From a virus: DNA of 64,000 bases. Positions 1 through 64,000 of the stretch are shown piece by piece. Positions within the stretch are counted from its first letter, which is position 1; each line of letters begins with the position of its first letter. The stretch covers positions 64,001 to 128,000 of IMG/VR virus record IMGVR_UViG_3300020057_000001. One strand, 5' to 3'. Both the position numbers and the translations under genes were made by a program. The notes under the pieces were generated by a model. That model was not told the origin of the DNA, did not search any database, and saw nothing but the letters and a program-made list of their open reading frames with translations.

Positions 1-365
1 TCTTCTTCGGACATATCATCTAAGGAGTTCTGACGGTTTTTCTTATCTTGCCTGCGGGCAGGGTAAGTCTCAAATTCAGTAACCGCTGCGTAGCGCTGCG
101 AAAACTCTTGAAACGTTGCAGACCTATGCCGAAGAATTTGTGCAGCTATGGCGCGTGAAGTAGTGATCTCCACTGTCATGTAAGCGTGTTCAAAGACAGA
201 CCAGTGGCTGTGCTCTATGCAGTAGTTCAAAAGTTTAGAGGCTGTTTCGTTGTTCATCTGGTTCGAGGGGTTAGACACGCGCGCCACGTAAGCTGAAAGC
301 TGCTCTGCTGACATATGCTCTAGGTCACCCACGCCCTTGGTCACCGATACTAGTTTCACTTTCAA
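1..365 (-). CDS. thyX: Flavin-dependent thymidylate synthase ThyX (runs off the left window edge)
   Basis: Not in the ORF track. Manual translation from TTG at 365: [11 protein letters not shown]...AYVARVSNP...HWSVFEH...[24 protein letters not shown]. Contains the ThyX RHRx7SxR signature. Confidence 0.93.
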
Positions 366-374
366 AATATGATC

Positions 375-1865
375 TCATTTCTTGCTTTGTTTGGGGAGCG
401 TGTCCGGCTTTTTAACGTCTTTCAATTCGTTTATTGTTTCATGGTCAGCGTTCTCTAGCGCATTGTTAAACTCGTCGGTCTCATTCTTCGGATCGTAGCT
501 GTAGTGCCCGATTTTTGAAATATTTACACCGTGGTGATTATTTAAGTGATCGATCACATCATTTGCAGCAGCCCTGTGGGTGCCTGTGACAAGAGACCCA
601 TTCCCCATCTCACCATCGATCATGAAAGGCGGGATTTTGTTTTCACCTTTTATTTGAGACACGACCATTTGATGCACGTGCGGCCAATCGTGCACGACGT
701 GGATCGGGTTGAAGTTTTGCGGATAATAAGGTTTCTGTGAGAATTTAGCAATAGTCTGTTTTAAAGCATGCGGTAAGTTGTTTGATTTTATGAGAGGGTT
801 CTTCGGCGGTTTTGGAATTGCAATCTTTTTGGGAGCTTCAAAATCTGTTCCCGAACTCGATTCATCACGGGGATGCCCAACTTCGATATCTTTGCTGCTC
901 ACTTTGAAGTGTGCCTCGGGGTGTGCGACGACGATTTCTTCTTCACTTGAATGGACTGGGTTGTGCCCTGGATAAAGTGAATGGCCGCCGGTGTGCAGCA
1001 CGTCTCTTAAGGGGACGTCCTTTTTCATGATGAGGTGGTGAGGGTGATCTTCTGAATCGTGCTCCCCCCGCCCTGTAGCGAAACGCGTAGCCATGTCACG
1101 ACTAAGAGACCAAGAGGACATGTGAGCCGAAGGGATTGTTACGGTTTTGTGGCGGTCCACTTTTGAAGCCTTCCCTACAGTGTAGGGGGACATACCGCCT
1201 TCGAGGTATTTTTCCTCGTCATGGTCTGTTACACCTAGTGAATCTTTCACCCGCTTTGCATAGCTTCCACCCACACCTCTATAGACCGTGATGTGCGGCT
1301 CGCCGTTAATCATTTTCTTGTTAATGTGGCTGTCGTTCATAATCGCTTTCTGTGAAGCAATCATGTGGTTAACGAGGTGAGGGGTTTGGTGCTTATGCTC
1401 GTCTGAGTGGCCCTTGTCACCTCTATGCGTTTCAATGTGTTCAGGCTCCCCCGTGTACATCGCTTTAATAGCCGCAAAATGGCTGGGCTCCACTTTTCTC
1501 TCGTATGAGTTCCAGAAGTCCCCAGATTGCTGCTCACCTTCCTCGGCGCCTCCACCTTGGTAGTTGGGGTGCGCTAAGATGGCTCCTGTGGAAAATTGCT
1601 CGTCAGGCGCGTGGCTCCATGCGTGTCTGAGTTGCTCTCTTGAGAGGTCCGGGTGTAGGTTGCCCGCTAAATTGTACAGTACATCCGATATTTGATCTTT
1701 GGGCGCGTGCTTCAGGTATTTTTCAACGTGACTTGGGGGAATAGGGTGTTCTTGTGCAGCAAGCATTTGAAAACCGCTGTGGTGTCTCAGTTTGTGTGCC
1801 ACTGCGATGGCTTTGTCCCAGTCCTGTGTCTGGGCGTAATGGTCTAAAAGTTGGTAGTCGTTCAT
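375..1865 (-). CDS. Polyvalent protein: R-S-E type ADP-ribosyltransferase-like domain plus C-terminal ParB/Srx-like domain
   Basis: TVYRG ... MSSWS ... SEEEIVV is the R/SxS/ExE ART triad in the correct order. After a PLIKS linker, IPPFMID...LVTGTHRAAA resembles the ParB N-domain GxHR motif. Confidence 0.65.
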   Translation of the reverse strand: MNDYQLLDHYAQTQDWDKAIAVAHKLRHHSGFQMLAAQEHPIPPSHVEKYLKHAPKDQISDVLYNLAGNLHPDLSREQLRHAWSHAPDEQFSTGAILAHPNYQGGGAEEGEQQSGDFWNSYERKVEPSHFAAIKAMYTGEPEHIETHRGDKGHSDEHKHQTPHLVNHMIASQKAIMNDSHINKKMINGEPHITVYRGVGGSYAKRVKDSLGVTDHDEEKYLEGGMSPYTVGKASKVDRHKTVTIPSAHMSSWSLSRDMATRFATGRGEHDSEDHPHHLIMKKDVPLRDVLHTGGHSLYPGHNPVHSSEEEIVVAHPEAHFKVSSKDIEVGHPRDESSSGTDFEAPKKIAIPKPPKNPLIKSNNLPHALKQTIAKFSQKPYYPQNFNPIHVVHDWPHVHQMVVSQIKGENKIPPFMIDGEMGNGSLVTGTHRAAANDVIDHLNNHHGVNISKIGHYSYDPKNETDEFNNALENADHETINELKDVKKPDTLPKQSKK

Positions 1866-4267
1866 TTGGCACCCCTGCGCCCAATCGCATGCGCAACTTC
1901 CCGAGCTTCATCCCAGTCCACGGTCACTTCGTTGTCTGATTTTTTTAGAGAAGGCCCCTTTTGCCTAAACTGCCTAAACTTCCAGAGGTGTTCGGCATCG
2001 TGGCTCGTAGAACCTGCCTCTAATGGAACTCTGAAATGTTCCTCTGCATAGTCGTACATTGCCGACGCAACCCCTTTACGCTGGTGCTGAGGAAACACCT
2101 CTGTCTCGTAAGACATAATGTGGTCGGTGGGCTTTTTAGAAAAAATAGGCACGCCCTCTGCGTCTTCGTTATTGTCCCAATCATGGTAACCTATGCTTGC
2201 AAATCCCGCATGGTTTCCTTGCTTATCGTGGGCATTAACGTAGATGCCGCCGTGTGGGGAAGTTGTGTGAGAGAGCGTGTAACCCTCTTTTTGCCAATCC
2301 CCATTTTCACCTTTGCCCAAAGCAGCGACCCCCACTTGCCCAGCACTCTTTTTTATCTCTGGCTGCGGTTCTAGCAGCGCATTCTTTTCAGGAAGTTGTG
2401 TAGTTTGGTGTGCGGTTTTCAACGAGCGTAGCACTGACGCGTATTTTGCAGCGGCATGCAAGACACTCGTCTCGTTTCCAAACTCTAGCTTAGCCATTGA
2501 GGAGTTTCTAGCAACACCTCCAACGCCCTTTTGCGAACTGTGGTCCGAGTGTCTGATTTTTGGATGGTCAAATGGGAAACGTATGTATCTTGAATTCGTT
2601 GTCTCTGCCTTTTCTTCCCCGTGAGGAATACCTGAATCTTTGAGTTGACTTAAAAAGGCGTCGCATTGCAGGCTGCGTGTCTTCTGAGACGCAATCGCAA
2701 AACCTTGTTTTTCAAATTCGTCAGGTTGGAGCCCTTGGATGTACGCATGAGCGGAAGGAAGATCAGGAAAGCTTTCGGTGACCCCCTTTTTATTAGAAAC
2801 TTTCACGGGTTTGTTTACGTGCTCCTCGAGCCAAATACTACGGGAGACGCCCAAAGGACGGTCCGCCGGTGTGAGCGGAACGTGAGTAATATGCAAAGGC
2901 TTACCCAAAAGTGCGTCTTTTTTGTGCGGGTGGCTGTTCCTCACGGAATAGTAATTTGACATTGCGCGAAGTTTTTGCAAGCCCGTGCCTGCTTTGTTCA
3001 AATCTTTCGCCCAAACAATCGGAGGTTTTAGTGGGTCGCCCTGCACAACTTTTCGCGTTTTCCCGTCCATCGTAGGCTCTGGTAAATCTTTCGCATTTAA
3101 TTTAGACCAAACCCGTTTCGCTGCGTTTGACGTTTTGCCGGTATCTGACGCAAGGCCGCCGTAATGATCTGCTAACTTTTGATAAACTTTTTGTCCTAGA
3201 CCCTTACCCCTGTGAGGCTTGTCTATGAAGGAATGAGACATATGCATCCCATCGTGGCTTTTGTCGTGAAATTCCGAGTGGTCGACTAAAAATTTCCCAA
3301 CCGTTTTGTTTTCGTGATGTAATTCCCAGTAGTGTCTTTTGGAAGTCCCCCGCTCTCCTGGTTCAGTCCAGTTTCTGTGATGGAGTGTATACCCGTTCCC
3401 AATTTCATGCATCGTGAGCCCTTGAGCGTCTTCAGCTTTGTTGAGCTTCTCGCCGTTCATTTTGGGAAACATTTTCAGTATCAGATTGTGTTTTGCAGCG
3501 ACGTGAAGGTTTTCTAGGATTTCTTTCGGTAAACGCGCATTCACACTAAACCACTTAAAGCCTAGAGCTTCCTTGTCAGGGTCGTTTTCGTTTGTTATTT
3601 TTTGCGGGACTTTCTCTAGTTCAACTAAAAACGCCTTGACCACTTTGCCGTTAGGTGTTTTGCACCTCAATTTAGCGTCTGTAATTTCAGCTAAGTCTTG
3701 TATGCCTGTCTCTTCCCTAAATTCCCTTATTGCGCCTTTTTCAAAATCTTCGCCGTTTTCGACGTGTCCGCCAGGAAAGGTCCACTTTTTATTGTCGTTT
3801 CTTTTCATCATGAGAAGCTTATTATCCGCTTTCACTGCAAGACACGCCACGCGGTTACTTTCCGATTTCCACAGGCGGGTAGACTTCTTGACAGGCTCCG
3901 TCGAGTAATCCTCAATTTCGCTTTGATGGACACGTTCAGGGTGACCGCCTAAAGTGTAGAAATTACCGCCGCCTTCTTGGAGACTTTTTCCATTGTCTAC
4001 GATTTGAAGCACTGGATACCACAAGCCCTTGTACTTCGCTGTGTGCCCTTTGGGAGCCTTGTTTGCATTTGCTTTAGCTCGTGCAATTGCGTCTGCAAGG
4101 CTTTTTGCAAGTGCCGGATAAGACTTTGTTAACTGCGTGGCAGTGCTCATTGCGCTTTTTGCGAGACGGCTATCGCCGAGCTTAAGAGCCTCCTCTGCAA
4201 TTTTGAGGGCTTCGCTAAAAGCTTTTAAAGCGTTTTGTTGAATTTGGGTAAGTGGTTGTTTTTGCAT
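1862..4267 (-). CDS. Polyvalent protein: Nudix hydrolase + two GNAT acetyltransferase domains
   Basis: Full Nudix box PGGHVENGEDFEKGAIREFREETG. Two GNAT motif A copies (HRGKGLGQKVY; HQRKGVASAMY). Start moved to ATG 4267, which has a GAGGGG RBS. Confidence 0.8.
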   Translation of the reverse strand: MQKQPLTQIQQNALKAFSEALKIAEEALKLGDSRLAKSAMSTATQLTKSYPALAKSLADAIARAKANANKAPKGHTAKYKGLWYPVLQIVDNGKSLQEGGGNFYTLGGHPERVHQSEIEDYSTEPVKKSTRLWKSESNRVACLAVKADNKLLMMKRNDNKKWTFPGGHVENGEDFEKGAIREFREETGIQDLAEITDAKLRCKTPNGKVVKAFLVELEKVPQKITNENDPDKEALGFKWFSVNARLPKEILENLHVAAKHNLILKMFPKMNGEKLNKAEDAQGLTMHEIGNGYTLHHRNWTEPGERGTSKRHYWELHHENKTVGKFLVDHSEFHDKSHDGMHMSHSFIDKPHRGKGLGQKVYQKLADHYGGLASDTGKTSNAAKRVWSKLNAKDLPEPTMDGKTRKVVQGDPLKPPIVWAKDLNKAGTGLQKLRAMSNYYSVRNSHPHKKDALLGKPLHITHVPLTPADRPLGVSRSIWLEEHVNKPVKVSNKKGVTESFPDLPSAHAYIQGLQPDEFEKQGFAIASQKTRSLQCDAFLSQLKDSGIPHGEEKAETTNSRYIRFPFDHPKIRHSDHSSQKGVGGVARNSSMAKLEFGNETSVLHAAAKYASVLRSLKTAHQTTQLPEKNALLEPQPEIKKSAGQVGVAALGKGENGDWQKEGYTLSHTTSPHGGIYVNAHDKQGNHAGFASIGYHDWDNNEDAEGVPIFSKKPTDHIMSYETEVFPQHQRKGVASAMYDYAEEHFRVPLEAGSTSHDAEHLWKFRQFRQKGPSLKKSDNEVTVDWDEAREVAHAIGRRGAK

Positions 4268-4353
4268 AGGCCCCTCAAAAAGGTGTATAATCAACATTTT
4301 ATCGCAACAGGTCGTAAAATACAACTGACAAACTAAGCTTGAGGGGCAAAACA

Positions 4354-6732
4354 ATGGCCGGAACTATTAGTCACGCATCGCTCGCGTCACTTGGGTCTTT
4401 ACATAACGCACGCGTCGATCTGGTCTCAGGTGCTCCCGCTGGGTCGCCTCTTTACATTGGCCAAACTGCGTGGGACCAAGTCAACTCCCGCTTTTACATA
4501 GCGGTCGGTACCAATCCCGGAGACTGGGTGACTACTTCTATACCCGACGCGGTCTCCGTAGCTGACACCGCAACGGTTAACCTAACCCTTTCGAGCGGTT
4601 TATTATCGGCGGACGTCATAGAGGCAGCACTTTCGCTGCTCTCGACGCAGATCAGCGACTTTACGGCTGCGGTTACCACTAACAGTGACGTCGCGCAGAA
4701 CACCGCCAAGCGTCACGAGAGCTTGACCATTCCTGCGTCTCACACCCCGACTAGTATTGTCAACGGGTTAGAGCTTAATTTCATCAACCAAACTTTAAAG
4801 CTTTCTCAAAACCTTTCGACCGCAGGTTCTCCCATTTTTCAGGGCGCTACTCTCTCTACCCTGAGTACAGGTTTACTCCATGCAAACTCTTCGGGTGTTT
4901 TGTCCTCCTCTTTAGGAGTAAATGCGGATATTTCAGCTTCCGCTGCAATTGCAGGGACTAAGATTGCGCCCAACTTTGGATCTCAGACCGTACAAACCTC
5001 GGGACCCATTTTAGGGCAGAACTTTAACATCCAAGCGGGACAGACAGTCGTTACGCTTTTCCCAGACGCATTAGCCATTCAAATCGGTCAGTCAGCCACC
5101 CCCAAGGTTATTCAAATTGGTGGACCAAACGACATTGTGCAGATTCAGGGCAGCGCAATTATTAACCAAACCACAAACACATCGTCGAGAGACTCGACCG
5201 TGGTGATCAACCAGGGCGGCCTTGCGGGGTCAAGCGGGCAGGCAGGGCTTTACATTGAAGAAGCTGCGGTTGCTCTACTCCCAGCCACTACGAGCAATTG
5301 GCAGTCCGCCAATATTGTCAGAATGGCGATGGCTTCTACAGGAGCTATCACCGTAGGTAGCTTGGTAAATGTGCTAGGATTTAGCAACGCCCAAAACAAC
5401 GGGACTTTTCCTGTGACGTCCGTCTCAGCAAACGTCTTCATTGAGATTGACAATGCTCTGAGAACCGACGCTGCTTTAGATGAAGCCAGTGCGTCTGCCA
5501 CCGTGACCAACCCAGATTCAGCTAAAGGCTACGCCCGCATCTCGGCTGATAGAGCCTCTTGGGAATTCCAACCTTCTGGAGTTTCCGGACAGTTCATTTT
5601 TACCCCTGGCGCTTCTACTTTTACGTTTAACCAAGGCGTAAACTCCGCAGACGCCGTGTCTTTTTCTTCTCTGGCTCTCACAGGCGCGGGTACGGCTCTC
5701 TCTGTTACCAACAACTCGAGTCTGCTAGGCGACGTTGTGCTCGGGGTCGATAACACTAAAACGCTAGTCGTAAACTCGACAATTGCTTCCAATCTGTCTT
5801 TGGGCACGGGCTACAATATTACGCTATCTAACACGGGTCGGCTCGACGCACCTTTGGATCTCAATCTAGGCACCGTGAACGCCACGGTCGTAAATTTAGG
5901 GAGCGCTGGTACGGCTGTCACTCTGGCAAGTTTGACGGACGGTGTAGTGCTGTCTAGCAGCGGGGGTGTTCTTTCTTCTGGGCAAATCGTAAACACTAAC
6001 GTATCTAACTTAGCAGCAATAGCTTACTCAAAGCTTGCTCTTTCTAACTCTCTAGTCAATGCAGATATTAATGCTTCAGCAGCTATCGCTTACTCTAAGC
6101 TTGCTCTTTCCAACTCTCTAGTCAATGCAGATATTAATGCTTCAGCAGCTATCGCTTACTCTAAGCTTGCTCTTTCCAACTCTCTAGTAAATGCGGACGT
6201 TGCTCCGAGTGCAGCTATTGCTTACTCCAAGCTTGCTTTAACAAACTCTCTAGTCAATGCGGATATTGATGCTTCAGCAGCAATAGCTTACTCAAAGCTT
6301 GCTCTTTCCAACTCTCTAGTCAATGCAGATATTAATGCTTCAGCGGCTATAGCCGGAACAAAGATTGCACCTGACTTTGGCGCACAAACGGTAACCACGA
6401 CAGGTCTTACTCAAAGTGGCTCGTCGCGCATAACGGGCGCCGTGTACAGGTCCGTGGTTGCCACGCGGACGGCAAACTACTCTATCGCCGCAAACGACTA
6501 CGTTGTGAAGACGGATAGTACAAGCGGAACCTTTACGGTGACGCTGCCGAGTGCCGTCATAGAGGAAGGACGAGTTGTGTTTTTGAAGGACGTGTCAGAT
6601 TCTTGGGGTGTCGCACCTATTTCGATTACAGCTACCGCGGGACTAGTCGGTGGACTTTCAACGTTTGTAGGAGACGCGGACAGGCAGTCGCTTCAGTTCA
6701 TTAGTGACGGTGCGAATTGGCTTATTCTGTGA
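4354..6732 (+). CDS. Virion fibre/structural protein with 22-aa repeats
   Basis: G/S/T/A/N-rich beta-type sequence with tandem SNSLVNADINASAAIAYSKLAL repeats and a C-terminal domain ending FISDGANWLIL, typical of phage fibre proteins. ATG 4354 follows GAGGGG. Confidence 0.7.
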   Translation: MAGTISHASLASLGSLHNARVDLVSGAPAGSPLYIGQTAWDQVNSRFYIAVGTNPGDWVTTSIPDAVSVADTATVNLTLSSGLLSADVIEAALSLLSTQISDFTAAVTTNSDVAQNTAKRHESLTIPASHTPTSIVNGLELNFINQTLKLSQNLSTAGSPIFQGATLSTLSTGLLHANSSGVLSSSLGVNADISASAAIAGTKIAPNFGSQTVQTSGPILGQNFNIQAGQTVVTLFPDALAIQIGQSATPKVIQIGGPNDIVQIQGSAIINQTTNTSSRDSTVVINQGGLAGSSGQAGLYIEEAAVALLPATTSNWQSANIVRMAMASTGAITVGSLVNVLGFSNAQNNGTFPVTSVSANVFIEIDNALRTDAALDEASASATVTNPDSAKGYARISADRASWEFQPSGVSGQFIFTPGASTFTFNQGVNSADAVSFSSLALTGAGTALSVTNNSSLLGDVVLGVDNTKTLVVNSTIASNLSLGTGYNITLSNTGRLDAPLDLNLGTVNATVVNLGSAGTAVTLASLTDGVVLSSSGGVLSSGQIVNTNVSNLAAIAYSKLALSNSLVNADINASAAIAYSKLALSNSLVNADINASAAIAYSKLALSNSLVNADVAPSAAIAYSKLALTNSLVNADIDASAAIAYSKLALSNSLVNADINASAAIAGTKIAPDFGAQTVTTTGLTQSGSSRITGAVYRSVVATRTANYSIAANDYVVKTDSTSGTFTVTLPSAVIEEGRVVFLKDVSDSWGVAPISITATAGLVGGLSTFVGDADRQSLQFISDGANWLIL
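5986..6375 (+). repeat. In-frame 66-bp (22-aa) tandem repeat, about 5-6 copies
   Basis: Near-identical units TCTCTAGTCAATGCAGATATTAATGCTTCAGCAGCTATCGCTTACTCTAAGCTTGCTCTTTCCAAC. One further dispersed copy near 4915-4980. Confidence 0.95.
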
Positions 6733-6886
6733 CGAGTGTAGCTTCGACTGGCTGAGCACTTACCAAGGCTTCAAGCACTTGCAAGGCTTCAATGATAATT
6801 TCATGATCCTTTCGCGTACCTGAAAAATTAGCTGTTGCTTGTCCTACTACTTTGAGGGCGTCTACTGCGGTCATTGCTACGGTCAT
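6722..6886 (-). CDS. Small hypothetical protein (54 aa)
   Basis: Not in the ORF track. AGGAG RBS then ATG 6886; MTVAMTAVDALKVVGQ...LVTE, stop at 6722. Fills the gap between flanking genes. Confidence 0.55.
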   Translation of the reverse strand: MTVAMTAVDALKVVGQATANFSGTRKDHEIIIEALQVLEALVSAQPVEATLVTE

Positions 6887-6895
6887 GTAATTCTC

Positions 6896-7099
6896 CTAAA
6901 GAATTGGGTGGTTAGAAATCGTTTGTACCTTGGGGCTATTGCACTTTTTGCAGTAGAAATTACCAGCACTCTCAAAAGACCCTGAACATGTGTGACACTT
7001 TCGCACCTTAATCAAGATTAAGGGCAGTCCTACCATAGCACGCGCTTGGTTTTGCTGTTCAAGATGCTTTTTTTCACGCTGTAACATTACTTTAATCAT
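6896..7099 (-). CDS. Small zinc-ribbon protein
   Basis: CHTC...YCKKC (two CxxC), AGGAG RBS, and a near-consensus sigma28-type promoter upstream. Confidence 0.65.
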   Translation of the reverse strand: MIKVMLQREKKHLEQQNQARAMVGLPLILIKVRKCHTCSGSFESAGNFYCKKCNSPKVQTISNHPIL

Positions 7100-7163
7100 A
7101 CAAAAACTCCTAAATAAATAATAAAGCAGAGAGAGGAATTTGGCAAGCCTTTCTCGTTTTAAC

Positions 7164-7190
7164 CTATCGGCTAGGCGGTCACGGACTTGA
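7164..7190 (-). promoter_or_regulatory. sigma28/FliA-like promoter
   Basis: TCAAG-N14-GCCGATAG on the minus strand, upstream of the ORF starting at 7099. Confidence 0.65.
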
Positions 7191-7206
7191 GGTAAAATTT
7201 AACTAG

Positions 7207-7311
7207 AACCTGTCCTCCCTGCTTTTGCAGAGTCGCGCAGATTCTGAAAAGTACTTGCCCATAGAGCAGGGAAAAGTAGGAGCTATACGCTCTGAACAGT
7301 AGGGACGGGTT
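7207..7311 (+). ncRNA. Candidate structured RNA (multi-stem leader or small ncRNA), family unknown
   Basis: Outer stem AACCUGUCCU/GGGACGGGUU, inner stem CCCUGCU/AGCAGGG, hairpin CAGAGUC-GCGCA-GAUUCUG and hairpin GAGC-UAUAC-GCUC. Begins about 8 nt after a GTAAAAT box (7192-7198). Confidence 0.4.
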
Positions 7312-7370
7312 TACAAAAACCTAAACAGAATAACCGTTAAACTTTTAGTTTAACAATATTGAGGTGTTAA

Positions 7371-8639
7371 TTGTCATATCAAGGACGGAAACCCGCGCTT
7401 CTCTCGTTACGTACAGGTGAGCTTGTGCTACCAAAAGCTGCGGATATCTCGCTGGCTACAGGTACGTCAAACAATTTAAATATCCCCGCGTCTACCAGTA
7501 ACTCGTACATCCGGTTTACACTCACTGGCGAATCCGTGCTCACCGGTGTCGTGGCTCCTACAGCGCCTTACGCAAGCGGTAAGCTGTACGTGTTTACCAA
7601 CGCGGGCGTCGGTTTGACAATCACTTTGAACAACGAAGATATCAACTCAAACGCTGGTAACCGCTTTATCACCGGGACAGGAAATGACCTCACTATTGCT
7701 GAAGGTGCTTCTGTCTTTGCAATCTACGACGACGGCGCATCGCGCTGGCGTATCGTGGGCGGCTCCGGCTCCGGTTCTGGCTCAGGTACTTTCAAAAACT
7801 ACTATTCTGTTTGGTTTGACTCGACCAAAAATATTCCGAGCACAAGCAACGGTACCGTGTCCGCTGCGGGTAACCGCACTGCAACTGACGTTCAGTGGGC
7901 TTCGACGAACACTTCGGACATCAGCGTAATACGCTCAGCAATCACGCCGCTTCGGGGAAGGTACTCATACATCTTTCAGGGTACTACGGCAAACGCAGCG
8001 GGAACTACATTCGTTGAATCGCCTACCTTTACATTAGACAATGTAGACCGAGCGACCTCAACTCTCTTACAGCCGATGTACATATCGTTTGAGTACAATG
8101 GTGTTGGCGCTGATGGAGATAACGATCTTATCTTAGTCAGATACAACTCCGCTGGTACGTTCGGATCTGTTCAAACTATTTTTACTGCCGCTGGGCAAAG
8201 TGCCACAGCAACGCCCGGCGCTCGAATCTTGTCAGCGGGTCCTCGGTTTTTTGGGTATGTTCCTGCGGGGATTACTGCAAACGTGGGCGATAAATTCGCT
8301 GTGCGGTTTAGAAACCTTGCGGCGGCTTCAGTCGGCTTAAGAATTACAGGCTTCTACACGGGGCCTAACGCCGACATCGGCTCTACTTCGCAACGGTTTG
8401 TCGGTGATAAAGAATTTGCCGACCGGTTGGTTGCACGGGAAGGAACAACAGTTCCACAGCAACTCGATATCGGCTCTACGACCACAATACTCGCAGGAGA
8501 AACAAGAATCGTCGGGCGCTTGGACATAGCTTCTGGGACAACTATTAACCTTGCGGCGGCTGACAGCTATCTCGTAACTGCCGGACCGATTACAGGACCT
8601 GGGACTTTAAGCGGACCGGGCGTTATCATAAGCGTTTAA
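7371..8639 (+). CDS. Virion structural / tail-fibre-associated protein
   Basis: Beta-rich G/T/S/A sequence with YDDGASRWRIV and a GSGSGSG linker. Shares a ~200-aa domain with 11676..14171. GAGGTG RBS before a TTG start. Confidence 0.6.
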   Translation: MSYQGRKPALLSLRTGELVLPKAADISLATGTSNNLNIPASTSNSYIRFTLTGESVLTGVVAPTAPYASGKLYVFTNAGVGLTITLNNEDINSNAGNRFITGTGNDLTIAEGASVFAIYDDGASRWRIVGGSGSGSGSGTFKNYYSVWFDSTKNIPSTSNGTVSAAGNRTATDVQWASTNTSDISVIRSAITPLRGRYSYIFQGTTANAAGTTFVESPTFTLDNVDRATSTLLQPMYISFEYNGVGADGDNDLILVRYNSAGTFGSVQTIFTAAGQSATATPGARILSAGPRFFGYVPAGITANVGDKFAVRFRNLAAASVGLRITGFYTGPNADIGSTSQRFVGDKEFADRLVAREGTTVPQQLDIGSTTTILAGETRIVGRLDIASGTTINLAAADSYLVTAGPITGPGTLSGPGVIISV

Positions 8640-8657
8640 CTTTTAAGGAGAAAATCT

Positions 8658-10430
8658 GTGTCTTTTATACCAAACTTAACAAGCTCCCCGTCCCTCGCGG
8701 TAGACGGACTTGCGGGTACTTCTGCAAGTGCTCCTGTAGCCTTCCCAGCCGGATTCACCGGCGTAGGAGCTATACCGTTTGCTGCCGCTGACGCAGCGCT
8801 GACCATGACTGTCGCAGTGCATGGGTCTCTAGTGTCTATGACGCCCACAGCTACAAGAATTATTACTCTAGCTTCAACGGGAGTTGCTACAGGTTTTCCT
8901 GTAATGATCATCAATAATAGCGCAACGTTTAGTATCACGATCAATGCCTCGGGTGGTACGCAAATCACGGTATGCGGCCCTTCCACTAGTATCAGTCTTT
9001 ATTCAAACACTGCTGCACCAACGTTAAACACGCAGTGGAGCATTGCAAACGGCGGCGCGTTTCTGCTTTCAGGTAACAGTGTCGGCGCTGCGATTACGCT
9101 TGGAACTAATGACAACTTTGATCTGAATCTCAGAACAAATGGAGTTGTCGGACTGACGTTAAGTACTGCGGGCGCTGTTACGATGGGATTCACCCCGTCA
9201 ACAAACATAACGCACCGAGTAAACGGCAGGGAGCTTAGACTTATAGGCCCTACTGGCGACCCAGCCTTCTTTCAAACAGACCAAGCAACGAATAACGCAG
9301 GTAAAAGGTGGCGCTTCGGGCATACTGGCGGAATCGCAGGTTTTAACAGTTTCGATTTACAGAACGAAACAGATAACATCATTGCATTTTCGGCTTCGAG
9401 CGCAGGCGCTGTTACGATGGGGGCTAGCGCAGCAGTGGGATTGAAGCACTCGCTGATTGGGAACAACGTGCTTGTCCTTGGAGATGGCGGCACCGTTGAC
9501 TTTAAAAACAGGGCAGAGACAACAACGTTTATGTCGATACAGACGACGACCGGCGCTGTTACGATTGGGCCACCGGTCAATCTGAATTACAACGGAACAG
9601 CACACAGTATTGCGGGCGGATTGAGAGTTGCTACTCCGACTTCGCCGAGTACCGACCAAGCTTACTCGTTCAACCTGACAGCTAACTCGCTTGGTGATAA
9701 TGCAACGCATACTCGCACCAACACGGCAAACGGTGGTGTAAGATTCATTTTAAATCCCAGAACATCGGACAATGATTCCTGCTTTAATATACAGACAACA
9801 CCTGCCGGAAGCTCGCTTGCGACAAGTCCCGACAAAACGGTTTTTGCTGTAACCGCAGCAGGCTCTGTTACGCTGGGGCCTTCTGCTGGTCTCGCGGGCT
9901 TTCACCTTATCCGAAACACCTCGACAACGTCGTCAACTTTATACCTAAGTAACAGCAGCACTAGTACATCGTCAGATACGCACTACAGTCTGATATGTGA
10001 AAAAGGTTCAACAACTGTTTCGACTTCACAGAACTACATCTTGTTTCAAGCCAACGCTGGCGCAAGCCTAAACGGCAAAATCAACGGTAACGGCGCTAAC
10101 AGTGCCGCCTTCGGCTCAACGTCTGATAGCAGAGTAAAAGAGAACGTAGCTGATATGGAACCAATGCTCGCAAACATGGTTGCACTGAGACCTGTTACGT
10201 TTGACTATATCCAAACTGCGTCAACAAGCGCCGGTGAAGGCGTCGGCTTTATTGCTCAAGAAATGGAAGTAATATTTCCAGACGCAGTGAGCGAAGACGG
10301 CAACGGCTTTAAGCAGATTAGCGGTTGGGACAAAACAACGGCTCGGCTTGTCAAAGCTCTGCAAGAACTATCAGCTAAAAATGACGCACTAGAAGCTAGA
10401 CTAGCAACATTAGAAGGAATAACCCTATGA
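8658..10430 (+). CDS. Tail fibre with C-terminal peptidase S74 intramolecular chaperone
   Basis: SDSRVKENV...LRPVTFDY...GFIAQE...LVKALQEL coiled coil. Internal AGAVT(M/I)G repeats. AAGGAG RBS. Confidence 0.85.
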   Translation: MSFIPNLTSSPSLAVDGLAGTSASAPVAFPAGFTGVGAIPFAAADAALTMTVAVHGSLVSMTPTATRIITLASTGVATGFPVMIINNSATFSITINASGGTQITVCGPSTSISLYSNTAAPTLNTQWSIANGGAFLLSGNSVGAAITLGTNDNFDLNLRTNGVVGLTLSTAGAVTMGFTPSTNITHRVNGRELRLIGPTGDPAFFQTDQATNNAGKRWRFGHTGGIAGFNSFDLQNETDNIIAFSASSAGAVTMGASAAVGLKHSLIGNNVLVLGDGGTVDFKNRAETTTFMSIQTTTGAVTIGPPVNLNYNGTAHSIAGGLRVATPTSPSTDQAYSFNLTANSLGDNATHTRTNTANGGVRFILNPRTSDNDSCFNIQTTPAGSSLATSPDKTVFAVTAAGSVTLGPSAGLAGFHLIRNTSTTSSTLYLSNSSTSTSSDTHYSLICEKGSTTVSTSQNYILFQANAGASLNGKINGNGANSAAFGSTSDSRVKENVADMEPMLANMVALRPVTFDYIQTASTSAGEGVGFIAQEMEVIFPDAVSEDGNGFKQISGWDKTTARLVKALQELSAKNDALEARLATLEGITL

Positions 10431-11674
10431 GTTTTATCCCAGGCGCAAGCAGTACGCCTTCAACATTTCCCGACGGTTTTAGTCTATCTGCTGGTAGCGT
10501 AACTAACGCTACGCTGCGATGGTCCTCGCCGACAACTGGTCTGTACGAACCAGGAACTAACCAGATCGGCTTTACTAATGCGGGCGTGCAAACATTCTTA
10601 ATGAGCGCTGCTGGAGCGGTTACGATTGGGCCGAGCGCTTTTGTGGGGGCGCATGTAATTAATGGCGCTCATTTATCAATACGAAACAGCGGGTCCAACG
10701 GAGGTTACATCGAGGGCCAGCAGGCAGGTGTGCCACAGTGGTTTATCGGTAAACACCCGTATAATAATTTCACTGGTAACAACGTTGGTATTGGTTCGGT
10801 AGTCGCGGGAGTTGGGCTTGAATTTGCGTCTGCAAATGTGTTGTGCGGAGCAGTAAGTGCAGCGGGCGCTTGGGCGTTTGGGCCTGCTCCTAGTGCGGGC
10901 GCTAACCTTGAGCATATCTTTCAATCGCAGGTACAAACACAACTTTCAATTAGGTCGTTAACCGGCAATTCGTCAATACTTAATTTTCAGCAGGGAAGTA
11001 CAAACCGTCTTCAAATTAGGCACAACCCAGGGGTGAACAGAGCAGAGCTGCTTGTAGGGAACCCTGCGACTCTTGTAGCTGCCGAGATCAGCCCAACAGG
11101 AGCTTGGACGCTGGGCGACGGAACCAACAACACCGCATCGCATGTGTTCAGGGCGAACACAACAAACGAATGGGTTGTCAGAGTTCAAAACTTGTCGAAT
11201 AGTAACCCTTACGGTCAAGCGATAACATTCACAGCGGCAGCGCCTAATGACACTACTCGACTGTTTTTTGAATGTGCGGACAATGTTGGGGTAAGGGCAA
11301 CAATACGGTCGAATGGTGGTATTGCGAACTTTTCAGCCAATAACGTAAACTTGTCAGATGCGCGGCTGAAAGAAGCTATCGAGCCTGCGCCTTCTTATCT
11401 CGCAAAGCTGTTACAAGTTGAAGTCGTTAACTACAAGTTTAAAGACCAGACCCATGATGATTTCAACTTAGGCGTTATTGCCCAGCAGCTTGACTCGGTT
11501 TGTCCTGAACTCGTTGACAAAGATGGCTTTGGTACAACGCCCGCAGACGGCATTCCTTTAATGTCTGTATACCAAACCGACCTCCAATACGCGCTCTTAA
11601 AAGCACTACAAGAACTATCAGCAAAAGTAGACGCACAGGCTGCTGAACTAGAAATATTAAAAGGATTAAACTAA
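10427..11674 (+). CDS. Tail fibre with C-terminal peptidase S74 intramolecular chaperone
   Basis: SDARLKEAI...GVIAQQ...LLKALQELSAK; ATGA overlap with the upstream gene. Confidence 0.85.
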   Translation: MSFIPGASSTPSTFPDGFSLSAGSVTNATLRWSSPTTGLYEPGTNQIGFTNAGVQTFLMSAAGAVTIGPSAFVGAHVINGAHLSIRNSGSNGGYIEGQQAGVPQWFIGKHPYNNFTGNNVGIGSVVAGVGLEFASANVLCGAVSAAGAWAFGPAPSAGANLEHIFQSQVQTQLSIRSLTGNSSILNFQQGSTNRLQIRHNPGVNRAELLVGNPATLVAAEISPTGAWTLGDGTNNTASHVFRANTTNEWVVRVQNLSNSNPYGQAITFTAAAPNDTTRLFFECADNVGVRATIRSNGGIANFSANNVNLSDARLKEAIEPAPSYLAKLLQVEVVNYKFKDQTHDDFNLGVIAQQLDSVCPELVDKDGFGTTPADGIPLMSVYQTDLQYALLKALQELSAKVDAQAAELEILKGLN

Positions 11675-11675
11675 A

Positions 11676-14171
11676 ATGGCATTCTTACCAGGAAATACAG
11701 CATCCCCGTCGACCGCGACGGACGGCATTGTCGGCAAGGGTCAGCTCGGCAATAACGAAACAATATCTGCTACTCGTGTACTGACTAACGCGGATAGAAG
11801 AATTCAAGTACTGACGCCTTCAGGTGCAATAAGAATAGTTCAGCTTCCTACTACAGCCATTGTTGCTGGAGAAGCTTGGGCTATAACATGTGCTGCAAGC
11901 TCAGGCTTTGGATTAACTGTTCAAAGTTCAAATGGAACAACAATCGTCACGCTTAACCCCGGCGAAGCGATGACTTATTCGGCTAATATTGCTACTCCTG
12001 TAGCTGCTACAGATTGGAGTTTTTCTGGGGTTGCAGTAACTGCTACTCTTGCTCAAACTCTTTTAAACAAAGTAGTTTCATCAACCGCCGCAATCACAGG
12101 TGCTCTAACATTACCCTCCGGAACAGTGGCTAACCGCTCTGCTCTAGCTACGGTCGGGATGATTAGGCATAATACCGACGCAAACGAGTTCGAAGGATTT
12201 TCGAATGGGACTTGGGCAAGTGTGGGCGGTGGATTAAACGAGCAACCAGTTAAAAACTACCTTAAGACATTCTCTAATGCCTCTGTAGCTCCTGGGACAG
12301 TATCTAACCTTGCTTCAACAACCGCTAACCTTGTTTCTTTAACTGCGTTTTACACGGGTACAGCGGCTAACGCTTCTGCTGTTACAAGTCCGGCGAATAC
12401 TGAGCTGAGAGGCTCAACCAACTACCTTACAGCGGCGCTGACATCTAACCCCACCGGTACATCGTTTGTGCAGTTCCCCGCCTTCGCTTTAGAAGGCGCA
12501 GACCTCGGCAAACCCGTCATGCTCAACTTTGATATCCTTGGCGTTACTGCTGATGGAAATTGGGATGTAGTCGTAGTCAGGTACAACTCATCGGGTGTTC
12601 ACCAGAGCATTATATCAGTTGCTGGGAACGCATCCGCAGCAACTCCTGCAAGTGCTAAACTGCCAACGGGCACGTCAAGATTCAGCGGCTTTTGGGTGCC
12701 AGACAGCATTACCCCTTCTGACCTCTACGCTGTGCGACCGAGAAGTTTGGCAGGCAGTGTTGCAGTGCGATTCGATACGCTTTTCTCAGGGCCGCAAGTG
12801 CTGATGCAGACGGGTGCTTTGACCGACCCAATCATAACCACAGGCATCACTGTTTCAGGTTTTGGCGCAACTCCAACGGTCGCGAGTGTATATTCCAGAA
12901 TTGGCCAAAACGCTCACATTCGGACGGTAGTAAAAGTAACAGCGGCATCAGGTTACGGTAATCATGTTTTCACACTTCCGGCAGAATTAACGCCAGACTT
13001 TACCAAGATACCAGGGCAGGAAGGCGGATTCGGCACGACCAATGCTTGGGTAGGTGAGGCTAGTATTGTCAATACCTCAACGGGTACACTTTGGAAAGGA
13101 AGGGTTCTTCTTAACACCTCAAGACAGATGACGCCATACGGGCCGAATGGTCAAGGCGACTGGAACGGAACGGTTCCCGTTGCGCTGTCAACTAACATGT
13201 CAATAACTCTTGATGTTATAATCCCAATAGTCGGCTGGTCGAGTAACGTAACAGCGGGTGATAGGAGTGTCTCAGAGTACGCTAGTAACTCAGGTGTCGG
13301 CGGTGTAGCTGCGAATACAATTTACACCACAGGAAGTGTACAAGGCGCTCTTGGTTCCCAATTTGTTTCAGTCAATAGTGTTACCTCAGGTGGTAATACA
13401 AAATACCGGCTTGATTGGGCGACAGCAATTCAGGCAACGGACACATTTATAATACAGACGACACAAGACTTCGGAGTTACTTTTCAAAATGAAGGCGGCT
13501 CAATTTCGTACATCGGACGAGGGCGTCAAGGCGCGTCAGAATACGGGATGTGGACTGAGCCCATTAACGCAAGCCAAAATTACATAGTCTTCGGTAACCA
13601 AGGGCGCATGATATCGAATGCAGGCTACGCAGGCTCAGGCGCTGCATGGTCTGATATTGCAGGCAGTGCGCAGTACCTATTCAGAGTATTAAAAGTAAGC
13701 GGCGGCGCAGTAGTCGGGTTTCCGATTGGCTCACCGAATATTACTGGGCGCACCGATGGAATTGCGCAGCCTGCGGGGATTGTAGGAGAGGTTATTAATG
13801 GAACGAATCTTTCACCTGCGCTTGGCTCATCAGGGGTAGTGGTTAACCACTATTCGATAGCATTAACAGCGGGGAACTGGCGCATCGAAGGAACTACGGG
13901 CTTTAACATAGGTACCACGGCGGTTGTTGGCTCGGACAATTATATAGTCGTCTCAGTTTCTTCAACTTCCGCGTCAGAACAAAACCCTCTGGGAATCACA
14001 AGTCTGGCACCGGTCGGGTCGGGCGGCGGAAGGCAGACGGGGACATCTAGGTGCATTTCGATATCAGCATCCGCAACGTGGTTTCTCACGGCAAGGCACG
14101 GCATCACGACAGCAGGAAATGCATCGGTTGATTCAGGAACAGGATTTTTTAGGGCTGTCAGAATCTCATGA
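11676..14171 (+). CDS. Large tail fibre/adhesin-like virion protein
   Basis: Contains LTLPSGTVANR...GMIRHNT...FEGFSNGTW, a motif common in fibre proteins. Shares its N-terminal peptide with the two S74 fibres. Confidence 0.7.
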   Translation: MAFLPGNTASPSTATDGIVGKGQLGNNETISATRVLTNADRRIQVLTPSGAIRIVQLPTTAIVAGEAWAITCAASSGFGLTVQSSNGTTIVTLNPGEAMTYSANIATPVAATDWSFSGVAVTATLAQTLLNKVVSSTAAITGALTLPSGTVANRSALATVGMIRHNTDANEFEGFSNGTWASVGGGLNEQPVKNYLKTFSNASVAPGTVSNLASTTANLVSLTAFYTGTAANASAVTSPANTELRGSTNYLTAALTSNPTGTSFVQFPAFALEGADLGKPVMLNFDILGVTADGNWDVVVVRYNSSGVHQSIISVAGNASAATPASAKLPTGTSRFSGFWVPDSITPSDLYAVRPRSLAGSVAVRFDTLFSGPQVLMQTGALTDPIITTGITVSGFGATPTVASVYSRIGQNAHIRTVVKVTAASGYGNHVFTLPAELTPDFTKIPGQEGGFGTTNAWVGEASIVNTSTGTLWKGRVLLNTSRQMTPYGPNGQGDWNGTVPVALSTNMSITLDVIIPIVGWSSNVTAGDRSVSEYASNSGVGGVAANTIYTTGSVQGALGSQFVSVNSVTSGGNTKYRLDWATAIQATDTFIIQTTQDFGVTFQNEGGSISYIGRGRQGASEYGMWTEPINASQNYIVFGNQGRMISNAGYAGSGAAWSDIAGSAQYLFRVLKVSGGAVVGFPIGSPNITGRTDGIAQPAGIVGEVINGTNLSPALGSSGVVVNHYSIALTAGNWRIEGTTGFNIGTTAVVGSDNYIVVSVSSTSASEQNPLGITSLAPVGSGGGRQTGTSRCISISASATWFLTARHGITTAGNASVDSGTGFFRAVRIS

Positions 14172-14242
14172 AACACCTAGCCGATAGGCGCAGAAAGCAT
14201 AGCGGCTTTCAATTAGTTTAGAACTTGCATGGTGCGAGAATA

Positions 14243-14488
14243 CTAGTTGAGGGCCAGTCTTTCAGACGCTGCTTCATTTCTAAGCTCAACAGCCAGTCTA
14301 TAATAGTCGTCTGCATCCAGCGGTTCTTCGTCGTCGCTCAGACAGCTCGGGTATCCTTGAGATGCTGCGTATTCTTTTAATTGATCCGCAATTTGTTGCA
14401 TCGGGGAATCCGGCGATAAGCCTAATTCTTTCATTGTGTTAAGAGCCGAAAGTGCACTTCCCGTGAGGTCTGCCCAATAATTCACCAT
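14243..14488 (-). CDS. Hypothetical protein
   Basis: Start moved to ATG 14488 (AAGGA RBS). A TCCGATAC -10-like box lies upstream at 14553-14560. Confidence 0.55.
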   Translation of the reverse strand: MVNYWADLTGSALSALNTMKELGLSPDSPMQQIADQLKEYAASQGYPSCLSDDEEPLDADDYYRLAVELRNEAASERLALN

Positions 14489-14583
14489 TTTGATTTCCTT
14501 TGCAACTACTGAAACTTGTGAAACTTGTGACGGCTTAACCCTCACATCTCCTGTATCGGACAATCATCAGAACAAGTAAAGGC

Positions 14584-15360
14584 TTATTTCATATTTTTAA
14601 ACGCCATCTCAGACCAGCGCACATACACTGCCGAAGGGTAGATGTGTGCAAAATGCCCGCCTGAACTTGGCGGCCAGCCAGCAGCCTCTCCATACTTATT
14701 CAAAGTAAGCATTGAGTTGCGGTTGTCCGCAGCGGTGCCCGCAATACCCTCAACACGTTCCTTGGCACCCTTCAAATATAGAAACACAACATCGTTTTGA
14801 TTTCTGACATTCTCAAGCGTCCTCATGGTTTCACGAGTCCAATAGTTGTCCACACCGTGCTTTCTAAAAAGCATCAGCGCGCAACAAACAAGGTTTAGCT
14901 GGTACGGCTCATAGACTGTAACCGCTTCTACGAAAGCTATAAAACCGAGGAGTGGTTTAAAAATCTTCGCGAGAATAAAACCTTTTAGGCCCATGTGTGC
15001 AACAGTGGCATCTTTACCAAGCGCTAGTCCGAGTTGAGCCCAGCCCATGACGCCCACTCTGTTACGGTTGTCGCTTGCCGTTGGTGAGAGAAGGCCGTTG
15101 TTGGAAGCGAGATAGCGCGCGATGCGTATCTTAGAGAGCTGAGAAGCGCCAAGCAGTGCGCCAATGAACATGTCGCGACTGTTAGAGTTGCGGTAATCCG
15201 TGTTTCTGTTCGCAGCTAGTACGTTGCGCCAAATACGACCGTTGCTGTCAATACAAGCGTCGACGTAGCCTTGCTGCTCCGTGTCCCCGACCGCCACGAG
15301 CATACCTGCGTACAGTAGCGAATCGCCAAAAACATCGGAATATAGTACTTCAGAATTCAT
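14584..15360 (-). CDS. Hypothetical alpha-helical protein (GDSLLY...GRIWR...SRDM motifs)
   Basis: Start moved to ATG 15360 (AAAGGA RBS); long ORF, function not recognised. Confidence 0.6.
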   Translation of the reverse strand: MNSEVLYSDVFGDSLLYAGMLVAVGDTEQQGYVDACIDSNGRIWRNVLAANRNTDYRNSNSRDMFIGALLGASQLSKIRIARYLASNNGLLSPTASDNRNRVGVMGWAQLGLALGKDATVAHMGLKGFILAKIFKPLLGFIAFVEAVTVYEPYQLNLVCCALMLFRKHGVDNYWTRETMRTLENVRNQNDVVFLYLKGAKERVEGIAGTAADNRNSMLTLNKYGEAAGWPPSSGGHFAHIYPSAVYVRWSEMAFKNMK

Positions 15361-15454
15361 TGTGTGTCCTTTTAATTGTTTAAACTGGTTAGGGTTTGCC
15401 GCTTTTAGTTCTGCTGTGAGTACTGGGTCGTAAGATCCGCTACCAACGCTTGCT

Positions 15455-16117
15455 TCAGTCCTCCTCAACTTCGTATGTTCCAGAAACAAACACACACGCA
15501 ATGCGTGGGGTTCGTCCTTCAATCGAATCAGTGACTGCTTTTGCGGCGGCCTCCGATGGATAGACTTCGCTGGCCCATGTGGCGTATACGCTCACCCACC
15601 CCGAGAACGCTTTTGTTACCATCATTTTTTTCTTGACTATCAAACCTGGAATAGTCACATACGGTAGAACGTCATAGAAGATATGGGTGCGGTTGTTCTG
15701 CGCCATGAGCGAGGTGCTGCCTGCATCTCTTGCTACAGTCCAGGTGAGCTTGTGATCGGTGACCTTAGTTCCCTCAGGCAATGATTCCACAAATTCAAGT
15801 ACCGTGGGTTCTCTATACGGTGGCCCCATGACAAAGTCACGCGGGTCGTGTGTGTACGTTCCAGTGGCGAATGCGCTCGCGGGCGTCTCGAAGGATAAGA
15901 TGTCCTGCGACTGAGATTCGTCGGCAGCACGGTAATGCCCGTTTGATGTGTAGTAGTGGCGCATACCATTACCTCCCTCGAAATAAATACCATACTTGCT
16001 TCTGCGGTAGTGTTCCAAAGTACGAATAATGGTGACTGTCTGGGTCTGACCGTTTCGGAGAGTAACTACGTCTCCGACTCTTAAATCACTAAGGTCTACT
16101 GTCATTTTCGGCTCCAT
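15455..16117 (-). CDS. Hypothetical protein; N-terminal module paralogous to 16118..16363
   Basis: MEPKM..L.DLR(V/I)GD(V/I)VTLR...DI(L/V)SFE shared with its neighbour. Confidence 0.65.
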   Translation of the reverse strand: MEPKMTVDLSDLRVGDVVTLRNGQTQTVTIIRTLEHYRRSKYGIYFEGGNGMRHYYTSNGHYRAADESQSQDILSFETPASAFATGTYTHDPRDFVMGPPYREPTVLEFVESLPEGTKVTDHKLTWTVARDAGSTSLMAQNNRTHIFYDVLPYVTIPGLIVKKKMMVTKAFSGWVSVYATWASEVYPSEAAAKAVTDSIEGRTPRIACVFVSGTYEVEED

Positions 16118-16373
16118 TTATTTCACCGGTGATTCAAAGGACACAATGTCCAGGTCACGGTCGTCTCCTTCTGCCCGGCCATCCACATCGAAGCTATAGG
16201 GCAAGCCCTGCTCGGTGAAACTAATACTAAAACTACTGTACGCGTATCCATCTGCGCAGTGGACATCTTGGTCCCACGTCTCTTCAACGGACAGAGTTCG
16301 ACCCCCGCGCAAAGTGACGATATCTCCAATTCGCAAGTCGTTCAGGTTCATTTTCGGCTCCATTTATTTCACC
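16102..16373. repeat. 26-bp direct repeat pair at gene junctions
   Basis: TCATTTTCGGCTCCATTTATTTCACC at 16102-16127 and 16348-16373. Confidence 0.9.
16118..16363 (-). CDS. Hypothetical protein (tandem-duplicated module)
   Basis: Same 26-bp stop/RBS/start junction as the next gene and similar N-terminus. Confidence 0.65.
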   Translation of the reverse strand: MEPKMNLNDLRIGDIVTLRGGRTLSVEETWDQDVHCADGYAYSSFSISFTEQGLPYSFDVDGRAEGDDRDLDIVSFESPVK

Positions 16374-16397
16374 TGTAGTTCAAAGGACGTTCAACGC

Positions 16398-16829
16398 TCA
16401 TTCGTCTAGTGACGCTTTACATTGCGTTATCAACACTTGACATTCTTCGAGCGTCTCGTAGGTATCACACGGCTTGCACGCAGCAACGGATTCGACTTCG
16501 CAACTTTTCTTGACGCCATCCGACGTGCTTGTACACGACCAGTCACCAAGACAGGCAAAATACTCGCAAGACAGGCACGTGGTCATAGCGCGAGCTACAG
16601 CCGCCGACTCCCTTAGCAACCTTTCTCTTTGGTTCAAATCGTCAGTTTGTGTGTACACAGGACCGAGGAAATAACCACAACTCACCGCCAGCAACCCCAG
16701 TGCGGCTACAAGCCCTATTCGTTTACGCACGCGAGCCCCCAAAGTGCCAAAACAATTGCGAGCGTCAGCGCAACAATTGAGAGGTTGATGTAACGACCAA
16801 CCAACAACCCCAAAGCGACGTAGCAGCAA
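16398..16829 (-). CDS. Cys-rich membrane-anchored hypothetical protein
   Basis: Hydrophobic segment IGLVAALGLLAVSC followed by a Cys-rich C-terminus; start uncertain. Confidence 0.45.
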   Translation of the reverse strand: MLLRRFGVVGWSLHQPLNCCADARNCFGTLGARVRKRIGLVAALGLLAVSCGYFLGPVYTQTDDLNQRERLLRESAAVARAMTTCLSCEYFACLGDWSCTSTSDGVKKSCEVESVAACKPCDTYETLEECQVLITQCKASLDE

Positions 16830-16853
16830 AGACTGTACAAACTAAACAGGATA

Positions 16854-17024
16854 TTATTCTTTGTCATCAGGCTTGTCTTTCTTGAATATCTTCTCGTCGC
16901 AGTACAGATAGGCTAGCCGCAGTGCCTGCATGCGTATACCGATCAGCTCGGGGTTCATCTCTTTCGATTTCTTGATCTTCTTTAGCGTAAGACCCTTTTT
17001 TACTTTTACTTTGTCGTCACTCAT
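16854..17024 (-). CDS. Small basic hypothetical protein
   Basis: ATG 17024 overlaps the AAA gene stop (ATGA coupling). Confidence 0.45.
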   Translation of the reverse strand: MSDDKVKVKKGLTLKKIKKSKEMNPELIGIRMQALRLAYLYCDEKIFKKDKPDDKE

Positions 17025-18085
17025 GAAGATTTCCTTGCAAGTCCGAGTTTTCCAATCCGTACAGCGATGTAGTCCCAAGCCCAGTTTTGAGGGTCCAAGT
17101 CGGCTACATGCGCTAGCCCCGTAGGCCAGTGCTTTAGAGTATGCCTGAATTCTCCGTAAGAAAACATCCCCCTACACGTCTCAGGAAGAGCAGTAGTTAG
17201 CAGATAGTGTGCAGCCATCTCACTCTCCTGGCTCTGAAGATAGCCGATAGTCTCGTTCACAAGCCCTTTGGCTTCTAGCTGAGACACAGCTTCAAAATTT
17301 AACTGTGTGAGCGTCAGTGGAAACACAGTAGTCCTTTTGTCAACGATATCACAGTACTGTTGGAAACGTGCGTTCCCATGCTCTAGGCCCATTTTGCCTA
17401 CGAACACATGGCGAGTTTCATCTCGCGATAGCAGCCCTGTTTCCGCAATCTCAAGAGCTTGATCGAGTTGTCTTGGTGACTCGCTAAGTTTTACCCAAAC
17501 TTCCTCTCCCGATCCCGGCTCTTTAAAAAGCTTTGGGTGTTTCTGTAGCATCTCTGTTGCCAACTTCGACCGCATGGTGCGAGCCACTGCGTGGACGCTT
17601 GGAGCATGCACCACGTGTGTCACGCGTTTAATCACGGCATCCGGTAGGTCACGTACACCGATGTCCTCAGTCTCTAAGTTAGCAGCCGCAAGAATAAGGA
17701 CGTTGTCGGATAGCTTGTACGTATTCATAAATGTGCGATCGAGTAGCATTTCGGTAAACATTCCAAACGTCTGGTCGCTCATAGGCCGATTAAACTCGTC
17801 CAAAAACAACACGGTTTTGGGGACGACGTAGCCTGTGGACGGGTCGTCGCAGAGGTCCTTCACCCATTTGTCAGGGTACGGGATAAGTACCTTGTTTACT
17901 TCGTCTTTGTGTGGGATGCAAAGATTCAGCGGGTCGATATTTAATACGCGCCTCTCAATGTAGTTAAACCCGTGGTTTTGGGCAAACGCTTTTACTAGCG
18001 CAGATTTACCAAACCCGCTCGAACCATGTATCAGGATTGTCTGTTTGGTCTGGAAGTGGGCTAGAAACATGTTGTCGGTAATCAT
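17021..18085 (-). CDS. MoxR-type AAA+ ATPase
   Basis: Walker A GSSGFGKS, Walker B LFLDEFNR, sensor AAAN; adjacent to a vWA partner gene. Confidence 0.85.
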   Translation of the reverse strand: MITDNMFLAHFQTKQTILIHGSSGFGKSALVKAFAQNHGFNYIERRVLNIDPLNLCIPHKDEVNKVLIPYPDKWVKDLCDDPSTGYVVPKTVLFLDEFNRPMSDQTFGMFTEMLLDRTFMNTYKLSDNVLILAAANLETEDIGVRDLPDAVIKRVTHVVHAPSVHAVARTMRSKLATEMLQKHPKLFKEPGSGEEVWVKLSESPRQLDQALEIAETGLLSRDETRHVFVGKMGLEHGNARFQQYCDIVDKRTTVFPLTLTQLNFEAVSQLEAKGLVNETIGYLQSQESEMAAHYLLTTALPETCRGMFSYGEFRHTLKHWPTGLAHVADLDPQNWAWDYIAVRIGKLGLARKSS

Positions 18086-18116
18086 AAAAATCCTCTCGGT
18101 TTATTTCCTAGTGTAG

Positions 18117-18143
18117 TGTTCGGAGGGAGCGCGCAAAACTTGA
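18117..18143 (-). promoter_or_regulatory. sigma28/FliA-like promoter
   Basis: TCAAG-N14-TCCGAACA upstream of the ATG at 18085. Confidence 0.55.
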
Positions 18144-18168
18144 GAGGAATTCACATATTTTTTAGCAA

Positions 18169-19299
18169 TCATATTTTTATTAAATGAAACCTATGCTGCG
18201 TTCTCACCAAATCCCACGCAATCTCTAAGTCGGATAGCACAACGACATCGAGGTTGTTTCCGTGGTCTTTATAAATTTTGTTCATCATGGCGTCCGAGAT
18301 TACTGTTCCACCCCCGCCTACAAACGCTTTAGCATCCAAACTAAATGGTCGGATATCCGCATCAAACGTGTAAGTCGCTAGAAGCTTACCGCTCGCTTCC
18401 ATGTGCTTGCAGCCTGCGTAGAGTTGAGAGAGTGTCTCAGGATTACACATAGATCCCGACACGTCAAGTAGTAGGACCGCTTGCCTTGTCCTTCCAGGTA
18501 CTCTCTTAACGCCTGGAAGATACCCGTAGGCGTGGTTAATTGCGCTGCACGTGTAATGCGACTGTGGGTTTTTGAGGCTTAGCCTTTTTGTTACAATCCG
18601 CACTTGCTCTAGCGCATCGCGGATTGTCTTCATAAGTTTCGCCCTAGGGTCAAACGTCAGGTCGCTGTCCATAGCTTGGTGACCAGCGGTAGTCCCCATT
18701 CTTTGCGCAACGTCTTTCGCTGTCATAAGCTTATGCCTAATTAAGTCACCCACACCGTCTTCAATTTCGTGCTCGTCAAAAGACGGGGGGAGTTCGTCCG
18801 CAATGTCTAAGATCCGGTTGTAATAGTACACCCAGTCTTGGTTTCGCTCCAAGACGACGTGGGTGACGTTTGAGTGCTCTTTTGCCTTCCGGTCTATGGT
18901 CTCCTGCAAAGATTCCACGGTAACCATACCACCCAGCACGTCCTTAGTGGCTTGGGCTTCCGTTGGAAATAACCTGATAAGGTCTTCATGCAACGCTGCG
19001 TCCATGGCCGCGTTCGCAATCCGCTTTTCAAACTTAGACATCTTTTGCATCTCTAGGTAAGTGGCTATCTGGTATATGTGGCGGATTTCGTGGCATAAGA
19101 CAAACAAAAACGTATCTTTGCTTGAGCACACGGCGTCACCCAAGGTGATCGAGATCCCGCTTGGAGTAAACCGCACACTGGCAGACGGCGTCTCCGAATT
19201 GTGTGACACCGACACTTGCTGGAGTAGCGCGAGGGTGTGATACATCCGCATTCTTGCCAGGGTCGTTACCGCGTGTTCGCGCAAGTTACTAATGTCCAT
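18169..19299 (-). CDS. HExxH metallopeptidase-like + vWA domain protein (MoxR partner)
   Basis: HEIRH, then MIDAS LLLDVSGSM ... GGGGT ... VLSD. Confidence 0.85.
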   Translation of the reverse strand: MDISNLREHAVTTLARMRMYHTLALLQQVSVSHNSETPSASVRFTPSGISITLGDAVCSSKDTFLFVLCHEIRHIYQIATYLEMQKMSKFEKRIANAAMDAALHEDLIRLFPTEAQATKDVLGGMVTVESLQETIDRKAKEHSNVTHVVLERNQDWVYYYNRILDIADELPPSFDEHEIEDGVGDLIRHKLMTAKDVAQRMGTTAGHQAMDSDLTFDPRAKLMKTIRDALEQVRIVTKRLSLKNPQSHYTCSAINHAYGYLPGVKRVPGRTRQAVLLLDVSGSMCNPETLSQLYAGCKHMEASGKLLATYTFDADIRPFSLDAKAFVGGGGTVISDAMMNKIYKDHGNNLDVVVLSDLEIAWDLVRTQHRFHLIKI

Positions 19300-20189
19300 T
19301 ACAAATCCCTTTCATCACGAAAGCCCAAAAACACAGGAAACCGCGGGCGACCTTCCGATCCCACACCCTGAAACTTAAACTTCACATGTCGACCTAGCAG
19401 CCGGTCTTTCTCCGACCAGTAAGACTTTCGAAGACCGTGGGTAAGCCCATCACCGGTGCCGAGCTTAAACTCCAAGCCCTTCCACGCCACGACTAACGCG
19501 CCGAGGGTATCTTTACCGACCATGCCGTCTTGGTGAGACGATCGTTTCGTAGTCCCCAGCTCAGACACTTGTACAACGTTGGTATTCTGCATTTGTTCTT
19601 CATACCCGACGACCAGACCTTCATCGTCCTCGAAAAACTTAACTTTAAGCAAAATTTCTTCTTTTAAAGTAGAGCGTCCGAATTTGTAGCGTCCTTTTGG
19701 ATCTCTTAGCATCGCGCCCTCGAGCCCAAGGTCGACCCAATGCTGTGCTTGAGCAAGCGCCTCTTCGGCACCGGTCACAGTGAAATAAGACAGAAAACAT
19801 ACATGCGGGGGTTCCTTCGCCGCAAGAATGCGTGCTAAGCCCATCGCCCGCTCTTCATAATGTGCTTCGCCTATCTGGTCAAAAACCCAATACGTAAAAA
19901 ATGGAGTTCCGGCTACGCTCATGACCGCTGATTGTGTTTGGTTGAAGTCACAACCGTTCACCATGATTTCACCGTCCATGCCGTCAAGCTCGGGCATCAA
20001 GTAGACAAGAGCTTCGAGTTGCTCGCGTATGTATGTGTTTGGGATAGGCTTCAGTTTGCGGGATACGGCTTTACCGTTCAACAGGATGCAACGTATACCA
20101 TCCAGCTTTGTCGAGATAAGCTTTGGGTATTTGAGTTTTGAGAGGTCGTCGGCTTTTTCAGCGAGTAAAGGTTTAAACTGTTTCGTCAT
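19299..20189 (-). CDS. ATP-dependent DNA ligase
   Basis: KLDGIR adenylation motif, DGEI, FD, EGAMLR, LLKVK, RFPVF. Start moved to ATG 20189 (GGAG RBS). Confidence 0.95.
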   Translation of the reverse strand: MTKQFKPLLAEKADDLSKLKYPKLISTKLDGIRCILLNGKAVSRKLKPIPNTYIREQLEALVYLMPELDGMDGEIMVNGCDFNQTQSAVMSVAGTPFFTYWVFDQIGEAHYEERAMGLARILAAKEPPHVCFLSYFTVTGAEEALAQAQHWVDLGLEGAMLRDPKGRYKFGRSTLKEEILLKVKFFEDDEGLVVGYEEQMQNTNVVQVSELGTTKRSSHQDGMVGKDTLGALVVAWKGLEFKLGTGDGLTHGLRKSYWSEKDRLLGRHVKFKFQGVGSEGRPRFPVFLGFRDERDL

Positions 20190-20216
20190 AACGCACTCCA
20201 TTAAGGTCTATCAGAG

Positions 20217-20243
20217 GTATCGCCAGTCTGTGCCAAAACTTGA
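20217..20243 (-). promoter_or_regulatory. sigma28/FliA-like promoter
   Basis: TCAAG-N14-GGCGATAC upstream of the ligase. Shares CTCTCAAGTTTTG with the 18143 promoter. Confidence 0.6.
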
Positions 20244-20407
20244 GAGAAAAGTTTTAAGGTTTTGATCATAGCTGAGGTTTTAGTCAAAAGTCCAGCAATT
20301 CTTCTCATTTTGCGCTCTTGCCTGACACTCAGCTCAAAGATGTTGTTTGGGCACCTAGTCAACTCTGGCCGGTTGGTAAAATGCTAAATAATAAGAGGGG
20401 GGTCGGC

Positions 20408-20728
20408 GTGGACGTAATTGATTGGATCTTTAAAAGCATTCAGGGCGGTAACACGGCACTCGCCATAGCTATAGTATCAGGTGCCGCGTTATACGGTATT
20501 TGGCAGCTCGCTATGCGCTTTTTAAGGTTTTTAACTACCCTTTTTAAAAACACGAATGCAGAACTATGCTCTATGAAAGAGATGTTTGTCGGCTTAACCA
20601 AAGAAGTCGAGAAGTTAAACCTCGTGTTAGAGAAAACCGTAGAACTCAGCTCTCAGCGCTTTGGTCACCTCGAGCACCGTGTCAGCCGCCTAGAGAATCG
20701 TGTCGACGTTTTACAAGATAAAGACTAA
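20408..20728 (+). CDS. Single-TM coiled-coil protein, holin/XhlA-like
   Basis: GTG 20408 after GAGGGG; TM segment ALAIAIVSGAALYGIW then a coiled coil ending EHRVSRLE. GTAAAAT box upstream. Confidence 0.5.
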   Translation: MDVIDWIFKSIQGGNTALAIAIVSGAALYGIWQLAMRFLRFLTTLFKNTNAELCSMKEMFVGLTKEVEKLNLVLEKTVELSSQRFGHLEHRVSRLENRVDVLQDKD

Positions 20729-20732
20729 CAAT

Positions 20733-21341
20733 ATGACTATCATCGGTATTTTTGTTGCCCTCTTTATCGGTTTAGGTGTGTCTTCTGTTGCTGGCAGGTC
20801 AGGGTACATTGACCCTATCATGCTGACCGGCGACGGTATCAGCGACCCGTTGATTAAAGCCGAAGCTGCCGAGTTCATTCAAGCTTGTGAGCGAAGAGGG
20901 GTAATGGAGCCCTGTGAATTGGGCGTGGGATTTATCACGCGCGGCGAGTTTTGGCATGAAGACGCATTCAACACGCTACCAGGATCGGACGGCGCAGCGG
21001 GTATTACGTACAGTTCGTTTGTCACACCTTTCAAAAACATCTTTATTCAAGCGCACTTGCAGTATGCGTTGACGGATCGGGCCTTAAAAAACCTGATCTG
21101 GCACGAACTAGCGCATGCCGTGTTTCAGGCGGAGCACGACGACTTGTCCCCGCATCTCATGAATTCCGGTTTTGGGATCTACGAGCTAGAAAAAGAGCGG
21201 ATGTCGTGGGATATCTTGGAAGAACACTTGTTTCGCAACTACGGGTTTCCCAACACTCAAAAATTAAAGTTTCATTGTAACTTAAACGACTTACGGGCTT
21301 TGGGTACCCTTCTCATTGCGGGCTACTGCACAAACCCCTAG
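20733..21341 (+). CDS. Exported/membrane zinc metallopeptidase (metzincin-like)
   Basis: N-terminal hydrophobic signal, HELAHAVFQAEH zinc motif and an LM Met-turn. Confidence 0.7.
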   Translation: MTIIGIFVALFIGLGVSSVAGRSGYIDPIMLTGDGISDPLIKAEAAEFIQACERRGVMEPCELGVGFITRGEFWHEDAFNTLPGSDGAAGITYSSFVTPFKNIFIQAHLQYALTDRALKNLIWHELAHAVFQAEHDDLSPHLMNSGFGIYELEKERMSWDILEEHLFRNYGFPNTQKLKFHCNLNDLRALGTLLIAGYCTNP

Positions 21342-21344
21342 GCT

Positions 21345-21947
21345 TCATTTCACACGCTGTAGCTCAACTAGTAAAAACTTAACACAGTCTTCCACCCAGG
21401 CTTCCCACGTCTCTAGTGGAAGCCCTTGCTTTAAGTGTAACAGCGCAGCAAAAGCTCCGCTGCCGTAGTCCCACCAAGAACAGCACGACACGATAGCTTT
21501 TACAGGTGCCGAGGGGTCTGAGGTAAACATTGTGAACGTCTGTTTGTGCGATTGTTCCGCGAGTGCTTTTTGAAGCGCCATCAATGGCTCTGAGCAGAGA
21601 GAATCTTTTCCTACTACCCGTTTAAGCTCTTTGTAAAGCAATTCGGTAAAAAGACCCTGTACTTCTGAATAAGTACGTATTCTTTCAAAAATGAAAACAC
21701 AGAGTTTTGCGGAAATTTCCTCTGGGAATAGCGTAGGGGTACGCAATATGAGGTCTAAGCGACCTAGGCACGTAAACTTGTAGGAAGAGAGCACATCCTC
21801 TATCGTCCCCGCCCAACTTGGAGAAAAGGGAAGGTTCAGCCCTGCTGGGTGGTAGCGAAACGACACAGCAGTTAGGGCGCGATCAAGCTTTGGTGGATTT
21901 TTTTGCACGTTTTGGGCTTTTTGGTGGAGGTGGGGGTAGATTTTCAA
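21345..21947 (-). CDS. Hypothetical protein
   Basis: 200-aa ORF in the minus-strand operon. Confidence 0.5.
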   Translation of the reverse strand: MKIYPHLHQKAQNVQKNPPKLDRALTAVSFRYHPAGLNLPFSPSWAGTIEDVLSSYKFTCLGRLDLILRTPTLFPEEISAKLCVFIFERIRTYSEVQGLFTELLYKELKRVVGKDSLCSEPLMALQKALAEQSHKQTFTMFTSDPSAPVKAIVSCCSWWDYGSGAFAALLHLKQGLPLETWEAWVEDCVKFLLVELQRVK

Positions 21948-22251
21948 GCATTTCTTCGAGTTCTGTATCCGCTACACCGTCTTCTATACCATCGTCTGCA
22001 CTGTCAGCGCCGTAGACGAGGTTAAAGGGTAGGCCGAGGGCAGGTGCTTTTGTGGGGAGTTGTATGAGTTCTTGGCATTCGGCCACCGCTTGGACGAGCT
22101 TGGCAATTTCTTTCGGGTCGCTGACGTAAGACATGTTACCGGCAATGTCGTATACGGCACGGTATCCCCGCCCTGTGTCTTTAATCAAAGAAACAAACTG
22201 GGGGTTAATATAAAGAGTCTTTTTCATGGAGTCTTGTATACTCAGTATCAT
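21883..22251 (-). CDS. Hypothetical protein
   Basis: ATG 22251 coupled to the upstream stop (ATGA); acidic/Pro-Lys tail. Confidence 0.55.
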   Translation of the reverse strand: MILSIQDSMKKTLYINPQFVSLIKDTGRGYRAVYDIAGNMSYVSDPKEIAKLVQAVAECQELIQLPTKAPALGLPFNLVYGADSADDGIEDGVADTELEEMLENLPPPPPKSPKRAKKSTKA

Positions 22252-22469
22252 TTTTTCGCCTTTTTCTTCTGGTCGACAACCGGAACCTTGTTGCGCTCTG
22301 TAAGCCTTGCACCGCCGTGGCATAAGTTCCACTCTTTTCCTTTATGCATTTCGGTCATGGTAGCTATAAAATCTTCCCAGGTCTCATGCTCTTCTTTGAA
22401 ATACTCCGTAATCACTATCAAATTTCCGTCCGCTGTGGGTCCGTTGAGCTGATTTCGGTGTACTCGCAA
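22248..22469 (-). CDS. Small hypothetical protein
   Basis: AAGGAG RBS + TTG 22469. This is the real part of track ORF 22248..22898. Confidence 0.5.
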   Translation of the reverse strand: MRVHRNQLNGPTADGNLIVITEYFKEEHETWEDFIATMTEMHKGKEWNLCHGGARLTERNKVPVVDQKKKAKK

Positions 22470-22536
22470 TCGGTTCTCCTTTGTGTCTACAGCTATTTTA
22501 GGCTGTCGGGGGTAAAATGGCAAGGAGGAGAAAACT

Positions 22537-23112
22537 ATGAATATTACTTGGAAAATGGCATCATTGGGTGCTTTCGTTGCTATATCGTTGGGCTTTGTAG
22601 CCGGTCGTATGACCAACCAAGCGACTACCACTTCTGTTGTCGACACAAAAACGTCAGAAGTGAGGGAAGTTGAAAATAAACTTGTTGTCGATGTAGTAGC
22701 AGACAAGGTGGTGGTGGTCGAAAAAGGACCTACAAGAACCAGAACAAAAAAGAAAGTTACACGCCCTACAGGTGAAGTCGAAGAGTCAGAGACTGTGGTT
22801 GAAGAAGGACCTGTAAAAGTCGTCGAAACTGACAAAGGTACGTCTAAGCTGGTTGTAGACGAGAAGTCTAAGACAGCGATAAAAACCGAAACACGCACAG
22901 AGACGACGAGTACGCCACCGAGAAACTGGTTGGTTGGTGGGTCTGTATCTTACGGATTGACAGATGCGCTTCAGCAACAATGGCAAAAACCCGACGTGGA
23001 AATCCACGCGGGCTATCGAATTTTTGGTGGGTCCTACTTCGTCGTACAGACTGGGTTTGATGTTTCAAACCAGAACGTGAAATTAGGCGTGGGTCTGAAC
23101 GTCACGTTCTAG
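22537..23112 (+). CDS. Envelope protein: N-terminal TM, K/E/T/V-rich stalk, C-terminal amphipathic beta-strands ending in Phe (spanin candidate)
   Basis: AAGGAGGAG RBS; TM ASLGAFVAISLGFVAG; C-terminus VKLGVGLNVTF resembles an outer-membrane beta-signal. Confidence 0.55.
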   Translation: MNITWKMASLGAFVAISLGFVAGRMTNQATTTSVVDTKTSEVREVENKLVVDVVADKVVVVEKGPTRTRTKKKVTRPTGEVEESETVVEEGPVKVVETDKGTSKLVVDEKSKTAIKTETRTETTSTPPRNWLVGGSVSYGLTDALQQQWQKPDVEIHAGYRIFGGSYFVVQTGFDVSNQNVKLGVGLNVTF

Positions 23113-23114
23113 TG

Positions 23115-23477
23115 TTAGCCGCGTTTCTTTTTTTCAATGAACAATGCACAGACGTCTAAAGTCGCTTTTAGCGGGTTAGTAACATTCTTCAAGGCCGCGT
23201 TAAAGTCTTTTACGATTTCTTTGGCGTCTTGAAATCCTTTGTTATTCTCCACTTGCTCGGTTTGCGCGTTAATCTCAATCCAAGACGCAGCAGCCATATT
23301 TTCAAGTTCGGCTACGGGCTTGTCGTCCAGTTCTTCAATGCTACCGAATTCGAAACTTTTGGCGATACGCTTAGCTTTCTTTTCGGAAATACCAAACAAC
23401 CCGATGAGCTTGTCCGCCGTTGCGCGTACGTCTTCAGCGTGAATTTCTTTAGTAGGTGTAATCTCGTTAACAGACAT
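23115..23477 (-). CDS. Hypothetical coiled-coil protein
   Basis: AAGGA RBS, 120 aa. Confidence 0.6.
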   Translation of the reverse strand: MSVNEITPTKEIHAEDVRATADKLIGLFGISEKKAKRIAKSFEFGSIEELDDKPVAELENMAAASWIEINAQTEQVENNKGFQDAKEIVKDFNAALKNVTNPLKATLDVCALFIEKKKRG

Positions 23478-23488
23478 TATCGTATCCT

Positions 23489-24010
23489 TTACAAATTAAG
23501 TGAGGGGCCAGAAAGAATTGAGTTTAAAATATCATTTGGAATTTCGCTAGAGCCCGAAGCGGCGTGTTGTCTTTGCTGCGGGCGCTGAGGTGCTTGCGAA
23601 TTTTGGGCAACTTTACCCAACGCGCCTTGCACAGTTTGTGTAAACATTAAAAGATGCTTGTGAGTGGCGTCATGCGTACTGGAGATAACAGATGCCATAT
23701 GGTCTAGCATCTTGTTCAGTTCCCCGACGTCTTCGAAAGTTTGTTCGTTAGTTTGCAACGAGATGATTTCTTTTTCGACGGACGCTAAAAACAACTCCCA
23801 CACGCGAGAACCGCTAGGCTTCGCTAGAACCAGACTTTTGATGTTGGCGTCACGGATAACTTGAACCATTTCAAAAGACCGTTCGACTCTTTCAATAGCA
23901 GATAGAGCTACGGACTTAGGAGGGGCTAGCTCGGGCAAAGCATTTTCTTGTTCTGTATTCGGACCTAGATTTTCCGAATCCAAAGCTTCTAGTTTTTTGC
24001 GTACCGCCAC
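23489..24010 (-). CDS. Hypothetical protein
   Basis: GTG 24010 directly after the recA stop, with a GGAGGG RBS. Confidence 0.55.
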   Translation of the reverse strand: MAVRKKLEALDSENLGPNTEQENALPELAPPKSVALSAIERVERSFEMVQVIRDANIKSLVLAKPSGSRVWELFLASVEKEIISLQTNEQTFEDVGELNKMLDHMASVISSTHDATHKHLLMFTQTVQGALGKVAQNSQAPQRPQQRQHAASGSSEIPNDILNSILSGPSLNL

Positions 24011-24011
24011 C

Positions 24012-25163
24012 TTACCCTCCCAATTCCATATCAATAATATCGTCGTCTGGAGTATACCCGTTTGGATTTGCCATGCAAGCGGCGACGACCGATCTGTACG
24101 CATTCTCGTCGTCACGTAGAGCTTTCAGGGTTTTCTCTTCACCGTGAAACTTGTGTTCTTTACCATCTACCTGAAACGCCCACCATTGCGGGTTAGATTT
24201 TCCCGTATCGGGATTTACAGGATGATATACAATCCCGAGTTTTGTAGCGAGAGAAAAAAGGCTCTTGTCTTGCCGAATAATACGGCAGGTATCAAAGTCA
24301 GCCATGATCTCAGCGACCTTCCCCTCCATTGTCCCCCGCGACTTAACGATCTTGATGCGGACGGTCTTGCCCGTAGCGACTAAAGAGTCACGCTCTTTCG
24401 ATTCAATGATATTACCCGTGTTATCGACCTGCGATTCCTTACGGTTTACCGTCTCTGTAAGGAGCATACACTCAGCCTGAAACCGTAGTTTCTGGCCGCC
24501 TGTGATGATCCACTTGTTACCCGTTTTCTGGAAATCCATATCTTCGATTGCGTGCTGGATCAGGAAAATAGTCACGTCGTATTTAGCGGCAAGGTCGTTT
24601 AAAAACTTAGACAGGGTACCAACAACTTTTGCCATACCGCCGAACTTGTTCCCAGCGTCTTCGATGTTCCCTTCTGCGATCTTTTTGAGTGCGTGAGGGT
24701 CTTGTAGACCCCCTAAAGAATCTACGATAATAGCTGCTATCTTACCTTCGCCCGCTTTTAGACTGTCTTCAATAGTCTGCAACGTGCCAAAAACTTCGTC
24801 CACCTTTGAAGACGAAAAAATGGCAGTTCTTTCGAGGTCAATGCCGAATTTACGGAGACGCGATACACGCTCGGGCATGTTGTAATAGTGTTCAATGTCT
24901 TTGATAATAATGATGGAATCCGGTATTGCTCTCTGAAGCTTTGCGGCGGCAAGAGTGGCAAGAAACGACTTACCCGAGCCCGAAGGTCCGGCCAGTACGT
25001 TCAAACGGCCTCGGAAAAATCCACCCCCTAAAGCCCATTCTAAAAACGGCTCGTCGATCTTGACGAATGTAGGCGGGCGAGATGTGTCTTTTTCGATTGC
25101 GGCGGCGCTTGTCGCACCGTCCATTTTTTTAAGCAATGAACTCATAAACTTGGGTGTAGCCAT
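24012..25163 (-). CDS. recA: RecA/UvsX-family recombinase
   Basis: ALGGG..RG, Walker A GPSGSGKS, DIEH, Walker B IIVDSL, TGGQKLRF. Confidence 0.9.
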   Translation of the reverse strand: MATPKFMSSLLKKMDGATSAAAIEKDTSRPPTFVKIDEPFLEWALGGGFFRGRLNVLAGPSGSGKSFLATLAAAKLQRAIPDSIIIIKDIEHYYNMPERVSRLRKFGIDLERTAIFSSSKVDEVFGTLQTIEDSLKAGEGKIAAIIVDSLGGLQDPHALKKIAEGNIEDAGNKFGGMAKVVGTLSKFLNDLAAKYDVTIFLIQHAIEDMDFQKTGNKWIITGGQKLRFQAECMLLTETVNRKESQVDNTGNIIESKERDSLVATGKTVRIKIVKSRGTMEGKVAEIMADFDTCRIIRQDKSLFSLATKLGIVYHPVNPDTGKSNPQWWAFQVDGKEHKFHGEEKTLKALRDDENAYRSVVAACMANPNGYTPDDDIIDMELGG

Positions 25164-25184
25164 TCACAAACTCCTAAAAAAGAA

Positions 25185-25200
25185 AGAGGCAAAGCCTCTA
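25185..25200 (-). terminator. Possible intrinsic terminator downstream of clpP
   Basis: AGAGGC-TTT-GCCTCT hairpin followed by a T-rich run on the minus strand. Confidence 0.4.
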
Positions 25201-25224
25201 GTGTTACAAAAGTGCAAGCTGAAA

Positions 25225-26043
25225 CTATTTACGAATTCTCGCCTGAGTAGTCACGTTATCACGTATGTTCAAAGAGTCAACAAAGCTCTTAAACTGCATA
25301 TCTGTACCTGAAAAGCGCTTAGCTTTTACGTCCAATGGGGCTGAGACTAGGGGACACGCAGACCAAGTCACTTGAAACTGGCCAAAAGGCGTATTCAGAA
25401 TCTCCTCTAGGGTCTCTTTAAAAGCTTTCTTGGAGCAAGTAAGGTTAGCGTTACGGTCGGTCACACCTTCTTCAGCGAGGTCCGTACCAAACGACCACCA
25501 GTCACTTCGTGTTTTTGCTTTAAAAGCCGCGTACGAAATACCGATGCGCTTTGCTTGCGCAATATCCATCAGCTCTGCCATGCGTGTGAGAAATTTAACG
25601 AACGATTCTGCATTCGGTGCTTGCTGCTGGTTCAGCCCGTAGGACGTAACATGCTGCATCGAGATCGACGAGTAATTTGAAAGCCTTAAGTCGCACGCTT
25701 CAAGAATTACAAATGCCATGGAGATTGCGATGTCCGCAAAACATGTGATCTTCTTTTCTGACGCGCGAATATAGCTGATAGCTTTCATTCCGGCTAGAAC
25801 TGATCCACCTGGAGAAGTGATAACGACAAACACTTCGTCGCTAGGACTATTGGCGATGTCTTTTATTAACTTTGAGACGCTCTTGTCGTCTACTGGGCCT
25901 CTCAGGGTGACCGTGTTGCTAGGGTCAAGCTCGATGGTGTCTGGAGTTTTTGGAAGATTCTTTTTTTCCCTAAACTCAAACCCCAGGGCGGTACCGGAAA
26001 ACAAACTCATTGCGACTAACGCCGAAACGCAAAACTTGAACAT
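25225..26043 (-). CDS. clpP: ClpP-like serine protease with N-terminal signal peptide
   Basis: ITSPGGSVLAG, AISMA (catalytic Ser), MQH (catalytic His), D-W-W-F. N-terminus MFKFCVSALVAMSLFSGTALG is signal-peptide-like. Confidence 0.8.
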   Translation of the reverse strand: MFKFCVSALVAMSLFSGTALGFEFREKKNLPKTPDTIELDPSNTVTLRGPVDDKSVSKLIKDIANSPSDEVFVVITSPGGSVLAGMKAISYIRASEKKITCFADIAISMAFVILEACDLRLSNYSSISMQHVTSYGLNQQQAPNAESFVKFLTRMAELMDIAQAKRIGISYAAFKAKTRSDWWSFGTDLAEEGVTDRNANLTCSKKAFKETLEEILNTPFGQFQVTWSACPLVSAPLDVKAKRFSGTDMQFKSFVDSLNIRDNVTTQARIRK

Positions 26044-26113
26044 ACGTGTCCTTTCTAATGGAAGACTACTTAAACATTACCATGTTTTTGTGAAATAATC
26101 AAAATTGGAAAAC

Positions 26114-26136
26114 AGAGGGTGGGTGCGCCACCCTCT
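26114..26136. terminator. Intrinsic terminator hairpin
   Basis: AGAGGGTGG-GTGCG-CCACCCTCT 9-bp stem immediately after the stop of 26140..26652. Confidence 0.7.
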
Positions 26137-26139
26137 TTG

Positions 26140-26652
26140 TTAAAACCCCTTGGAGCCGGATACACCGGAGGAGTCACGATAACCATAGGCGATAGAGCGG
26201 GTAGAACTGAGAGCCATGGTGATCGCTAATTTAATAGAAGCGAGCTGTTCAACCAACGCTTGAAAGAACCCCTCCTGCAAAAAGAAGCCTTGTACTTCTT
26301 TATCCATTGCCACAAAAGCCGCTCGCATGTCTGCGGTACCCTTGTTCCCTGTAGTGTTACACCAGTCGGGAAACTTCTCTAGAGCGGCAATAGCTTCGGC
26401 GTTCTTACGAAAGACTTTCGTCTCATTTAGTTTAAAAAGCGCCGACGCATAGTAGGTGCCTGCAACCATAAGACCTTCTGAAAGAGTAGACAAAGCCACG
26501 GGCGCCGTGGACTCGGTCACATTTGTAAGGTCCGAAGCTTGGACAACATATCGGGCTAGAGCTTCGTGTGCCTTGTCTAGCGTCAGGCTTGCCTGCTGCG
26601 GGTTGGGGTACACGTTGTTTAGGCTCAACGAGCCAAGCGTTGTTAAACTCAT
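26140..26652 (-). CDS. Helical protein, possible UvsY-like recombination mediator
   Basis: Size, helical character and position next to the SSB and near recA; sequence resemblance is weak. Confidence 0.4.
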   Translation of the reverse strand: MSLTTLGSLSLNNVYPNPQQASLTLDKAHEALARYVVQASDLTNVTESTAPVALSTLSEGLMVAGTYYASALFKLNETKVFRKNAEAIAALEKFPDWCNTTGNKGTADMRAAFVAMDKEVQGFFLQEGFFQALVEQLASIKLAITMALSSTRSIAYGYRDSSGVSGSKGF

Positions 26653-27917
26653 TACCCACCTGCTTTAGGAGGTAGGTTGGCTGCCATAAACTGCGCCAAG
26701 TTAGGCACGGCAGACGGTGCCACTGGAGGAGGTGTAAAAGCGGGAGCCTGCGCAGCGACGTGTTGCGCAACAGGTACTGCATAGGTCGGCTGAGGCGCAG
26801 GTACTGCATAGGTCGGCTGAGGCACAGGTTGTACGTATTGTGGCTGTGCCGCTTGCACATGTTGTACGGCTTCTACCTGCAACACATGCTGTACATGTGG
26901 TACATGTGGTACGGCTTCTACCTGCAACACATGTTGTACATATTGTGGCTGTGCTGCTTGCACGTCGTCTACCTGCAACACAGGTGCGGTAAAGCCAGCG
27001 GGTGTAGGAGGAGGCGTTGGTCCGGTAGCTGCGACAGCACCTTCTGTTTTCAAGTACTTCGCTATGCGCTCAGAAATGGATCGCGGTAGCGTCTTAAAGC
27101 CGTTCTGTGCGTATTCGTTTACTTCGTCGACAGACCACGGGAAATTATTGACGTGCGCCACTGGGTCGGGAAGAGTAGCGGTATCTAATTGGAGGATCGC
27201 AGGATGGACTGGCGCGTCAATTATCATTGGTATGCTCATGGTCTGACCTGTTGCCGCATCGGTAATAGTGCGTAGCTCTTTTGCTGGCTCTGCGTGATAG
27301 CGCGTGTCCATGAAGGTAGAGCCAGTACGCCACAGCTTTGCCCAACCTTTGGTTGCATTTAGGTTGAAAAGATCGCCTTCATTGTTTTTGCGCATAGAAT
27401 CTGTAAGAGATTCAACCGCCGCAGCAGTCCCCCAAGCTGGCTTGCCAAACAACTGATCCGTGATGGTTCGGCTCGTTGTGAGGACGTGCACTTTCGGGTC
27501 GTTTGGGCAGATAACCAAGATAGCTACTTTAGTCTGCGGTTTAATAGCTTTATGTTCGTTTTTCATTTGGTTGTATTGGTGAGCATATTCGGGAAGCTTG
27601 TCGAAGCCGCCCTTTTCCCACTCTTTAATCGTCTTCTGGAGCGAGTCAGCATACTCTTTTTGCGGGTCTTTGAATCCGCTTAGCTCGAGGGAGGGACGTG
27701 TCCAGTTTTCTGCCTTACCGTTGCGGACGATTGTGTAGGGCATTTGGTCGTACTTAAGATACTTCAGGAAGTTTCCCTGTGCATCTTTCTTAGAAAGGAT
27801 CGGAACTACCTTGATGTAGATAGGATTGTCTTTAATTGTCTTCGTCTCAAGGCGGGTCGAAGAAGACTGTGTGCCGGAAACTTCTGAAGCGTTGTATGCA
27901 GTACCGAGAGTAGTCAT
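26652..27917 (-). CDS. Probable single-stranded DNA-binding protein (gp32-like) with a repetitive Q/P/V/A tail
   Basis: Context in the replication cluster; TGS..DTRY motif; low-complexity tail with duplicated PQPTYAVP, QHVLQVEAV and VQAAQPQYVQ units. Confidence 0.5.
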   Translation of the reverse strand: MTTLGTAYNASEVSGTQSSSTRLETKTIKDNPIYIKVVPILSKKDAQGNFLKYLKYDQMPYTIVRNGKAENWTRPSLELSGFKDPQKEYADSLQKTIKEWEKGGFDKLPEYAHQYNQMKNEHKAIKPQTKVAILVICPNDPKVHVLTTSRTITDQLFGKPAWGTAAAVESLTDSMRKNNEGDLFNLNATKGWAKLWRTGSTFMDTRYHAEPAKELRTITDAATGQTMSIPMIIDAPVHPAILQLDTATLPDPVAHVNNFPWSVDEVNEYAQNGFKTLPRSISERIAKYLKTEGAVAATGPTPPPTPAGFTAPVLQVDDVQAAQPQYVQHVLQVEAVPHVPHVQHVLQVEAVQHVQAAQPQYVQPVPQPTYAVPAPQPTYAVPVAQHVAAQAPAFTPPPVAPSAVPNLAQFMAANLPPKAGG

Positions 27918-27959
27918 TGTATTTCCTTATGCCTATACGGCTGGTGTGAGTATGGATGT

Positions 27960-28511
27960 CTATTGTTTTGACTTCCGTGGTCGTTTATCGGAAGTCTTTT
28001 TTGGGACTTTAGCTTTTTCTTTTACCTCCTTTCTAACAACACCTTCTTGGTTAGTTTTTAATAGGTGGCAAGGTCCGCAGAGTAACTGTAGCCGATGCTT
28101 AATTGAGTTGTAAAGCGCAAGACGAGAATTTATTTTTGGGTCCCATACTTCTACGTCTACAAATTCTCTAGCTATCCAGGTGTTGAAATCGACGTACCCC
28201 GTTTGCGGGTTTATGACAGGCTCGACGTGGTCTACCTGTACCTGTGTAATTTTATTAATTTTTTCAGGAAACCACTGCTTGCAGTGATTGCACTGGTACT
28301 CGACTCTTCGTGCCTTTGACGGAGACCCGTCTTGTTTAGTAACCAGACGCTCGCGTTTATTAAACTCTTTTACAACGGAAAAAAGAGGACTTCGAACAAA
28401 GACTTTTTTCAAAGCTGAAATCACGCTAGCGCGTAAAACAAACTTGTACTCTTTTTTCTTCTTTTTGACGCCGGTATCTGGGTCAGTTTTCTTTTTCACA
28501 TGCGCCGCCAC
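27960..28511 (-). CDS. HNH endonuclease
   Basis: YQCNHC ... VDHVEP ... LQLLCGPCHLLKT. Confidence 0.8.
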   Translation of the reverse strand: MAAHVKKKTDPDTGVKKKKKEYKFVLRASVISALKKVFVRSPLFSVVKEFNKRERLVTKQDGSPSKARRVEYQCNHCKQWFPEKINKITQVQVDHVEPVINPQTGYVDFNTWIAREFVDVEVWDPKINSRLALYNSIKHRLQLLCGPCHLLKTNQEGVVRKEVKEKAKVPKKTSDKRPRKSKQ

Positions 28512-29488
28512 ATTCTGTTCGCAATACCTAAAGGCATACCTCCAAATTGTTTTGCTACATCTACTTCTACAAATTTCGAGTATCCAACTTCTTCACGCCA
28601 CTCTTTAGCGATGATACTCAACGCCTCTCGGCTATGCATTGCGTCCTCAGTCCAGCATTTAGCAATGTAGTCGTCACCCCAGATACGGAAGTTGTCGCCG
28701 TGGTTGTCACGCCCTTGTGCCCTACATGCGGGACACGGAAGGTCGACACCCGATGGCTTGTACTCGACACTGTTCTCCTCACAATACCAATCGAGCATAG
28801 CTATGATGTCTGTACGGTCTTCTTCTTTTTTAGGCGCGCCCCAATTGTGCGAAAAAGGGTCAACCGCAAGCTCTTCTTTGGTGCGAATGACTGTGCTGTT
28901 CTCTTGTGGGAGGTCGGACAACGGTACCGCGCGCCGCACTTCTAGCACTGTCTGCTCAACGTCCCCTCGCCAACATCCAGGAAAGCGAGACCACCGCGCA
29001 GGGTCGTTACAGCCTTGGTCATTCATTCGATTAAGGCGTTTTGACAAAAAGAAAAAGATTTTCTTAAAAGTCTTTTCGTCGATCGGCTTTTGCGCTCCAC
29101 CAAGAGTAAAGATACGGATCAGGTAGTGGTAGCTTTTTCCACCCGAAAACGTTTTAGTAGTCCACGGTATACCGGAGGCTTCCATAATTTTTTCTTGTTC
29201 GTCTAGCGGAATTGGTTGACCCTCTAGGGGATGGTGCTTTGGATATTTGTCAAACTCGATTAGGAACGTGCGCGAAAGAGCGGCGGAGTTAGCTCGAACT
29301 TGCGTCGATCCAGTAGACGGATTACCGCAGAGGAAAACGCCCTGCGGTCCTTTGTGACCGATCCATCGCCTAGCTTCGTGTAGAGGGATAGAAATACACG
29401 CTCTGTTCAATTCGTCGGTGACCCAAACAAAATCGTCGGGATCAAATAGAACGTCTAAGGCTTGTTGTGCAAGGTCATTCGCTAACAT
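28496..29488 (-). CDS. Primase-polymerase (AEP-like) with C-terminal Zn finger
   Basis: FLIEFD, FSGGKSYH, NDPARWSRFPG, CPAC...C...H; near the helicase and polymerase. Confidence 0.8.
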   Translation of the reverse strand: MLANDLAQQALDVLFDPDDFVWVTDELNRACISIPLHEARRWIGHKGPQGVFLCGNPSTGSTQVRANSAALSRTFLIEFDKYPKHHPLEGQPIPLDEQEKIMEASGIPWTTKTFSGGKSYHYLIRIFTLGGAQKPIDEKTFKKIFFFLSKRLNRMNDQGCNDPARWSRFPGCWRGDVEQTVLEVRRAVPLSDLPQENSTVIRTKEELAVDPFSHNWGAPKKEEDRTDIIAMLDWYCEENSVEYKPSGVDLPCPACRAQGRDNHGDNFRIWGDDYIAKCWTEDAMHSREALSIIAKEWREEVGYSKFVEVDVAKQFGGMPLGIANRMWRRM

Positions 29489-29948
29489 GCTGGGTTTCTT
29501 GAGGGATGTAGTCGACATAGATACCAAACTCTCCTAGTAAATCTAGACCAAGACCTTTGAATTTTCTAAAAACTACGCGCTTGATACCCACGAAAGCGAT
29601 GTGCTTGGCGCAATCAGGGCAGGGCGAGTGCGTTACGTAGAGTGTAGCACCTCGAGCGTCGTCTATGTTCGTACAGGAAAAAAAAGCACGCATCTCTGCA
29701 TGTACAATTCGAGGATGCTTGTAGTCCGACTGCATGTCAATCGGCCAGTAGTTAAACAATGGCGGAAAAGAGTTGTAGCCTTCCGCGACTACGTAACCTT
29801 CTGTATACGCATATGGAGCAGGGGGGACACGGTAAATAATTGCACCTACCTGCGTCTTAGTGTCGTGGCTGCATTCTGCGGCAGCTTCCGCTAAGTCTAG
29901 CATTTTGTTGTCGAAATCCGTGTCGTAGGTAGGTTTATTTTCGGCCAT
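29475..29948 (-). CDS. dCMP deaminase
   Basis: QVGAII, GYN, HAE, THSPCPDC. Confidence 0.92.
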   Translation of the reverse strand: MAENKPTYDTDFDNKMLDLAEAAAECSHDTKTQVGAIIYRVPPAPYAYTEGYVVAEGYNSFPPLFNYWPIDMQSDYKHPRIVHAEMRAFFSCTNIDDARGATLYVTHSPCPDCAKHIAFVGIKRVVFRKFKGLGLDLLGEFGIYVDYIPQETQHVSE

Positions 29949-30954
29949 TTTTTTTCTCCTTCTTGTCTGCTTCCACGTCTAGTTCTTCTTGCTTCTTGCC
30001 GAATTTAGACCAATCATCCGGTACCTCCTCGTTCTCAAACCGCTCTCTGCTCGATTCGTACTTAAAGGCGCTCACCGCAGTATAAGGAATACCTGGATAG
30101 CGGAACTTATCACACTTGATAATTGTGTAGTTGTCTACACGCCCGATGATCAGTACGTGCGTGGCATCCTCAATTGCACCTTTACCATTTCGCGCTACGG
30201 AGTATGCGTCCCATGTTCGGGGGTGCTTCTTTACATCTGGGCTGTACCCTTGCTGAAACGTCACGATGGGCGCGAGCTTTAGGCGCTGGTTGCAGAGAAT
30301 CTGAAATCGCGTGGTAATAAATTTTATCTGCTTGAAAGGGTCTTTTATGTTGAGCGTTTTAGAGTTTTCGGGGTTGTACGTGTTACCCGTGTTACTGAGT
30401 TGGTCAAAAAGAGTAAGTTCAGCGCCGAAGTGCTGCGATTGCTCGACGACGTAGTCGGCTACCGAATCCCAACAAGTTGTAACACTCATAGACGTCGTAG
30501 TGTCGTAGATACGGACGTACTTTACAGCGTCTTCAGCGACTTTACGTAAGTCAGCAATCCCTTTGATTCTGCCGATAATCGTCGAGATCGCGTACAGGTA
30601 CGAGTATATGTCTAGCTCGTTACTAAAAACCGCAACCATACGCTTCTGCATAATCATCTTAGCTGCCACATGGTTAGCAAACGTGGACTTCCCATGCCCT
30701 GAACGTGCAAACACAACTGTTAAGCTGTCGAGGTGCACGGGGACGTTAAAGTCGTCATGAAATATTTTGAACGCAGAGGCTTTCCGCTCTTCTACGTAAG
30801 TAAACCCCTTGTCGATCTCTTCTGCGGTCTGGTTGCGAATCTCGTTTACACTAAAAGGAGAGACTTTAGGCGCTTCGACGACGTAGCCGCCCGCAGGCGA
30901 CCACAGCGAGTCGATCTCGGATTCGGTAGGTACACCGGTGTACATTTCAGCCAT
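29935..30954 (-). CDS. DnaB/SF4-like replicative helicase
   Basis: Walker A ARSGHGKST, SNE, LFDQL, IEDA, KFR; between primase and polymerase. Confidence 0.75.
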   Translation of the reverse strand: MAEMYTGVPTESEIDSLWSPAGGYVVEAPKVSPFSVNEIRNQTAEEIDKGFTYVEERKASAFKIFHDDFNVPVHLDSLTVVFARSGHGKSTFANHVAAKMIMQKRMVAVFSNELDIYSYLYAISTIIGRIKGIADLRKVAEDAVKYVRIYDTTTSMSVTTCWDSVADYVVEQSQHFGAELTLFDQLSNTGNTYNPENSKTLNIKDPFKQIKFITTRFQILCNQRLKLAPIVTFQQGYSPDVKKHPRTWDAYSVARNGKGAIEDATHVLIIGRVDNYTIIKCDKFRYPGIPYTAVSAFKYESSRERFENEEVPDDWSKFGKKQEELDVEADKKEKKNGRK

Positions 30955-30955
30955 G

Positions 30956-33163
30956 TTATTTCGCTTCATAGAAATTGTTACCGACAGCAAATCCAAATCT
31001 CATGTTTAAGCTCCATTTAAGCCAAGCGTTGACACGGTCTTGCGCAACTTCTTTGGCCTTTCGGCAATCCTCTAGGTCGACTTTAGGGCATTCTATAATT
31101 ACTTCATCGTGGATGATGGTCACGAACTTAGCATACGGTGCTTCTTCTAGCAAGAATCTGGTAAAGTTCTGAATAATTGGGTTCACAGAAGACTGTATCA
31201 TCCAGTTGAATGCTTTTCTAGGTTCGGGGGTACCTCTGTATCCTAGAGGGTTTACAAGAAACTCCTGACGTTCGACGATCTGTTTTTGTTTGTCGGCGTA
31301 TGCTTTAATGCCCGAGAACACGTCCCAGTAGCGATACCAAAATTTCTGCACGTCTTCAAACCGAACATCAAAGCCTGACTCGGTAACTGACTTATGAATC
31401 TTTGCAGCGCCCGCTCCATACGCAATCGCCAACGCGCATGTCTTGTGGATGTTTCTGATCTTTTTCAATTTTGTTTTGATCACTTCATCGTCAGCCAACC
31501 ACTGTTGTGCAAACGTCTTACCCGACCAGTCCGCCGCGAAAGCTTCGCGAAGAACTGCGGCACCGAATGGCGAAAACGACATGGACATTAGGTACAGATC
31601 GCTAATCAGCATGACGTCTTTTTCGTAGTAAGGTTCTTTACCAATCCCCGTCAAAGAAGCGTGTGTGTACAGCCGGTCTCCCGTGTACACACTGGTAATT
31701 GTGGGTTCACAGCCTAGGGCGTCTGCACTGATCAAAATATTATCTGCACTTGAAGGGAGCAATGCAGACATTAAGCCGGAATCCCTGCGCCCTAGAGCTT
31801 GAATATTTGCGCCGCCGCCACCTGCGTACCTCCCCGTGACAGTCCCACACAAGCGCAATGTGTGGTGCCAGCGGTCGTCTTGCGTAGATAAGAGTGCAAG
31901 TTTAGCGGCTTGTGTTTTAATCAAGAGGCGCTTTCCTCTGTTCTGGACAATTTCGCCAGGACGACCCCACTGATGCATGTGAGCGCTTCTAAATGACGGA
32001 GAGTTCTTAGGCGTGACCAGAAGCTCTGCGCCATGTACACGACCTTGTTCAGTTTGAATTATCTTAAACCATTTCAGTTCCGTTGCGTCTTTAACTTTCA
32101 TGAGTACCTTCCGAGCAAGGTCAAGTTGATTGACGCACAAGGCTTCCATATGTGTTTTAGACGTGATGTTAAACTCAGGAAGGATCTCTACAATCTTTTT
32201 CTTAAACTTAGACTGCTCTTTGATCTTAAGCGCTTGCCGCACTGCCATAATAGGATCAGCGAATTCTTGAAAAAAGACTTGGTCAATATCTGCTACTTCT
32301 TTGTTTACGTCTTTGACGTATTGCAATAAAGCCGCGCGATCGACGTTAATCCCAGTTATTTGTGCGTCTACAATTAAATGCGCCATGCTCATAAATAGCT
32401 CGTGGTCGGTTTCCCAGTCGTACTTCTGTGCAGCGAAACTGTTCGCTATAAACCGCGCAAGCTTAAGCGTGCAGTCAGTGTCACCAACGTTGTACTCCTC
32501 AAGCGCCGTATCGTCAGCGAGATAGATGTACTTCATAAGATTCTTTTTAGTCATTTTGATTTCCTTGGTGACAAATTTTGTCTCCCAGGTACCGCTAAAA
32601 AAAATAGCGTCGTCGTGCTCCACGCCGTCGTCGAGCCAGACACGTTCACCATCGTCGTCGATAATTGCTAGGCGTTGGTCTTTTCCATTGTCGTCGGGGG
32701 TCCAAGTTTTTTCTGTAAGGGATTTGTTAGTCTGGGCAAGAGCTACCTGTTGTTTCAGGTGCTCATAAAATTTTTGCTTGTGCCCGACGAGGTGCGGGAG
32801 GATGCGGGCTAGCGAGTCGTCTAGACCGAAGCCCTCACCCATTTCGTTTGCGTGACCAAAAAGCTGCGAAAGGCGCATGCTGTCGTATTTAAGATTTAAG
32901 TTTAGCTCGGGAAATCGGCACTTAATAACGAGTAGCTCAAAGCCCACGTTGTGGGCTACAAGTGGAATTTGTGCGTCCGAGAGCATTTTCAAGAAAGCGC
33001 GAACTTGATCTTCACCTTTGGCAAAGTATGTCTGCGTAATATCGTCGTCGGGATCGCCGACAAGCCAGCTTGCTGCTACGGAGAGTACGCGAAAATCGGG
33101 CTCCCACGCGTTTAGTCCAGTCGTTTCGAAGTCTATGCATATTAAATTTGAAAAATTTATCAT
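30956..33163 (-). CDS. polA: Family A DNA polymerase with 3'-5' exonuclease domain
   Basis: ExoI IDFETTG, ExoII HNVGFE, TVTGR, motif A SADALGCE, motif B RNIHKTCALAIAYG, motif C IHDEV. Confidence 0.95.
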   Translation of the reverse strand: MINFSNLICIDFETTGLNAWEPDFRVLSVAASWLVGDPDDDITQTYFAKGEDQVRAFLKMLSDAQIPLVAHNVGFELLVIKCRFPELNLNLKYDSMRLSQLFGHANEMGEGFGLDDSLARILPHLVGHKQKFYEHLKQQVALAQTNKSLTEKTWTPDDNGKDQRLAIIDDDGERVWLDDGVEHDDAIFFSGTWETKFVTKEIKMTKKNLMKYIYLADDTALEEYNVGDTDCTLKLARFIANSFAAQKYDWETDHELFMSMAHLIVDAQITGINVDRAALLQYVKDVNKEVADIDQVFFQEFADPIMAVRQALKIKEQSKFKKKIVEILPEFNITSKTHMEALCVNQLDLARKVLMKVKDATELKWFKIIQTEQGRVHGAELLVTPKNSPSFRSAHMHQWGRPGEIVQNRGKRLLIKTQAAKLALLSTQDDRWHHTLRLCGTVTGRYAGGGGANIQALGRRDSGLMSALLPSSADNILISADALGCEPTITSVYTGDRLYTHASLTGIGKEPYYEKDVMLISDLYLMSMSFSPFGAAVLREAFAADWSGKTFAQQWLADDEVIKTKLKKIRNIHKTCALAIAYGAGAAKIHKSVTESGFDVRFEDVQKFWYRYWDVFSGIKAYADKQKQIVERQEFLVNPLGYRGTPEPRKAFNWMIQSSVNPIIQNFTRFLLEEAPYAKFVTIIHDEVIIECPKVDLEDCRKAKEVAQDRVNAWLKWSLNMRFGFAVGNNFYEAK

Positions 33164-33175
33164 AGAGACCCGCTT

Positions 33176-33898
33176 TCATTTATTTAACATCTCTAAAAGA
33201 TAAGTATGTTTCGCCACGTAATTCGCGGTTTCCGTGTTAATTGCCGTAAGGGCTTCTAAAGATTTTAGAGATTTGGAGTACAGACCTGCGTTGTACGCAA
33301 CAAGCGTTAAGGCAACAGATCCATTTACTCTTTCATTGATCAGGTTAAACAAGCACGCAGAAATATTTAAATTCACGACAGGCTCGTTTAGATCGTGTGC
33401 ATCGAGTTTTTCTTGAAACCCGCAGCGCAGCGAGAAATCAGATGCCGTAGGTGGAGTAACTTGCCCGACGCCTCTAGCGCCTGCGGAAGATTTAGCGTCT
33501 GGTGAGAAGGCACTCTCGATAGCGAGTGTAGCAATCCAAGCATTCCTAAGTTCAATGCTAGGTAGGCGCTTTACAGCGGTCTGTGCAATTAAAGCAGCCA
33601 TTGATGTCCTCTGATACGTCGACAAGGGCGATCTAGATATTTCCATTGCGTTTAGCGTAAGACTAATAATACGCAGAAATTCTAGGTCTGCAAGACGCGC
33701 CGTCTCTTCTTTTTTCTCGAACTCGACCACCTTGGACTGCAACGCTTGAACTTTCTCGTCTACGCTAGAAAGAGCTAAAGTTTCGGCGGAGAACCTTAAA
33801 GAATTATAGCCGAGCACTATAAACACGCCTAAGATAAGAACAGCAACACCAACTCGAAAAAACCGTCGCAAAAAAGATCTAACTTGAATATATAGCAT
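33176..33898 (-). CDS. Membrane-anchored lytic transglycosylase (SLT domain)
   Basis: IESAF, SSAGARGVGQVTP, AYNAG, ETANYV; N-terminal TM. Confidence 0.9.
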   Translation of the reverse strand: MLYIQVRSFLRRFFRVGVAVLILGVFIVLGYNSLRFSAETLALSSVDEKVQALQSKVVEFEKKEETARLADLEFLRIISLTLNAMEISRSPLSTYQRTSMAALIAQTAVKRLPSIELRNAWIATLAIESAFSPDAKSSAGARGVGQVTPPTASDFSLRCGFQEKLDAHDLNEPVVNLNISACLFNLINERVNGSVALTLVAYNAGLYSKSLKSLEALTAINTETANYVAKHTYLLEMLNK

Positions 33899-33920
33899 AC
33901 TTGATGCCTCCTAAATACAG

Positions 33921-33947
33921 TGTTCGGACGGGATGTCCGAAACTTTA
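33921..33947 (-). promoter_or_regulatory. sigma28/FliA-like promoter with an embedded inverted repeat
   Basis: TAAAG-N14-TCCGAACA upstream of the SLT/polymerase operon; overlaps the TTCGGAC-N5-GTCCGAA palindrome. Confidence 0.6.
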
Positions 33948-36077
33948 GCAAAAAATGACGTCGTCAAATGACGAGTCGTTAACTCCATGTTCTACAAGTA
34001 ATATTAATTTTGACTGCCCTACCACACGCAGATGGTCTAAGATATCATCTCGTAGTTCTGTGTGGCTTCCAGTGAGTGCTTCGTCGAGACAGAGAATAGG
34101 GGATGCGAACATGTCAGAAATAGCTAACTGCGCGGCTAACAAGCACCTATTTTCGGCGCCACCTGAAAAATCTTCAATAGCCATCTCCAAGCCTTTATGA
34201 ATAATCTTGAGCCCCATCTTAGCTCTGCGCTCGTCTTTTTTCGTAAAACTCTCATTTGTAATGAATATGTGTGTACCAGCATCGGGGAAAAAGAGGTCGA
34301 TATAGTGTTTTAAATTTGTGTTTATGGCATTCACAATTGCGCTAACAGAAGACATCGTAGACTCGTCGCTGAGTTTTTTGAGTTTCGTAGCCGTTGTCAC
34401 ACTCTTCAGCAGAGAGTTCTCGCCCTCTACGACTTTGTTTAGGGATTCCTCTAGCAAAAGGTGCGCCTTGAGGGCAGCGCTAAAAGCTTGGTCTAGTGTA
34501 ATGGCACGCTCTCGCGTTGCTTTACGAGCCAACCCCTCGGCTTGCTTCTGCTCTAGGTCTTTTAAAAAAGACCTGTGGTCGGCTGAGCGGATGTTCAACG
34601 CATGCAAACTCTCTCTTATTAGGGTTTCATCTGGGAGATCTTGAACCCACTGCGCTGACAGGGTGCGCAGTTGATTGCGCTTAGACGCTAGGTTTTGTTC
34701 CAAAAAATGCAGATTGTTAATTTCTTGAACAACTACGGTCATTTCGGCATGTACATCTTGCTGTTTTTTAGTCGTGAGTTGTACGAGTTCTGTAAAGTCT
34801 GTGTCAGACACGGGGTGCGCTTTCGCTAAGAGCCCAGTACTCTCCTCAAACATCTGCCTTTGGACGACGCTTGCGGCCCTGTAGCGTTCCCAGTCGAGTA
34901 CAAAACTAGCAGCCTGTTTCTCTTCTAGCTCTAAGGTATTTAGTGTCGCCACGAGTGCAGACTTAGCCGTGCCATCGTGTGAATGATGTAGTGTATTCGA
35001 CGCTAACGTCAGGGGTGCTTGGCATGCAGGGCACTCATAGATAGACGTCATTGCATGAAGTGTTTGCGCTTTTTCAGCGGCTAACGTGGCAATACGTTGG
35101 CGAATCGCAGCAAGGTTAGCGTCTGCGGAAACAATCCCTTCCCTAGCTTGTTCGAGAGTTGTCGAGAGACCTGATTGAAGGGCTATCTGTAGCTTGTCGC
35201 GGGCTTGCTTCTTTAGCTCCTGCCTGTTGATTTGGTCAGATGCGTCCGCTAAAACGGCAGCCGCCTGTTGAATCTCAGTGGAGAGGCTAAATTTGCGGGC
35301 GTCGAGGGCACTTCTTGTAGGTAGTGTATTCTCTAATGCCGCAATCTCAACTTGCAGGTTGTGAATAAGGGGAGCCAGCGTGCGGCTAGGGTGGTTTAGA
35401 AGGGCGGTTTGAGCCTGTATTGCGGAATCTACTTCGCGTATCTGTTGTCTAGCGTACTCAAACGTGTCACTAGACCACTGGTCGGTGTCCGCAGGTGGAA
35501 CCGGAGGGTGATCGAGTGTCTCTAAGTGCGCTTTGCTGCGGGTTACGTTTTCTTGCGCCTGTGCTCGCAAGGACGTCTTGATGGTAAGATTCTGGGTGTA
35601 CGACGTTAATTTGTCCTGTATAACTTTTTTATATTTCTCAGGGTCGTGGGCACCGAAAGCGAGCGTCTGGATAAAGCGGACTTGATCCGCCGCACCTAGC
35701 GTAAGGAGTGACCCTCTAAGCTTCTGCTTGACGTAAGAGGAAGCAGAAAACTGCTCATGGCTCATACCAAGCACCCGCTGTATCTCAGCTTGTCCCACGT
35801 CGTTCTCAAGGTGGTCATTCACAATTAACCGACCCGGACCTTTAAAACGAGCTATGGAAGCAAGACCAGAAAAACCTGTAAGAATAACAGAGGCTTTAGT
35901 TTCACCCAACGGGGCGACCGCACGTATGGCTTCATCGCCGTAGAGCGCCCAGTTGATGGCTTGCAGTATTGTGCTCTTACCGGCCTCACTATTCCCTGCG
36001 ATTCTTACTAACCCAGTCTGGGGTAATTCTATAGTTTTGTCTTTAAGTCCCTTAAATGCTTTAATCTCTAGTCTCAA
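33945..36077 (-). CDS. sbcC: SbcC/Rad50/gp46-like SMC ATPase
   Basis: Walker A GNSEAGKS, central CPAC zinc hook within coiled coils, FSGG signature, LCLDE. Confidence 0.92.
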   Translation of the reverse strand: MRLEIKAFKGLKDKTIELPQTGLVRIAGNSEAGKSTILQAINWALYGDEAIRAVAPLGETKASVILTGFSGLASIARFKGPGRLIVNDHLENDVGQAEIQRVLGMSHEQFSASSYVKQKLRGSLLTLGAADQVRFIQTLAFGAHDPEKYKKVIQDKLTSYTQNLTIKTSLRAQAQENVTRSKAHLETLDHPPVPPADTDQWSSDTFEYARQQIREVDSAIQAQTALLNHPSRTLAPLIHNLQVEIAALENTLPTRSALDARKFSLSTEIQQAAAVLADASDQINRQELKKQARDKLQIALQSGLSTTLEQAREGIVSADANLAAIRQRIATLAAEKAQTLHAMTSIYECPACQAPLTLASNTLHHSHDGTAKSALVATLNTLELEEKQAASFVLDWERYRAASVVQRQMFEESTGLLAKAHPVSDTDFTELVQLTTKKQQDVHAEMTVVVQEINNLHFLEQNLASKRNQLRTLSAQWVQDLPDETLIRESLHALNIRSADHRSFLKDLEQKQAEGLARKATRERAITLDQAFSAALKAHLLLEESLNKVVEGENSLLKSVTTATKLKKLSDESTMSSVSAIVNAINTNLKHYIDLFFPDAGTHIFITNESFTKKDERRAKMGLKIIHKGLEMAIEDFSGGAENRCLLAAQLAISDMFASPILCLDEALTGSHTELRDDILDHLRVVGQSKLILLVEHGVNDSSFDDVIFC

Positions 36078-36079
36078 AA

Positions 36080-37081
36080 TTACACTCCTACTGCTGTTAC
36101 GACCTCTTGAAAAAGGAAGTTTACGTCATTATCGGCGAGTTCGTCCACCATATGAGACAAAACATCTAAATAAGTTTTACGGTCTGTGGAACTAGAGGAG
36201 AACACGACGTCGTCCGCCGCAAGTATTATTTTTACACCTAGCGCGTTAAATTCTTTGTAAGCATCGCTTTTCTTAAACTTTGAGAGTTCTAAGAAGGAGC
36301 CTGACAGCTTGAGACGAAAAGAGTCACCTGTGTTAAACAGCTCTACACGCGGTAGATTTTCTACCTTGCACTCGTAGGTCAATTTTCGAGGAAGACCGAG
36401 CGAGATTAAATTTTCAGTGTACGTCCCTGCGCTGAAGTTAAATAGAGATATCGTCTTTTCCGCTACTTCGCCAAACGAGTGGTGAAAAGGTGTACCTACG
36501 TATATGACGTTTGAGTGAGGCTTTTGTCTATCGTGAAAGTGTCCCGCAATAAGAAGGGGCCAATTAGCGTCCCACCTGTCACCTTTTGCGCAGACGACTT
36601 TAGGCGCCATAAACGAGCCCTCGATTTCGGGGTGCGCAAACACCGCTGAAGATGTGCGCCAGTCGGGTAGCAAATCTAGAGCTTCTACAAGTCGTCCTGG
36701 CGGGGTGTACGGTGTGAAGGAAAATGATAAGCCACCTATAGTGGCTTGAGTAGGGTGGTCAACTATAGTGATATTGCGTAGGTTTTTTAGAACTTTAAAC
36801 GGATGGTCTGATTCAAGAAACCGTGAAGGCGCTACCATATCGTGATTACCGATAAGGAGGTAGACGGGTACATGTTCAGCTAGGCTCTTAATCCAATCGT
36901 ATGCAGTGTTTAAAAGCGTACTGTGACAAACTGCGTGGGTGTGGTTAAGGTCGCCCGTGATCACTACAGCGTCGGGTTTGGTTTGCTTTACGACTTCTAA
37001 CGTAGTCTCTGCCATCTTAAGAAAAACGGGTAGAGTACTCATTTGACAATGAGGGTCACCTATCACGAGAACATTAGACAT
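36080..37081 (-). CDS. sbcD: SbcD/Mre11/gp47-like nuclease
   Basis: GDPH, TGDL, GNHD, AH, GHFH, YVGTP; adjacent to sbcC. Confidence 0.92.
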   Translation of the reverse strand: MSNVLVIGDPHCQMSTLPVFLKMAETTLEVVKQTKPDAVVITGDLNHTHAVCHSTLLNTAYDWIKSLAEHVPVYLLIGNHDMVAPSRFLESDHPFKVLKNLRNITIVDHPTQATIGGLSFSFTPYTPPGRLVEALDLLPDWRTSSAVFAHPEIEGSFMAPKVVCAKGDRWDANWPLLIAGHFHDRQKPHSNVIYVGTPFHHSFGEVAEKTISLFNFSAGTYTENLISLGLPRKLTYECKVENLPRVELFNTGDSFRLKLSGSFLELSKFKKSDAYKEFNALGVKIILAADDVVFSSSSTDRKTYLDVLSHMVDELADNDVNFLFQEVVTAVGV

Positions 37082-37102
37082 AAAATTTCCTTCGGTGCAA
37101 AT

Positions 37103-38536
37103 TTATTCGGCGCGCCATTTTGTATCGATAAGCATAACTAGTTGGCGTTGCTTACCCGTGTAAAGGATACCATTGCAATGCATCCAAGTCGATGCACCCT
37201 TATCGTTGTACCCGAGTTTGAGAAAAGTTGAGGTTCCTACTTGCCAGCAGCCACCCGGATGGATACCGGGACTATGCGAGTGACCCACAAAACAATCTCC
37301 GACCGCTTTAGATAATCCCGCTAGTCCGCCTTTAGAGCCGTTAAGTCCAAGGTGCCCATGTTGTGAAAACTCTACTCCTTCTACTTTAAATGATGCTGCG
37401 GCGGACAGCCAATTCCAACTTCCATCTGGGTCGGTAGCGTATGATAGTGGGTTGTGTCCTTGGCGAAGTTTTACTGCCAGTTCTAGCGCGATTTCGATGT
37501 TTTGTACATCGTTCACAAATCGCATTTCGTTCAGGTAGCGGCTTAAAAAGTAGTCGTGGTTACTCTCTTTAACGTAGCATTCTGTGTGTGCGGGTAGAAA
37601 AGATTTAATCGTATTCAGTAGTTCGCCGCAGACCTCAAGTTCCGCGTCCAAAGTGGCGATATGTGTATGTACGAGGGAACGGTCAATCTTTTTAGTTTCA
37701 ATGTGATGATTCACAGAAGCGCCAGAAAATACGTCTTGAACAAACACTTTTTTAGGAAGGACTACAGATGCTAAGTCTTGTAAAAACGCTAGAGCCACAG
37801 GATCAGTTTCCCCAGCATGTAAGTCGCCGACTTCGATTGCCTCTGCTTGCTCTTTCCAAGTTGAGCCGTCAGCAAAGTAGCGTGTACCAAGGTCGATTAT
37901 GGAGTTATTCTCAGCATGCGCCTGAAGTTGACGAAGATGAAAAATATCGTCGTCTATCTCTATTACCAGTGCGCCGTAAACGTGCCGCTGTTCCGCCAAT
38001 TTGCCTGGACGAGTTGGTTGATAGTTGGGTTGCGTCACGACACCAGTTGAGTGCACGATACGTGGCAAAGACCCGATCTTACCGGGCAGCATGCGCATGG
38101 ATTGTACGGGTGCCGCAACAATAAGGCTGATTCGTTCACCATTGTCTAGCGACAGCTCGCTTAGACCCCGTAGAGGGTCTACGAGTTGCGGAACGTTTTG
38201 AATGTCAAAAGCAACAAGGTTTGAATTAAATCGGTAGCTCGTTACTAATTGACCACTTTTGAAATACTTTGTAAGAGGTGAATCGTAAAACTCGTCTTGT
38301 TTTTCTAAGGCGCGTTGATGCGGGCGCATCCCTAGAATGATAAGGGTGGCATTATTCTGATGGCAGTAGGCTTCAAGGCTTTTTAAAAAGTCTTTGTTCA
38401 CGTACGCGTTCTGCACTGCGGCAGTAACGACAAAGCGCCCTTGTGTGTGGTCAGCCGTAATGTTCTGAGCTTCGAGGGAGTCTCGGGTAATTGCGTTGGG
38501 TTTTTTCTCTTTTTTAATCTTTGTCGTATCGGTCAT
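37103..38536 (-). CDS. Calcineurin-like metallophosphoesterase protein
   Basis: GDLH, QDVF, SNHD, HGH, GHSH motifs. Confidence 0.8.
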   Translation of the reverse strand: MTDTTKIKKEKKPNAITRDSLEAQNITADHTQGRFVVTAAVQNAYVNKDFLKSLEAYCHQNNATLIILGMRPHQRALEKQDEFYDSPLTKYFKSGQLVTSYRFNSNLVAFDIQNVPQLVDPLRGLSELSLDNGERISLIVAAPVQSMRMLPGKIGSLPRIVHSTGVVTQPNYQPTRPGKLAEQRHVYGALVIEIDDDIFHLRQLQAHAENNSIIDLGTRYFADGSTWKEQAEAIEVGDLHAGETDPVALAFLQDLASVVLPKKVFVQDVFSGASVNHHIETKKIDRSLVHTHIATLDAELEVCGELLNTIKSFLPAHTECYVKESNHDYFLSRYLNEMRFVNDVQNIEIALELAVKLRQGHNPLSYATDPDGSWNWLSAAASFKVEGVEFSQHGHLGLNGSKGGLAGLSKAVGDCFVGHSHSPGIHPGGCWQVGTSTFLKLGYNDKGASTWMHCNGILYTGKQRQLVMLIDTKWRAE

Positions 38537-38543
38537 AAAACTC

Positions 38544-38843
38544 CTAGAGTCGTTGAAATGTGGACTTTTGAAAGCGGTTCAAGTTGTCTTCTTGGTCTTT
38601 TTTTCGAGCGTGTTCGTCTGACACTTTCTTTGATAAATGTGCTGAATCGTAAATGGGATACATATGCCGGTATCCAATGCTCGTACCGACGGTGGTGATA
38701 GTTTTCGGGCTTTCTTTTAACCAAAGACACTCGCTGTCCGAACCATCCCGTTTACGAAACCCGTCCTCTAAGGGCTCTACTTCGTCGTCGAATAAGTCGA
38801 GTGTGCGATCGCAGTGCACACAGTGGAATTTGTACATCGGCAT
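38544..38843 (-). CDS. FmdB-like zinc-ribbon protein
   Basis: MPMYKFHCVHC N-terminus. Confidence 0.55.
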   Translation of the reverse strand: MPMYKFHCVHCDRTLDLFDDEVEPLEDGFRKRDGSDSECLWLKESPKTITTVGTSIGYRHMYPIYDSAHLSKKVSDEHARKKDQEDNLNRFQKSTFQRL

Positions 38844-38844
38844 T

Positions 38845-39522
38845 TCATGCCTCGACTATAGCGAAATGTTTGTTTTGCCAATTTTTAATTTCGTCAGTGG
38901 AAAGTTTCTTGAGCCAATTTTTAGAAGCGTTGTCAAAAAAGAACCCTTCAGCTTTTGCGAAGTCTTTTTGATGAAACGAAACCAAGGCTTTAACCGTCTT
39001 TTTTGGCTGTAGAGCATCCTGTATAACACTGTCGAGGTTCGGTAGAGCGCATAAGATTTGAATCAACAAGCGCACGTCGGCTGCTGCCCTATGGAGTTTT
39101 AAAACAGGCAATCCAAGGTCAACGGCAATGTGCGAGAGTTTGCTGGCCTTCGTGCCCGTGATTCGAATGTCTTCGCGTGTGCAAAGAAAAGGGCGGTCGA
39201 TCGGCAAGCCTAGCATCTGTAGGCGAGGAGCATCAAACTTTACGTTATGGGCGACAAGGGCGTCTGCTTGAGAAGCGTAGTAAGACAGTATACAAAGACC
39301 AACGTTGAGCCATTCAGGGCTAGAGGGGATTTCTTGAAGGGCTGCGTCAGGTATACCGTTGACGTGAAAGGTCGCGTTGAGTTTGTCAGTCTTCACCAAA
39401 AAACTAAACTCAGCCAGTACTTCTTTTGTCGTCGTAGACAAAAGAGCCCCTGCCACTTCAATAACAGGGTCGTCGGCGAGGTCGAGCCCTGTAGTTTCAG
39501 TATCTAGTACAAGTAGTTTCAC
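38845..39522 (-). CDS. DEDDh 3'-5' exonuclease (DnaQ-like)
   Basis: LDTETTG, AHNVKFD, HRAAADV. Confidence 0.9.
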   Translation of the reverse strand: MKLLVLDTETTGLDLADDPVIEVAGALLSTTTKEVLAEFSFLVKTDKLNATFHVNGIPDAALQEIPSSPEWLNVGLCILSYYASQADALVAHNVKFDAPRLQMLGLPIDRPFLCTREDIRITGTKASKLSHIAVDLGLPVLKLHRAAADVRLLIQILCALPNLDSVIQDALQPKKTVKALVSFHQKDFAKAEGFFFDNASKNWLKKLSTDEIKNWQNKHFAIVEA

Positions 39523-42149
39523 CCACCACCCCCATGCCGAGCTTGCTCTTGAAAGAGCATCCGAGCTTCATTGATTTTCCCAAGGTCCGCAGTTACGGCT
39601 ATACATCCGGTAGTGGCGCACAAAATCCCAAGTTCCACACCGTTGCGAATTACAGACGTGACCGTCACGGACGAATCTGCTACACCGAGGTCCCGGAAGT
39701 CCCCGATAACAACCCCACTTTCTTCAAAGCGGACAGTTGTCGTACCCGTATCGGCTAGTGCTAGATCAAAAGTTAGCGCAGTTCCGTAATTTTCACATAA
39801 TTGTAAAAGAACGGATTTAAAAGCTTCGCTCAAACCAGCCGACATGCCCGATGCCCTTGCAGCGTAGATGTAAGACATGCCTGCGCCAGGGACGACGCCG
39901 TTGCGGGAAGCTGCTTGAACGGCTTGAATAGCATCGTCAACTCGGTCGGCTCTTTCTTGAATGCTTGCAGAGTGCCCGCCACCGACAGAAATTGTAACCA
40001 GACCGCCCGTGAGTTCGGCGTTGCGTGCCGAAATAACATCGGCACCTTGGCGTGTGGGCGCAAAGCTAACAGCTTTTTCGTTCTGCGCAGCTCGCTCGGG
40101 AATCGTGTGCTTTGCCGCACGACCTGTGAGGATAGTCTTAAAGGGCTGCACCTCAATAGAGGTACAAGTACCTAGGTCGTCGTAGGTGGACGTTCGGTAA
40201 CTAGCGCCATCTTGCAGGGTGGCGCACGTGATAGCGGAAATGTCCAAGAGTCTCTGATACTCGACGTTCATTTCCGGGCTTAAAGCGAGTTTCGATAAAA
40301 AGATGCGTCCTGTGTGCTTTCCGTGAGCGAGGTTGCGGTTCTGCACCATTACCTCGTTGGCAAGACCTTCACCGATATCTTTTGCGAAACAGACCAAGTG
40401 TTGCTTGAATTGCCCATTGCTCTGGGCAGCAATACTGTTAACAGCTTGTGTGATCTGCTCCATGCTCTCAAGGTTCCCATTGTAGATAAAGACTGCGGGA
40501 CCTTGAAGAACAAAAGAGTCGTTCTCGGCAGATTTTTCTGACACTGAAATAGCTAAGCTCTTGTGGTACTCGTACCCACGACCTGCACAGTAACCGTTTT
40601 GGCGTACAATTTTGTAGAGTTCATTCTGCAAAGCATCTTTTGCGATAGTGACCGTCCCATAGGCACCTACGTTGTCTAGGGCTTCTAGCGCAGCGGTGGC
40701 GATGTCGGAATCGCCATTAGAAGAAGTCATAGCTACGTGGTGTAAAAGGCTCGCATCTCGGATAGCAAGTTCCTCTACCTTGAGAATGGCTGCTTCTGCT
40801 TCTCGTTTAAATTGACGGGCGAGAGCTTGAGGATTTTTAGAAGAACTGTTGAGTATAGCGCTGGATACTGCCGCCGCAAGCACGAGAGTGGACGTCGTGT
40901 TGTGGGTGACAATGAAATTGTCTGTGATGTAAAGATTGTCAGGGTTACTGACTTTTATACACATCATAGGGGTTGTAACCCCTGTGGCTGTAATTTTGTC
41001 TAGCCTATTTCCGTACTTAAAGTTTTCTAAATGTGTGACGCTCCAGATCGGCGGCGGGAAGTAGAGGTTACCTTCTTCGTGTTTCTGTAGCGACATCTTT
41101 ACAGGTTTACCTAAACTGAGGCAAAGGTCGGTAAAGTCTTGAGCCAGCTCTTTACTGACGCTGCTAAACGCAACCACGCTGCTGTTAGTCGTGTAAGCGT
41201 CAGCGTCTGTTAAACCTTGAAATAATTTTTCACGATGATTCGCAGTTGTGTAGAGGTATGATTTAGGGATAAATTGTGCGCCTAGCAATCCTATAGACGC
41301 AAGAATTTGTTGCATGGTCTTACCGTCGGTCGAACGTCCCTGTATGCTTACGCGAAATGAAGAATCACTTACTACGTAGGTAGAAGAGAGGTTAAACCCT
41401 TCGGGAAGAACCAACTTAGCGATAATGTGCTCTTTTGGCTTACTCAAAGAAATTTCAACAGATCCCGTACCACGAAGTGAGACATCGCCAAGTAAGACAC
41501 CCACGAGGTATGGGTCGAGAGGCATCTCTGCCTCATTGTTGCAGAATTGGACGTGAGTGAGAGGCGAGTAGTATCGTTTTTGGGTCTCTCCTTCGTTGTT
41601 AGCAATTATATAATCTTTGGCTAAATCACCCGTTGTTTTTGTTTCTAATCGAGGGCCGGTAGTACCCGCGTTTGTAACAGTCCAGAGGTGGTCGGCGCAG
41701 CATTCCACCTCGCGGTTGTCACTGAACAGCAGTTTGTAAATCTCTCGCTCGCCTTTAGGGAACACCCCTAAGACGGTTTGAATGGTTCCGTTTGTCCCAC
41801 AGATTCCCATGCCTACTGTGACGTCCCGCATCTCAATGAAGCCTTTAGGTGTCAGCACTTTAGAGTACAGAGGCTGAGGGCCGTCGCCTGCATCTAATAC
41901 TGTCTTGGCAGAAGACTGGTTGCAGAAGTAATGAATGGCGTGCTCTATCGGGTCGTTGAATTCTAATGCCTTTAAGACAGTAATACCGTCCTTGGTGTAA
42001 GTGGCACAAAAATCACCGAGCGGGTCACGCTTTTCAATAATTGCGGGTTTGCCGGAAGGTCCGAGGGTGGACCCCACCGCTTGAGCGATCTTCGAGAGAG
42101 CTTCTACGGCTTTGCGTGAAGCGTCCTGTATTTCTAAAGTTTTTGTCAT
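39519..42149 (-). CDS. groEL: GroEL-like chaperonin interrupted by an intein (about 549 aa after splicing)
   Basis: STLGPSG, TKDGITV, AGDG|intein|TTS, ERADRVDDAI..GVVPGAG, Gly tail. Start moved to ATG 42149. Confidence 0.9.
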   Translation of the reverse strand: MTKTLEIQDASRKAVEALSKIAQAVGSTLGPSGKPAIIEKRDPLGDFCATYTKDGITVLKALEFNDPIEHAIHYFCNQSSAKTVLDAGDGPQPLYSKVLTPKGFIEMRDVTVGMGICGTNGTIQTVLGVFPKGEREIYKLLFSDNREVECCADHLWTVTNAGTTGPRLETKTTGDLAKDYIIANNEGETQKRYYSPLTHVQFCNNEAEMPLDPYLVGVLLGDVSLRGTGSVEISLSKPKEHIIAKLVLPEGFNLSSTYVVSDSSFRVSIQGRSTDGKTMQQILASIGLLGAQFIPKSYLYTTANHREKLFQGLTDADAYTTNSSVVAFSSVSKELAQDFTDLCLSLGKPVKMSLQKHEEGNLYFPPPIWSVTHLENFKYGNRLDKITATGVTTPMMCIKVSNPDNLYITDNFIVTHNTTSTLVLAAAVSSAILNSSSKNPQALARQFKREAEAAILKVEELAIRDASLLHHVAMTSSNGDSDIATAALEALDNVGAYGTVTIAKDALQNELYKIVRQNGYCAGRGYEYHKSLAISVSEKSAENDSFVLQGPAVFIYNGNLESMEQITQAVNSIAAQSNGQFKQHLVCFAKDIGEGLANEVMVQNRNLAHGKHTGRIFLSKLALSPEMNVEYQRLLDISAITCATLQDGASYRTSTYDDLGTCTSIEVQPFKTILTGRAAKHTIPERAAQNEKAVSFAPTRQGADVISARNAELTGGLVTISVGGGHSASIQERADRVDDAIQAVQAASRNGVVPGAGMSYIYAARASGMSAGLSEAFKSVLLQLCENYGTALTFDLALADTGTTTVRFEESGVVIGDFRDLGVADSSVTVTSVIRNGVELGILCATTGCIAVTADLGKINEARMLFQEQARHGGGG
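40899..41879 (-). mobile_element. Class 3 intein (327 aa) with a degenerate LAGLIDADG homing endonuclease
   Basis: Begins PQPLYSKVLTP (Pro1). Block B CCADHLW (Trp), block F MMCIKV (Cys), block G VTHN|T (Thr) give the WCT triad. LAGLIDADG remnants LVGVLLGDV and LFQGLTDADA. Confidence 0.9.
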
Positions 42150-42817
42150 GGCAAATCCTCGTATTTTTTGAGTAGTGTAGCGGCTTCGTCCATGCTCTTG
42201 GCGAAACACTCTACCTGTACTTTAAATGTTTTGGCAAAAGATAACAGGTTGACGTCAGGTGGGTTACCCCAGACTAATTTACGGTGGCGTAACGGATGCA
42301 CAAGGCAGAGCGTTAAAAGCCCGAGGTCCCAAGCAAACTGCCCATAGGAAGTTTTGGCAACAGGTTCTTTCACGTCGTGAGAATACGGTGTTAGATCCCA
42401 TACGTTCCCTGCGTTGGTTGAGTCTTCTCGGTACCATGAGGTTTGGTCCCAGGTCGGAGGCGTCGTGCCTTTGGAAAGAATGACTGCGGCCTCGCCTAGT
42501 TTGGATAGTGTGCCTCTTTTCGAGGTCGTCTGGTAGTGCATAAACACGACGTCACCAAACGTAAGCTGCGGGTACGCCGAAAGGTCTGCGGTATGCGACA
42601 TCGCTTTTACAAGGTCCATCTTGCTATGTCTAAAGGTCAGTAAGGTGACACTATCACTAGAGGTGCCTTGGTTCAAACGAGTGAGGAGGGTTTTTGCTTC
42701 TTCTTGTTTGACGGGCATGTTGAACACGTAGACGTCGGCACTCGGCATAGGGGCTTCCCACACACTGTCAGTGCTGACGACTTGAATTGAGATAAGATTG
42801 TCTTCAGACTTCATCAT
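42146..42817 (-). CDS. Hypothetical protein, possibly a degenerate DNA-methyltransferase-like fold
   Basis: GNVWDL...FAWDL resembles the C-terminal part of beta-class N4/N6 MTases, but no DPPY or FxGxG motif is present. Confidence 0.4.
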   Translation of the reverse strand: MMKSEDNLISIQVVSTDSVWEAPMPSADVYVFNMPVKQEEAKTLLTRLNQGTSSDSVTLLTFRHSKMDLVKAMSHTADLSAYPQLTFGDVVFMHYQTTSKRGTLSKLGEAAVILSKGTTPPTWDQTSWYREDSTNAGNVWDLTPYSHDVKEPVAKTSYGQFAWDLGLLTLCLVHPLRHRKLVWGNPPDVNLLSFAKTFKVQVECFAKSMDEAATLLKKYEDLP

Positions 42818-43178
42818 CGGGGGTAGCCTCTTTTGCAAACTTAGAGAAGCCTGCTTGGTCGTGTCGGTTAAATGCAACGATGTCCGTAAGGACAACTTCT
42901 TGAATTAAGTCTTCTGTTATAGTTTTGTCGGCTTCTTCAAACTCTACGTAGAAACTGCTCATAAAACCGTGAGCGATTACTACAGAGCCGCGCTTGACAT
43001 GCTGTAAAGCATGACGAGCTACATCGTCTTTCGCAACTACCGTGTGGGGGAAGGATTCACCTCGGCTGTTTACGATACCGATATCAAATTTAACTAGGGA
43101 GCCGCCGTTTCGGCGGGTTTTTACGTTAAGGTCAGAAGTTACAACCCCCATCAACTCACACCTGAAGTACGAAAACAT
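42804..43178 (-). CDS. SSB-like OB-fold protein
   Basis: LMGVVTSD...VKFDI...HTVVA...HVKRGSVVIAHG pattern of bacterial SSB N-domain; acidic tail. Confidence 0.6.
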   Translation of the reverse strand: MFSYFRCELMGVVTSDLNVKTRRNGGSLVKFDIGIVNSRGESFPHTVVAKDDVARHALQHVKRGSVVIAHGFMSSFYVEFEEADKTITEDLIQEVVLTDIVAFNRHDQAGFSKFAKEATPDDEV

Positions 43179-43238
43179 TTTTAAATCCTTTTTAAAATTT
43201 CTAGCACTTCTGTAGTGTAACGGGCGCTAAGAAAAAAA

Positions 43239-45050
43239 TCAAGCGAGGCTGTTCCAGTCTAGGTGCTGGGCGGTCGAGAGAGGGTTGTCGCAAGTAGGAG
43301 CACCCGTGAGGCTCCTCTTACCTTCGCGTGCTTTGTTTGACGCAGCGGTGTAATGCCCTAGATACACGTCTTTGTAAATGACCGTTTGAACTTCTTTCGA
43401 TAGCTTAAAAGGTATATTAAAGGTATCCGTAAATTCCTTTACCGCAGGTTTAAACGATTCCAGTCTGCCACCCAGTCTTTGCTGTATAACAACGAATACA
43501 GCGTCGATCAGTTGGTTTATCAAACTCACCATATGACTTTCAACCATAAAAGAAGGCGTAAGGTATTGAGACGTCCCCAGTTCTATACGGCACAAGCAGT
43601 GCAACATAGCGGCTCTAGGGTTGCTAAAGCGCTCAGGGTACTGTTGAAATTCAGCTCGCACAAGCTGAGGTAGCAGACCAAAGTAAAACGCGTTAAAGTC
43701 GGGCGGTAACCTTGGGCCGTGTGTGTTTAACGGGTCGTAGGGGTTAATAAACGAACATCTTTCCCAGCCTAGCGAAGCAGCGTCCAGATCCTTTGTGTGC
43801 TCGTTAAAGTCAAAAAATTGCTGAGTATACGGGGGAAGCTCGCGCATAGGCGGAAACCCCTCAAGCGTGCGATCCGCTTTTGCTCGGTCGACATCTAGTT
43901 TGCCGTGGCGTGTGTAAGTAAGCCAACAGAAAGGCCGATGTTGATAAATGACAGCTACTTTACGGTAGTTCTCAAGCACTAGCTCATGGTACTTGGCAAG
44001 CTGCTCCGTAGAGGAGAAGAGCCACTGATCTGGCGCCTCGCCGCAATCCACACGCCTGAAGTACTCTACCCACCACGTGTAACGCGCCATCTCGGTAATG
44101 TTTTCACGGTAAGGGATGAACATGGGCGCTACGCTCTCGTTCATGTCGAGTTCGCCCGTGTAGTAGTGGTCGGTACGAAAGTCTAAAAACACTTTTAATT
44201 GTGCATGGAGTTTATACTTTTCGTCTCGTTCAGGCAAACCCCCGGATGCACGTTGCAGCACTAAGCCTCGGAGGGTTTTCTCAATTGCTTCGGTGTATTG
44301 GATGGACGAAGAAAAATCGTTGTTCCGTGCTTTGACAGCAGCGAAGTAAAAATAATCTTTTGGCTTTTCTACGTAGGTGGTTATCCACTTTAAAAACGTA
44401 GTGAAATACTCGGGGCGCAGTCGCGGGTGAATATCAAAGGGGGTCATGTAGATATGCGCTATTTTCTCTGCGGGCTCTTCGGGCTCAAGTTGTACGGCTA
44501 TGTGCCCGAAGCGCATAGGTAAGGCTAGGCGCGTCATGAGGCAGCTACGTCTCTCTATACCGTCCCAGAATTCTAACCCACCAAACAGAAAAGTCAGGAT
44601 TTTCGAAAACAGAAACTGGATATCGTCGCTGTCTTCAGGGTTTTGCCACGCTGCGGGACTGACGCAACCAATACGCTCGTCTAGTATCTCTAAAAGCTCG
44701 CGATGCGTAGCGACGGGCATCGGGATAACATCCATCTTGGTCGGGTTACAAGTGAAATACTCGTAAAACACGTTACCGGAGACGTCAGGGCTAGGGAAGT
44801 AGGGGTCAATGAGAGGACGGAAGTTAACCATGTCCGTTTTTGAATTTTCATGAAACTCAATAAAAGAGGGGTCGTATACAACGCGCCCGTTGAAGGAGCC
44901 GTTGAATGCGGGGTTTACGGTAGGGCGCTTCCCTGCGGCGTAGAGAGCTTTAATCTTCTCTAGAGTAGGGTCACGTACCACGACGTCGTCGTGAAGAGTA
45001 GTAGATCTAAGCGCCGTGACATTTGCAATAGCTCGTTTTTTCTTAATCAC
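43239..45050 (-). CDS. Large hypothetical protein
   Basis: 603-aa aromatic-rich ORF with no recognised motif. Confidence 0.7.
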   Translation of the reverse strand: MIKKKRAIANVTALRSTTLHDDVVVRDPTLEKIKALYAAGKRPTVNPAFNGSFNGRVVYDPSFIEFHENSKTDMVNFRPLIDPYFPSPDVSGNVFYEYFTCNPTKMDVIPMPVATHRELLEILDERIGCVSPAAWQNPEDSDDIQFLFSKILTFLFGGLEFWDGIERRSCLMTRLALPMRFGHIAVQLEPEEPAEKIAHIYMTPFDIHPRLRPEYFTTFLKWITTYVEKPKDYFYFAAVKARNNDFSSSIQYTEAIEKTLRGLVLQRASGGLPERDEKYKLHAQLKVFLDFRTDHYYTGELDMNESVAPMFIPYRENITEMARYTWWVEYFRRVDCGEAPDQWLFSSTEQLAKYHELVLENYRKVAVIYQHRPFCWLTYTRHGKLDVDRAKADRTLEGFPPMRELPPYTQQFFDFNEHTKDLDAASLGWERCSFINPYDPLNTHGPRLPPDFNAFYFGLLPQLVRAEFQQYPERFSNPRAAMLHCLCRIELGTSQYLTPSFMVESHMVSLINQLIDAVFVVIQQRLGGRLESFKPAVKEFTDTFNIPFKLSKEVQTVIYKDVYLGHYTAASNKAREGKRSLTGAPTCDNPLSTAQHLDWNSLA

Positions 45051-45063
45051 TGGTTTGTAAATC

Positions 45064-46053
45064 CTATTTAGAACGTGTGTGGGTATTTAAGCGTTGCGTT
45101 AATGAAAGAGATTCGGTAAAATCTGTAGCCGCTTCGTGAAGAGCGTGTTCCGCAGCGGCATGAACTTCGGGCGTAGTTGCATCGTGTAGGAGAGCTACGC
45201 GGAATTCTTCTTCTACTAGTAACCCCGAGTTCACAGGGAGGTTAAACCGTTCAACGGCACTCAGTAAATGGCTCAGCTCCGTTCTGTAGGGTACCACGAG
45301 AGTATTGGCTGTGTTTGTATTAGCGAAGAGCAAAAACGGGCACAAGGAGAGTTTTCGATAGTCGAAGCAGTCAATCATCGGTGGAATCCCTGTAGTGTAC
45401 TGCTTATGTACCAGAGCACGGGCGGTCTCTATTTCAAAAGCCGAGGATGCGCAGTATTCAAAAACAGATTCAAGGTACTCGTTCCCTAGGGCTTTGTATA
45501 TAGCTGCACGGCTAGGGCGAAGCTGGCGTGCCAAATTAAGCGCTGTCAGGTCGGACGCTAGCAAACCAACAATATCGTAGCTCTCTGTAAAGATGCGAAG
45601 ACCTCGTTTAAGTAGTTCGGCCCTTATTATTACGGTATTGCGATTCAAACTAGACTTGTAGCTAAAGAAAAAGGAACCGGGTAACCGTGTACCTTGGCGT
45701 AGAGATGTTCTGCTTTTGGTGGATTCACCTACCGGAGAGGTAAGCCAGTTACTCATAGGCTTGAGTGTGTACTGGGGATGGTTACCGGCGGTATGCGTAA
45801 TATCAAGTACACCCCGAGACGTTAAATGTCTAAGTGCGGCAGCAACAGCGGTCTTTCCCATCCCTGTTGCGTCAGTGAGATTCTGGCGAGACGGCATGAA
45901 GGCGTCCGAGTGAAACAATAGATGCATCAGGATAACAAACCCCCCCGAATCGAGCCTTAAATCCAAAAGCTCCCGCCGCAGCGTAAGGTACTTAGTTGTT
46001 TTAGCTTTTACCGCTTGATACGTACTCTCAACATACTCTGATTTCCCTAACAT
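45064..46053 (-). CDS. Winged-HTH protein, probable replication initiator
   Basis: PSRQNLTDATGMGKTAVAAALRHLTSRGVL HTH typical of phage initiator N-domains; abuts the iteron region. Confidence 0.6.
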   Translation of the reverse strand: MLGKSEYVESTYQAVKAKTTKYLTLRRELLDLRLDSGGFVILMHLLFHSDAFMPSRQNLTDATGMGKTAVAAALRHLTSRGVLDITHTAGNHPQYTLKPMSNWLTSPVGESTKSRTSLRQGTRLPGSFFFSYKSSLNRNTVIIRAELLKRGLRIFTESYDIVGLLASDLTALNLARQLRPSRAAIYKALGNEYLESVFEYCASSAFEIETARALVHKQYTTGIPPMIDCFDYRKLSLCPFLLFANTNTANTLVVPYRTELSHLLSAVERFNLPVNSGLLVEEEFRVALLHDATTPEVHAAAEHALHEAATDFTESLSLTQRLNTHTRSK

Positions 46054-46093
46054 AAACCCTCTCAGTAAATTGCGATCAATACTACTTTCAACC

Positions 46094-46120
46094 GTATCGG
46101 CAGACCCAAACGAAAGTCAA
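46094..46120 (-). promoter_or_regulatory. sigma28-like promoter (TTGAC-N14-GCCGATAC)
   Basis: Consensus-like -10 GCCGATAC with the same 14-nt spacer, upstream of the ATG at 46053. Confidence 0.5.
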
Positions 46121-46150
46121 GCTCTATTTCTACCTGACCTAGAATTCAAC

Positions 46151-46470
46151 CCAAGGGGTACCCTGGTATCAAAACCGGACAGGGGGTACCCTGGTATCAA
46201 AACCAGCCAAGGGGTACCCTGTCCGGTTTGAAGGATAGCTTGTCCGGTTTTAATTTCCAAACAGGTACCCAACTAGTGCTTGTTAAGGTACCCACCCCGG
46301 TCATGTAAAGCAAAATTCTAAGTTTGTAATCAACCTGGGGTAGGCTGGTTTTAGGTACCCCCCCTGCCCGTGCGACGGGCAGCTATTAATAATAACTAAT
46401 AAAAACTTATTAATAAAAAAAAAAACTAACAATAAAACCAATGCGCGAGGCGCAAATTGCTGCGCGCTCC
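46151..46470. other. Putative replication origin: GGTACCC iterons + AT-rich unwinding element
   Basis: GGTACCC at 46157, 46185, 46213, 46264, 46287 and 46354; 22-bp direct repeat at 46155 and 46183; AT tract 46384-46440; located at the strand switch next to the HTH gene. Confidence 0.65.
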
Positions 46471-46753
46471 GCTTGCACACTTCGGAATCCGGAAGGCGGT
46501 GGATCATTCTTACCTCCAGCAATGAAGCCAACTCCCTCCTGAAGGCATTTCCTCTCTGAAGCCTACTTTTAGCCCTCCTGTGATGCCCTAGACCTCTGAC
46601 CCTTGTCAGTGTAGCCATTGAGCTTTAGAACGTCACCTTGAGGCTGAAAACAACTTTCCCCTGTAGCCCTGTGCCCATGTAGCCAAAAGTAGCACCATTG
46701 CAAAACTAGAACATCCAAGGTAAAATCATGTAGCAACTCATGAAGGATTTGAA

Positions 46754-47590
46754 ATGATTAATAAAACTAGCATTTCTGATGTGAATACTACCCCTGGACT
46801 GACTGGAATTGGGAACCTACTGGGTAAAAGCCCTGTAGCCTCCTTCAATCTCGACGGCATAGAAAATCTTATCAACACCAAAGGGTTTTTGGGGTTTCAT
46901 ATCAAATCGGCGATAAATCCCGACAGAAACACGGTCACTGCTGGCTTAAATCCTAACGATAACGGCTACTCACGTATTTTCTACTCTGTTCATCCTGTAC
47001 GTCTGGTGCCAACAAACATGAGCCTGACGGATACCCTTACGCGTGTCGGGTTAGCGATTCAAGGCAGTTCTGTACTCAACCTTTCTGGATCCTACTTAGA
47101 CAACCCAAACGCAAGAGTTCACGCAAAAACCGGCGACCTTATTGTAATGAACCCGAGTTTCACCGAGGTCTACGATCAGATCGTCGACTACGACGGAGAA
47201 GCGGTACTAAAACTTCACTACCCTGCCCGTGAGGTGGACTACCTAGCGTCCTCGAAACAAGCCTTCGAGTTTGGCGTAGACTTCCTACTTACCCCGGACG
47301 GCTCAATTCAGTGGCTGAGAGGTGCACTCAGTCCTTCCAAGGGGGACGTGCTTAGCATCGTGTACACAGCCTCACCCATCTACGTAGTAAACCGCGTAGA
47401 GCATAGTTTGCGAATTCTGCCTAGTAACACCACGGGCAACGGTAGTAGCCCAAGACAAGCGCGCTACGCGCCTCAACTGCTTTTAGCCAATCTCTCAAAC
47501 GTTCGATCCGAGGGACCTTCCTTTGACCCATTCTCACTTCCTGTCGTCCAAGACTGGCAAAAATATTTACTCGCTCACGAAAAATACTAA
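46754..47590 (+). CDS. Virion structural protein (neck/head-closure-like)
   Basis: First gene of the plus-strand block. FEFGVDFLLTPDGSIQW..SIVY..PIYVV pattern seen in myovirus neck proteins. Confidence 0.45.
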   Translation: MINKTSISDVNTTPGLTGIGNLLGKSPVASFNLDGIENLINTKGFLGFHIKSAINPDRNTVTAGLNPNDNGYSRIFYSVHPVRLVPTNMSLTDTLTRVGLAIQGSSVLNLSGSYLDNPNARVHAKTGDLIVMNPSFTEVYDQIVDYDGEAVLKLHYPAREVDYLASSKQAFEFGVDFLLTPDGSIQWLRGALSPSKGDVLSIVYTASPIYVVNRVEHSLRILPSNTTGNGSSPRQARYAPQLLLANLSNVRSEGPSFDPFSLPVVQDWQKYLLAHEKY

Positions 47591-47603
47591 AGGAACCAGC
47601 AGC

Positions 47604-48452
47604 ATGCAAGACTTAGACAAAAAGAACGACCCTCTCAATGCGGAACAACCACCGAAAGACGTGAAGAAGCTCGTAGCGGCATTCCAAACTGTATTTGAAC
47701 ACCAAAACGGGCGCATGCCTGACGAAGGCGAAGTAGGTGAATTTCTACAAGCTGCTGGCCTAGAGGAAGAAGTAGACAAGAGTGAAGGCGATGAACCCGA
47801 TGTGCTACATACCCAGGTCATTGAAAGTAAGAACGGTGACCCTTTGTTTTACCTTCTACCAAACGACCGCTGCTTTGACGTAGAGCAAGGCGCGTGGCTT
47901 TCCAATGTTCCCAGTTTTGTCGCAGAGCTTCAAGCAAGACCTATGAACCGAGAAGATTTAGTTCCTATGATCATTCATGGTCTTGTAGACCCTCAAAGTT
48001 TCGCGGCGCTTAAGGAAAGAAAGCTCGTGAGCAATGTAGTAGTTCGGTTGTACGACCAAATGAACCAGCAGCAAGAGTTAGTTAAATCGGTTGATTCGGT
48101 TGATTCTGACGAAGGTTACGACTTGTTCAATGACGGTGATTTTGACGACAGCGACTTGAACGAATTCGGCACAAACGAAAGCAATGGCGTCGAATTTGCG
48201 CCGTTGGTTGAAGCTCAGGTTGGTCCCAACCAAGTCGACGAGCTGTTTCGCCTAGCTCAAATCTACACGCTCGATAAGCGTCTTGAGGAAGCGATTCGCA
48301 AAATAGTACGCGACGAAATTGGCGTAACGTCAGTTGAGCCACTTGAGCAATCGTTGGACCTCGCAGCGGCAGACCGCATGCATCAAGCCGATGCAGCGGC
48401 TAATGAAACCAGTAACGCTGGGGTCGTCCCTGGTAACTACTCACCGGTGTAA
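47604..48452 (+). CDS. Acidic hypothetical protein with xxKS motifs
   Basis: ATG 47604 after AAAGGA; contains VDKSE and LVKSV. Confidence 0.6.
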   Translation: MQDLDKKNDPLNAEQPPKDVKKLVAAFQTVFEHQNGRMPDEGEVGEFLQAAGLEEEVDKSEGDEPDVLHTQVIESKNGDPLFYLLPNDRCFDVEQGAWLSNVPSFVAELQARPMNREDLVPMIIHGLVDPQSFAALKERKLVSNVVVRLYDQMNQQQELVKSVDSVDSDEGYDLFNDGDFDDSDLNEFGTNESNGVEFAPLVEAQVGPNQVDELFRLAQIYTLDKRLEEAIRKIVRDEIGVTSVEPLEQSLDLAAADRMHQADAAANETSNAGVVPGNYSPV

Positions 48453-48454
48453 TC

Positions 48455-49228
48455 ATGGCAGACGAGAAGAGCCCTTTTGATGAAGCGCTCGAGTTCTTTG
48501 GTCGTGTGGCTAAAGGATTAGAGATCGGTATTATCAAAGCTATGACAGCTTCTCCTTTGCTTATAAAGCAAGAATTTGCATCGCAAGCAAAGCGCAAGCT
48601 CAACACATCCAGAGACACTTACCTAGCCGCCATAGATATCGACATTAAAGGTGGCGTTATTATAGTAGAACTTGACCCTAAAAACTGGTTGGCGCAGGCT
48701 GTAGAAGATGGTGCCAGTGCATTTGACCTTCATAAAATGCTACAGACGTCTCAAAAAGTGAGAATAAGCCGTGAAGGCTTTCGCTGGCTAACGATACCGA
48801 TGGAGAAAACAAAGAGCAGTACACTCAATCCCGGAACAAGTGTAGGGCAGCAACTTGACCAAAAGATTCGAAACGCCTTGAACGGTAAACCTCGCTGGAC
48901 AATCCCCTACACAAGCCAACGACCCGATGGCACAGTGACGTCAGCCGAAACTCTAATCACTAAAGACCCCGAGCTTATAGGGCTCTCAAGAATCCGTCGG
49001 TACTCTAGCCCTGAAGACCCACCGCGAGGGAAGCGCCCTATTTCAAGTCAATTTGTTTTGTTTCGTAGGATGTCTGAAAATCCTCGCAGTAAATCGTATG
49101 GCCGGTGGCAGCATCCTGGAATTACAGAAAGAAGTCTGTTTCCTGCTGTAGAGACTTGGGCGAACACGACGTTAATTAAGATTATTGAAAAAATTATGAC
49201 CAATTCGGTAGACAAGGAATTGAAATGA
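48455..49228 (+). CDS. Virion neck-type protein
   Basis: VEDGASAFDL...WLTIP...FRRMS...WQHPG motif set recurrent in large-myovirus neck proteins. Confidence 0.55.
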   Translation: MADEKSPFDEALEFFGRVAKGLEIGIIKAMTASPLLIKQEFASQAKRKLNTSRDTYLAAIDIDIKGGVIIVELDPKNWLAQAVEDGASAFDLHKMLQTSQKVRISREGFRWLTIPMEKTKSSTLNPGTSVGQQLDQKIRNALNGKPRWTIPYTSQRPDGTVTSAETLITKDPELIGLSRIRRYSSPEDPPRGKRPISSQFVLFRRMSENPRSKSYGRWQHPGITERSLFPAVETWANTTLIKIIEKIMTNSVDKELK

Positions 49229-50160
49229 GTTTTTACGCACCACATATTTCGTTAGCCGCTGTTCTTAAGGATAAGGTAGCTAATCTCGAAAACTACGCAC
49301 CCGACCTGTTCTTAGTCTTCGAAGAATTTATTTGCATTCCCGATTCCGCCGCCCTTGTGGGCGGCTACAAGTACGTCAAGCAAATCATGGAGTCGCTCGT
49401 AGGCCCTAACAAGAAACCCATTGATGTGCAGCTCTACAACACCCCGACACCGCCCGGAAACTATGCCTTGTTTGTTGAGTTCCTTGGAAGCTCGGGCGAG
49501 GAGCAATTCTTAGGTGAGCACGCAGGCTACTCCTACACGCCTAACGTCACGAAGAAGATCTTTACTTCTTTTACACCACGCAATCTGCTTGCTTCCTGCC
49601 CAAAGACATTGATATTAAACCCTGCGGAAATTAATGAATGTGCTCTTTGGCCTCTTCAAGAAGCTGCGGTTTCAACATCAGCTGACTGCGAAGAAACATT
49701 TATTCTAAAGTCGGTTATTCTTTTAAACGGGCTTTTAAATCTTGAGTTTGACCGCGCAATCGACAAAAGTTTATTAGGCCGAAGTTGGGTTACTAGGGCT
49801 CCGTCGTTCGGCACGGTTAACGCTTACTCTGGTACCATCGACGATGTGCGCTTGCGGGTTATTCTTAGAACCGTAGGCGAAATCGAAATACACTTACTCA
49901 TGGCTATGTTGACACGTTGGCTTATTAAGCTAGCACGTACCGATTTGAGGTTTACAGCCGACAATCTTCAAGCGTCTCGGGTCACGCAAGGCGCTCCTTC
50001 GTTAGAGTCCGAAAGCCCAGATGTCTTTGTGACCGCCTTTGACTTTTCCTGCCGTTCAGGCGATACTTGGATCTCAAACCGTACTCCAACATCTAGTCAT
50101 ATGGGTCTGGCTGTTGGAGCCGAGAGTACCGACGAAAGCGAGACCATCCTATATGTCTAA
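49225..50160 (+). CDS. Virion structural protein (tail-completion-like)
   Basis: ATGA-coupled to the neck gene; call is from context only. Confidence 0.4.
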   Translation: MSFYAPHISLAAVLKDKVANLENYAPDLFLVFEEFICIPDSAALVGGYKYVKQIMESLVGPNKKPIDVQLYNTPTPPGNYALFVEFLGSSGEEQFLGEHAGYSYTPNVTKKIFTSFTPRNLLASCPKTLILNPAEINECALWPLQEAAVSTSADCEETFILKSVILLNGLLNLEFDRAIDKSLLGRSWVTRAPSFGTVNAYSGTIDDVRLRVILRTVGEIEIHLLMAMLTRWLIKLARTDLRFTADNLQASRVTQGAPSLESESPDVFVTAFDFSCRSGDTWISNRTPTSSHMGLAVGAESTDESETILYV

Positions 50161-50494
50161 GAAACCGCAATCAAAAACAAGTGCGCCAAAAAAGCCACAC
50201 GTTACCGAAGAAGTTTCCGAGCTTCTACCGACCACCGACAACACTGATACAAAGACGGAAGAAATTCCTCAAGTCGTAGAAGTGCTCGCCGATACCCCCG
50301 AAAGAACAATGCACTCTGAGCACGGTGCCCTTTACGAGCTGGACGAAGCTGCGCAAACTTTGATTGCACATTTCAACCCGAGTTGGTTACCGAGCATTCG
50401 CGCTTATGCCAAGTCTCATGGGCTTTCTCCACAGTGCCCTCTCGCTCTGTGGTCGTGGTTATTTAAATCTTGGGGTGCCGTTCTTAAAACTTAA
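50153..50494 (+). CDS. Hypothetical protein
   Basis: ATG 50153 overlaps the end of the upstream gene. Confidence 0.55.
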   Translation: MSKKPQSKTSAPKKPHVTEEVSELLPTTDNTDTKTEEIPQVVEVLADTPERTMHSEHGALYELDEAAQTLIAHFNPSWLPSIRAYAKSHGLSPQCPLALWSWLFKSWGAVLKT

Positions 50495-50512
50495 TTTTTT
50501 GAGAGGATTTTT

Positions 50513-51040
50513 GTGAAACTCGCATTTGGTTCGAAGGCCCGCAGTGGAAAAGACACCGCAGCCGAGTATCTGACCTCTCTATACGGAGGTACAAGCTTTA
50601 AGTTCGCCTCCGCCATCTACGACATCTCCCGTTATGCCTACACGCGTGCAGGTCTACCCTTTGAAAAAAACGCTAAGCTGCTTCAGTTTTTAGGGACAGA
50701 CTTTGGGAGGTCGATCGATAAAGACATTTGGGTGAAGTCTTGCCTAGCCGACATTCAGCGGTTCGAGGACGTTAATTCTGTAGAGAACATTTTTGTTACA
50801 GACTGTCGCTTCGAGAACGAAGCTGACGCATTAAAACAAAGCGGTTTTGTCCTTGTACAGATTGACCGATCTGCCGACCTTCGTGGTGATATTGGTCGCG
50901 ACCCTAACCACCCCTCCGAGATTGCATTAGACCATTATACTCGGTGGGATTACACGATCGGCAACAACGGGACGCTCGAAGAATTTCATAATAAAATTCA
51001 CACCTTATATTTACAGCTTCTCGACTCTTCCCCGCAGTAA
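50513..51040 (+). CDS. Deoxynucleoside monophosphate kinase
   Basis: ARSGKDTAA P-loop, LLQFLGTD.GR, TDCRFENE, HPSE, NNGTLEE. Confidence 0.92.
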   Translation: MKLAFGSKARSGKDTAAEYLTSLYGGTSFKFASAIYDISRYAYTRAGLPFEKNAKLLQFLGTDFGRSIDKDIWVKSCLADIQRFEDVNSVENIFVTDCRFENEADALKQSGFVLVQIDRSADLRGDIGRDPNHPSEIALDHYTRWDYTIGNNGTLEEFHNKIHTLYLQLLDSSPQ

Positions 51041-51064
51041 AATGGAATTTCCACTTCTCTAAAC

Positions 51065-52930
51065 ATGTCCACCGAGGTTGTCGCTGTGTCCTTTCCAAAT
51101 CTTCTTGCCGAGATTGCTTTTTACCGTACTTACTCCGCAGTCAAGCCTAATGGCTATAAAGAATCCTGGGACGATGTCGTCCTTAGATATCAGAATTGCC
51201 TGATCAAACGCTATTCACACCTAGAGCAAGATATTAAGGACGCTTGCGAATTTGTTAAACTGTCCAAGATTCTTCCCTCGATGCGAATGCTCCAGTTTGC
51301 CGGAACTGGGATTGAGCGAGAAAATGCTAGGGCTTTTAACTGCTCAGCTACCAACATTACTAGTTTTCGTACTATTGCTGAGAACATGTACGTTCTACTC
51401 TGCGGCGCGGGTAATGGATTTAGCGTCCAACAAGAACACATTTCGCACTTACCCGTTATTTCTGAAGGCTACGCCCAAACTTTTGTTATCACGGACGACA
51501 AAGCAGGCTGGTGTGACTCTGTTATTGCTCTTCTTGAGAACCCTCAAGTCACGTTCAATTACGACCTCGTGCGCCCCTCAGGAGCACGAATTAGCACTGG
51601 AGGTACCGCAAGCGGTCCTGAGCCCTTGCGCACTGCGCATGAGGCGGTACGAGCGATTCTTCAAAACGCCACAAACCGGCAGCTCTTTGATATAGAAGTA
51701 GCAGACGTAGAGTGCTTGTTCAGCGACGCTGTAATCGTCGGTGGCGTGCGCCGTAGCGCCCGCATCTGTATTTTCGATAACGAATCTAAAGCAATGTGCG
51801 AATATAAATCCGGTACTTGGTGGCAAAACCACCCTTACAGGGCGCGCACTAACATTTCGGCAATGCTAAAACGAGACGAAGTAACCCAAGACCAGTTCAA
51901 CGAAGTCCTCGACGCTTGCTTTAATAGTATGTCTGGTGAACCCGGAGTTTTTTGGTCAAACAACAAATCAATGATCACCAATCCGTGTGTCGAGATTGCG
52001 TTAAACAACAAACAGTTTTGCAATCTTACGACCGTCAACATAGCTTCCTGCAAAGATTCTTCAGACTTTTACGAGCGGGCTCTGAAGGCCACTTTCTTGG
52101 GGACCCTCCAAGCAGGATTTACCGATTTTGCGTACCTTTCCCCCGAATGGAAAGAAATTACAGACGCTGAGGCTCTCTTAGGCGTCAGTATGACAGGTAT
52201 CTGTGACAACTGGCCGCTTATCGTAAGTTTAGCAGAATCAGGGTTTATGAGTAAGACTGTAGCAGCTATGCGGGTAACTAACGCACGTGTAGCCGCACTA
52301 ATCGGTATCCGACCCGCAGCACGTATCACGTGTGTTAAACCCGAAGGTACCACCTCGTCGGTCTTAGGTACTTCAAGTGGAGCCAACGCAACATTTAGCC
52401 CCTATTTCATTCGAACTGTAAGAGTTGATAAAGCCAACCCCGTAGGTGCGCATTTAGCTCGTGTCCTTAGTGGGACCCCCTTTATCGAAGAAGACGTTAC
52501 AAAATCCTCGATGTGGGTTGTAAGCGTCCCGATGAAAAGTCCCGCCGTCATTACTGAACAGAATCAAAAAGCCTTAGACGCTCTTGAACGCGTCAAGCTG
52601 CTTCACACCTTTTGGATACGCCCAGGTCATGTCTACGGGGACAATACGCATAACGTGTCTTGTACAATTAACTACAGGGACCACGAAAAAGAAGAGGTTA
52701 AAGCGTGGATGTGGGAGAACCGTGAGTCTTACGCAGGGATCGCACTCTTTCCTCTGTATGATTCAACGTACGCCCAAGCGCCGTATCAGTTGAGTACAGA
52801 AGACAAGTACAACGAGCTTATCAAGTGCTTGCCTCCGATAGACCTCGCCTCGGTGTTCTACGGACTAGACGCCGAAGACACTCGCAAAGAGATTCTGGCT
52901 TGCGCCGGTGGAAGTTGCGAAATCACCTAA
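51065..52930 (+). CDS. nrdJ: Class II (B12-dependent) ribonucleotide reductase
   Basis: FYRTYS, PSMR, FNC, GGVRRSA, TNPCVEI, CNLT, TCVKPEGT, C-terminal CAGGSCE. Confidence 0.93.
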   Translation: MSTEVVAVSFPNLLAEIAFYRTYSAVKPNGYKESWDDVVLRYQNCLIKRYSHLEQDIKDACEFVKLSKILPSMRMLQFAGTGIERENARAFNCSATNITSFRTIAENMYVLLCGAGNGFSVQQEHISHLPVISEGYAQTFVITDDKAGWCDSVIALLENPQVTFNYDLVRPSGARISTGGTASGPEPLRTAHEAVRAILQNATNRQLFDIEVADVECLFSDAVIVGGVRRSARICIFDNESKAMCEYKSGTWWQNHPYRARTNISAMLKRDEVTQDQFNEVLDACFNSMSGEPGVFWSNNKSMITNPCVEIALNNKQFCNLTTVNIASCKDSSDFYERALKATFLGTLQAGFTDFAYLSPEWKEITDAEALLGVSMTGICDNWPLIVSLAESGFMSKTVAAMRVTNARVAALIGIRPAARITCVKPEGTTSSVLGTSSGANATFSPYFIRTVRVDKANPVGAHLARVLSGTPFIEEDVTKSSMWVVSVPMKSPAVITEQNQKALDALERVKLLHTFWIRPGHVYGDNTHNVSCTINYRDHEKEEVKAWMWENRESYAGIALFPLYDSTYAQAPYQLSTEDKYNELIKCLPPIDLASVFYGLDAEDTRKEILACAGGSCEIT

Positions 52931-53024
52931 CCATTGCTTTTAACTCCAGAACGTGTAAAATGGCTATAGAGTTATCTAGAGTGATAATTTTAAAAACCGT
53001 AACATGTTAATATTGGAGACTTAA

Positions 53025-53522
53025 ATGTCAGGACAAATCGCATCATTGAGGTTGCTCGAACAACTAGTTGAGACTCAGCTCAAAAATTTCGGATTCAAGG
53101 CTCCTGTAGTCCTTGAAGCTAAACTCGTTGACGGAAAACCGTCACTATACGTCAACTACTCCGACGCCACCCTCAGCGCTACTGACGCAGCTGTTCAGAT
53201 TCGTCTAGTATTCGCTAACGCAGCTTTTGCTGACATTGCTCAACAGAGCATCAATGGTTCGGCTATTGTCGCTGGACCGGTTTCAGCTCTAGTTGTTGCT
53301 TTTGCCGCTGCTTCAGACGGTTCAACTCCACAGTTGGGCAAGCTAGTAATTCAAACAGTTCAAGCGCTTAACCGCAATAACATTCCGACAAGCCTCTGCC
53401 TTGCCGATCCCGCTGGCCCAGTACCTGCACTTAAAGGTCTCAACGGCGCTACTGCCGACGCAAACATTCCTGCGGCTTTGGGTATTTTCCAAGAAGCTCC
53501 TCTTTCTTCAACCGGTGGATAA
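53025..53522 (+). CDS. Probable virion structural protein
   Basis: GGAG RBS, Ala-rich, GTAAAAT box upstream. Confidence 0.5.
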   Translation: MSGQIASLRLLEQLVETQLKNFGFKAPVVLEAKLVDGKPSLYVNYSDATLSATDAAVQIRLVFANAAFADIAQQSINGSAIVAGPVSALVVAFAAASDGSTPQLGKLVIQTVQALNRNNIPTSLCLADPAGPVPALKGLNGATADANIPAALGIFQEAPLSSTGG

Positions 53523-53546
53523 CCCTAAAAGAAAGGAGCACACCAC

Positions 53547-54395
53547 ATGTCTAGATATACTACACACGCTAAGGCTATGGCTGACGCGCTGACTCCCGAA
53601 CAGGTTGTCGCCCAGCTTAACACCTTGGCTACACAACTAGAAACGCTACAGAAATCAACCCCGATGTACAAAGCCGACGAAGACCAAGCACCTCTGGACG
53701 GCGAAATGCCTCCGATGGAAGGCGAGCAACCCCCTATGGAAGGCGAGCAACCCCCTATGGACCCAATGGCTCCCGAAGGCGAGATGCCTCCTATGGACCC
53801 AATGGCTCCTGAAGGCGACCCCGCTTTAGACGCAGATCCAGACGCAGCTCCTGCTGAAGGCGCTGAACAAGAAGTAGAGCAAGCAATTGAAGGCGGCGAC
53901 GAAGCTGAACTTCGAGAAGTGTTCGGCGACATGGAAGGCGAAGAACTCAGCCAACTGGTTGAATTTCTTGTTAAACTCCAAGAAGAAAAGTCGGCGCAGG
54001 TTGACAAATCGTCGGCTGGTATGGACCCACTTGCTATGAGCGAGTGCTTTACGGATATGAAAAAGAGCCAAAACGCCTTGCAAGCTCAAGTGGCAGCTCT
54101 TACAAAGAGCATCACTACTTTGACTGCACAAGTCAAAAAGCCCGCTCCCCGCCCCGCAAGCCGCCCTGCCATGATGAACAGCGAATCACTCTCTAAGAGC
54201 GACCGCTTTCCTGAGATGCTGAAAAAGAGCGAAGTTGTTGAATTTCTTGGCACTCAGATTCGCCGAGCTGGTAAGCCAGACGCCGACCTTTTGAGCCTTT
54301 GGCAAGACGCTTCCGCTACTGGGGAAGACCCATCAGCTCTTCGTAGTCTCTACAGCCGTGCCGAACGCATTGGCGTAAAGATTCCCCACAAGTAA
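53547..54395 (+). CDS. Scaffold/head-core-like protein with an acidic Pro/Met repeat and many xxKS motifs
   Basis: AAGGAG RBS; coiled coils; repeats EGEQPPM and PPMDPMAPEG; LQKS, VDKS, MKKS, LTKS, LSKS, LKKS. Confidence 0.55.
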   Translation: MSRYTTHAKAMADALTPEQVVAQLNTLATQLETLQKSTPMYKADEDQAPLDGEMPPMEGEQPPMEGEQPPMDPMAPEGEMPPMDPMAPEGDPALDADPDAAPAEGAEQEVEQAIEGGDEAELREVFGDMEGEELSQLVEFLVKLQEEKSAQVDKSSAGMDPLAMSECFTDMKKSQNALQAQVAALTKSITTLTAQVKKPAPRPASRPAMMNSESLSKSDRFPEMLKKSEVVEFLGTQIRRAGKPDADLLSLWQDASATGEDPSALRSLYSRAERIGVKIPHK

Positions 54396-54420
54396 TCGCG
54401 CAGCCCAATCGCTTAAAATA

Positions 54421-54456
54421 GCCTTAGAGCCCTAGTTCTCTAAGGCTTTTTCTTTT
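54421..54456 (+). terminator. Intrinsic terminator
   Basis: GCCTTAGAG-N8-CTCTAAGGC followed by TTTTTCTTTT. Confidence 0.8.
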
Positions 54457-54465
54457 GGAGATCAT

Positions 54466-54654
54466 ATGAAACGAATCTGGACTTGTAGGCGAACGTTCCT
54501 CGCCGTCTTGGGAATAGCCTGCCTTACTTTTTTAGGTTACAGGATGGGTAGCACCGACGTGGCTCTAAGCATAGCTGGAATAGTAGCGTCAATTGCGGGT
54601 TCAAACGCTTTTGAGGCGGGTAAAAAGCAACTACCAAAGGCGGATGCTTCATGA
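54466..54654 (+). CDS. Small two-TM protein, holin-like
   Basis: GGAG RBS; two hydrophobic helices; RRTFL and GSNAFE motifs. Confidence 0.55.
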   Translation: MKRIWTCRRTFLAVLGIACLTFLGYRMGSTDVALSIAGIVASIAGSNAFEAGKKQLPKADAS

Positions 54655-54809
54655 ACCCACGTGACACCTCCTCTGTTTCTTTCACAAGCCAAGACCAATT
54701 GGCAGCCCTCTGTCGAAAAGCACAAAAGGGTGCTACGATAGGGAAATACATTGTGAGCGGGGTGGTGCTCTTAGCCCTTCTCGCTCTTCTGCTTCAAATC
54801 AACAACTAA
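54651..54809 (+). CDS. Small membrane protein (52 aa)
   Basis: Not in the track; ATGA-coupled; C-terminal TM YIVSGVVLLALLALLL. Confidence 0.5.
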   Translation: MNPRDTSSVSFTSQDQLAALCRKAQKGATIGKYIVSGVVLLALLALLLQINN

Positions 54810-54821
54810 AAGGATTTCACA

Positions 54822-54974
54822 ATGCTCGGCAAAAAGATCAAAGACAAAATGAATACATGTTGGGGTGGCTCTATGGAAAAAGCGGATGGCTGCGAGAAAG
54901 CGCCCAAGCTGGAAAAGTCCAAAGAAGAAAAAGCCCTCTTGCTAAAGTCTGTCGTTAAAAAATTAAAACTCTAA
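54822..54974 (+). CDS. Small Lys-rich protein with xxK(S/A) motifs (50 aa)
   Basis: Not in the track; AAGGA RBS; MEKA, LEKS, LLKS. Confidence 0.5.
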   Translation: MLGKKIKDKMNTCWGGSMEKADGCEKAPKLEKSKEEKALLLKSVVKKLKL

Positions 54975-54975
54975 G

Positions 54976-57900
54976 GTGACCGTTGTGCAACCCACTCGCT
55001 TGTCTTCGCTGGTCCGTAAATTAAAAAATAAAGTGGTAGCGCGCAGGGAAAATACTTTACATCCTGACGTTCATGCACAACTCTGGTCGGAACCAGAGGC
55101 CGAAACGATGCAAAAGTCAGACAAGCTCCCACACTACCAAAAGTTTATGGGCACTCACCCTAAAGCTCAAGAAACAGCAAGCTGGGTGGATGATAATATA
55201 AGCCACCGAGGGTTGGCTGAATTTGGCATGAGGCAAGCCAAGACAAGACCAGAAGGGTTAGGCAACGAAGAAAAGTCTCAACTAAAGCACTTTAACGATT
55301 CCCTACACATGCCGGAAGTGAAAAAGGGCGCAGGAGAGTTGACGAAAGATCACACTTGGGAAAGTGGGATTGAAAAGTTAAACGCACATGAAGCGGCGTA
55401 CACTGAAAAACATAAAAAAATAGCACCCTCGCTTGTGCCTTCGGAAGGCGAAAAACTCCTTGACTTAGGCGAAGGCGTCGGCCTTTATAATCTACCTCTT
55501 GATGGTGCGCGCAAGAACAAACATGAAGCAGTGGGCATGGGTCACTGCGCTACTGCACTTGAGGGTGGTGATCTTTGGTCGATCCGCAAAGACCATGGCA
55601 ACGGGATGGTGGAACCTATGGTTACCCTTTCTCACGCGGATGGGTACGTAGGTGAAGTGAAGGGAAAACACAACTGGAAGCCTTCAGAAAAACACCACTC
55701 AGCTATTTTGAAAGTTTTGGCAAGTGACTTAGTAAAGGGTTTTGTTGGTGGCGGTTATGCGCCAGAAAGCAATTTTAGCTTAAATGACGTAAAACCTGAA
55801 TGGAAACAGAAGCTCACATCCGTTAAGCCTACGCTCATGCAAAAACCTTACATAGAAACGTTACCGCTACCATTTGCGGACGGGTATAACCACGAGCCCG
55901 ACGTCCCGACAATTGCAAAAATCAAAGACCCTGCAAAAATGCTTCGCCTCGCCCAAGCAAGCGAGCCCAAATCCGCTGTTCACAATTACTCAGCCAAAAA
56001 CCCCAACATTTCTCCCGAAGTTGCACAGCACTTAGCGCAAACAAACAACCCAGGCTCTAGGGTTCACGAAAACTTAGCCAAAAACCCCAACCTCTCTCCA
56101 GAAGTTGCACATCATTTAGTCCAAACAAACAAGCCCAGATCCGGCGTTCACGTTCTCTTAGCCGAAAACCCCAACCTTTCTCCAGAAGCTGTGAAGCACT
56201 TAGCCCAAACAAACGAGCCCGATTCGCCCGTTCACGGAATCTTAGCCGAAAACCCCAACCTTTCTCCCGAACTTGCGCAGCACTTAGCCCAAACAAACGA
56301 GCCCGATTACCCCATTCACAACAGCTTAGCCAAAAACCCCAACCTCTCTCCAGAAGTTGCACATCATTTAGCCCAAACAAACAAGCCCGATTCCGACGTT
56401 CACAAATACTTAGCCAAAAACCCCAACCTCCCACCAGAAGTTGCACAACATTTAGCCCAAACAAACAAGCCAGGGGCCTTCGTTCACGTACTCTTAGCCA
56501 AAAACCCCAACCTCTCTCCAGAACTCGCACATCATTTAGCCCAAACAGACAAGCCAGGGGCCTTCGTTCACAACAGCTTAGCTCAAAACCCCAACCTCTC
56601 TCCAGAACTCGCACATCATTTAGCCCAAACAAACAAGCCCGATTCCTCCGTTCACCTTGCCTTAGCCAAAAACCCCAACCTTTCTCCCGAACTTGCACAT
56701 CATTTAGCCCAAGCAAGCGGACCCGCATCCGGCGTTCACCTTGCCTTAGCCAAAAACCCCAACCTTTCTCCAGAACTCGCACATCATTTAGCCCAAGCAA
56801 ACGAGCCCGTATCCTCCGTTCACCTTCTCTTAGCCAAAAACCCCAACCTTTCTCCAGAAGCTGCGCAGCATTTAGCCCAAACAAACAAGCCCGATTCCTC
56901 CATTCACGCATACTTAGCTGAAAACCCCAACCTTTCTCCAGAAGCTGCGCAGCATTTAGCCCAAACAAACAAGCCCGATTCCGACGTTCACAACAGCTTA
57001 GCCCAAAACCCCAAATACGCACATCTTGCGTTATCCGCACCACGCCCTCAACAAGCTACGCACATCCAAAAACTTATCGGCATTCTCAACGACGAAAACG
57101 CTGATAGAGGTCTTCAACGTCAAGCCGCACAAGAAATTAAAACAAGAAGAGAAGAAGAACTGCAACACCGACTGTCTGACAAAGGCGATATGCAAGACCT
57201 CTTAAATTTAGCGGAATCTTCAGACGACGACGTGTCTGAAAAAGCCACTAAAGAAATTCAGAGAAGAAACCTACAAAAATCAATGCGTAAGTCCGAGAGC
57301 AAGGCCAAAACAAGTGTAGTAGCTAAGTTAAAAGCCAAAATAACTACAAAACCAAAAGACGCTCCGGTTCCTCCCCACGAGGTCATTGATTCAGGCATTT
57401 TGACGCCTTTCCATCAAACGTTAATTATGCACGGATCAAAAGTCTCATTAAAAGAAGCACGCGTCGGGCATTCAGAAGTAAACCCTAGCAGTAATAAGGA
57501 GCGGGCGGTGAATAAGGATCTTAAAAAGGGCGATATCGTTGGTGGAAACCCTGAAGCAAAAGAAAAACTAGCACTCACGAACGAAAACAGGGTGTCTTCG
57601 AGCCCCGCCGCGATTGGTGCATATAAAAAACCATTTCAATTTACACAGCGCGACGGGGCTAGTGGACGGCGCGTTAACGTACAAACCAGCAGTGGTAAAA
57701 ATATCATGTCACATTTTGACCATGCGGCGCATCAAGACTTCAGCTCTGCGGATCACAAAGAAGCCGCCGTTGCCCACCAGAGACACCTTATTGAGTTAAA
57801 GGAGGGTCGACCGCACCCAGACCTTCTAAAGTTTCATCAAGACCAGTACAAAAACCATTGGCAGCAACACCAAGATCTAAAGAACCGGAGTAACACGATG

Positions 57901-58125
57901 TTAGGTAAGTCCTTAAAGGCAAAGTTTCTCAAAAAGGCTTCTCTTGACAAATCACAGACTTTAAGCCATTCTTCAGCGCCTAAGCTTTCCAAGTCCTCCA
58001 CGCTGGGACAGAGAATCAAGGCTGCTCTGGCAAGTCCTGAGATGCCGACCTTTCCACGGAACCACCACTCCGAAGTGCCTCACCATGACCCCCGAGACGT
58101 AAAATATTTTGATATCGAGGAATAA
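54976..58125 (+). CDS. Polyvalent protein: PcfJ-like domain + 28-aa helical (LRV/HEAT-like) repeats + further xxKS-separated modules
   Basis: EAVGMGHC..LWSIR..EPMVT..GEVKGKHN (PcfJ-like); 12 AKNPNLSPE..HLAQ repeats. Confidence 0.7.
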   Translation: MTVVQPTRLSSLVRKLKNKVVARRENTLHPDVHAQLWSEPEAETMQKSDKLPHYQKFMGTHPKAQETASWVDDNISHRGLAEFGMRQAKTRPEGLGNEEKSQLKHFNDSLHMPEVKKGAGELTKDHTWESGIEKLNAHEAAYTEKHKKIAPSLVPSEGEKLLDLGEGVGLYNLPLDGARKNKHEAVGMGHCATALEGGDLWSIRKDHGNGMVEPMVTLSHADGYVGEVKGKHNWKPSEKHHSAILKVLASDLVKGFVGGGYAPESNFSLNDVKPEWKQKLTSVKPTLMQKPYIETLPLPFADGYNHEPDVPTIAKIKDPAKMLRLAQASEPKSAVHNYSAKNPNISPEVAQHLAQTNNPGSRVHENLAKNPNLSPEVAHHLVQTNKPRSGVHVLLAENPNLSPEAVKHLAQTNEPDSPVHGILAENPNLSPELAQHLAQTNEPDYPIHNSLAKNPNLSPEVAHHLAQTNKPDSDVHKYLAKNPNLPPEVAQHLAQTNKPGAFVHVLLAKNPNLSPELAHHLAQTDKPGAFVHNSLAQNPNLSPELAHHLAQTNKPDSSVHLALAKNPNLSPELAHHLAQASGPASGVHLALAKNPNLSPELAHHLAQANEPVSSVHLLLAKNPNLSPEAAQHLAQTNKPDSSIHAYLAENPNLSPEAAQHLAQTNKPDSDVHNSLAQNPKYAHLALSAPRPQQATHIQKLIGILNDENADRGLQRQAAQEIKTRREEELQHRLSDKGDMQDLLNLAESSDDDVSEKATKEIQRRNLQKSMRKSESKAKTSVVAKLKAKITTKPKDAPVPPHEVIDSGILTPFHQTLIMHGSKVSLKEARVGHSEVNPSSNKERAVNKDLKKGDIVGGNPEAKEKLALTNENRVSSSPAAIGAYKKPFQFTQRDGASGRRVNVQTSSGKNIMSHFDHAAHQDFSSADHKEAAVAHQRHLIELKEGRPHPDLLKFHQDQYKNHWQQHQDLKNRSNTMLGKSLKAKFLKKASLDKSQTLSHSSAPKLSKSSTLGQRIKAALASPEMPTFPRNHHSEVPHHDPRDVKYFDIEE
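55993..57000 (+). repeat. 12 x 84-bp in-frame tandem repeat
   Basis: Consensus AKNPNLSPExAxHLAQTNxPxxxVHxxL. Confidence 0.95.
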
Positions 58126-58127
58126 AA

Positions 58128-60635
58128 GTGGAAAAGTTAGCAAAAGCTGGGTTTACACAACTGAAACAGATGTTTGCGGAAACCAACGATCACGACCACG
58201 TCGTAAAATGGGCTGCTGACAGCATCAAACCTAACGACATGCAGTCTTGGTACTTGCGCAACTATAAGCAAAATCCGGCTATTCACACAAAGGCCAACCA
58301 AGAAAAAATCGCACATTTTTCTGGAATGCATGGTCTTTCTGAGGATATCAAAAACGTTAAATTAGATAAAAACGACACGTTAGAATCAGGTTTAGCGAAA
58401 TACGATCAGGCTGAAAAAAAATGGCAATCCAGTAGTGGGAGCCGTTTTACTGCTCCAGAAGGTAAGAAGATCGTTGACCTTGGTAACAACATGGGTTGGT
58501 ACAATCTCAAAAAGCCTACGTCAGATGAAGAGGCTAGCTGCATGGGACATTGTGGAAATTATGGAAATCCTCACGAAAAAGACCAAATTTTTTCTTTGCG
58601 AAAAGAAGTAAAAGTTGGAAACAAGACCTATCACGAGCCTATGTCAACTGCCATTTACAATAAAGGTTGGCTGGGGGAAATGAAAGGTCGAGCAAATTCT
58701 CGTCCAGGTGCGAAGTTTCATGAACACTATGCGGCACTGTTGAAACACCCTAAAATCAAAGGGTTAATCGGGGCGGGGCATAAACCACACGAAAATTTTC
58801 ATTTCGACGACCTAAGCCCAGAACTTCAACAGCAAGTCAAAACAGCAAACCCAAAGATGGTGGACTTAAGAAGTAATGCTTGGGACACAGCAACAAAACA
58901 TAAAGCCACAGCGTCCGTTCCGAAAATTGAAAAGTATCAGAGCACTGTCAAAGACATTCACCGATCGACTGAACTGAAAGATCAATTGGATCAGGGACAT
59001 CCAATGGACGCTCTTGACCCAAACGACTTAAGACTAGTCGTTGATCATCCAGCTTTTCAAAAAGGGCACCTTGACAAATTAGTAAAGGGTCTAGCGGATC
59101 AAAAAGGCATCAAGGATGTGTATTCAAAACTCCAAGCATATGGCGCTATTGAGAGATCCCCACATTTAAACGACCAGCACATCGACCACTTAATCGATTC
59201 AGATGAAACGGCTAACACAGCTCAATTATTAAGAAAAAAACTCAACCAAAGCCACGTAGACAACATCGTTCAAAAAGCTCCTGCCATGGCAGCAGAACAG
59301 TTAAAAGACCACCGTCTGTTAAACCAAAGCCACATAACCCATATTGTTAAAGAATACCCCGGTAGAGCAGCCCTATATTTAAACAACCACCCCCTCTTAA
59401 ACGCAACCCACATAGACCAAATTGCTCAAAAAGCACCCCACGCAGCAGCCGTACATTTAAAAGACCACCCCCTTCTCAACGCAAGCCACATAGACCACAT
59501 TGTCCGACAAGAACCCAGAGAAGCAGCGAAACATTTAAAAGACCACCCCCTCTTAAACGCAAGCCACATAGACCGTATTGCGCAAGACGAACCCTTCGCC
59601 GCAGCAAGACATTTAACCGACCACCCCGTCTTCAACGCAAGCCACATAGACCGTATTGTCCAACAAGACCCCGCTTCCGCCGCCGCAAATTTAAAAGACC
59701 ACCCCCTCTTTAACCAAAGCCACCTAGACCAAATTGTTCAAGGCAACTCCGGCGCAGCAGCCGTACATTTAAAAGACCACCCCCTTCTCAACGCAAGCCA
59801 CATAGACCGTATTGTTCAAAAAGAACCCGGCACAGCAGCCTACCATTTAAACAACCACCCCCTCTTCAACGCAAGCCACATAACCCAGCTTGCCCAAAAA
59901 GACCCCAACGCCGCAGCCCTATATTTAAATAATCACCGCCTCTTCAACCAAAGCCATATAGACCACATTGTTCAAGAGCACCCCAACGCAGCGCTAGAGT
60001 ATTTAAGAAAACACCCCCTTCTCAACGTAAGCCACATAACCCATATTGCCCAAAAAGAACCCGGCGCAGCCGCCCAATATTTAAACGACCACCCTCTCTT
60101 CAACGCAAGCCATATAGACCACATTGTTCAACAAGACCCCTATAGAGCAGCTGGATTTTTAAACGACCACCCCCTCTTTAACCAAAGCCACATAACCCAT
60201 ATTGTTCAAGAAGCACCCCACATAGCAGCCGAATATTTAAAAGACCACCCCCTTCTCAACCAAAGCCATATAGACCACATGGTTCAAGAAGCACCCTTCA
60301 GAGCAGCCGCATATTTAAAAGACCACCCCCTTCTCAACCAAAGCCATATAGACCACATTGTTCAAGAAGCACCCCACATAGCAGCCGAATATTTAAAAGA
60401 CCACCCCCTCTTTGCAGAAGCTATGAGACGCGCTAAAGCTAAAAAAGTACAGAAACCCGAAGCAACTGCTCCGCTAACCAAATCTGAGAAAAACTTAAAG
60501 AGCGTCGTTCAAAAATTGAAACGTAAGGCTACACCACAAACACCAGACACAGCGTTCGAAGCCCAAACCGCTAGGAAAAACCTTCTCAGTAGTATAGCAT
60601 CCAAACTGAAGAAGATACCCGCTGGCCCAACTTGA
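58128..60635 (+). CDS. PcfJ-like domain + 26-aa helical repeat protein (paralog A)
   Basis: EASCMGHCGN..IFSLRK..EPMST..GEMKGRAN; 15 repeats of (L/F)NQSHIDHIVQxxPxxAAxxLKDHPL. Confidence 0.75.
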   Translation: MEKLAKAGFTQLKQMFAETNDHDHVVKWAADSIKPNDMQSWYLRNYKQNPAIHTKANQEKIAHFSGMHGLSEDIKNVKLDKNDTLESGLAKYDQAEKKWQSSSGSRFTAPEGKKIVDLGNNMGWYNLKKPTSDEEASCMGHCGNYGNPHEKDQIFSLRKEVKVGNKTYHEPMSTAIYNKGWLGEMKGRANSRPGAKFHEHYAALLKHPKIKGLIGAGHKPHENFHFDDLSPELQQQVKTANPKMVDLRSNAWDTATKHKATASVPKIEKYQSTVKDIHRSTELKDQLDQGHPMDALDPNDLRLVVDHPAFQKGHLDKLVKGLADQKGIKDVYSKLQAYGAIERSPHLNDQHIDHLIDSDETANTAQLLRKKLNQSHVDNIVQKAPAMAAEQLKDHRLLNQSHITHIVKEYPGRAALYLNNHPLLNATHIDQIAQKAPHAAAVHLKDHPLLNASHIDHIVRQEPREAAKHLKDHPLLNASHIDRIAQDEPFAAARHLTDHPVFNASHIDRIVQQDPASAAANLKDHPLFNQSHLDQIVQGNSGAAAVHLKDHPLLNASHIDRIVQKEPGTAAYHLNNHPLFNASHITQLAQKDPNAAALYLNNHRLFNQSHIDHIVQEHPNAALEYLRKHPLLNVSHITHIAQKEPGAAAQYLNDHPLFNASHIDHIVQQDPYRAAGFLNDHPLFNQSHITHIVQEAPHIAAEYLKDHPLLNQSHIDHMVQEAPFRAAAYLKDHPLLNQSHIDHIVQEAPHIAAEYLKDHPLFAEAMRRAKAKKVQKPEATAPLTKSEKNLKSVVQKLKRKATPQTPDTAFEAQTARKNLLSSIASKLKKIPAGPT
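59241..60410 (+). repeat. 15 x 78-bp in-frame tandem repeat
   Basis: Counted from the translation; 15 x 78 = 1170 bp fits exactly. Confidence 0.95.
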
Positions 60636-60691
60636 ATAGGCTACTCAACCTTGACCCGAGACGTAAAATATTTTGATATCGAGGAGTAAAA

Positions 60692-63600
60692 GTGGAAAAG
60701 TTAGCAAAAGCTGGGTTTACACAACTGAAACAGATGTTTGCAGATTCGGACGATCACGACCACGTCGTTAAGTGGGCTGCTGACAGCATCAAACCAAACG
60801 ACATGCAGTCTTGGTACTTGCGAAATTACAAACAAAATCCGGCTATTCACACAACGGAAAACCAAGAAAAAATTGCACATTTTTCGGGAATGCATGGTCT
60901 TTCCGAGGATATCAAAAACGTTAAGCTGGACAAGAACGACACGTTAGAATCAGGTTTAGCGAAATACGATCAGGCCGAGAAAAAATGGCAATCCAGTAGT
61001 GGGAGCCGTTTCACGGCTCCAGAAGGTAAGAAGATCGTTGAGCTTGGGAACGGTATGGGTTGGTACGATTTAAAGAAGCCGGTGTCAAGTGAAGAGGCTA
61101 ACTGCATGGGCCATTGTGGAAATTCGGGAAATCCTCACGAAAAAGACCAAATTTTTTCTTTGCGAAAAGAAGTAAAAGTCGGAAATAAAACGTACCACGA
61201 GCCCATGTCAACTGCTATTTACAATAAGGGTTGGTTAGGCGAAATGAAAGGTCGAGCCAATTCTCGTCCAGGTGAAAAGTTTCATGAACACTACGCGGCA
61301 CTCCTAAAGCACCCTAAAATCAAAGGGTTAATCGGTGCGGGGCATAAACCACAAGAAAATTTTCATTTCGACGACTTGAGCCCAGAACTTCAACAACAAG
61401 TCAAAACAGCAAATCCGGCAATGGTGGACTTAAGAAGTAATGCTTGGGACACAGCAACAAAATACAAAGCCACGGCGTCCGTTCCTAAAATTAAAAAATA
61501 TCAGCATACTGTCAAAGACATTCACCGATCCACGGAACTGAAAGATCAATTGGATCAGGGACATCCAATGGACGCGCTCAAGTCAAGCGACTTAAGACTA
61601 GTCGTTGACCATCCAGCTTTTCAAAAAGGACACCTTGACAAATTAGTAAAAGGTATAGCTAACCAAAAAGGCATCAAGGATGTGTATTCAAAACTCCAAG
61701 CCTACGGTGCTATTGAAAGATCTCCGCATTTAAACGACCAACACATCGACCACTTAATCGATTCAGATGAGATCGCTAACACAGCGCAACTATTAAGAAA
61801 AAAACTCAACCAAAGCCACGTAGATAGCATTGTGCAAAAAGCTCCCGTCATGGCAGCAAAACAGTTAAAAGACCACCGTCTGTTAAACCAAAGCCACGTA
61901 GACCACATTGTTCAAAAAGCCCCTGGCATGGCAGCGGAATATTTAAACGACCACCCCCTCTTCAACGCAAGCCACATAGACCACATTGCTCAAAAATACC
62001 CCTCCAAAGCAGCTGGATATTTAAACGACCACCCCCTCTTCAACCAAAGCCACCTAGACCATATTGTTCAAGAGTACCCCAACGCAGCCGAATATTTAAA
62101 AGACCACCCCCTATTCAACCAAAGCCACGTAGATAGCATTGTGCAAACAGACCCCGGCATGGCAGCAGAACAGTTAAAAGACCACCGTCTCTTTAATCAA
62201 AGTCATATAGACCGTATTGCGCAAGAATCACCCTACTCAGCAGCAGAACAGTTAAAAGACCACCCCCTTCTCAACCAAAGCCACATAGACCACATTGTTC
62301 AAGAAAACCCCCGCGTAGCCGCCCAATATTTAAATAAGCACCTCCTCCTCAACCAAAGCCACATAGACCACATTGTTCAACAAGACCCCCGCTTAGCAGC
62401 CTCCCGTTTAAAAGACCACCCCCTTTTCAACCAAAGCCACATAACACATATTGTTCAACAAGAACCCAGCGAAGCAGCGGAACAGTTAAAAGACCACCCC
62501 CTTCTCAACCAAAGCCACATAGACCACATTGTTCAAGAAAACCCCCGCGTAGCCGCCCAATATTTAAATAAGCACCTCCTCCTCAACCAAAGCCACATAG
62601 ACCATATTGTCCAAAAAGAACCCAGCAAAGCAGCCTACCGTTTAAAAGACCACCCACTCTTCAACGCAAGCCACGTAGATCACATTGTCCAAAACGTCCC
62701 CTATTCCGCAGTCGAGGCTTTACAAAACCACCCCCTCCTCAACCAAAGCCACATAGACCACCTTGTTCAACAAGTACCCCACATAGCAGCCGAATATTTA
62801 AAAGACCACCCCCTCTTTGCAGAAGCTGTGAGACGAGCCGAAGCTAAAAAAGTACAGAAATCCGAAGCAACTGCTCCGCTAACCAAATCTGAGAAAAACT
62901 TAAAAAGCGTCGTTCAAAAATTGAAACGTAAGGCTACACCGCAAAAGCCTTGGAACCCAGAATCATACGGGTATGACGACGGCTCCGACGATGTTTACAA
63001 TGACATCGACGACGCGGTAGATCATCACAACCTATCCGCAAACCGTCGTATGGAAAGATATCAGGAAATAAATCCGGAACACACAGAAAAAATGATGGAC
63101 CCGAGTGAGTTAATTCCCTCTGCGCACCTACCTCAAACGTCAGGTTGGTTAAAGCAGCACCCGGAGCAAGAGTGGATCAATCGCTTGAAAGAGCAATTTC
63201 CAGATCGAGATTTCGCTCACACTTTAGACAAAAAGAATAAAAAAGCGTTATCGCCAGCCATCACCATCAACGGTGAACTTGCGGACGGTTATGGACGAGC
63301 CCACCTTGCGCATGCCCTTGGTGAGCACTTACCGACGTATGATTATAAAAGAAAATTACAAAAATCCATCGTAGGCGTACCGCAAATGAAAAAATCCAAC
63401 GACCTTGCCCAAGACCTTAAGAAACAGGGCGCAAAAGACCCCAAAGCCATACTTCAAACGCAAAAAGAAAAAGAAGACCTAAAGAAAGGCGACGTAGTAA
63501 CTTTAGGCGCAAAAATCAAAGCAAAGATCAAAGCAAAAAAAGAAAGCTCTTCCACGGAAGCGTCAACGGTAAAACGGCTTTCCCCGGAAGAGCAATTGGC

Positions 63601-64000
63601 CAATAGAAAAAAACATCAGGCTGAGGCAAACAGCTCCGCAATGACCGACGTCTCTTCTCATAGGAGAGGAGCCTACGCCCCGCAGAATAGTGCAGCGGAA
63701 CGCCTGAAGGAACGTGCTGAGACAGTTAAAAAGCTAAAAGACCAAAGCGACCATAAAGACCGCCTCGTTCACATGATGGGCGAACAACACGGACCCGTAG
63801 GCGCTTCCGCAGCAAGCCATGTTTTTGAAGCAAACGCAGATCGTTATTCGTTATCGTTAAATCGTGACGACACCCGTGAAAAGGAACGCGTCGCAGGAAA
63901 AGCGAAGACCTATATTACGCATTACGGACAGACGCCCGAAGGGCACCACGTGTTTCTTCACCAGAACGCAGGATTAGCCCGTCTTATGGCAGTGCCTTCA
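60692..64000 (+). CDS. PcfJ-like + 26-aa repeat protein with an extra ParB-like module (paralog B; runs off the right edge)
   Basis: Not in the track (no stop in the window). GTG 60692 after GAGGAG. N-terminus near-identical to 58128. 13 repeats, then SPAITINGELADGYGRAHLAHALG (ParB-like) and LQKS, MKKS, LKKG motifs. Confidence 0.8.
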   Translation, partial: MEKLAKAGFTQLKQMFADSDDHDHVVKWAADSIKPNDMQSWYLRNYKQNPAIHTTENQEKIAHFSGMHGLSEDIKNVKLDKNDTLESGLAKYDQAEKKWQSSSGSRFTAPEGKKIVELGNGMGWYDLKKPVSSEEANCMGHCGNSGNPHEKDQIFSLRKEVKVGNKTYHEPMSTAIYNKGWLGEMKGRANSRPGEKFHEHYAALLKHPKIKGLIGAGHKPQENFHFDDLSPELQQQVKTANPAMVDLRSNAWDTATKYKATASVPKIKKYQHTVKDIHRSTELKDQLDQGHPMDALKSSDLRLVVDHPAFQKGHLDKLVKGIANQKGIKDVYSKLQAYGAIERSPHLNDQHIDHLIDSDEIANTAQLLRKKLNQSHVDSIVQKAPVMAAKQLKDHRLLNQSHVDHIVQKAPGMAAEYLNDHPLFNASHIDHIAQKYPSKAAGYLNDHPLFNQSHLDHIVQEYPNAAEYLKDHPLFNQSHVDSIVQTDPGMAAEQLKDHRLFNQSHIDRIAQESPYSAAEQLKDHPLLNQSHIDHIVQENPRVAAQYLNKHLLLNQSHIDHIVQQDPRLAASRLKDHPLFNQSHITHIVQQEPSEAAEQLKDHPLLNQSHIDHIVQENPRVAAQYLNKHLLLNQSHIDHIVQKEPSKAAYRLKDHPLFNASHVDHIVQNVPYSAVEALQNHPLLNQSHIDHLVQQVPHIAAEYLKDHPLFAEAVRRAEAKKVQKSEATAPLTKSEKNLKSVVQKLKRKATPQKPWNPESYGYDDGSDDVYNDIDDAVDHHNLSANRRMERYQEINPEHTEKMMDPSELIPSAHLPQTSGWLKQHPEQEWINRLKEQFPDRDFAHTLDKKNKKALSPAITINGELADGYGRAHLAHALGEHLPTYDYKRKLQKSIVGVPQMKKSNDLAQDLKKQGAKDPKAILQTQKEKEDLKKGDVVTLGAKIKAKIKAKKESSSTEASTVKRLSPEEQLANRKKHQAEANSSAMTDVSSHRRGAYAPQNSAAERLKERAETVKKLKDQSDHKDRLVHMMGEQHGPVGASAASHVFEANADRYSLSLNRDDTREKERVAGKAKTYITHYGQTPEGHHVFLHQNAGLARLMAVPS
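61805..62815 (+). repeat. 13 x 78-bp in-frame tandem repeat (one unit lacks a codon)
   Basis: Manual translation; units 7 and 10 are identical. Confidence 0.93.

Follow-up and report, generated by a model that had tools for sequence, protein, structure and literature searches.

Genes of the window and of the head module

The window, a stretch of 64,000 nucleotides, comprises bases 64001-128000 of the 160-kb terminally redundant genome of a myophage. This phage, uncultured and known from a metagenome, is a distant relative of Myxococcus phage Mx1 and of the Herelleviridae, being Mx1-like and lying outside Herelleviridae. The capsid protein and the protease are 89% and 80% identical, respectively, in its closest relatives, and a megablast search of the window DNA against the phage collection returned no match. 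A preliminary description of this DNA had noted that the motif [LMVI]xK[SAG] recurs in otherwise unrelated genes, and had proposed that these genes encode polyproteins cut by the prohead protease into separate effectors; every motif instance that it listed was found in the gene named. The candidate cargo genes are g079, g080 and g133-g137, and g133-g137 occupy a size-variable slot between the scaffold and capsid genes. The scaffold gene lies inside the window, and the genes for the capsid protein, protease and portal lie outside it (Table 1).

Table 1. Coordinates of the features discussed, in window positions unless stated otherwise; arrows within motifs mark predicted cuts.
Feature	Coordinates	Strand	Description
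g079	375..1865	-	496 aa; ART-like module (~1-353), Pro/Lys linker with LIK↓S (358-361), C-terminal domain
g080 (P0017)	1862..4267	-	801-aa modular protein; Pfam and PHROG matches to Nudix and GNAT
309-aa protein	47523..48452	+	Upstream of scaffold in relatives (conserved); VDK↓SE and LVK↓SV, then acidic runs
Scaffold-like protein	53547..54395	+	282 aa, acidic and Pro-rich; weak PHROG scaffold match
50-aa ORF	54822..54974	+	Gene status uncertain; LEKS, LLKS; similar to the paralogues' basic C-terminal tail (KSVVxKLK)
g133	54976..58125	+	1049 aa; N-terminal module common to four paralogues, LRV_2 helical repeats, K-rich C-terminal part
g134	58128..60635	+	835 aa; MEKLAK↓A N-terminus, constant module, helical repeats, C-terminal LTK↓S, basic tail
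g135	60692..64000	+	First 1103 aa of a 1578-aa paralogue that ends at window position 65428
g043	Genome 40156-40947 (outside window)		Putative prohead serine protease; sequence similarity to prohead proteases

The g080 protein consists of an N-terminal helical bundle, a Nudix domain (residues 136-270), a first GNAT domain (281-419), a 215-aa region, a second GNAT domain (651-766) and a short C-terminal helix, with predicted cuts after K37, K48, K55, K128, K134, K277, K425, K640, K652 and K776. It contains five copies of the core motif [LM]xKS against 0.57 expected (p=3e-4, borderline after correction for 166 ORFs). The motif had been claimed to lie at domain boundaries in this gene, and this placement was confirmed: in the AF2 model, seven of the eight non-N-terminal sites fall in low-pLDDT linkers at domain edges and homology-block ends (p~0.001), and the distance from homology-block ends to the nearest site is 9.3 aa, against 34.6 aa at random (p=0.001; p=0.006 when only K positions are sampled). 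In the same model, three sites lie inside confidently predicted helices and one match to the broad motif lies in a beta strand, so that, judging from the model, some of the motif instances cannot be sites. One listed instance, VVKA (residue 238 in the 830-aa ORF 1862..4354; P1 Lys at residue 211 in the 801-aa protein), was set aside because it lies in a Nudix beta strand. At orthologous sites, g080 has LNK↓A for LEK↓S and LNK↓A for VMK↓S of P0018. No homologue of g080 was found in five large related IMG/VR genomes.

An ART domain had been called in g079, and this call is weakly supported. The N-terminal module has R-S-E-like motifs, with YRG, SxS and a conserved ExE segment present, and gave an Atlas structural match to DRAT (TM 0.46), whereas Pfam returned no match and PHROG no family. 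P0125, P0024 and P0019 begin with a match to residues 1-353 and run on into g080-type GNAT/Nudix modules. All four proteins share a conserved E-x-E-I-V-V-x-H-P segment and carry PhixK↓S just past the module end (4/4), in otherwise unrelated linkers. The calls of ParB for the C-terminus of g079 and of PcfJ for g134-g137 were not upheld, with no Pfam match at E<=5 for either, and no peptidase domain was found by Pfam in g079, g080 or g133-g137.

Within the variable slot, g133 (Pfam LRV_2 and DUF2336) carries six [LM]xKS in its K-rich C-terminal part against 0.91 expected (p=3.5e-4), and its N-terminal module is 28-29% identical to g134-g137. The g134 protein is 72-81% identical to g135-g137, its C-terminal LTK↓S is conserved, and its module recurs in P0047, P0075 and P0092, where the edges are LLK↓A, MQK↓S and LQK↓S. 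The g135 protein combines a g134-like part with an insertion of ~800 aa bearing LQK↓S, MKK↓S and LKK↓G, and its residues 758-909 match the solo protein P0059. Matches to VQK[AS]P in the paralogues at 58128 and 60692 lie inside the helical repeat unit and were set aside as probably not sites. Pfam and PHROG scans assigned no family to g134-g137 or to g125; within the paralogue group, g134-g137 gave only weak matches to phrog_14131, 'DNA binding protein' (E 2e-7 to 2e-4). A GTAAAAT element of its own lies 23 nt upstream of the g134 start, as for the capsid, protease and sheath genes, and g134-g137 all have this upstream element in common with those genes; upstream of g079 and g080 the late element is present only with one mismatch. 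The 50-aa ORF and g133 each bear a copy of the same basic motif, so that no frameshift is needed to join them.

The scaffold-like ORF carries five [LM]xKS, plus VDKS and MYKA. Five against 0.18 expected (p=1.3e-6) is the strongest enrichment in the genome. At 13 related loci, syntenic proteins of ~240-320 aa upstream of the capsid gene have four to six sites each (p=1e-4 to 1.8e-8), and four of these 13 are BLAST homologues of the ORF. This gene had been counted among the enzyme cargo; the PHROG match and synteny instead make it scaffold-like. The 309-aa protein is possibly a minor head protein, and the motif enrichment claimed for this gene (from 47604) is insignificant when taken alone (p=0.12).

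The motif in head proteins

A profile of capsid-protein (g141) homologues was compared with solved capsid proteins using hmmsearch, and matched 9vel, SPO1 gp6.1 (E=3.2e-20), and 5lii (E=3.6e-8); it also matches the phi812 capsid protein. The predicted maturation site is an L-x-K↓S at residues 20-23 of the called protein, where all of eight homologues (31-35% identity) have L20, K22, S23 and F24, preceded by an N-terminus that varies, and it aligns with 'ALNKA' and 'VVKSF' of the SPO1 gp6.1 and phi812 capsid proteins. On these alignments, g141 is a major capsid protein of the SPO1/Twort type with the HK97 fold and an aligned N-terminal site. The Twort-type capsid guessed at in the preliminary description is thus corroborated, the capsid protein and the putative protease both being of SPO1/Twort type.

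The assignment of g043 as a putative protease is based on weak sequence similarity. In tblastn searches, the matches to its first 154-171 residues were confined to Mx1 (E=6e-13) and 291 further phage records, down to E=5e-3. The records other than Mx1 belong to Staphylococcus, Enterococcus, Lactobacillus and Listeria phages, and among the matches listed, every annotated one is a prohead or head-maturation protease. Invariant positions in 10 homologues are D36-E37-H38, S119, DLQK↓S (161-165) and LxKS (207-210), with H38 and S119 as the predicted catalytic residues. A profile search against PDB sequences picked up nothing but an S27e-like zinc ribbon at the C-terminus. Structure prediction with AF2 gave a poor model (pLDDT 57); its best Foldseek matches were herpesvirus proteases (E=0.07), and VIA-align gave Z=3.8 for the VZV protease and Z=3.3 for T4 gp21. 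These structural matches were considered too weak to count as evidence of the fold.

A search for the same motif in the head proteins, as the preliminary description had suggested, located it at the capsid N-terminus, in the scaffold, in the C-terminal extension of the protease itself and at the portal termini. It is kept there across distant relatives, while the capsid N-terminal flanks drift. Portals of related loci have LxK↓SVKP close to the N-terminus, and the variable-slot proteins of these loci also bear sites. In Staphylococcus phage UHP46 the scaffold, capsid protein, protease and portal follow the same pattern, and its equivalent of the scaffold ORF has nine PhixK↓S. Mx1, the nearest cultivable relative, for which a literature search found no paper, has three sites in the scaffold, two in the portal and four in a 1479-aa Nudix protein, one of them directly after the Nudix domain; it also encodes a protease polyprotein of 1239 aa.

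Enrichment of the motif by gene class

Expected motif counts were calculated from each protein's own composition. The head-protein class comprised the portal, MuF-like protein, putative prohead protease, scaffold and major capsid protein, and the candidates and head proteins were compared with the other 154 of the 166 ORFs in the whole genome. Enrichment by gene class, which had been proposed as a check, was clear: [LM]xKS occurs 13 times in head proteins against 1.29 expected (10-fold) and 18 times in candidate cargo proteins against 4.18 (4-5-fold; 15 against 2.78 when only one paralogue is counted, p=3e-7), whereas the other ORFs are at chance level (17 against 17.67, O/E 0.96). With the broad motif [LMVI]xK[SAG], the counts were 24 against 7.9 in head proteins, 50 against 25.6 in candidates and 106 against 113.5 in the rest of the genome; the signal is mainly in the narrower core.

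Genome-wide, L.KS was observed 42 times against 19.2 expected (p=4e-6), an excess specific to L at P3 and S at P1', with K at P1 2.2x enriched. L.HS and L.YS are enriched more than L.KS, an excess that is probably derived from repeats. Of the breadth originally allowed at P1', [SAG], little is visible in this genome, but in the wider family L.KG and L.KA are 2.5x enriched and S/A swaps occur.

Related multi-enzyme proteins in other phages

A module census of the family was performed by local phmmer, with sequences of protease, portal, MuF and cargo as queries. Among all a.bc patterns in 91 large related proteins, L.KS ranks first in enrichment, with 149 occurrences against 39.8 expected. A site lies <=10 aa away from 56% of the 22,939 internal homology-block ends, which are not independent observations; the expectation is 16% (z=22), and z stays below 2 for each of four control motifs. 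Around the 149 L.KS sites the sequence varies greatly, E at P2' being the only enriched flanking residue, and the cargo linkers drift between relatives while the motif stays. GNAT modules of the family always start with LxKG..GDWxKEG, and P0018 has a 25-aa repeat before two modules, which is a duplicated linker cassette.

That the modules are swappable, as initially suggested, is supported by this census: the same modules occur in other orders, fused together and to prohead proteases, in many phage proteins. Fusions that combine modules of g079, g080 and g133/g134 occur in P0019, P0024, P0047, P0055, P0068, P0075, P0092 and P0125. An XkdF-type prohead protease forms the C-terminus of 24 relatives, namely P0022, which reads Nudix-MTase-protease with PhixK↓S between domains, and 23 others, and P0101 has a protease of the g043/Mx1 type at its start.

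A proposed shared site for head maturation and cargo release

The explanation that we favor, and hold to be probable, is that L-x-K↓S is the prohead-protease site and that the cargo polyproteins are cut at their joints in the prohead and delivered with the DNA. Cleavage, packaging and injection of the cargo proteins are here inferred from sequence. The prohead serine protease of the phage would recognize L-x-K↓S, tolerating Ala or Gly at P1' and Met, or more weakly Val or Ile, at P3. The g079, g080 and g133-g137 proteins would be co-assembled into the prohead, where the protease would cut them at linkers into separate enzymes and binder modules while degrading the scaffold and trimming the capsid protein and portal. 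The cargo pieces would then remain inside the head and accompany the DNA into the host, as an early host-takeover or anti-defence cocktail. Because such a protease would act in trans on a short linear site, any site-flanked module would be swappable, which would explain the shuffling across phages. Of the original proposal of prohead-cut modular cargo, the motif shared with head proteins, its position at joints and the swapping of modules have stood, whereas ParB, PcfJ and the scaffold as cargo have not. Among the points against this explanation are the position of g079 and g080, ~50 kb away from the head module, oppositely oriented and next to fibre-like genes, and the amount of cargo: the ~6,500 residues of the cargo genes are a lot for the capsid of a genome of this size if copy numbers are high.

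Several other explanations were weighed. The candidates contain 8-10% K, and Lys-richness alone had been named as a result that would overturn the proposal, but the view of the motif excess as a by-product of Lys-rich composition is refuted. Expectations were taken from each protein's own composition, head and candidate proteins show no enrichment of the controls [LM]xRS, reversed SKx[LM] and [LM]xKT, each of 14 further K-rich ORFs has at most one match, and the boundary placement persists under the K-only sampling; Lys richness is no explanation of the excess since the control motifs are flat. It is unlikely that the motif marks junctions for another reason, as an inherited flexible linker or as a host-protease site used after delivery. 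Some linkers are indeed duplicated cassettes, as in P0018, and the start of the GNAT modules could belong to the domain; however, the flanks of the L.KS sites are diverse, S/A and L/V/M swaps occur at orthologous positions while the linkers diverge, and the same motif is invariant at the capsid maturation position and after the protease domain.

Where cutting occurs is a matter on which the site and boundary evidence is silent, and the polyproteins might be cut in the cytoplasm by a phage (or fused) protease, their products acting late in the producing cell. The remoteness of g079 and g080 from the head module and the presence of the protease in cis in many relatives would suit this explanation, which we nevertheless regard as rather improbable: prohead proteases of the class proposed for g043, such as those of HK97, T4 and phiKZ, do their cutting within the assembled prohead, the slot of g133-g137 is flanked by the scaffold and capsid genes, g134-g137 carry the late element, and fusion to a prohead protease would itself bring its partner into the prohead. 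We give still less credence to the possibility that packaging is confined to g133-g137, an inner-body or binder family that would be trimmed at its ends, with g079 and g080 as uncut cytoplasmic enzymes in which the motif is coincidental. This would fit the borderline enrichment of g080, its location outside the head module and its absence from the five large related genomes, but its boundary placement is independently significant, modules of g080 and g079 are elsewhere fused to g134-type modules and prohead proteases, and the pattern is family-wide.

A wider proposal can be put forward tentatively, at somewhat under even chances: a trans-acting protease and L-x-K↓S/A/G punctuation may constitute general plug-and-play packaging in a large, mostly uncultured group of myophages. 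A site-flanked effector strung into a carrier polyprotein would enter the prohead, be freed there as an enzyme and be injected. Polyvalent phage proteins are predicted host-takeover or anti-defence arsenals whose cut positions and protease have so far been guesswork. If the L-x-K↓S/A/G code is true, the mature products of the seven cargo genes of this phage, and of at least 91 large relatives in other phages, would be predictable from sequence, each released product could be expressed and assayed alone, and the mature effector repertoire would be readable across hundreds of phage polyvalent proteins. The code would tie capsid maturation, which is well studied, to effector delivery in a lineage for which, to our knowledge, no internal head cargo has been described. 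It would also account mechanistically for rapid module shuffling, since a short linker motif is all that the protease needs.

Comparison with known systems

Polyvalent proteins, described from phages and conjugative elements, are large, combine several conflict-related enzyme domains by combinatorial shuffling, and are predicted to end up in the capsid and to be processed into units (Iyer et al. 2017, PMC5512222). Some have an assemblin-like peptidase at the C-terminus; processing was proposed mainly by an embedded metallopeptidase, and a cleavage-site motif was not described (PMC5512222). The candidates of this phage similarly combine and reshuffle ART, GNAT and Nudix-linked modules: g080 unites a Nudix and two GNAT domains in one polypeptide, a feature of polyvalent proteins, and g079 an ART-like module and a second domain. 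Unlike in polyvalent proteins, the putative protease is a separate gene, g043, which would act in trans, and L-x-K↓S/A/G stands at module edges, the same site occurring on the capsid protein, scaffold and portal.

In siphophages, MuF-fused polymorphic toxins and portal-MuF-Nudix fusions deliver enzymes by covalent fusion to MuF or the portal, and we know of no protease punctuation in these fusions. As in those systems, enzyme domains, Nudix included, would be tied to head-internal proteins for delivery; in tblastn searches, the g080 Nudix domain has matches in Arthrobacter phage 'portal and MuF-like fusion protein' genes. The Herelleviridae (SPO1, Twort/K/phi812, A511) have a homologous capsid protein and protease, with K↓S aligning near residue 23-31, and the UHP46 scaffold, protease and portal bear the same motif. 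Loessner and Scherer are said to have described in 1995 a K↓S cut of the A511/Twort capsid protein, and no large enzyme cargo is known to us from Herelleviridae heads.

T4 (IPs and Alt, cut by gp21 at LxE) and phiKZ/SPN3US (gp175/gp245, S/A/G-x-E) have internal or ejection proteins that are processed by the prohead protease. In both, the same maturation protease that trims the capsid protein and degrades the scaffold also cuts packaged proteins, at a short shared motif; the cargo reaches the host by ejection, paralogous cargo families exist, and T4 Alt is an ADP-ribosyltransferase. Like these substrates, the candidates bear the same short motif as the capsid protein and scaffold of their own phage. 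They differ in site chemistry, with Lys (P1) and Ser (P1') in place of a Glu at P1, and in belonging to another phage lineage; and instead of the removal of a single propeptide there would be multi-enzyme chains with a site at every joint. By this comparison the arrangement is akin to two known kinds, polyvalent proteins on the one hand and, on the other, the head proteins that a protease processes in T4 and phiKZ; what would be new is a trans-acting protease with L-x-K↓S joints.

Motif excess in head and candidate cargo proteins

The 160,071-bp record carries direct terminal repeats, and its closest annotated relative is Myxococcus phage Mx1, against which gene identities were assigned among the 166 ORFs called over the whole genome. 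Most of the head genes lie outside the window and could not be seen in the preliminary description. The terminase intein corresponds to Pfam Intein_splicing (residues 218-349), and HNH homing-endonuclease genes are located after those for the capsid (g142) and head decoration (g050).

Coordinates of head genes, promoter-like elements and repeats
Feature	Gene	Location	Remarks
Large terminase	g025	genome 25284-27746	contains intein; BLASTP vs Mx1
Portal	g027	genome 28797-30764	BLASTP vs Mx1
MuF-like protein	g032		BLASTP vs Mx1
Putative prohead protease	g043	genome 40156-40947	BLASTP vs Mx1
Major capsid protein	g141	genome 136584-138134	BLASTP vs Mx1
Tail sheath	g146		BLASTP vs Mx1
GTAAAAT copies		window 46726, 51043, 52961, 58105, 60669, 4320	+ strand
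Basic amphipathic motif	50-aa ORF	window 54822-54974
Basic amphipathic motif	g133	window 54976..	N-terminus
LRV_2-type repeats	g133	window 55900-57200
NQSHVD-type repeats	g134-g137	window 59200-60400
Duplication-unit junctions	g134-g137	window 58050-58127, 60590-60691	equivalent junctions outside

All instances of [LMVI]xK[SAG] listed in the preliminary description, which read this motif as the punctuation of protease-released enzyme polyproteins, were found in the sequence. With expected counts derived per protein from its own composition, the genome contained 180 matches (147 expected), and 48 matches to [LM]xKS (about 23 expected). The broad-motif excess is mild genome-wide, yet strongly concentrated in particular gene classes: counts for the broad motif and [LM]xKS, respectively, were 24 (7.9 expected) and 13 (1.29) in five recognised head proteins, and 50 (25.6) and 18 (4.18) in the seven candidate cargo proteins, or 35 (15.76) and 15 (2.78; p=3e-7) with one paralogue only. 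The excess is confined to these two classes, the other 154 ORFs being at expectation (106 vs 113.5 and 17 vs 17.67). A single-position scan identified L-x-K-S as the core (42 vs 19.2 expected genome-wide, p=4e-6), L alone being conspicuous at P3, and S alone at P1'. Among the strongest per-gene enrichments were the scaffold-like protein g131 (5 sites vs 0.18 expected), the putative protease g043 (4 vs 0.24), the Nudix/GNAT protein g080 (5 vs 0.57) and g133, which lies between the scaffold and capsid genes (6 vs 0.91), followed by the portal and capsid protein. Lysine richness alone, the objection raised in the preliminary description itself, is ruled out as the cause, since the controls [LM]xRS, the reversed motif and [LM]xKT showed no excess, or a deficit, in head and candidate proteins and 14 other lysine-rich ORFs had 0-1 matches each.

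Sites in capsid protein, protease and scaffold are conserved in related phages

The preliminary description had proposed looking for the motif in capsid and prohead protease genes elsewhere in the genome, and it is present in both. The capsid protein carries FERLNK|SF (the bar marks the predicted cut) at residues 24-27 of the ORF, or 20-23 of the called protein; L20, K22, S23 and F24 are invariant in 8 homologues (31-35% identity), and the residues ahead of the site vary freely. The capsid-family profile matches SPO1 gp6.1 (E=3e-20) as well as the capsid protein of phi812, in which the site aligns with 'ALNKA' and 'VVKSF'. The only matches to residues 2-166 of g043 are the 'putative prohead protease' of Mx1 (E=6e-13) and a further 291 phage records, from Staphylococcus, Enterococcus, Lactobacillus and Listeria phages; among the matches listed, all annotated ones are prohead or head-maturation proteases. 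D36-E37-H38, S119, the DLQK|S closing the protease domain and a second LxKS ahead of the C-terminal zinc ribbon are invariant in 10 homologues. The structural model of g043 was poor, and the fold evidence for this putative prohead protease is weak.

Of 18 related IMG/VR loci (35-56% G+C), 13 encode a protein of ~240-320 aa in the syntenic position ahead of the capsid gene, with 4-6 sites in each protein (excess p=1e-4 to 1.8e-8 each); 4 of the 13 are BLAST homologues of g131. Portals in these loci carry LxK|SVKP close to the N-terminus, and the Mx1 scaffold and portal show the same site pattern. Staphylococcus phage UHP46 has 9 PhixK|S sites (hydrophobic residue at P3) in the ORF between the protease and capsid genes, VSK|SYQTGY in the capsid protein and ILK|SF immediately after the catalytic domain of the protease. 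The K|S cleavage of Twort/A511-type capsid precursors, cited in the preliminary description, agrees with the capsid, protease and relatives' site data.

In UHP46 and Mx1, the protease segment immediately after the domain-ending cut motif closely repeats the N-terminus of the mature capsid protein: ILK|SFLTGNGISPETQVDAGALRREEL resembles capsid VSK|SYQTGYGITPDTQVDAGALRREIL in UHP46 (L027:6920-10163), and AK|AMEAGNFNAAPSTL resembles capsid RK|AMEAGNFNAKPSTL in Mx1 (L008:13002-21103). The similarity is not obvious in the phage under study. The segment may be a mimic for co-assembling the protease into the shell.

Sites mark module boundaries across a wide family

The AF2 model of g080 (1862..4267, 801 aa) contains three confident enzyme domains (136-270, 281-419 and 651-766), and predicted cuts after K128, K134, K277, K425, K640, K652 and K776 fall in low-confidence linkers at domain edges; three N-terminal sites lie inside helices, and the broad-motif match VVKA (P1 = K211) inside a beta strand. 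For the 428 ends of homology blocks that g080 shares with 150 database representatives, the mean distance to the nearest site is 9.3 residues vs 34.6 at random (p=0.001; p=0.006 sampling lysines only), independently bearing out the boundary placement noted earlier. In P0018, a 42% identical homologue, LEK|S and VMK|S stand at two orthologous sites where g080 has LNK|A; judged from this alignment, the predicted site persists while the P3 and P1' residues turn over. The homologous module of the ART-like protein g079 (375..1865) ends at ~residue 353 in four proteins and is followed by LIK|S, IKK|S, VRK|S or LGK|S in otherwise unrelated Pro/Lys linkers. P0018 also repeats a 25-residue linker cassette, LKKG(A/S)KWSMCVQKLKERTAGKSE, ahead of two different enzyme modules (residues 18-45 and 168-195), which suggests that linkers duplicate along with cut sites.

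An exhaustive HMMER search returned 2013 relatives of g080 at E<=0.001, many of 1,000-2,500 residues. In 91 representatives of at least 600 aa among the matches listed, [LM]xKS occurred 177 times vs 53 expected, and an unbiased scan ranked L.KS first of all 8,000 a.bc patterns (149 vs 39.8, log10 p = -39), above even the Nudix and GNAT catalytic signatures. L.KG and L.KA were each 2.5-fold enriched; site flanks were diverse, with Glu at P2' (3.2-fold) the only preference. Of 22,939 internal BLAST block ends, 56% lay within 10 residues of an [LMVIF]xK[SAG] site vs 16% by circular shift (z=22), and four control motifs gave z<2. Modules are shuffled among these proteins: P0019, P0024 and P0125 join the g079 module to g080-type modules, and P0047, P0055, P0068, P0075 and P0092 join the constant N-terminal module shared by g133-g137 to GNAT or Nudix modules of g080 type. 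Protease fusions also occur. A C-terminal XkdF-type (Peptidase_S78_2) prohead protease is carried by 24 listed representatives, P0101 begins with a g043/Mx1-type protease, and P0022 combines Nudix, methyltransferase and protease, in that order, with PhixK|S between domains.

The g133-g137 slot and the GTAAAAT element

The paralogues g133-g137 share an N-terminal module, total 5,199 residues and fill a slot with the scaffold gene on one side and the g138-g139-capsid genes on the other. The same slot in relatives ranges from a single 271-aa protein to 844+1259 aa, and its proteins are rich in lysine and contain sites. The helical repeats of g133, about a dozen in number, are of LRV_2 type (…LAKNPNLSPEVAHHLAQTN…), and g134-g137 have a different repeat, …NQSHVDxIVQKAPxxAAxxLK…, whose VQK[AS]P, the source of several broad-motif matches, probably does not represent cut sites. 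Two copies of a basic amphipathic motif, (N)L(K/L)S(V/S)(V/I)xKLK(K/R), follow the last LTK|S of each of g134-g137; it recurs at the g133 N-terminus and in a 50-aa ORF, and is a candidate targeting or DNA-binding tail.

GTAAAAT occurs 22 times genome-wide, always on the + strand, with 17 copies 18-64 nt upstream of gene starts; genes behind it include those for the protease, head decoration, capsid, sheath, fibre-like g081 and each of g134-g137. It looks like a -10-type element of structural-gene promoters. The genes g079 and g080 are remote from the head genes and on the opposite strand, and g080 has only GATAAAAT as a GTAAAAT-like element, 29 nt upstream of its ATG. In the g134-g137 array, the duplicated unit takes in the last codons of g133 (…DPRDVKYFDIEE). 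These codons contain a GTAAAAT element and a ribosome-binding site, and each paralogue's putative promoter is therefore copied from coding sequence of the gene before it.

Proposed processing and comparison with known systems

The best-supported reading of the capsid, portal, scaffold and modular-protein sites is that a single prohead serine protease recognises L-x-K|S, with A or G tolerated at P1'. This protease would trim the capsid protein and portal, break down the scaffold together with its own tail, and cut the co-packaged modular proteins into separate enzymes. The sequences show the specificity of the motif, its conservation, its placement at boundaries, the shuffling of modules and the fusions to proteases; from them we infer that the sites are cut, that cutting would take place within the prohead and that the products would be injected. 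Points that weaken this reading are the slender structural evidence for the protease, the location of g079 and g080 far from the head genes on the other strand, and the motif instances situated in folded elements. The preliminary interpretation is supported in part; its ParB, PcfJ and scaffold-as-cargo details were unsupported.

In T4 and phiKZ/SPN3US, head proteins destined for ejection can be processed by a single prohead protease at a common motif with Glu at P1, whereas the code proposed here is Lys-Ser, in a different lineage. Iyer et al. 2017 (PMC5512222) predicted that polyvalent proteins containing ART, GNAT and Nudix-linked modules are capsid-packaged and processed, mainly by an embedded metallopeptidase, and noted rare C-terminal assemblin-like peptidases; the paper gives no cleavage motif. 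The protease proposed here would, in contrast, act in trans. Together with the Lys-Ser code, such a trans-acting protease and the presence of sites wherever modules join throughout a broad family would add to what is known of these systems.

What the first reader, a model, noticed from the sequence alone, without database searches (positions are those of the whole stretch)
58089..62945. Twin genes with a constant frame and a hypervariable helical-repeat array: a natural binder library?
Seen: 58128.. and 60692.. are a recent tandem duplication that includes the ~35-bp upstream promoter/RBS. The first ~370 codons and the C-cap (HIAAEYLKDHPLFAEA..TAPLTKSEKNLKSVVQKLKRKATPQ) are nearly identical. 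The arrays between them differ in number (15 vs 13 units) and in content. Within the 26-aa unit the scaffold is fixed, while positions 12-13, 15-16 and 19-20 change almost every time (A: KA-AM-EQ, EY-GR-LY, QE-RE-KH, DE-FA-RH, QD-YR-GF; B: KY-SK-GY, ES-YS-EQ, EN-RV-QY, QD-RL-SR, NV-YS-EA). Known: this spacing maps to one helical face, as in ankyrin/HEAT/LRR binders. Inference: the phage shuffles 78-bp units by recombination to diversify a binding surface fused to a PcfJ-like domain, perhaps to track variable host defence or regulatory proteins.
Basis: partly seen in the sequence, partly recalled or inferred. Interest (0 to 1): 0.85.

Follow-up and report, generated by a model that had tools for sequence, protein, structure and literature searches.

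The report
Phage gene family with variable-faced helical repeats
A 160-kb phage carries five neighbouring genes that join a conserved, probably enzymatic head domain to a long helical-repeat rod. Six positions per 26-residue repeat change faster than silent sites, which suggests a set of evolving binding surfaces, but the target and function are unknown.

Summary
The sequence features are real, but the description needs three corrections.

- **Not twins.** Genes A and B belong to a tandem cluster: four close paralogues (A, B, C, D with 15, 13, 15 and 18 units) plus a distant one (g1) with 28-aa LRV repeats. B is 1578 aa and runs off the window.
- **Not recent.** N-domain dS between paralogues is 0.40-0.50, with dN/dS about 0.07. 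One 100%-identical A/C block looks like gene conversion or assembly collapse.
- **Variable positions confirmed.** They are unit positions 11, 12, 14, 15, 18 and 19. Their dN/dS is 1.6-2.2, against 0.38 for the scaffold.

AlphaFold2 predicts a two-helix solenoid at pLDDT 91.5. Positions 14, 15, 18 and 19 lie on one face of helix 2, the same spacing as the variable positions of the alphaRep HEAT-like scaffold.

Exact 125-141-nt tracts sit at non-equivalent array positions, so units are exchanged by recombination. The genome has no reverse transcriptase and the cluster has no inversion sites.

The head domain is a remote PcfJ relative with an invariant His-Cys. The head-plus-HEAT/LRV architecture is common in phage metagenomes (1585 clusters), but five tandem copies is unusual.

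Binding, target and enzyme activity are inferred. Read mapping was unavailable, so copy number and unit order are unverified. This scan had already flagged the same stretch from another window.

The parts
54976..58125 (+). g1: distant paralogue (1049 aa) with the same head domain (27% identity), 12-13 LRV-type 28-aa repeats (TRF 12.7 copies; 11 canonical plus one degenerate in my parse) and a long C-terminal region
   Evidence: tblastn. Pfam LRV_2 E=8e-33. TRF period 84, 12.7 copies. Its variable positions are analogous: after the conserved Pro and after the conserved His.
58087..58127 (+). Conserved element of about 40 nt before gene A, including the GAGGA Shine-Dalgarno. It overlaps the last codons and stop of g1.
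   Evidence: The same element lies before B, C and D with 0-2 changes, while the coding DNA differs by about 10%.
58128..59243 (+). Gene A head region (codons 1-372): helical N-part, beta-rich core (about 104-256) with invariant H141, C142, K186, N190, then capping helices
   Evidence: AF2 pLDDT 89.5. Invariant columns in a 51-sequence alignment. 1585 clusters in the family. Remote PcfJ signal.
59244..60413 (+). Gene A array: 15 units of 26 aa (78 bp)
   Evidence: TRF, unit parse, AF2 pLDDT 91.5 two-helix solenoid
60414..60635 (+). Gene A C-cap helix, Lys-rich linker and short conserved tail
60653..60691 (+). Copy of the conserved upstream element before gene B. It is non-coding here and is a remnant of the g1 3' end.
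60692..61807 (+). Gene B head region (codons 1-372)
   Evidence: 93.5% aa identity to A. dS 0.47, dN 0.037.
61808..62818 (+). Gene B array: 13 units, one of them 25 aa
62819..62945 (+). Gene B C-cap and linker shared with A
62946..64000 (+). Start of the B-specific insertion of about 740 aa. It runs to window coordinate 65428 and ends in the tail shared with A. No known domain. It contains an internal duplication of a Lys-rich motif.

Best explanation
The region is part of a lineage-specific tandem expansion (g1, A, B, C, D) of a widespread but uncharacterised phage protein family. Each protein has two modules.

(i) A conserved head domain under strong purifying selection. It is a remote PcfJ relative with an invariant His-Cys pair plus Lys and Asn, so it is probably an enzyme.

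(ii) A capped alpha-solenoid of 26-residue two-helix units of the HEAT/LRV kind.

In every unit the core-facing residues are fixed. Six residues evolve faster than silent sites: the end of helix 1, the turn, and one face of helix 2. Homologous recombination between units and between paralogues (unequal crossing-over and gene conversion) changes unit number and moves tracts around. Ordinary point mutation followed by selection supplies the new side chains.

The most likely role is that each array is a recognition surface of different specificity. It would bring the common head domain to different macromolecular targets in the infected cell.

Shown: the anatomy, the selection pattern, the tract exchange and the family distribution. 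Inferred: binding, the kind of target, and catalysis by the head.
For: - **Copies.** Five paralogues in tandem.
- **Variable positions.** 61 units, with entropy above 2.1 bits only at positions 11, 12, 14, 15, 18 and 19.
- **Selection, pairwise.** Nei-Gojobori gives hv dN 0.90 against dS 0.47, and scaffold dN 0.16 against dS 0.40. Bootstrap over units gives hv omega 1.94 (95% 1.5-2.6) and scaffold 0.38 (0.32-0.46).
- **Selection, tree-based.** Counting on a tree gives hv omega 1.63 (binomial p=0.007) and scaffold 0.38.
- **Head domain.** dN/dS is about 0.07 at dS 0.40-0.50.
- **Where differences fall.** 45-51% of unit differences lie in the 23% of bases that are hv codons.
- **Structure.** AF2 array model at pLDDT 91.5: helix at unit positions 2-11, break at 12, helix at 13-19, then a loop. 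Positions 14, 15, 18 and 19 therefore face away from the conserved Ala16, Ala17 and Leu20.
- **Relatives.** The same variable positions recur in arrays of distant homologues P0007, P0014, P0015 and P0018, and analogous ones in g1.
- **Tract exchange.** Exact tracts of 141, 131 and 125 nt sit at non-equivalent positions: C473=D706, B569=D647, B519=B597. The A/C pair is 100% identical from about codon 125-138 (93-nt windows; 26-codon windows) to codon 372, then identity drops at the first unit.
- **Unit number.** It varies among relatives.
- **Family and architecture.** 1585 clusters. 37 of 158 members have 26-aa periodic arrays. 10 of 10 tested hit HEAT/LRV models.
- **Published parallels.** PcfJ-like domains precede the variable region of some DGR target genes (PMC5758913). 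The alphaRep variable positions 18, 19, 22, 23 and 26 on helix 2 form the binding face (PMC3754942).
Against: - No binding partner or activity is known for any member.
- Variable surface positions are a general property of solenoid repeats. They can partly reflect relaxed constraint.
- The omega estimates rest on 78-nt units, a weak tree, non-independent pairs, near-saturated dN and possible homogenisation of silent sites by gene conversion.
- Individually only position 14 reaches p about 0.01.
- The nine most similar unit pairs show no enrichment at hv codons.
'One face' rests on secondary structure and helix geometry, not on computed surfaces.
- The contig comes from a metagenome. Exact repeats of 125-730 nt are where short-read assemblers mis-thread, and a second contig (L002) joins the same sequences in a different order.
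Confidence: 0.55

Rival explanations
1. These are ordinary repeat proteins. The six positions are exposed residues under relaxed constraint, and the paralogues are redundant or merely drifting. The arrays serve as a spacer, scaffold or oligomerisation rod for the head domain, and their side chains do not encode different specificities.
For: All solenoid families show fixed-core and variable-surface patterns. The closest unit pairs show no excess of hv changes. Per-site significance is weak except at position 14. Arrays are identical in the two available contigs.
Against: Pooled hv dN exceeds dS by two methods, and the bootstrap interval excludes 1. Neutrality predicts about 1. The other exposed face (helix 1 positions 3, 6, 7, 10) is much less variable, so exposure alone does not explain the pattern. 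Five copies kept intact with strongly constrained heads argue for selection on each copy.
Confidence: 0.25
2. The arrays bind nucleic acid rather than protein, as the HEAT-like repeats of the AlkC/AlkD DNA glycosylases do. The variable residues would tune sequence or structure preference.
For: PHROG 14131, annotated 'DNA binding protein', matches the array weakly (E=2e-7 for B). VIA-align lists AlkC and a HEAT-like glycosylase relative for the capping helices at Z 5.4-5.7.
Against: All of these scores lie in the range of generic helical-repeat matches. The PHROG name is an untested annotation. hv positions carry many Tyr, Phe, Glu and Ala rather than a basic stripe.
Confidence: 0.1
3. Copy number, unit order and the 100%-identical A/C block are partly assembly artefacts of a short-read metagenome. 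The true locus may have fewer genes or differently ordered units.
For: L002, from the same population (1 mismatch per 3 kb), links the B tail to a C/A-mosaic head, then the A array, then the B head. This is a cyclic path through the repeats. Exact repeats of 125-730 nt exist. The contig behind P0003 breaks inside B's array.
Against: The paralogues differ by about 10% in the head and about 25% in the arrays, which is enough for assemblers to separate them. The record is a single 160-kb contig with direct terminal repeats and a CheckV completeness estimate of 100%. A's whole array is reproduced exactly in L002. The hv pattern does not depend on unit order.
Confidence: 0.1

Closest known systems
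Natural HEAT-like repeat family behind the artificial alphaRep binders (PMC3754942)
   Same: Two-helix repeat solenoid with caps. The hypervariable positions sit in pairs one helical turn apart on helix 2 (alphaRep 18, 19, 22, 23, 26; here 14, 15, 18, 19 plus 11, 12) and form one continuous face. alphaRep chains appear among the structural matches to the capping helices.
   Different: The unit is 26 aa, not 31. No Pfam HEAT or LRV model hits A-D. The arrays are fused to a PcfJ-like head and occur as tandem paralogues in a phage. Binding has not been shown.
LRV / LRV_2 repeats (PF01816, PF25591), as in g1 and many family members
   Same: g1 matches LRV_2 at 8e-33. The 26-aa arrays of ten homologues hit LRV or HEAT. 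g1 units and those arrays are clearly homologous (hhalign E=1e-16). A-D units align in register with them: His-Pro against Asn-Pro, and the variable helix against the Asp-x-x-Val-Arg helix.
   Different: The A-D to LRV profile match is not significant (E=0.015, probability 3%). The A-D unit has its own signature: an invariant Asn and two invariant His.
PcfJ of Enterococcus plasmid pCF10 (PF14284)
   Same: Shared motif order Glu-Gly..His-Cys, Arg, Pro..Thr, Gly..Asn in the hhalign alignment. 3 of 51 family members hit the Pfam model. The best structural and language-model neighbours are clusters in which some members carry PcfJ.
   Different: The Pfam model does not hit A-D or any frame of this genome. 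PcfJ itself has no known function, so the relation explains little about mechanism.
DGR target proteins with a PcfJ-like domain ahead of the variable region (PMC5758913)
   Same: A PcfJ-like domain joined to a diversified C-terminal ligand-binding module.
   Different: The genome has no reverse transcriptase and no template/variable repeat pair. Diversity here comes from ordinary mutation, selection and homologous recombination among repeats.
Tandem repeat-protein gene expansions in viruses ('genomic accordions', such as the ankyrin arrays noted elsewhere in this phage by finding e1-5667532)
   Same: Lineage-specific tandem paralogues of a repeat protein with a fixed scaffold and a variable face, and gene conversion among the copies.
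   Different: A different repeat type, and each copy carries a large conserved head domain, so the copies are not bare binders.

Membership tests
PcfJ (PF14284) | Match to the Pfam model above its gathering score | tested here: not met
   No hit for A, B or g1 at E<=0.1. No hit in any frame of the genome at E<=10.
PcfJ (PF14284) | Remote homology: shared motifs, fold and intermediate sequences | tested here: inconclusive
   3 of 51 homologues hit PcfJ, best E=2.4e-4. hhalign against pCF10 PcfJ aligns the His-Cys, Arg, Pro..Thr and Gly..Asn motifs at E=0.027. The best Atlas structural match has TM 0.75 by target over 165 residues, to a viral cluster in which 21% of members carry PcfJ. 25 of 30 named language-model hits are clusters in which a minority of members (21-25% in the listed ones) carry PcfJ.
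HEAT / LRV helical repeats | Match of the repeat to the Pfam HEAT, LRV or LRV_2 models | tested here: not met
   A and B have no hit. g1 does: LRV_2 at 8e-33.
HEAT / LRV helical repeats | Two antiparallel helices per unit stacked into a solenoid | tested here: met
   AF2 pLDDT 91.5, with 15 regular helix-helix-loop units. PDB neighbours are armadillo, importin-alpha, Sel1 and designed helical repeats, all with weak scores.
HEAT / LRV helical repeats | Profile-level homology of the A-D unit to LRV-type units of family members | tested here: inconclusive
   hhalign E=0.015, probability 3%, in register over 59 columns.
Diversity-generating retroelement target | A reverse transcriptase and a template repeat nearby | tested here: not met
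   No RVT_1 match in the 160-kb genome. Variation is between units, not between a template and a variable copy.
Shufflon or invertase-driven variation | Inverted recombination sites flanking the segments | tested here: not met
   Only weak, AT-rich inverted pairs (77% complementary) in the 18-kb cluster.
GNAT / MYST / HAT1-like acetyltransferase fold (head core) | Structural superposition on the acetyltransferase core | tested here: inconclusive
   HAT1, MYST, ESCO1 and GNAT chains recur in three searches, but weakly: Foldseek E about 0.01 with TM 0.2-0.3, VIA Z 4.7-5.6 over 100-139 residues, Atlas TM 0.3-0.4. No cofactor motif was checked.
Positively selected binding surface | dN/dS above 1 confined to a contiguous surface | tested here: met
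   hv omega 1.6-2.2 against scaffold 0.38. Contiguity is inferred from helix geometry only.

The most novel reading that the evidence does not exclude
The family would be a new class of phage effectors. A PcfJ-like catalytic head with an acetyltransferase-like fold and a His-Cys active site would be aimed at host proteins by an evolvable solenoid. This phage would keep five differently aimed copies and make new specificities by swapping repeat tracts between them. That would be a recombination-based counterpart of DGR-diversified PcfJ proteins, used to keep pace with variable host defence or surface-remodelling proteins.
Probability: 0.2. Interest if true: 0.85.

Novelty: new variant of a known kind. 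Interest (0 to 1): 0.6.

Why it matters
If the arrays are specificity modules, this common but unstudied phage family would show how phages retarget one enzyme to many host proteins using repeat recombination instead of a retroelement. It has more than 1500 sequence clusters, including jumbo phages.

It would also supply a compact natural 26-residue helical scaffold, with known variable positions, for binder engineering. Finally, it would give the PcfJ domain, found on conjugative plasmids beside anti-CRISPR genes, its first functional context.

If the arrays are not specificity modules, this is one more example of the usual fixed-core, variable-surface pattern of repeat proteins.

Tried and rejected
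- **Read mapping.** Polymorphism and assembly correctness are therefore untested.
- **Close phage relatives.** Megablast of 20 kb of the window against 50,697 phage records found nothing. tblastn of the head found only Salicola phage SCTP-2 at 28%. A single-protein scan of IMG/VR found nothing. The profile scan did work.
- **Solved structures.** Sequence searches of the PDB with the array and with the head profile found nothing at E<=1.
- **Fold searches.** Foldseek against the PDB gave nothing at E<=0.001 for either model.
- **Other diversification mechanisms.** DGR was rejected because there is no reverse transcriptase. Shufflon-type inversion was rejected because there are no inverted sites.
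- **Promoter.** No sigma-70-type promoter lies at the conserved upstream element.
- **B insertion and g1 C-terminal region.** Pfam found nothing.
- **Literature.** A search for 'PcfJ' was swamped by C. elegans pCFJ plasmids. The polyvalent-protein paper PMC5512222 does not mention PcfJ, HEAT or LRV.
- **Surface calculation.** Model coordinates are not exposed to scripts, so no solvent-accessibility calculation was possible.
Full report
**What is in the sequence.**
The window is bases 64001-128000 of a single 160,071-bp viral contig. It has direct terminal repeats and a CheckV completeness estimate of 100%. Tail-fibre, DNA polymerase, SbcC-like and ribonucleotide reductase genes mark it as a tailed phage.

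The finding covers two GTG-start ORFs: A at 58128-60635 (835 aa), and B from 60692. Tandem Repeats Finder reports 78-bp arrays in both. About 40 nt upstream are shared, the first 370 residues are 93.5% identical, and the C-cap differs at three residues.

**Corrections to the observation.**
A tblastn of A's head against the whole genome finds four close copies in a row: A, B, C (genome 129498-131999, 833 aa) and D (132058-134772, 904 aa). It also finds a 27%-identical copy in g1 (window 54976-58125). C has 15 units and D has 18, which makes 61 canonical units in all.

- g1 carries 28-aa repeats that match Pfam LRV_2 at 8e-33.
- B is 1578 aa. After the shared C-cap it has about 740 residues with no recognisable domain, and it then ends in the same short tail as A, C and D.
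- The shared upstream element before A is the end of g1's reading frame. Before B, C and D the same 40 nt are non-coding yet differ at only 0-2 positions.

**Age and history.**
Head-domain comparisons give dS 0.40-0.50 and dN about 0.03 for five of the six pairs, so omega is about 0.07. The paralogues are therefore old, and their 'constant frame' reflects purifying selection.

A and C are an exception. They are 87-95% identical at the DNA level over roughly the first 125-138 codons, 100% identical from there to codon 372, and then fall to 94%, 81%, 82% and 74% from the first unit onward. This sharp mosaic indicates gene conversion or, less likely, assembly collapse.

Inside the arrays, only the first and last units are positional counterparts between genes. 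Mean unit-to-unit DNA identity is 75%. Even so, exact tracts of 141, 131 and 125 nt lie at non-equivalent positions (C473=D706, B569=D647, B519=B597) and cross unit borders. Units are therefore moved by homologous recombination, but not as clean 78-bp cassettes. The genome has no reverse transcriptase and the cluster has no inverted recombination sites.

**Variable positions and selection.**
Entropy exceeds 2.1 bits only at unit positions 11, 12, 14, 15, 18 and 19. Asn1, His4 and His23 are invariant, and Pro13, Ala16 and Leu20 are nearly so.

| Test | Variable (hv) codons | Scaffold codons |
|---|---|---|
| All-pairs Nei-Gojobori | dN 0.90, dS 0.47 | dN 0.16, dS 0.40 |
| Bootstrap over units, omega | 1.94 (95% 1.5-2.6) | 0.38 (0.32-0.46) |
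| Tree-based parsimony count, omega | 1.63 (binomial p=0.007) | 0.38 |

In the tree-based count, position 14 is the strongest site (omega 2.85, p=0.012). Between 45% and 51% of differences between moderately diverged units fall in the 23% of bases that are hv codons. The nine closest pairs show no enrichment, with 8 of 33 differences.

The caveats are short units, a weak tree, non-independent pairs, near-saturation and gene conversion. I read this as moderate evidence for diversifying selection, and as evidence against a fast dedicated mutator.

**Structure.**
AlphaFold2 on A residues 296-805 gives pLDDT 91.5. Every unit has a helix at positions 2-11, a one-residue break at 12, a helix at 13-19 and an eight-residue loop.

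At 100 degrees per residue, positions 14, 15, 18 and 19 span about 0-140 degrees. The conserved Pro13, Ala16, Ala17 and Leu20 span about 200-300 degrees. The variable residues are therefore on the face opposite the core, next to positions 11 and 12 at the turn.

The exposed side of helix 1 (positions 3, 6, 7, 10) is far less variable, so exposure alone does not explain the pattern. I could not obtain model coordinates. The single-surface claim is geometric inference, not a computed surface.

PDB neighbours are generic solenoids. The spacing of the variable positions equals that of the alphaRep HEAT-like scaffold, where positions 18, 19, 22, 23 and 26 of helix 2 form the binding face (PMC3754942).

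**The head domain.**
The AF2 model has pLDDT 89.5. A 51-sequence alignment has invariant His141, Cys142, Lys186, Asn190 and Pro193, which suggests catalysis.

Pfam does not hit A-D. Four lines of evidence still point to PcfJ:
- 3 of 51 homologues hit PcfJ, best E=2.4e-4.
- hhalign against pCF10 PcfJ lines up the His-Cys, Arg, Pro..Thr and Gly..Asn motifs.
- The best Atlas structural match has TM 0.75 by target, to a viral cluster in which some members carry PcfJ.
- 25 of 30 named language-model hits are clusters in which a minority of members (21-25% in the listed ones) carry PcfJ.

'PcfJ-like' is therefore reasonable as remote homology. HAT1, MYST and GNAT acetyltransferases recur as weak fold matches in three searches. 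I treat that only as a lead.

**Family and relatives.**
An exhaustive HMMER search finds 1585 clusters at E<=0.001, and a profile scan of IMG/VR confirmed 126 matching stretches (78 distinct loci kept), including jumbo phages.

- Ten of ten tested members hit HEAT, LRV, LRV_2 or DUF2336.
- The architecture is therefore common. However, only 8 of 80 loci have even two tandem copies, so five copies is exceptional.
- The closest relative, L008 (55% identity), has an A-like gene with only four units followed by a g1-like gene.
- P0007 has at least 10 units of the same type, and P0005 has at least 5 regularly spaced ones, with the same variable positions in P0007.
- A DGR survey reports PcfJ-like domains ahead of the variable region in some targets (PMC5758913). 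An Atlas cluster combines PcfJ with LRR_4. The same theme, a PcfJ head plus a variable binding module, thus appears with different diversification routes.

**Assembly caution.**
L002 is a 7.4-kb JGI contig that matches this genome with 1 mismatch per 3 kb. It joins the B tail to a head that switches C, A, C, A, then to A's array and tail, and then to the B head. It starts and ends at the same point in B's array. That is either a cyclic mis-thread through the repeats or a real rearrangement.

L002 reproduces A's array exactly, so the arrays are not visibly polymorphic between the two records.

**Verdict.**
The feature is real and more extensive than described. The best reading, at about 0.55, is a tandem family of PcfJ-like enzymes aimed by solenoid arrays. 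One face of each array is under diversifying selection, and recombination reshuffles the arrays.

The main rival is ordinary relaxed surface variation (0.25). Nucleic-acid binding (0.1) and partial misassembly (0.1) remain open. Binding, target and catalysis are untested.

Noticed in passing
window 54976-58125 (g1) and L008:12973-16815: g1 has its own 28-aa LRV array, with variable positions after the conserved Pro and after the conserved His. Its orthologue in the nearest relative lies after the A-like gene, not before it, so gene order is inverted between the two phages.
   Followed up: partly
window 62946-64000 and on to genome 129428 (L001:8945-11425): B's 740-aa insertion has no Pfam hit. 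It contains two copies of a Lys-rich motif (Lys-Gly-Asp-Val..Leu-Gly-Ala-Lys-Ile-Lys-Ala-Lys-Ile-Lys) about 400 residues apart. A similar Lys-Lys-Gly-Asp-Ile-Val motif occurs in g1's C-terminal region.
   Followed up: partly
window 60414-60500, 62819-62945, g1 about 57100-57200; P0004, P0005, L008 second gene: A Leu/Val-Gln-Lys-Ser or Leu-Thr-Lys-Ser motif follows the array in g1, in A-D and in distant homologues. Another reader of this genome proposed L-x-K-(S/A/G) as a prohead-protease cleavage code. The cluster lies just upstream of a tail-fibre-like gene and a gene with a weak major-head-protein match.
   Followed up: no
L002 (JGI 3300020596, 7373 bp): This contig is built from exact pieces of the locus joined in another order, with three A/C switches in the head region. 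It is either a mis-thread or a population rearrangement.
   Followed up: partly
window 58087-58127, 60653-60691; genome about 129459-129497 and 132019-132057: The 40-nt element before A-D is better conserved than silent sites of the genes, and no sigma-70 promoter matches there. It is possibly a translational or RNA-level control element.
   Followed up: partly
L007:15874-17984 (plasmid pCF10): The founding pcfJ gene lies directly beside a gene annotated as Cas9 inhibitor AcrIIA9 family, which is an anti-defence neighbourhood.
   Followed up: no
window 56057-57043 (-), 59426-59647 (-), 61702-61908 (-): Long antisense ORFs inside the arrays are by-products of the repeats, not genes.
   Followed up: no
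window 1862-4354 (-) and 39519-42209 (-): An 830-aa protein has a Nudix domain in a larger multidomain frame. An 896-aa ORF combines a GroEL match with an inserted segment that hits terminase/primase-type PHROGs. Another reader interprets the latter as an intein.
   Followed up: no
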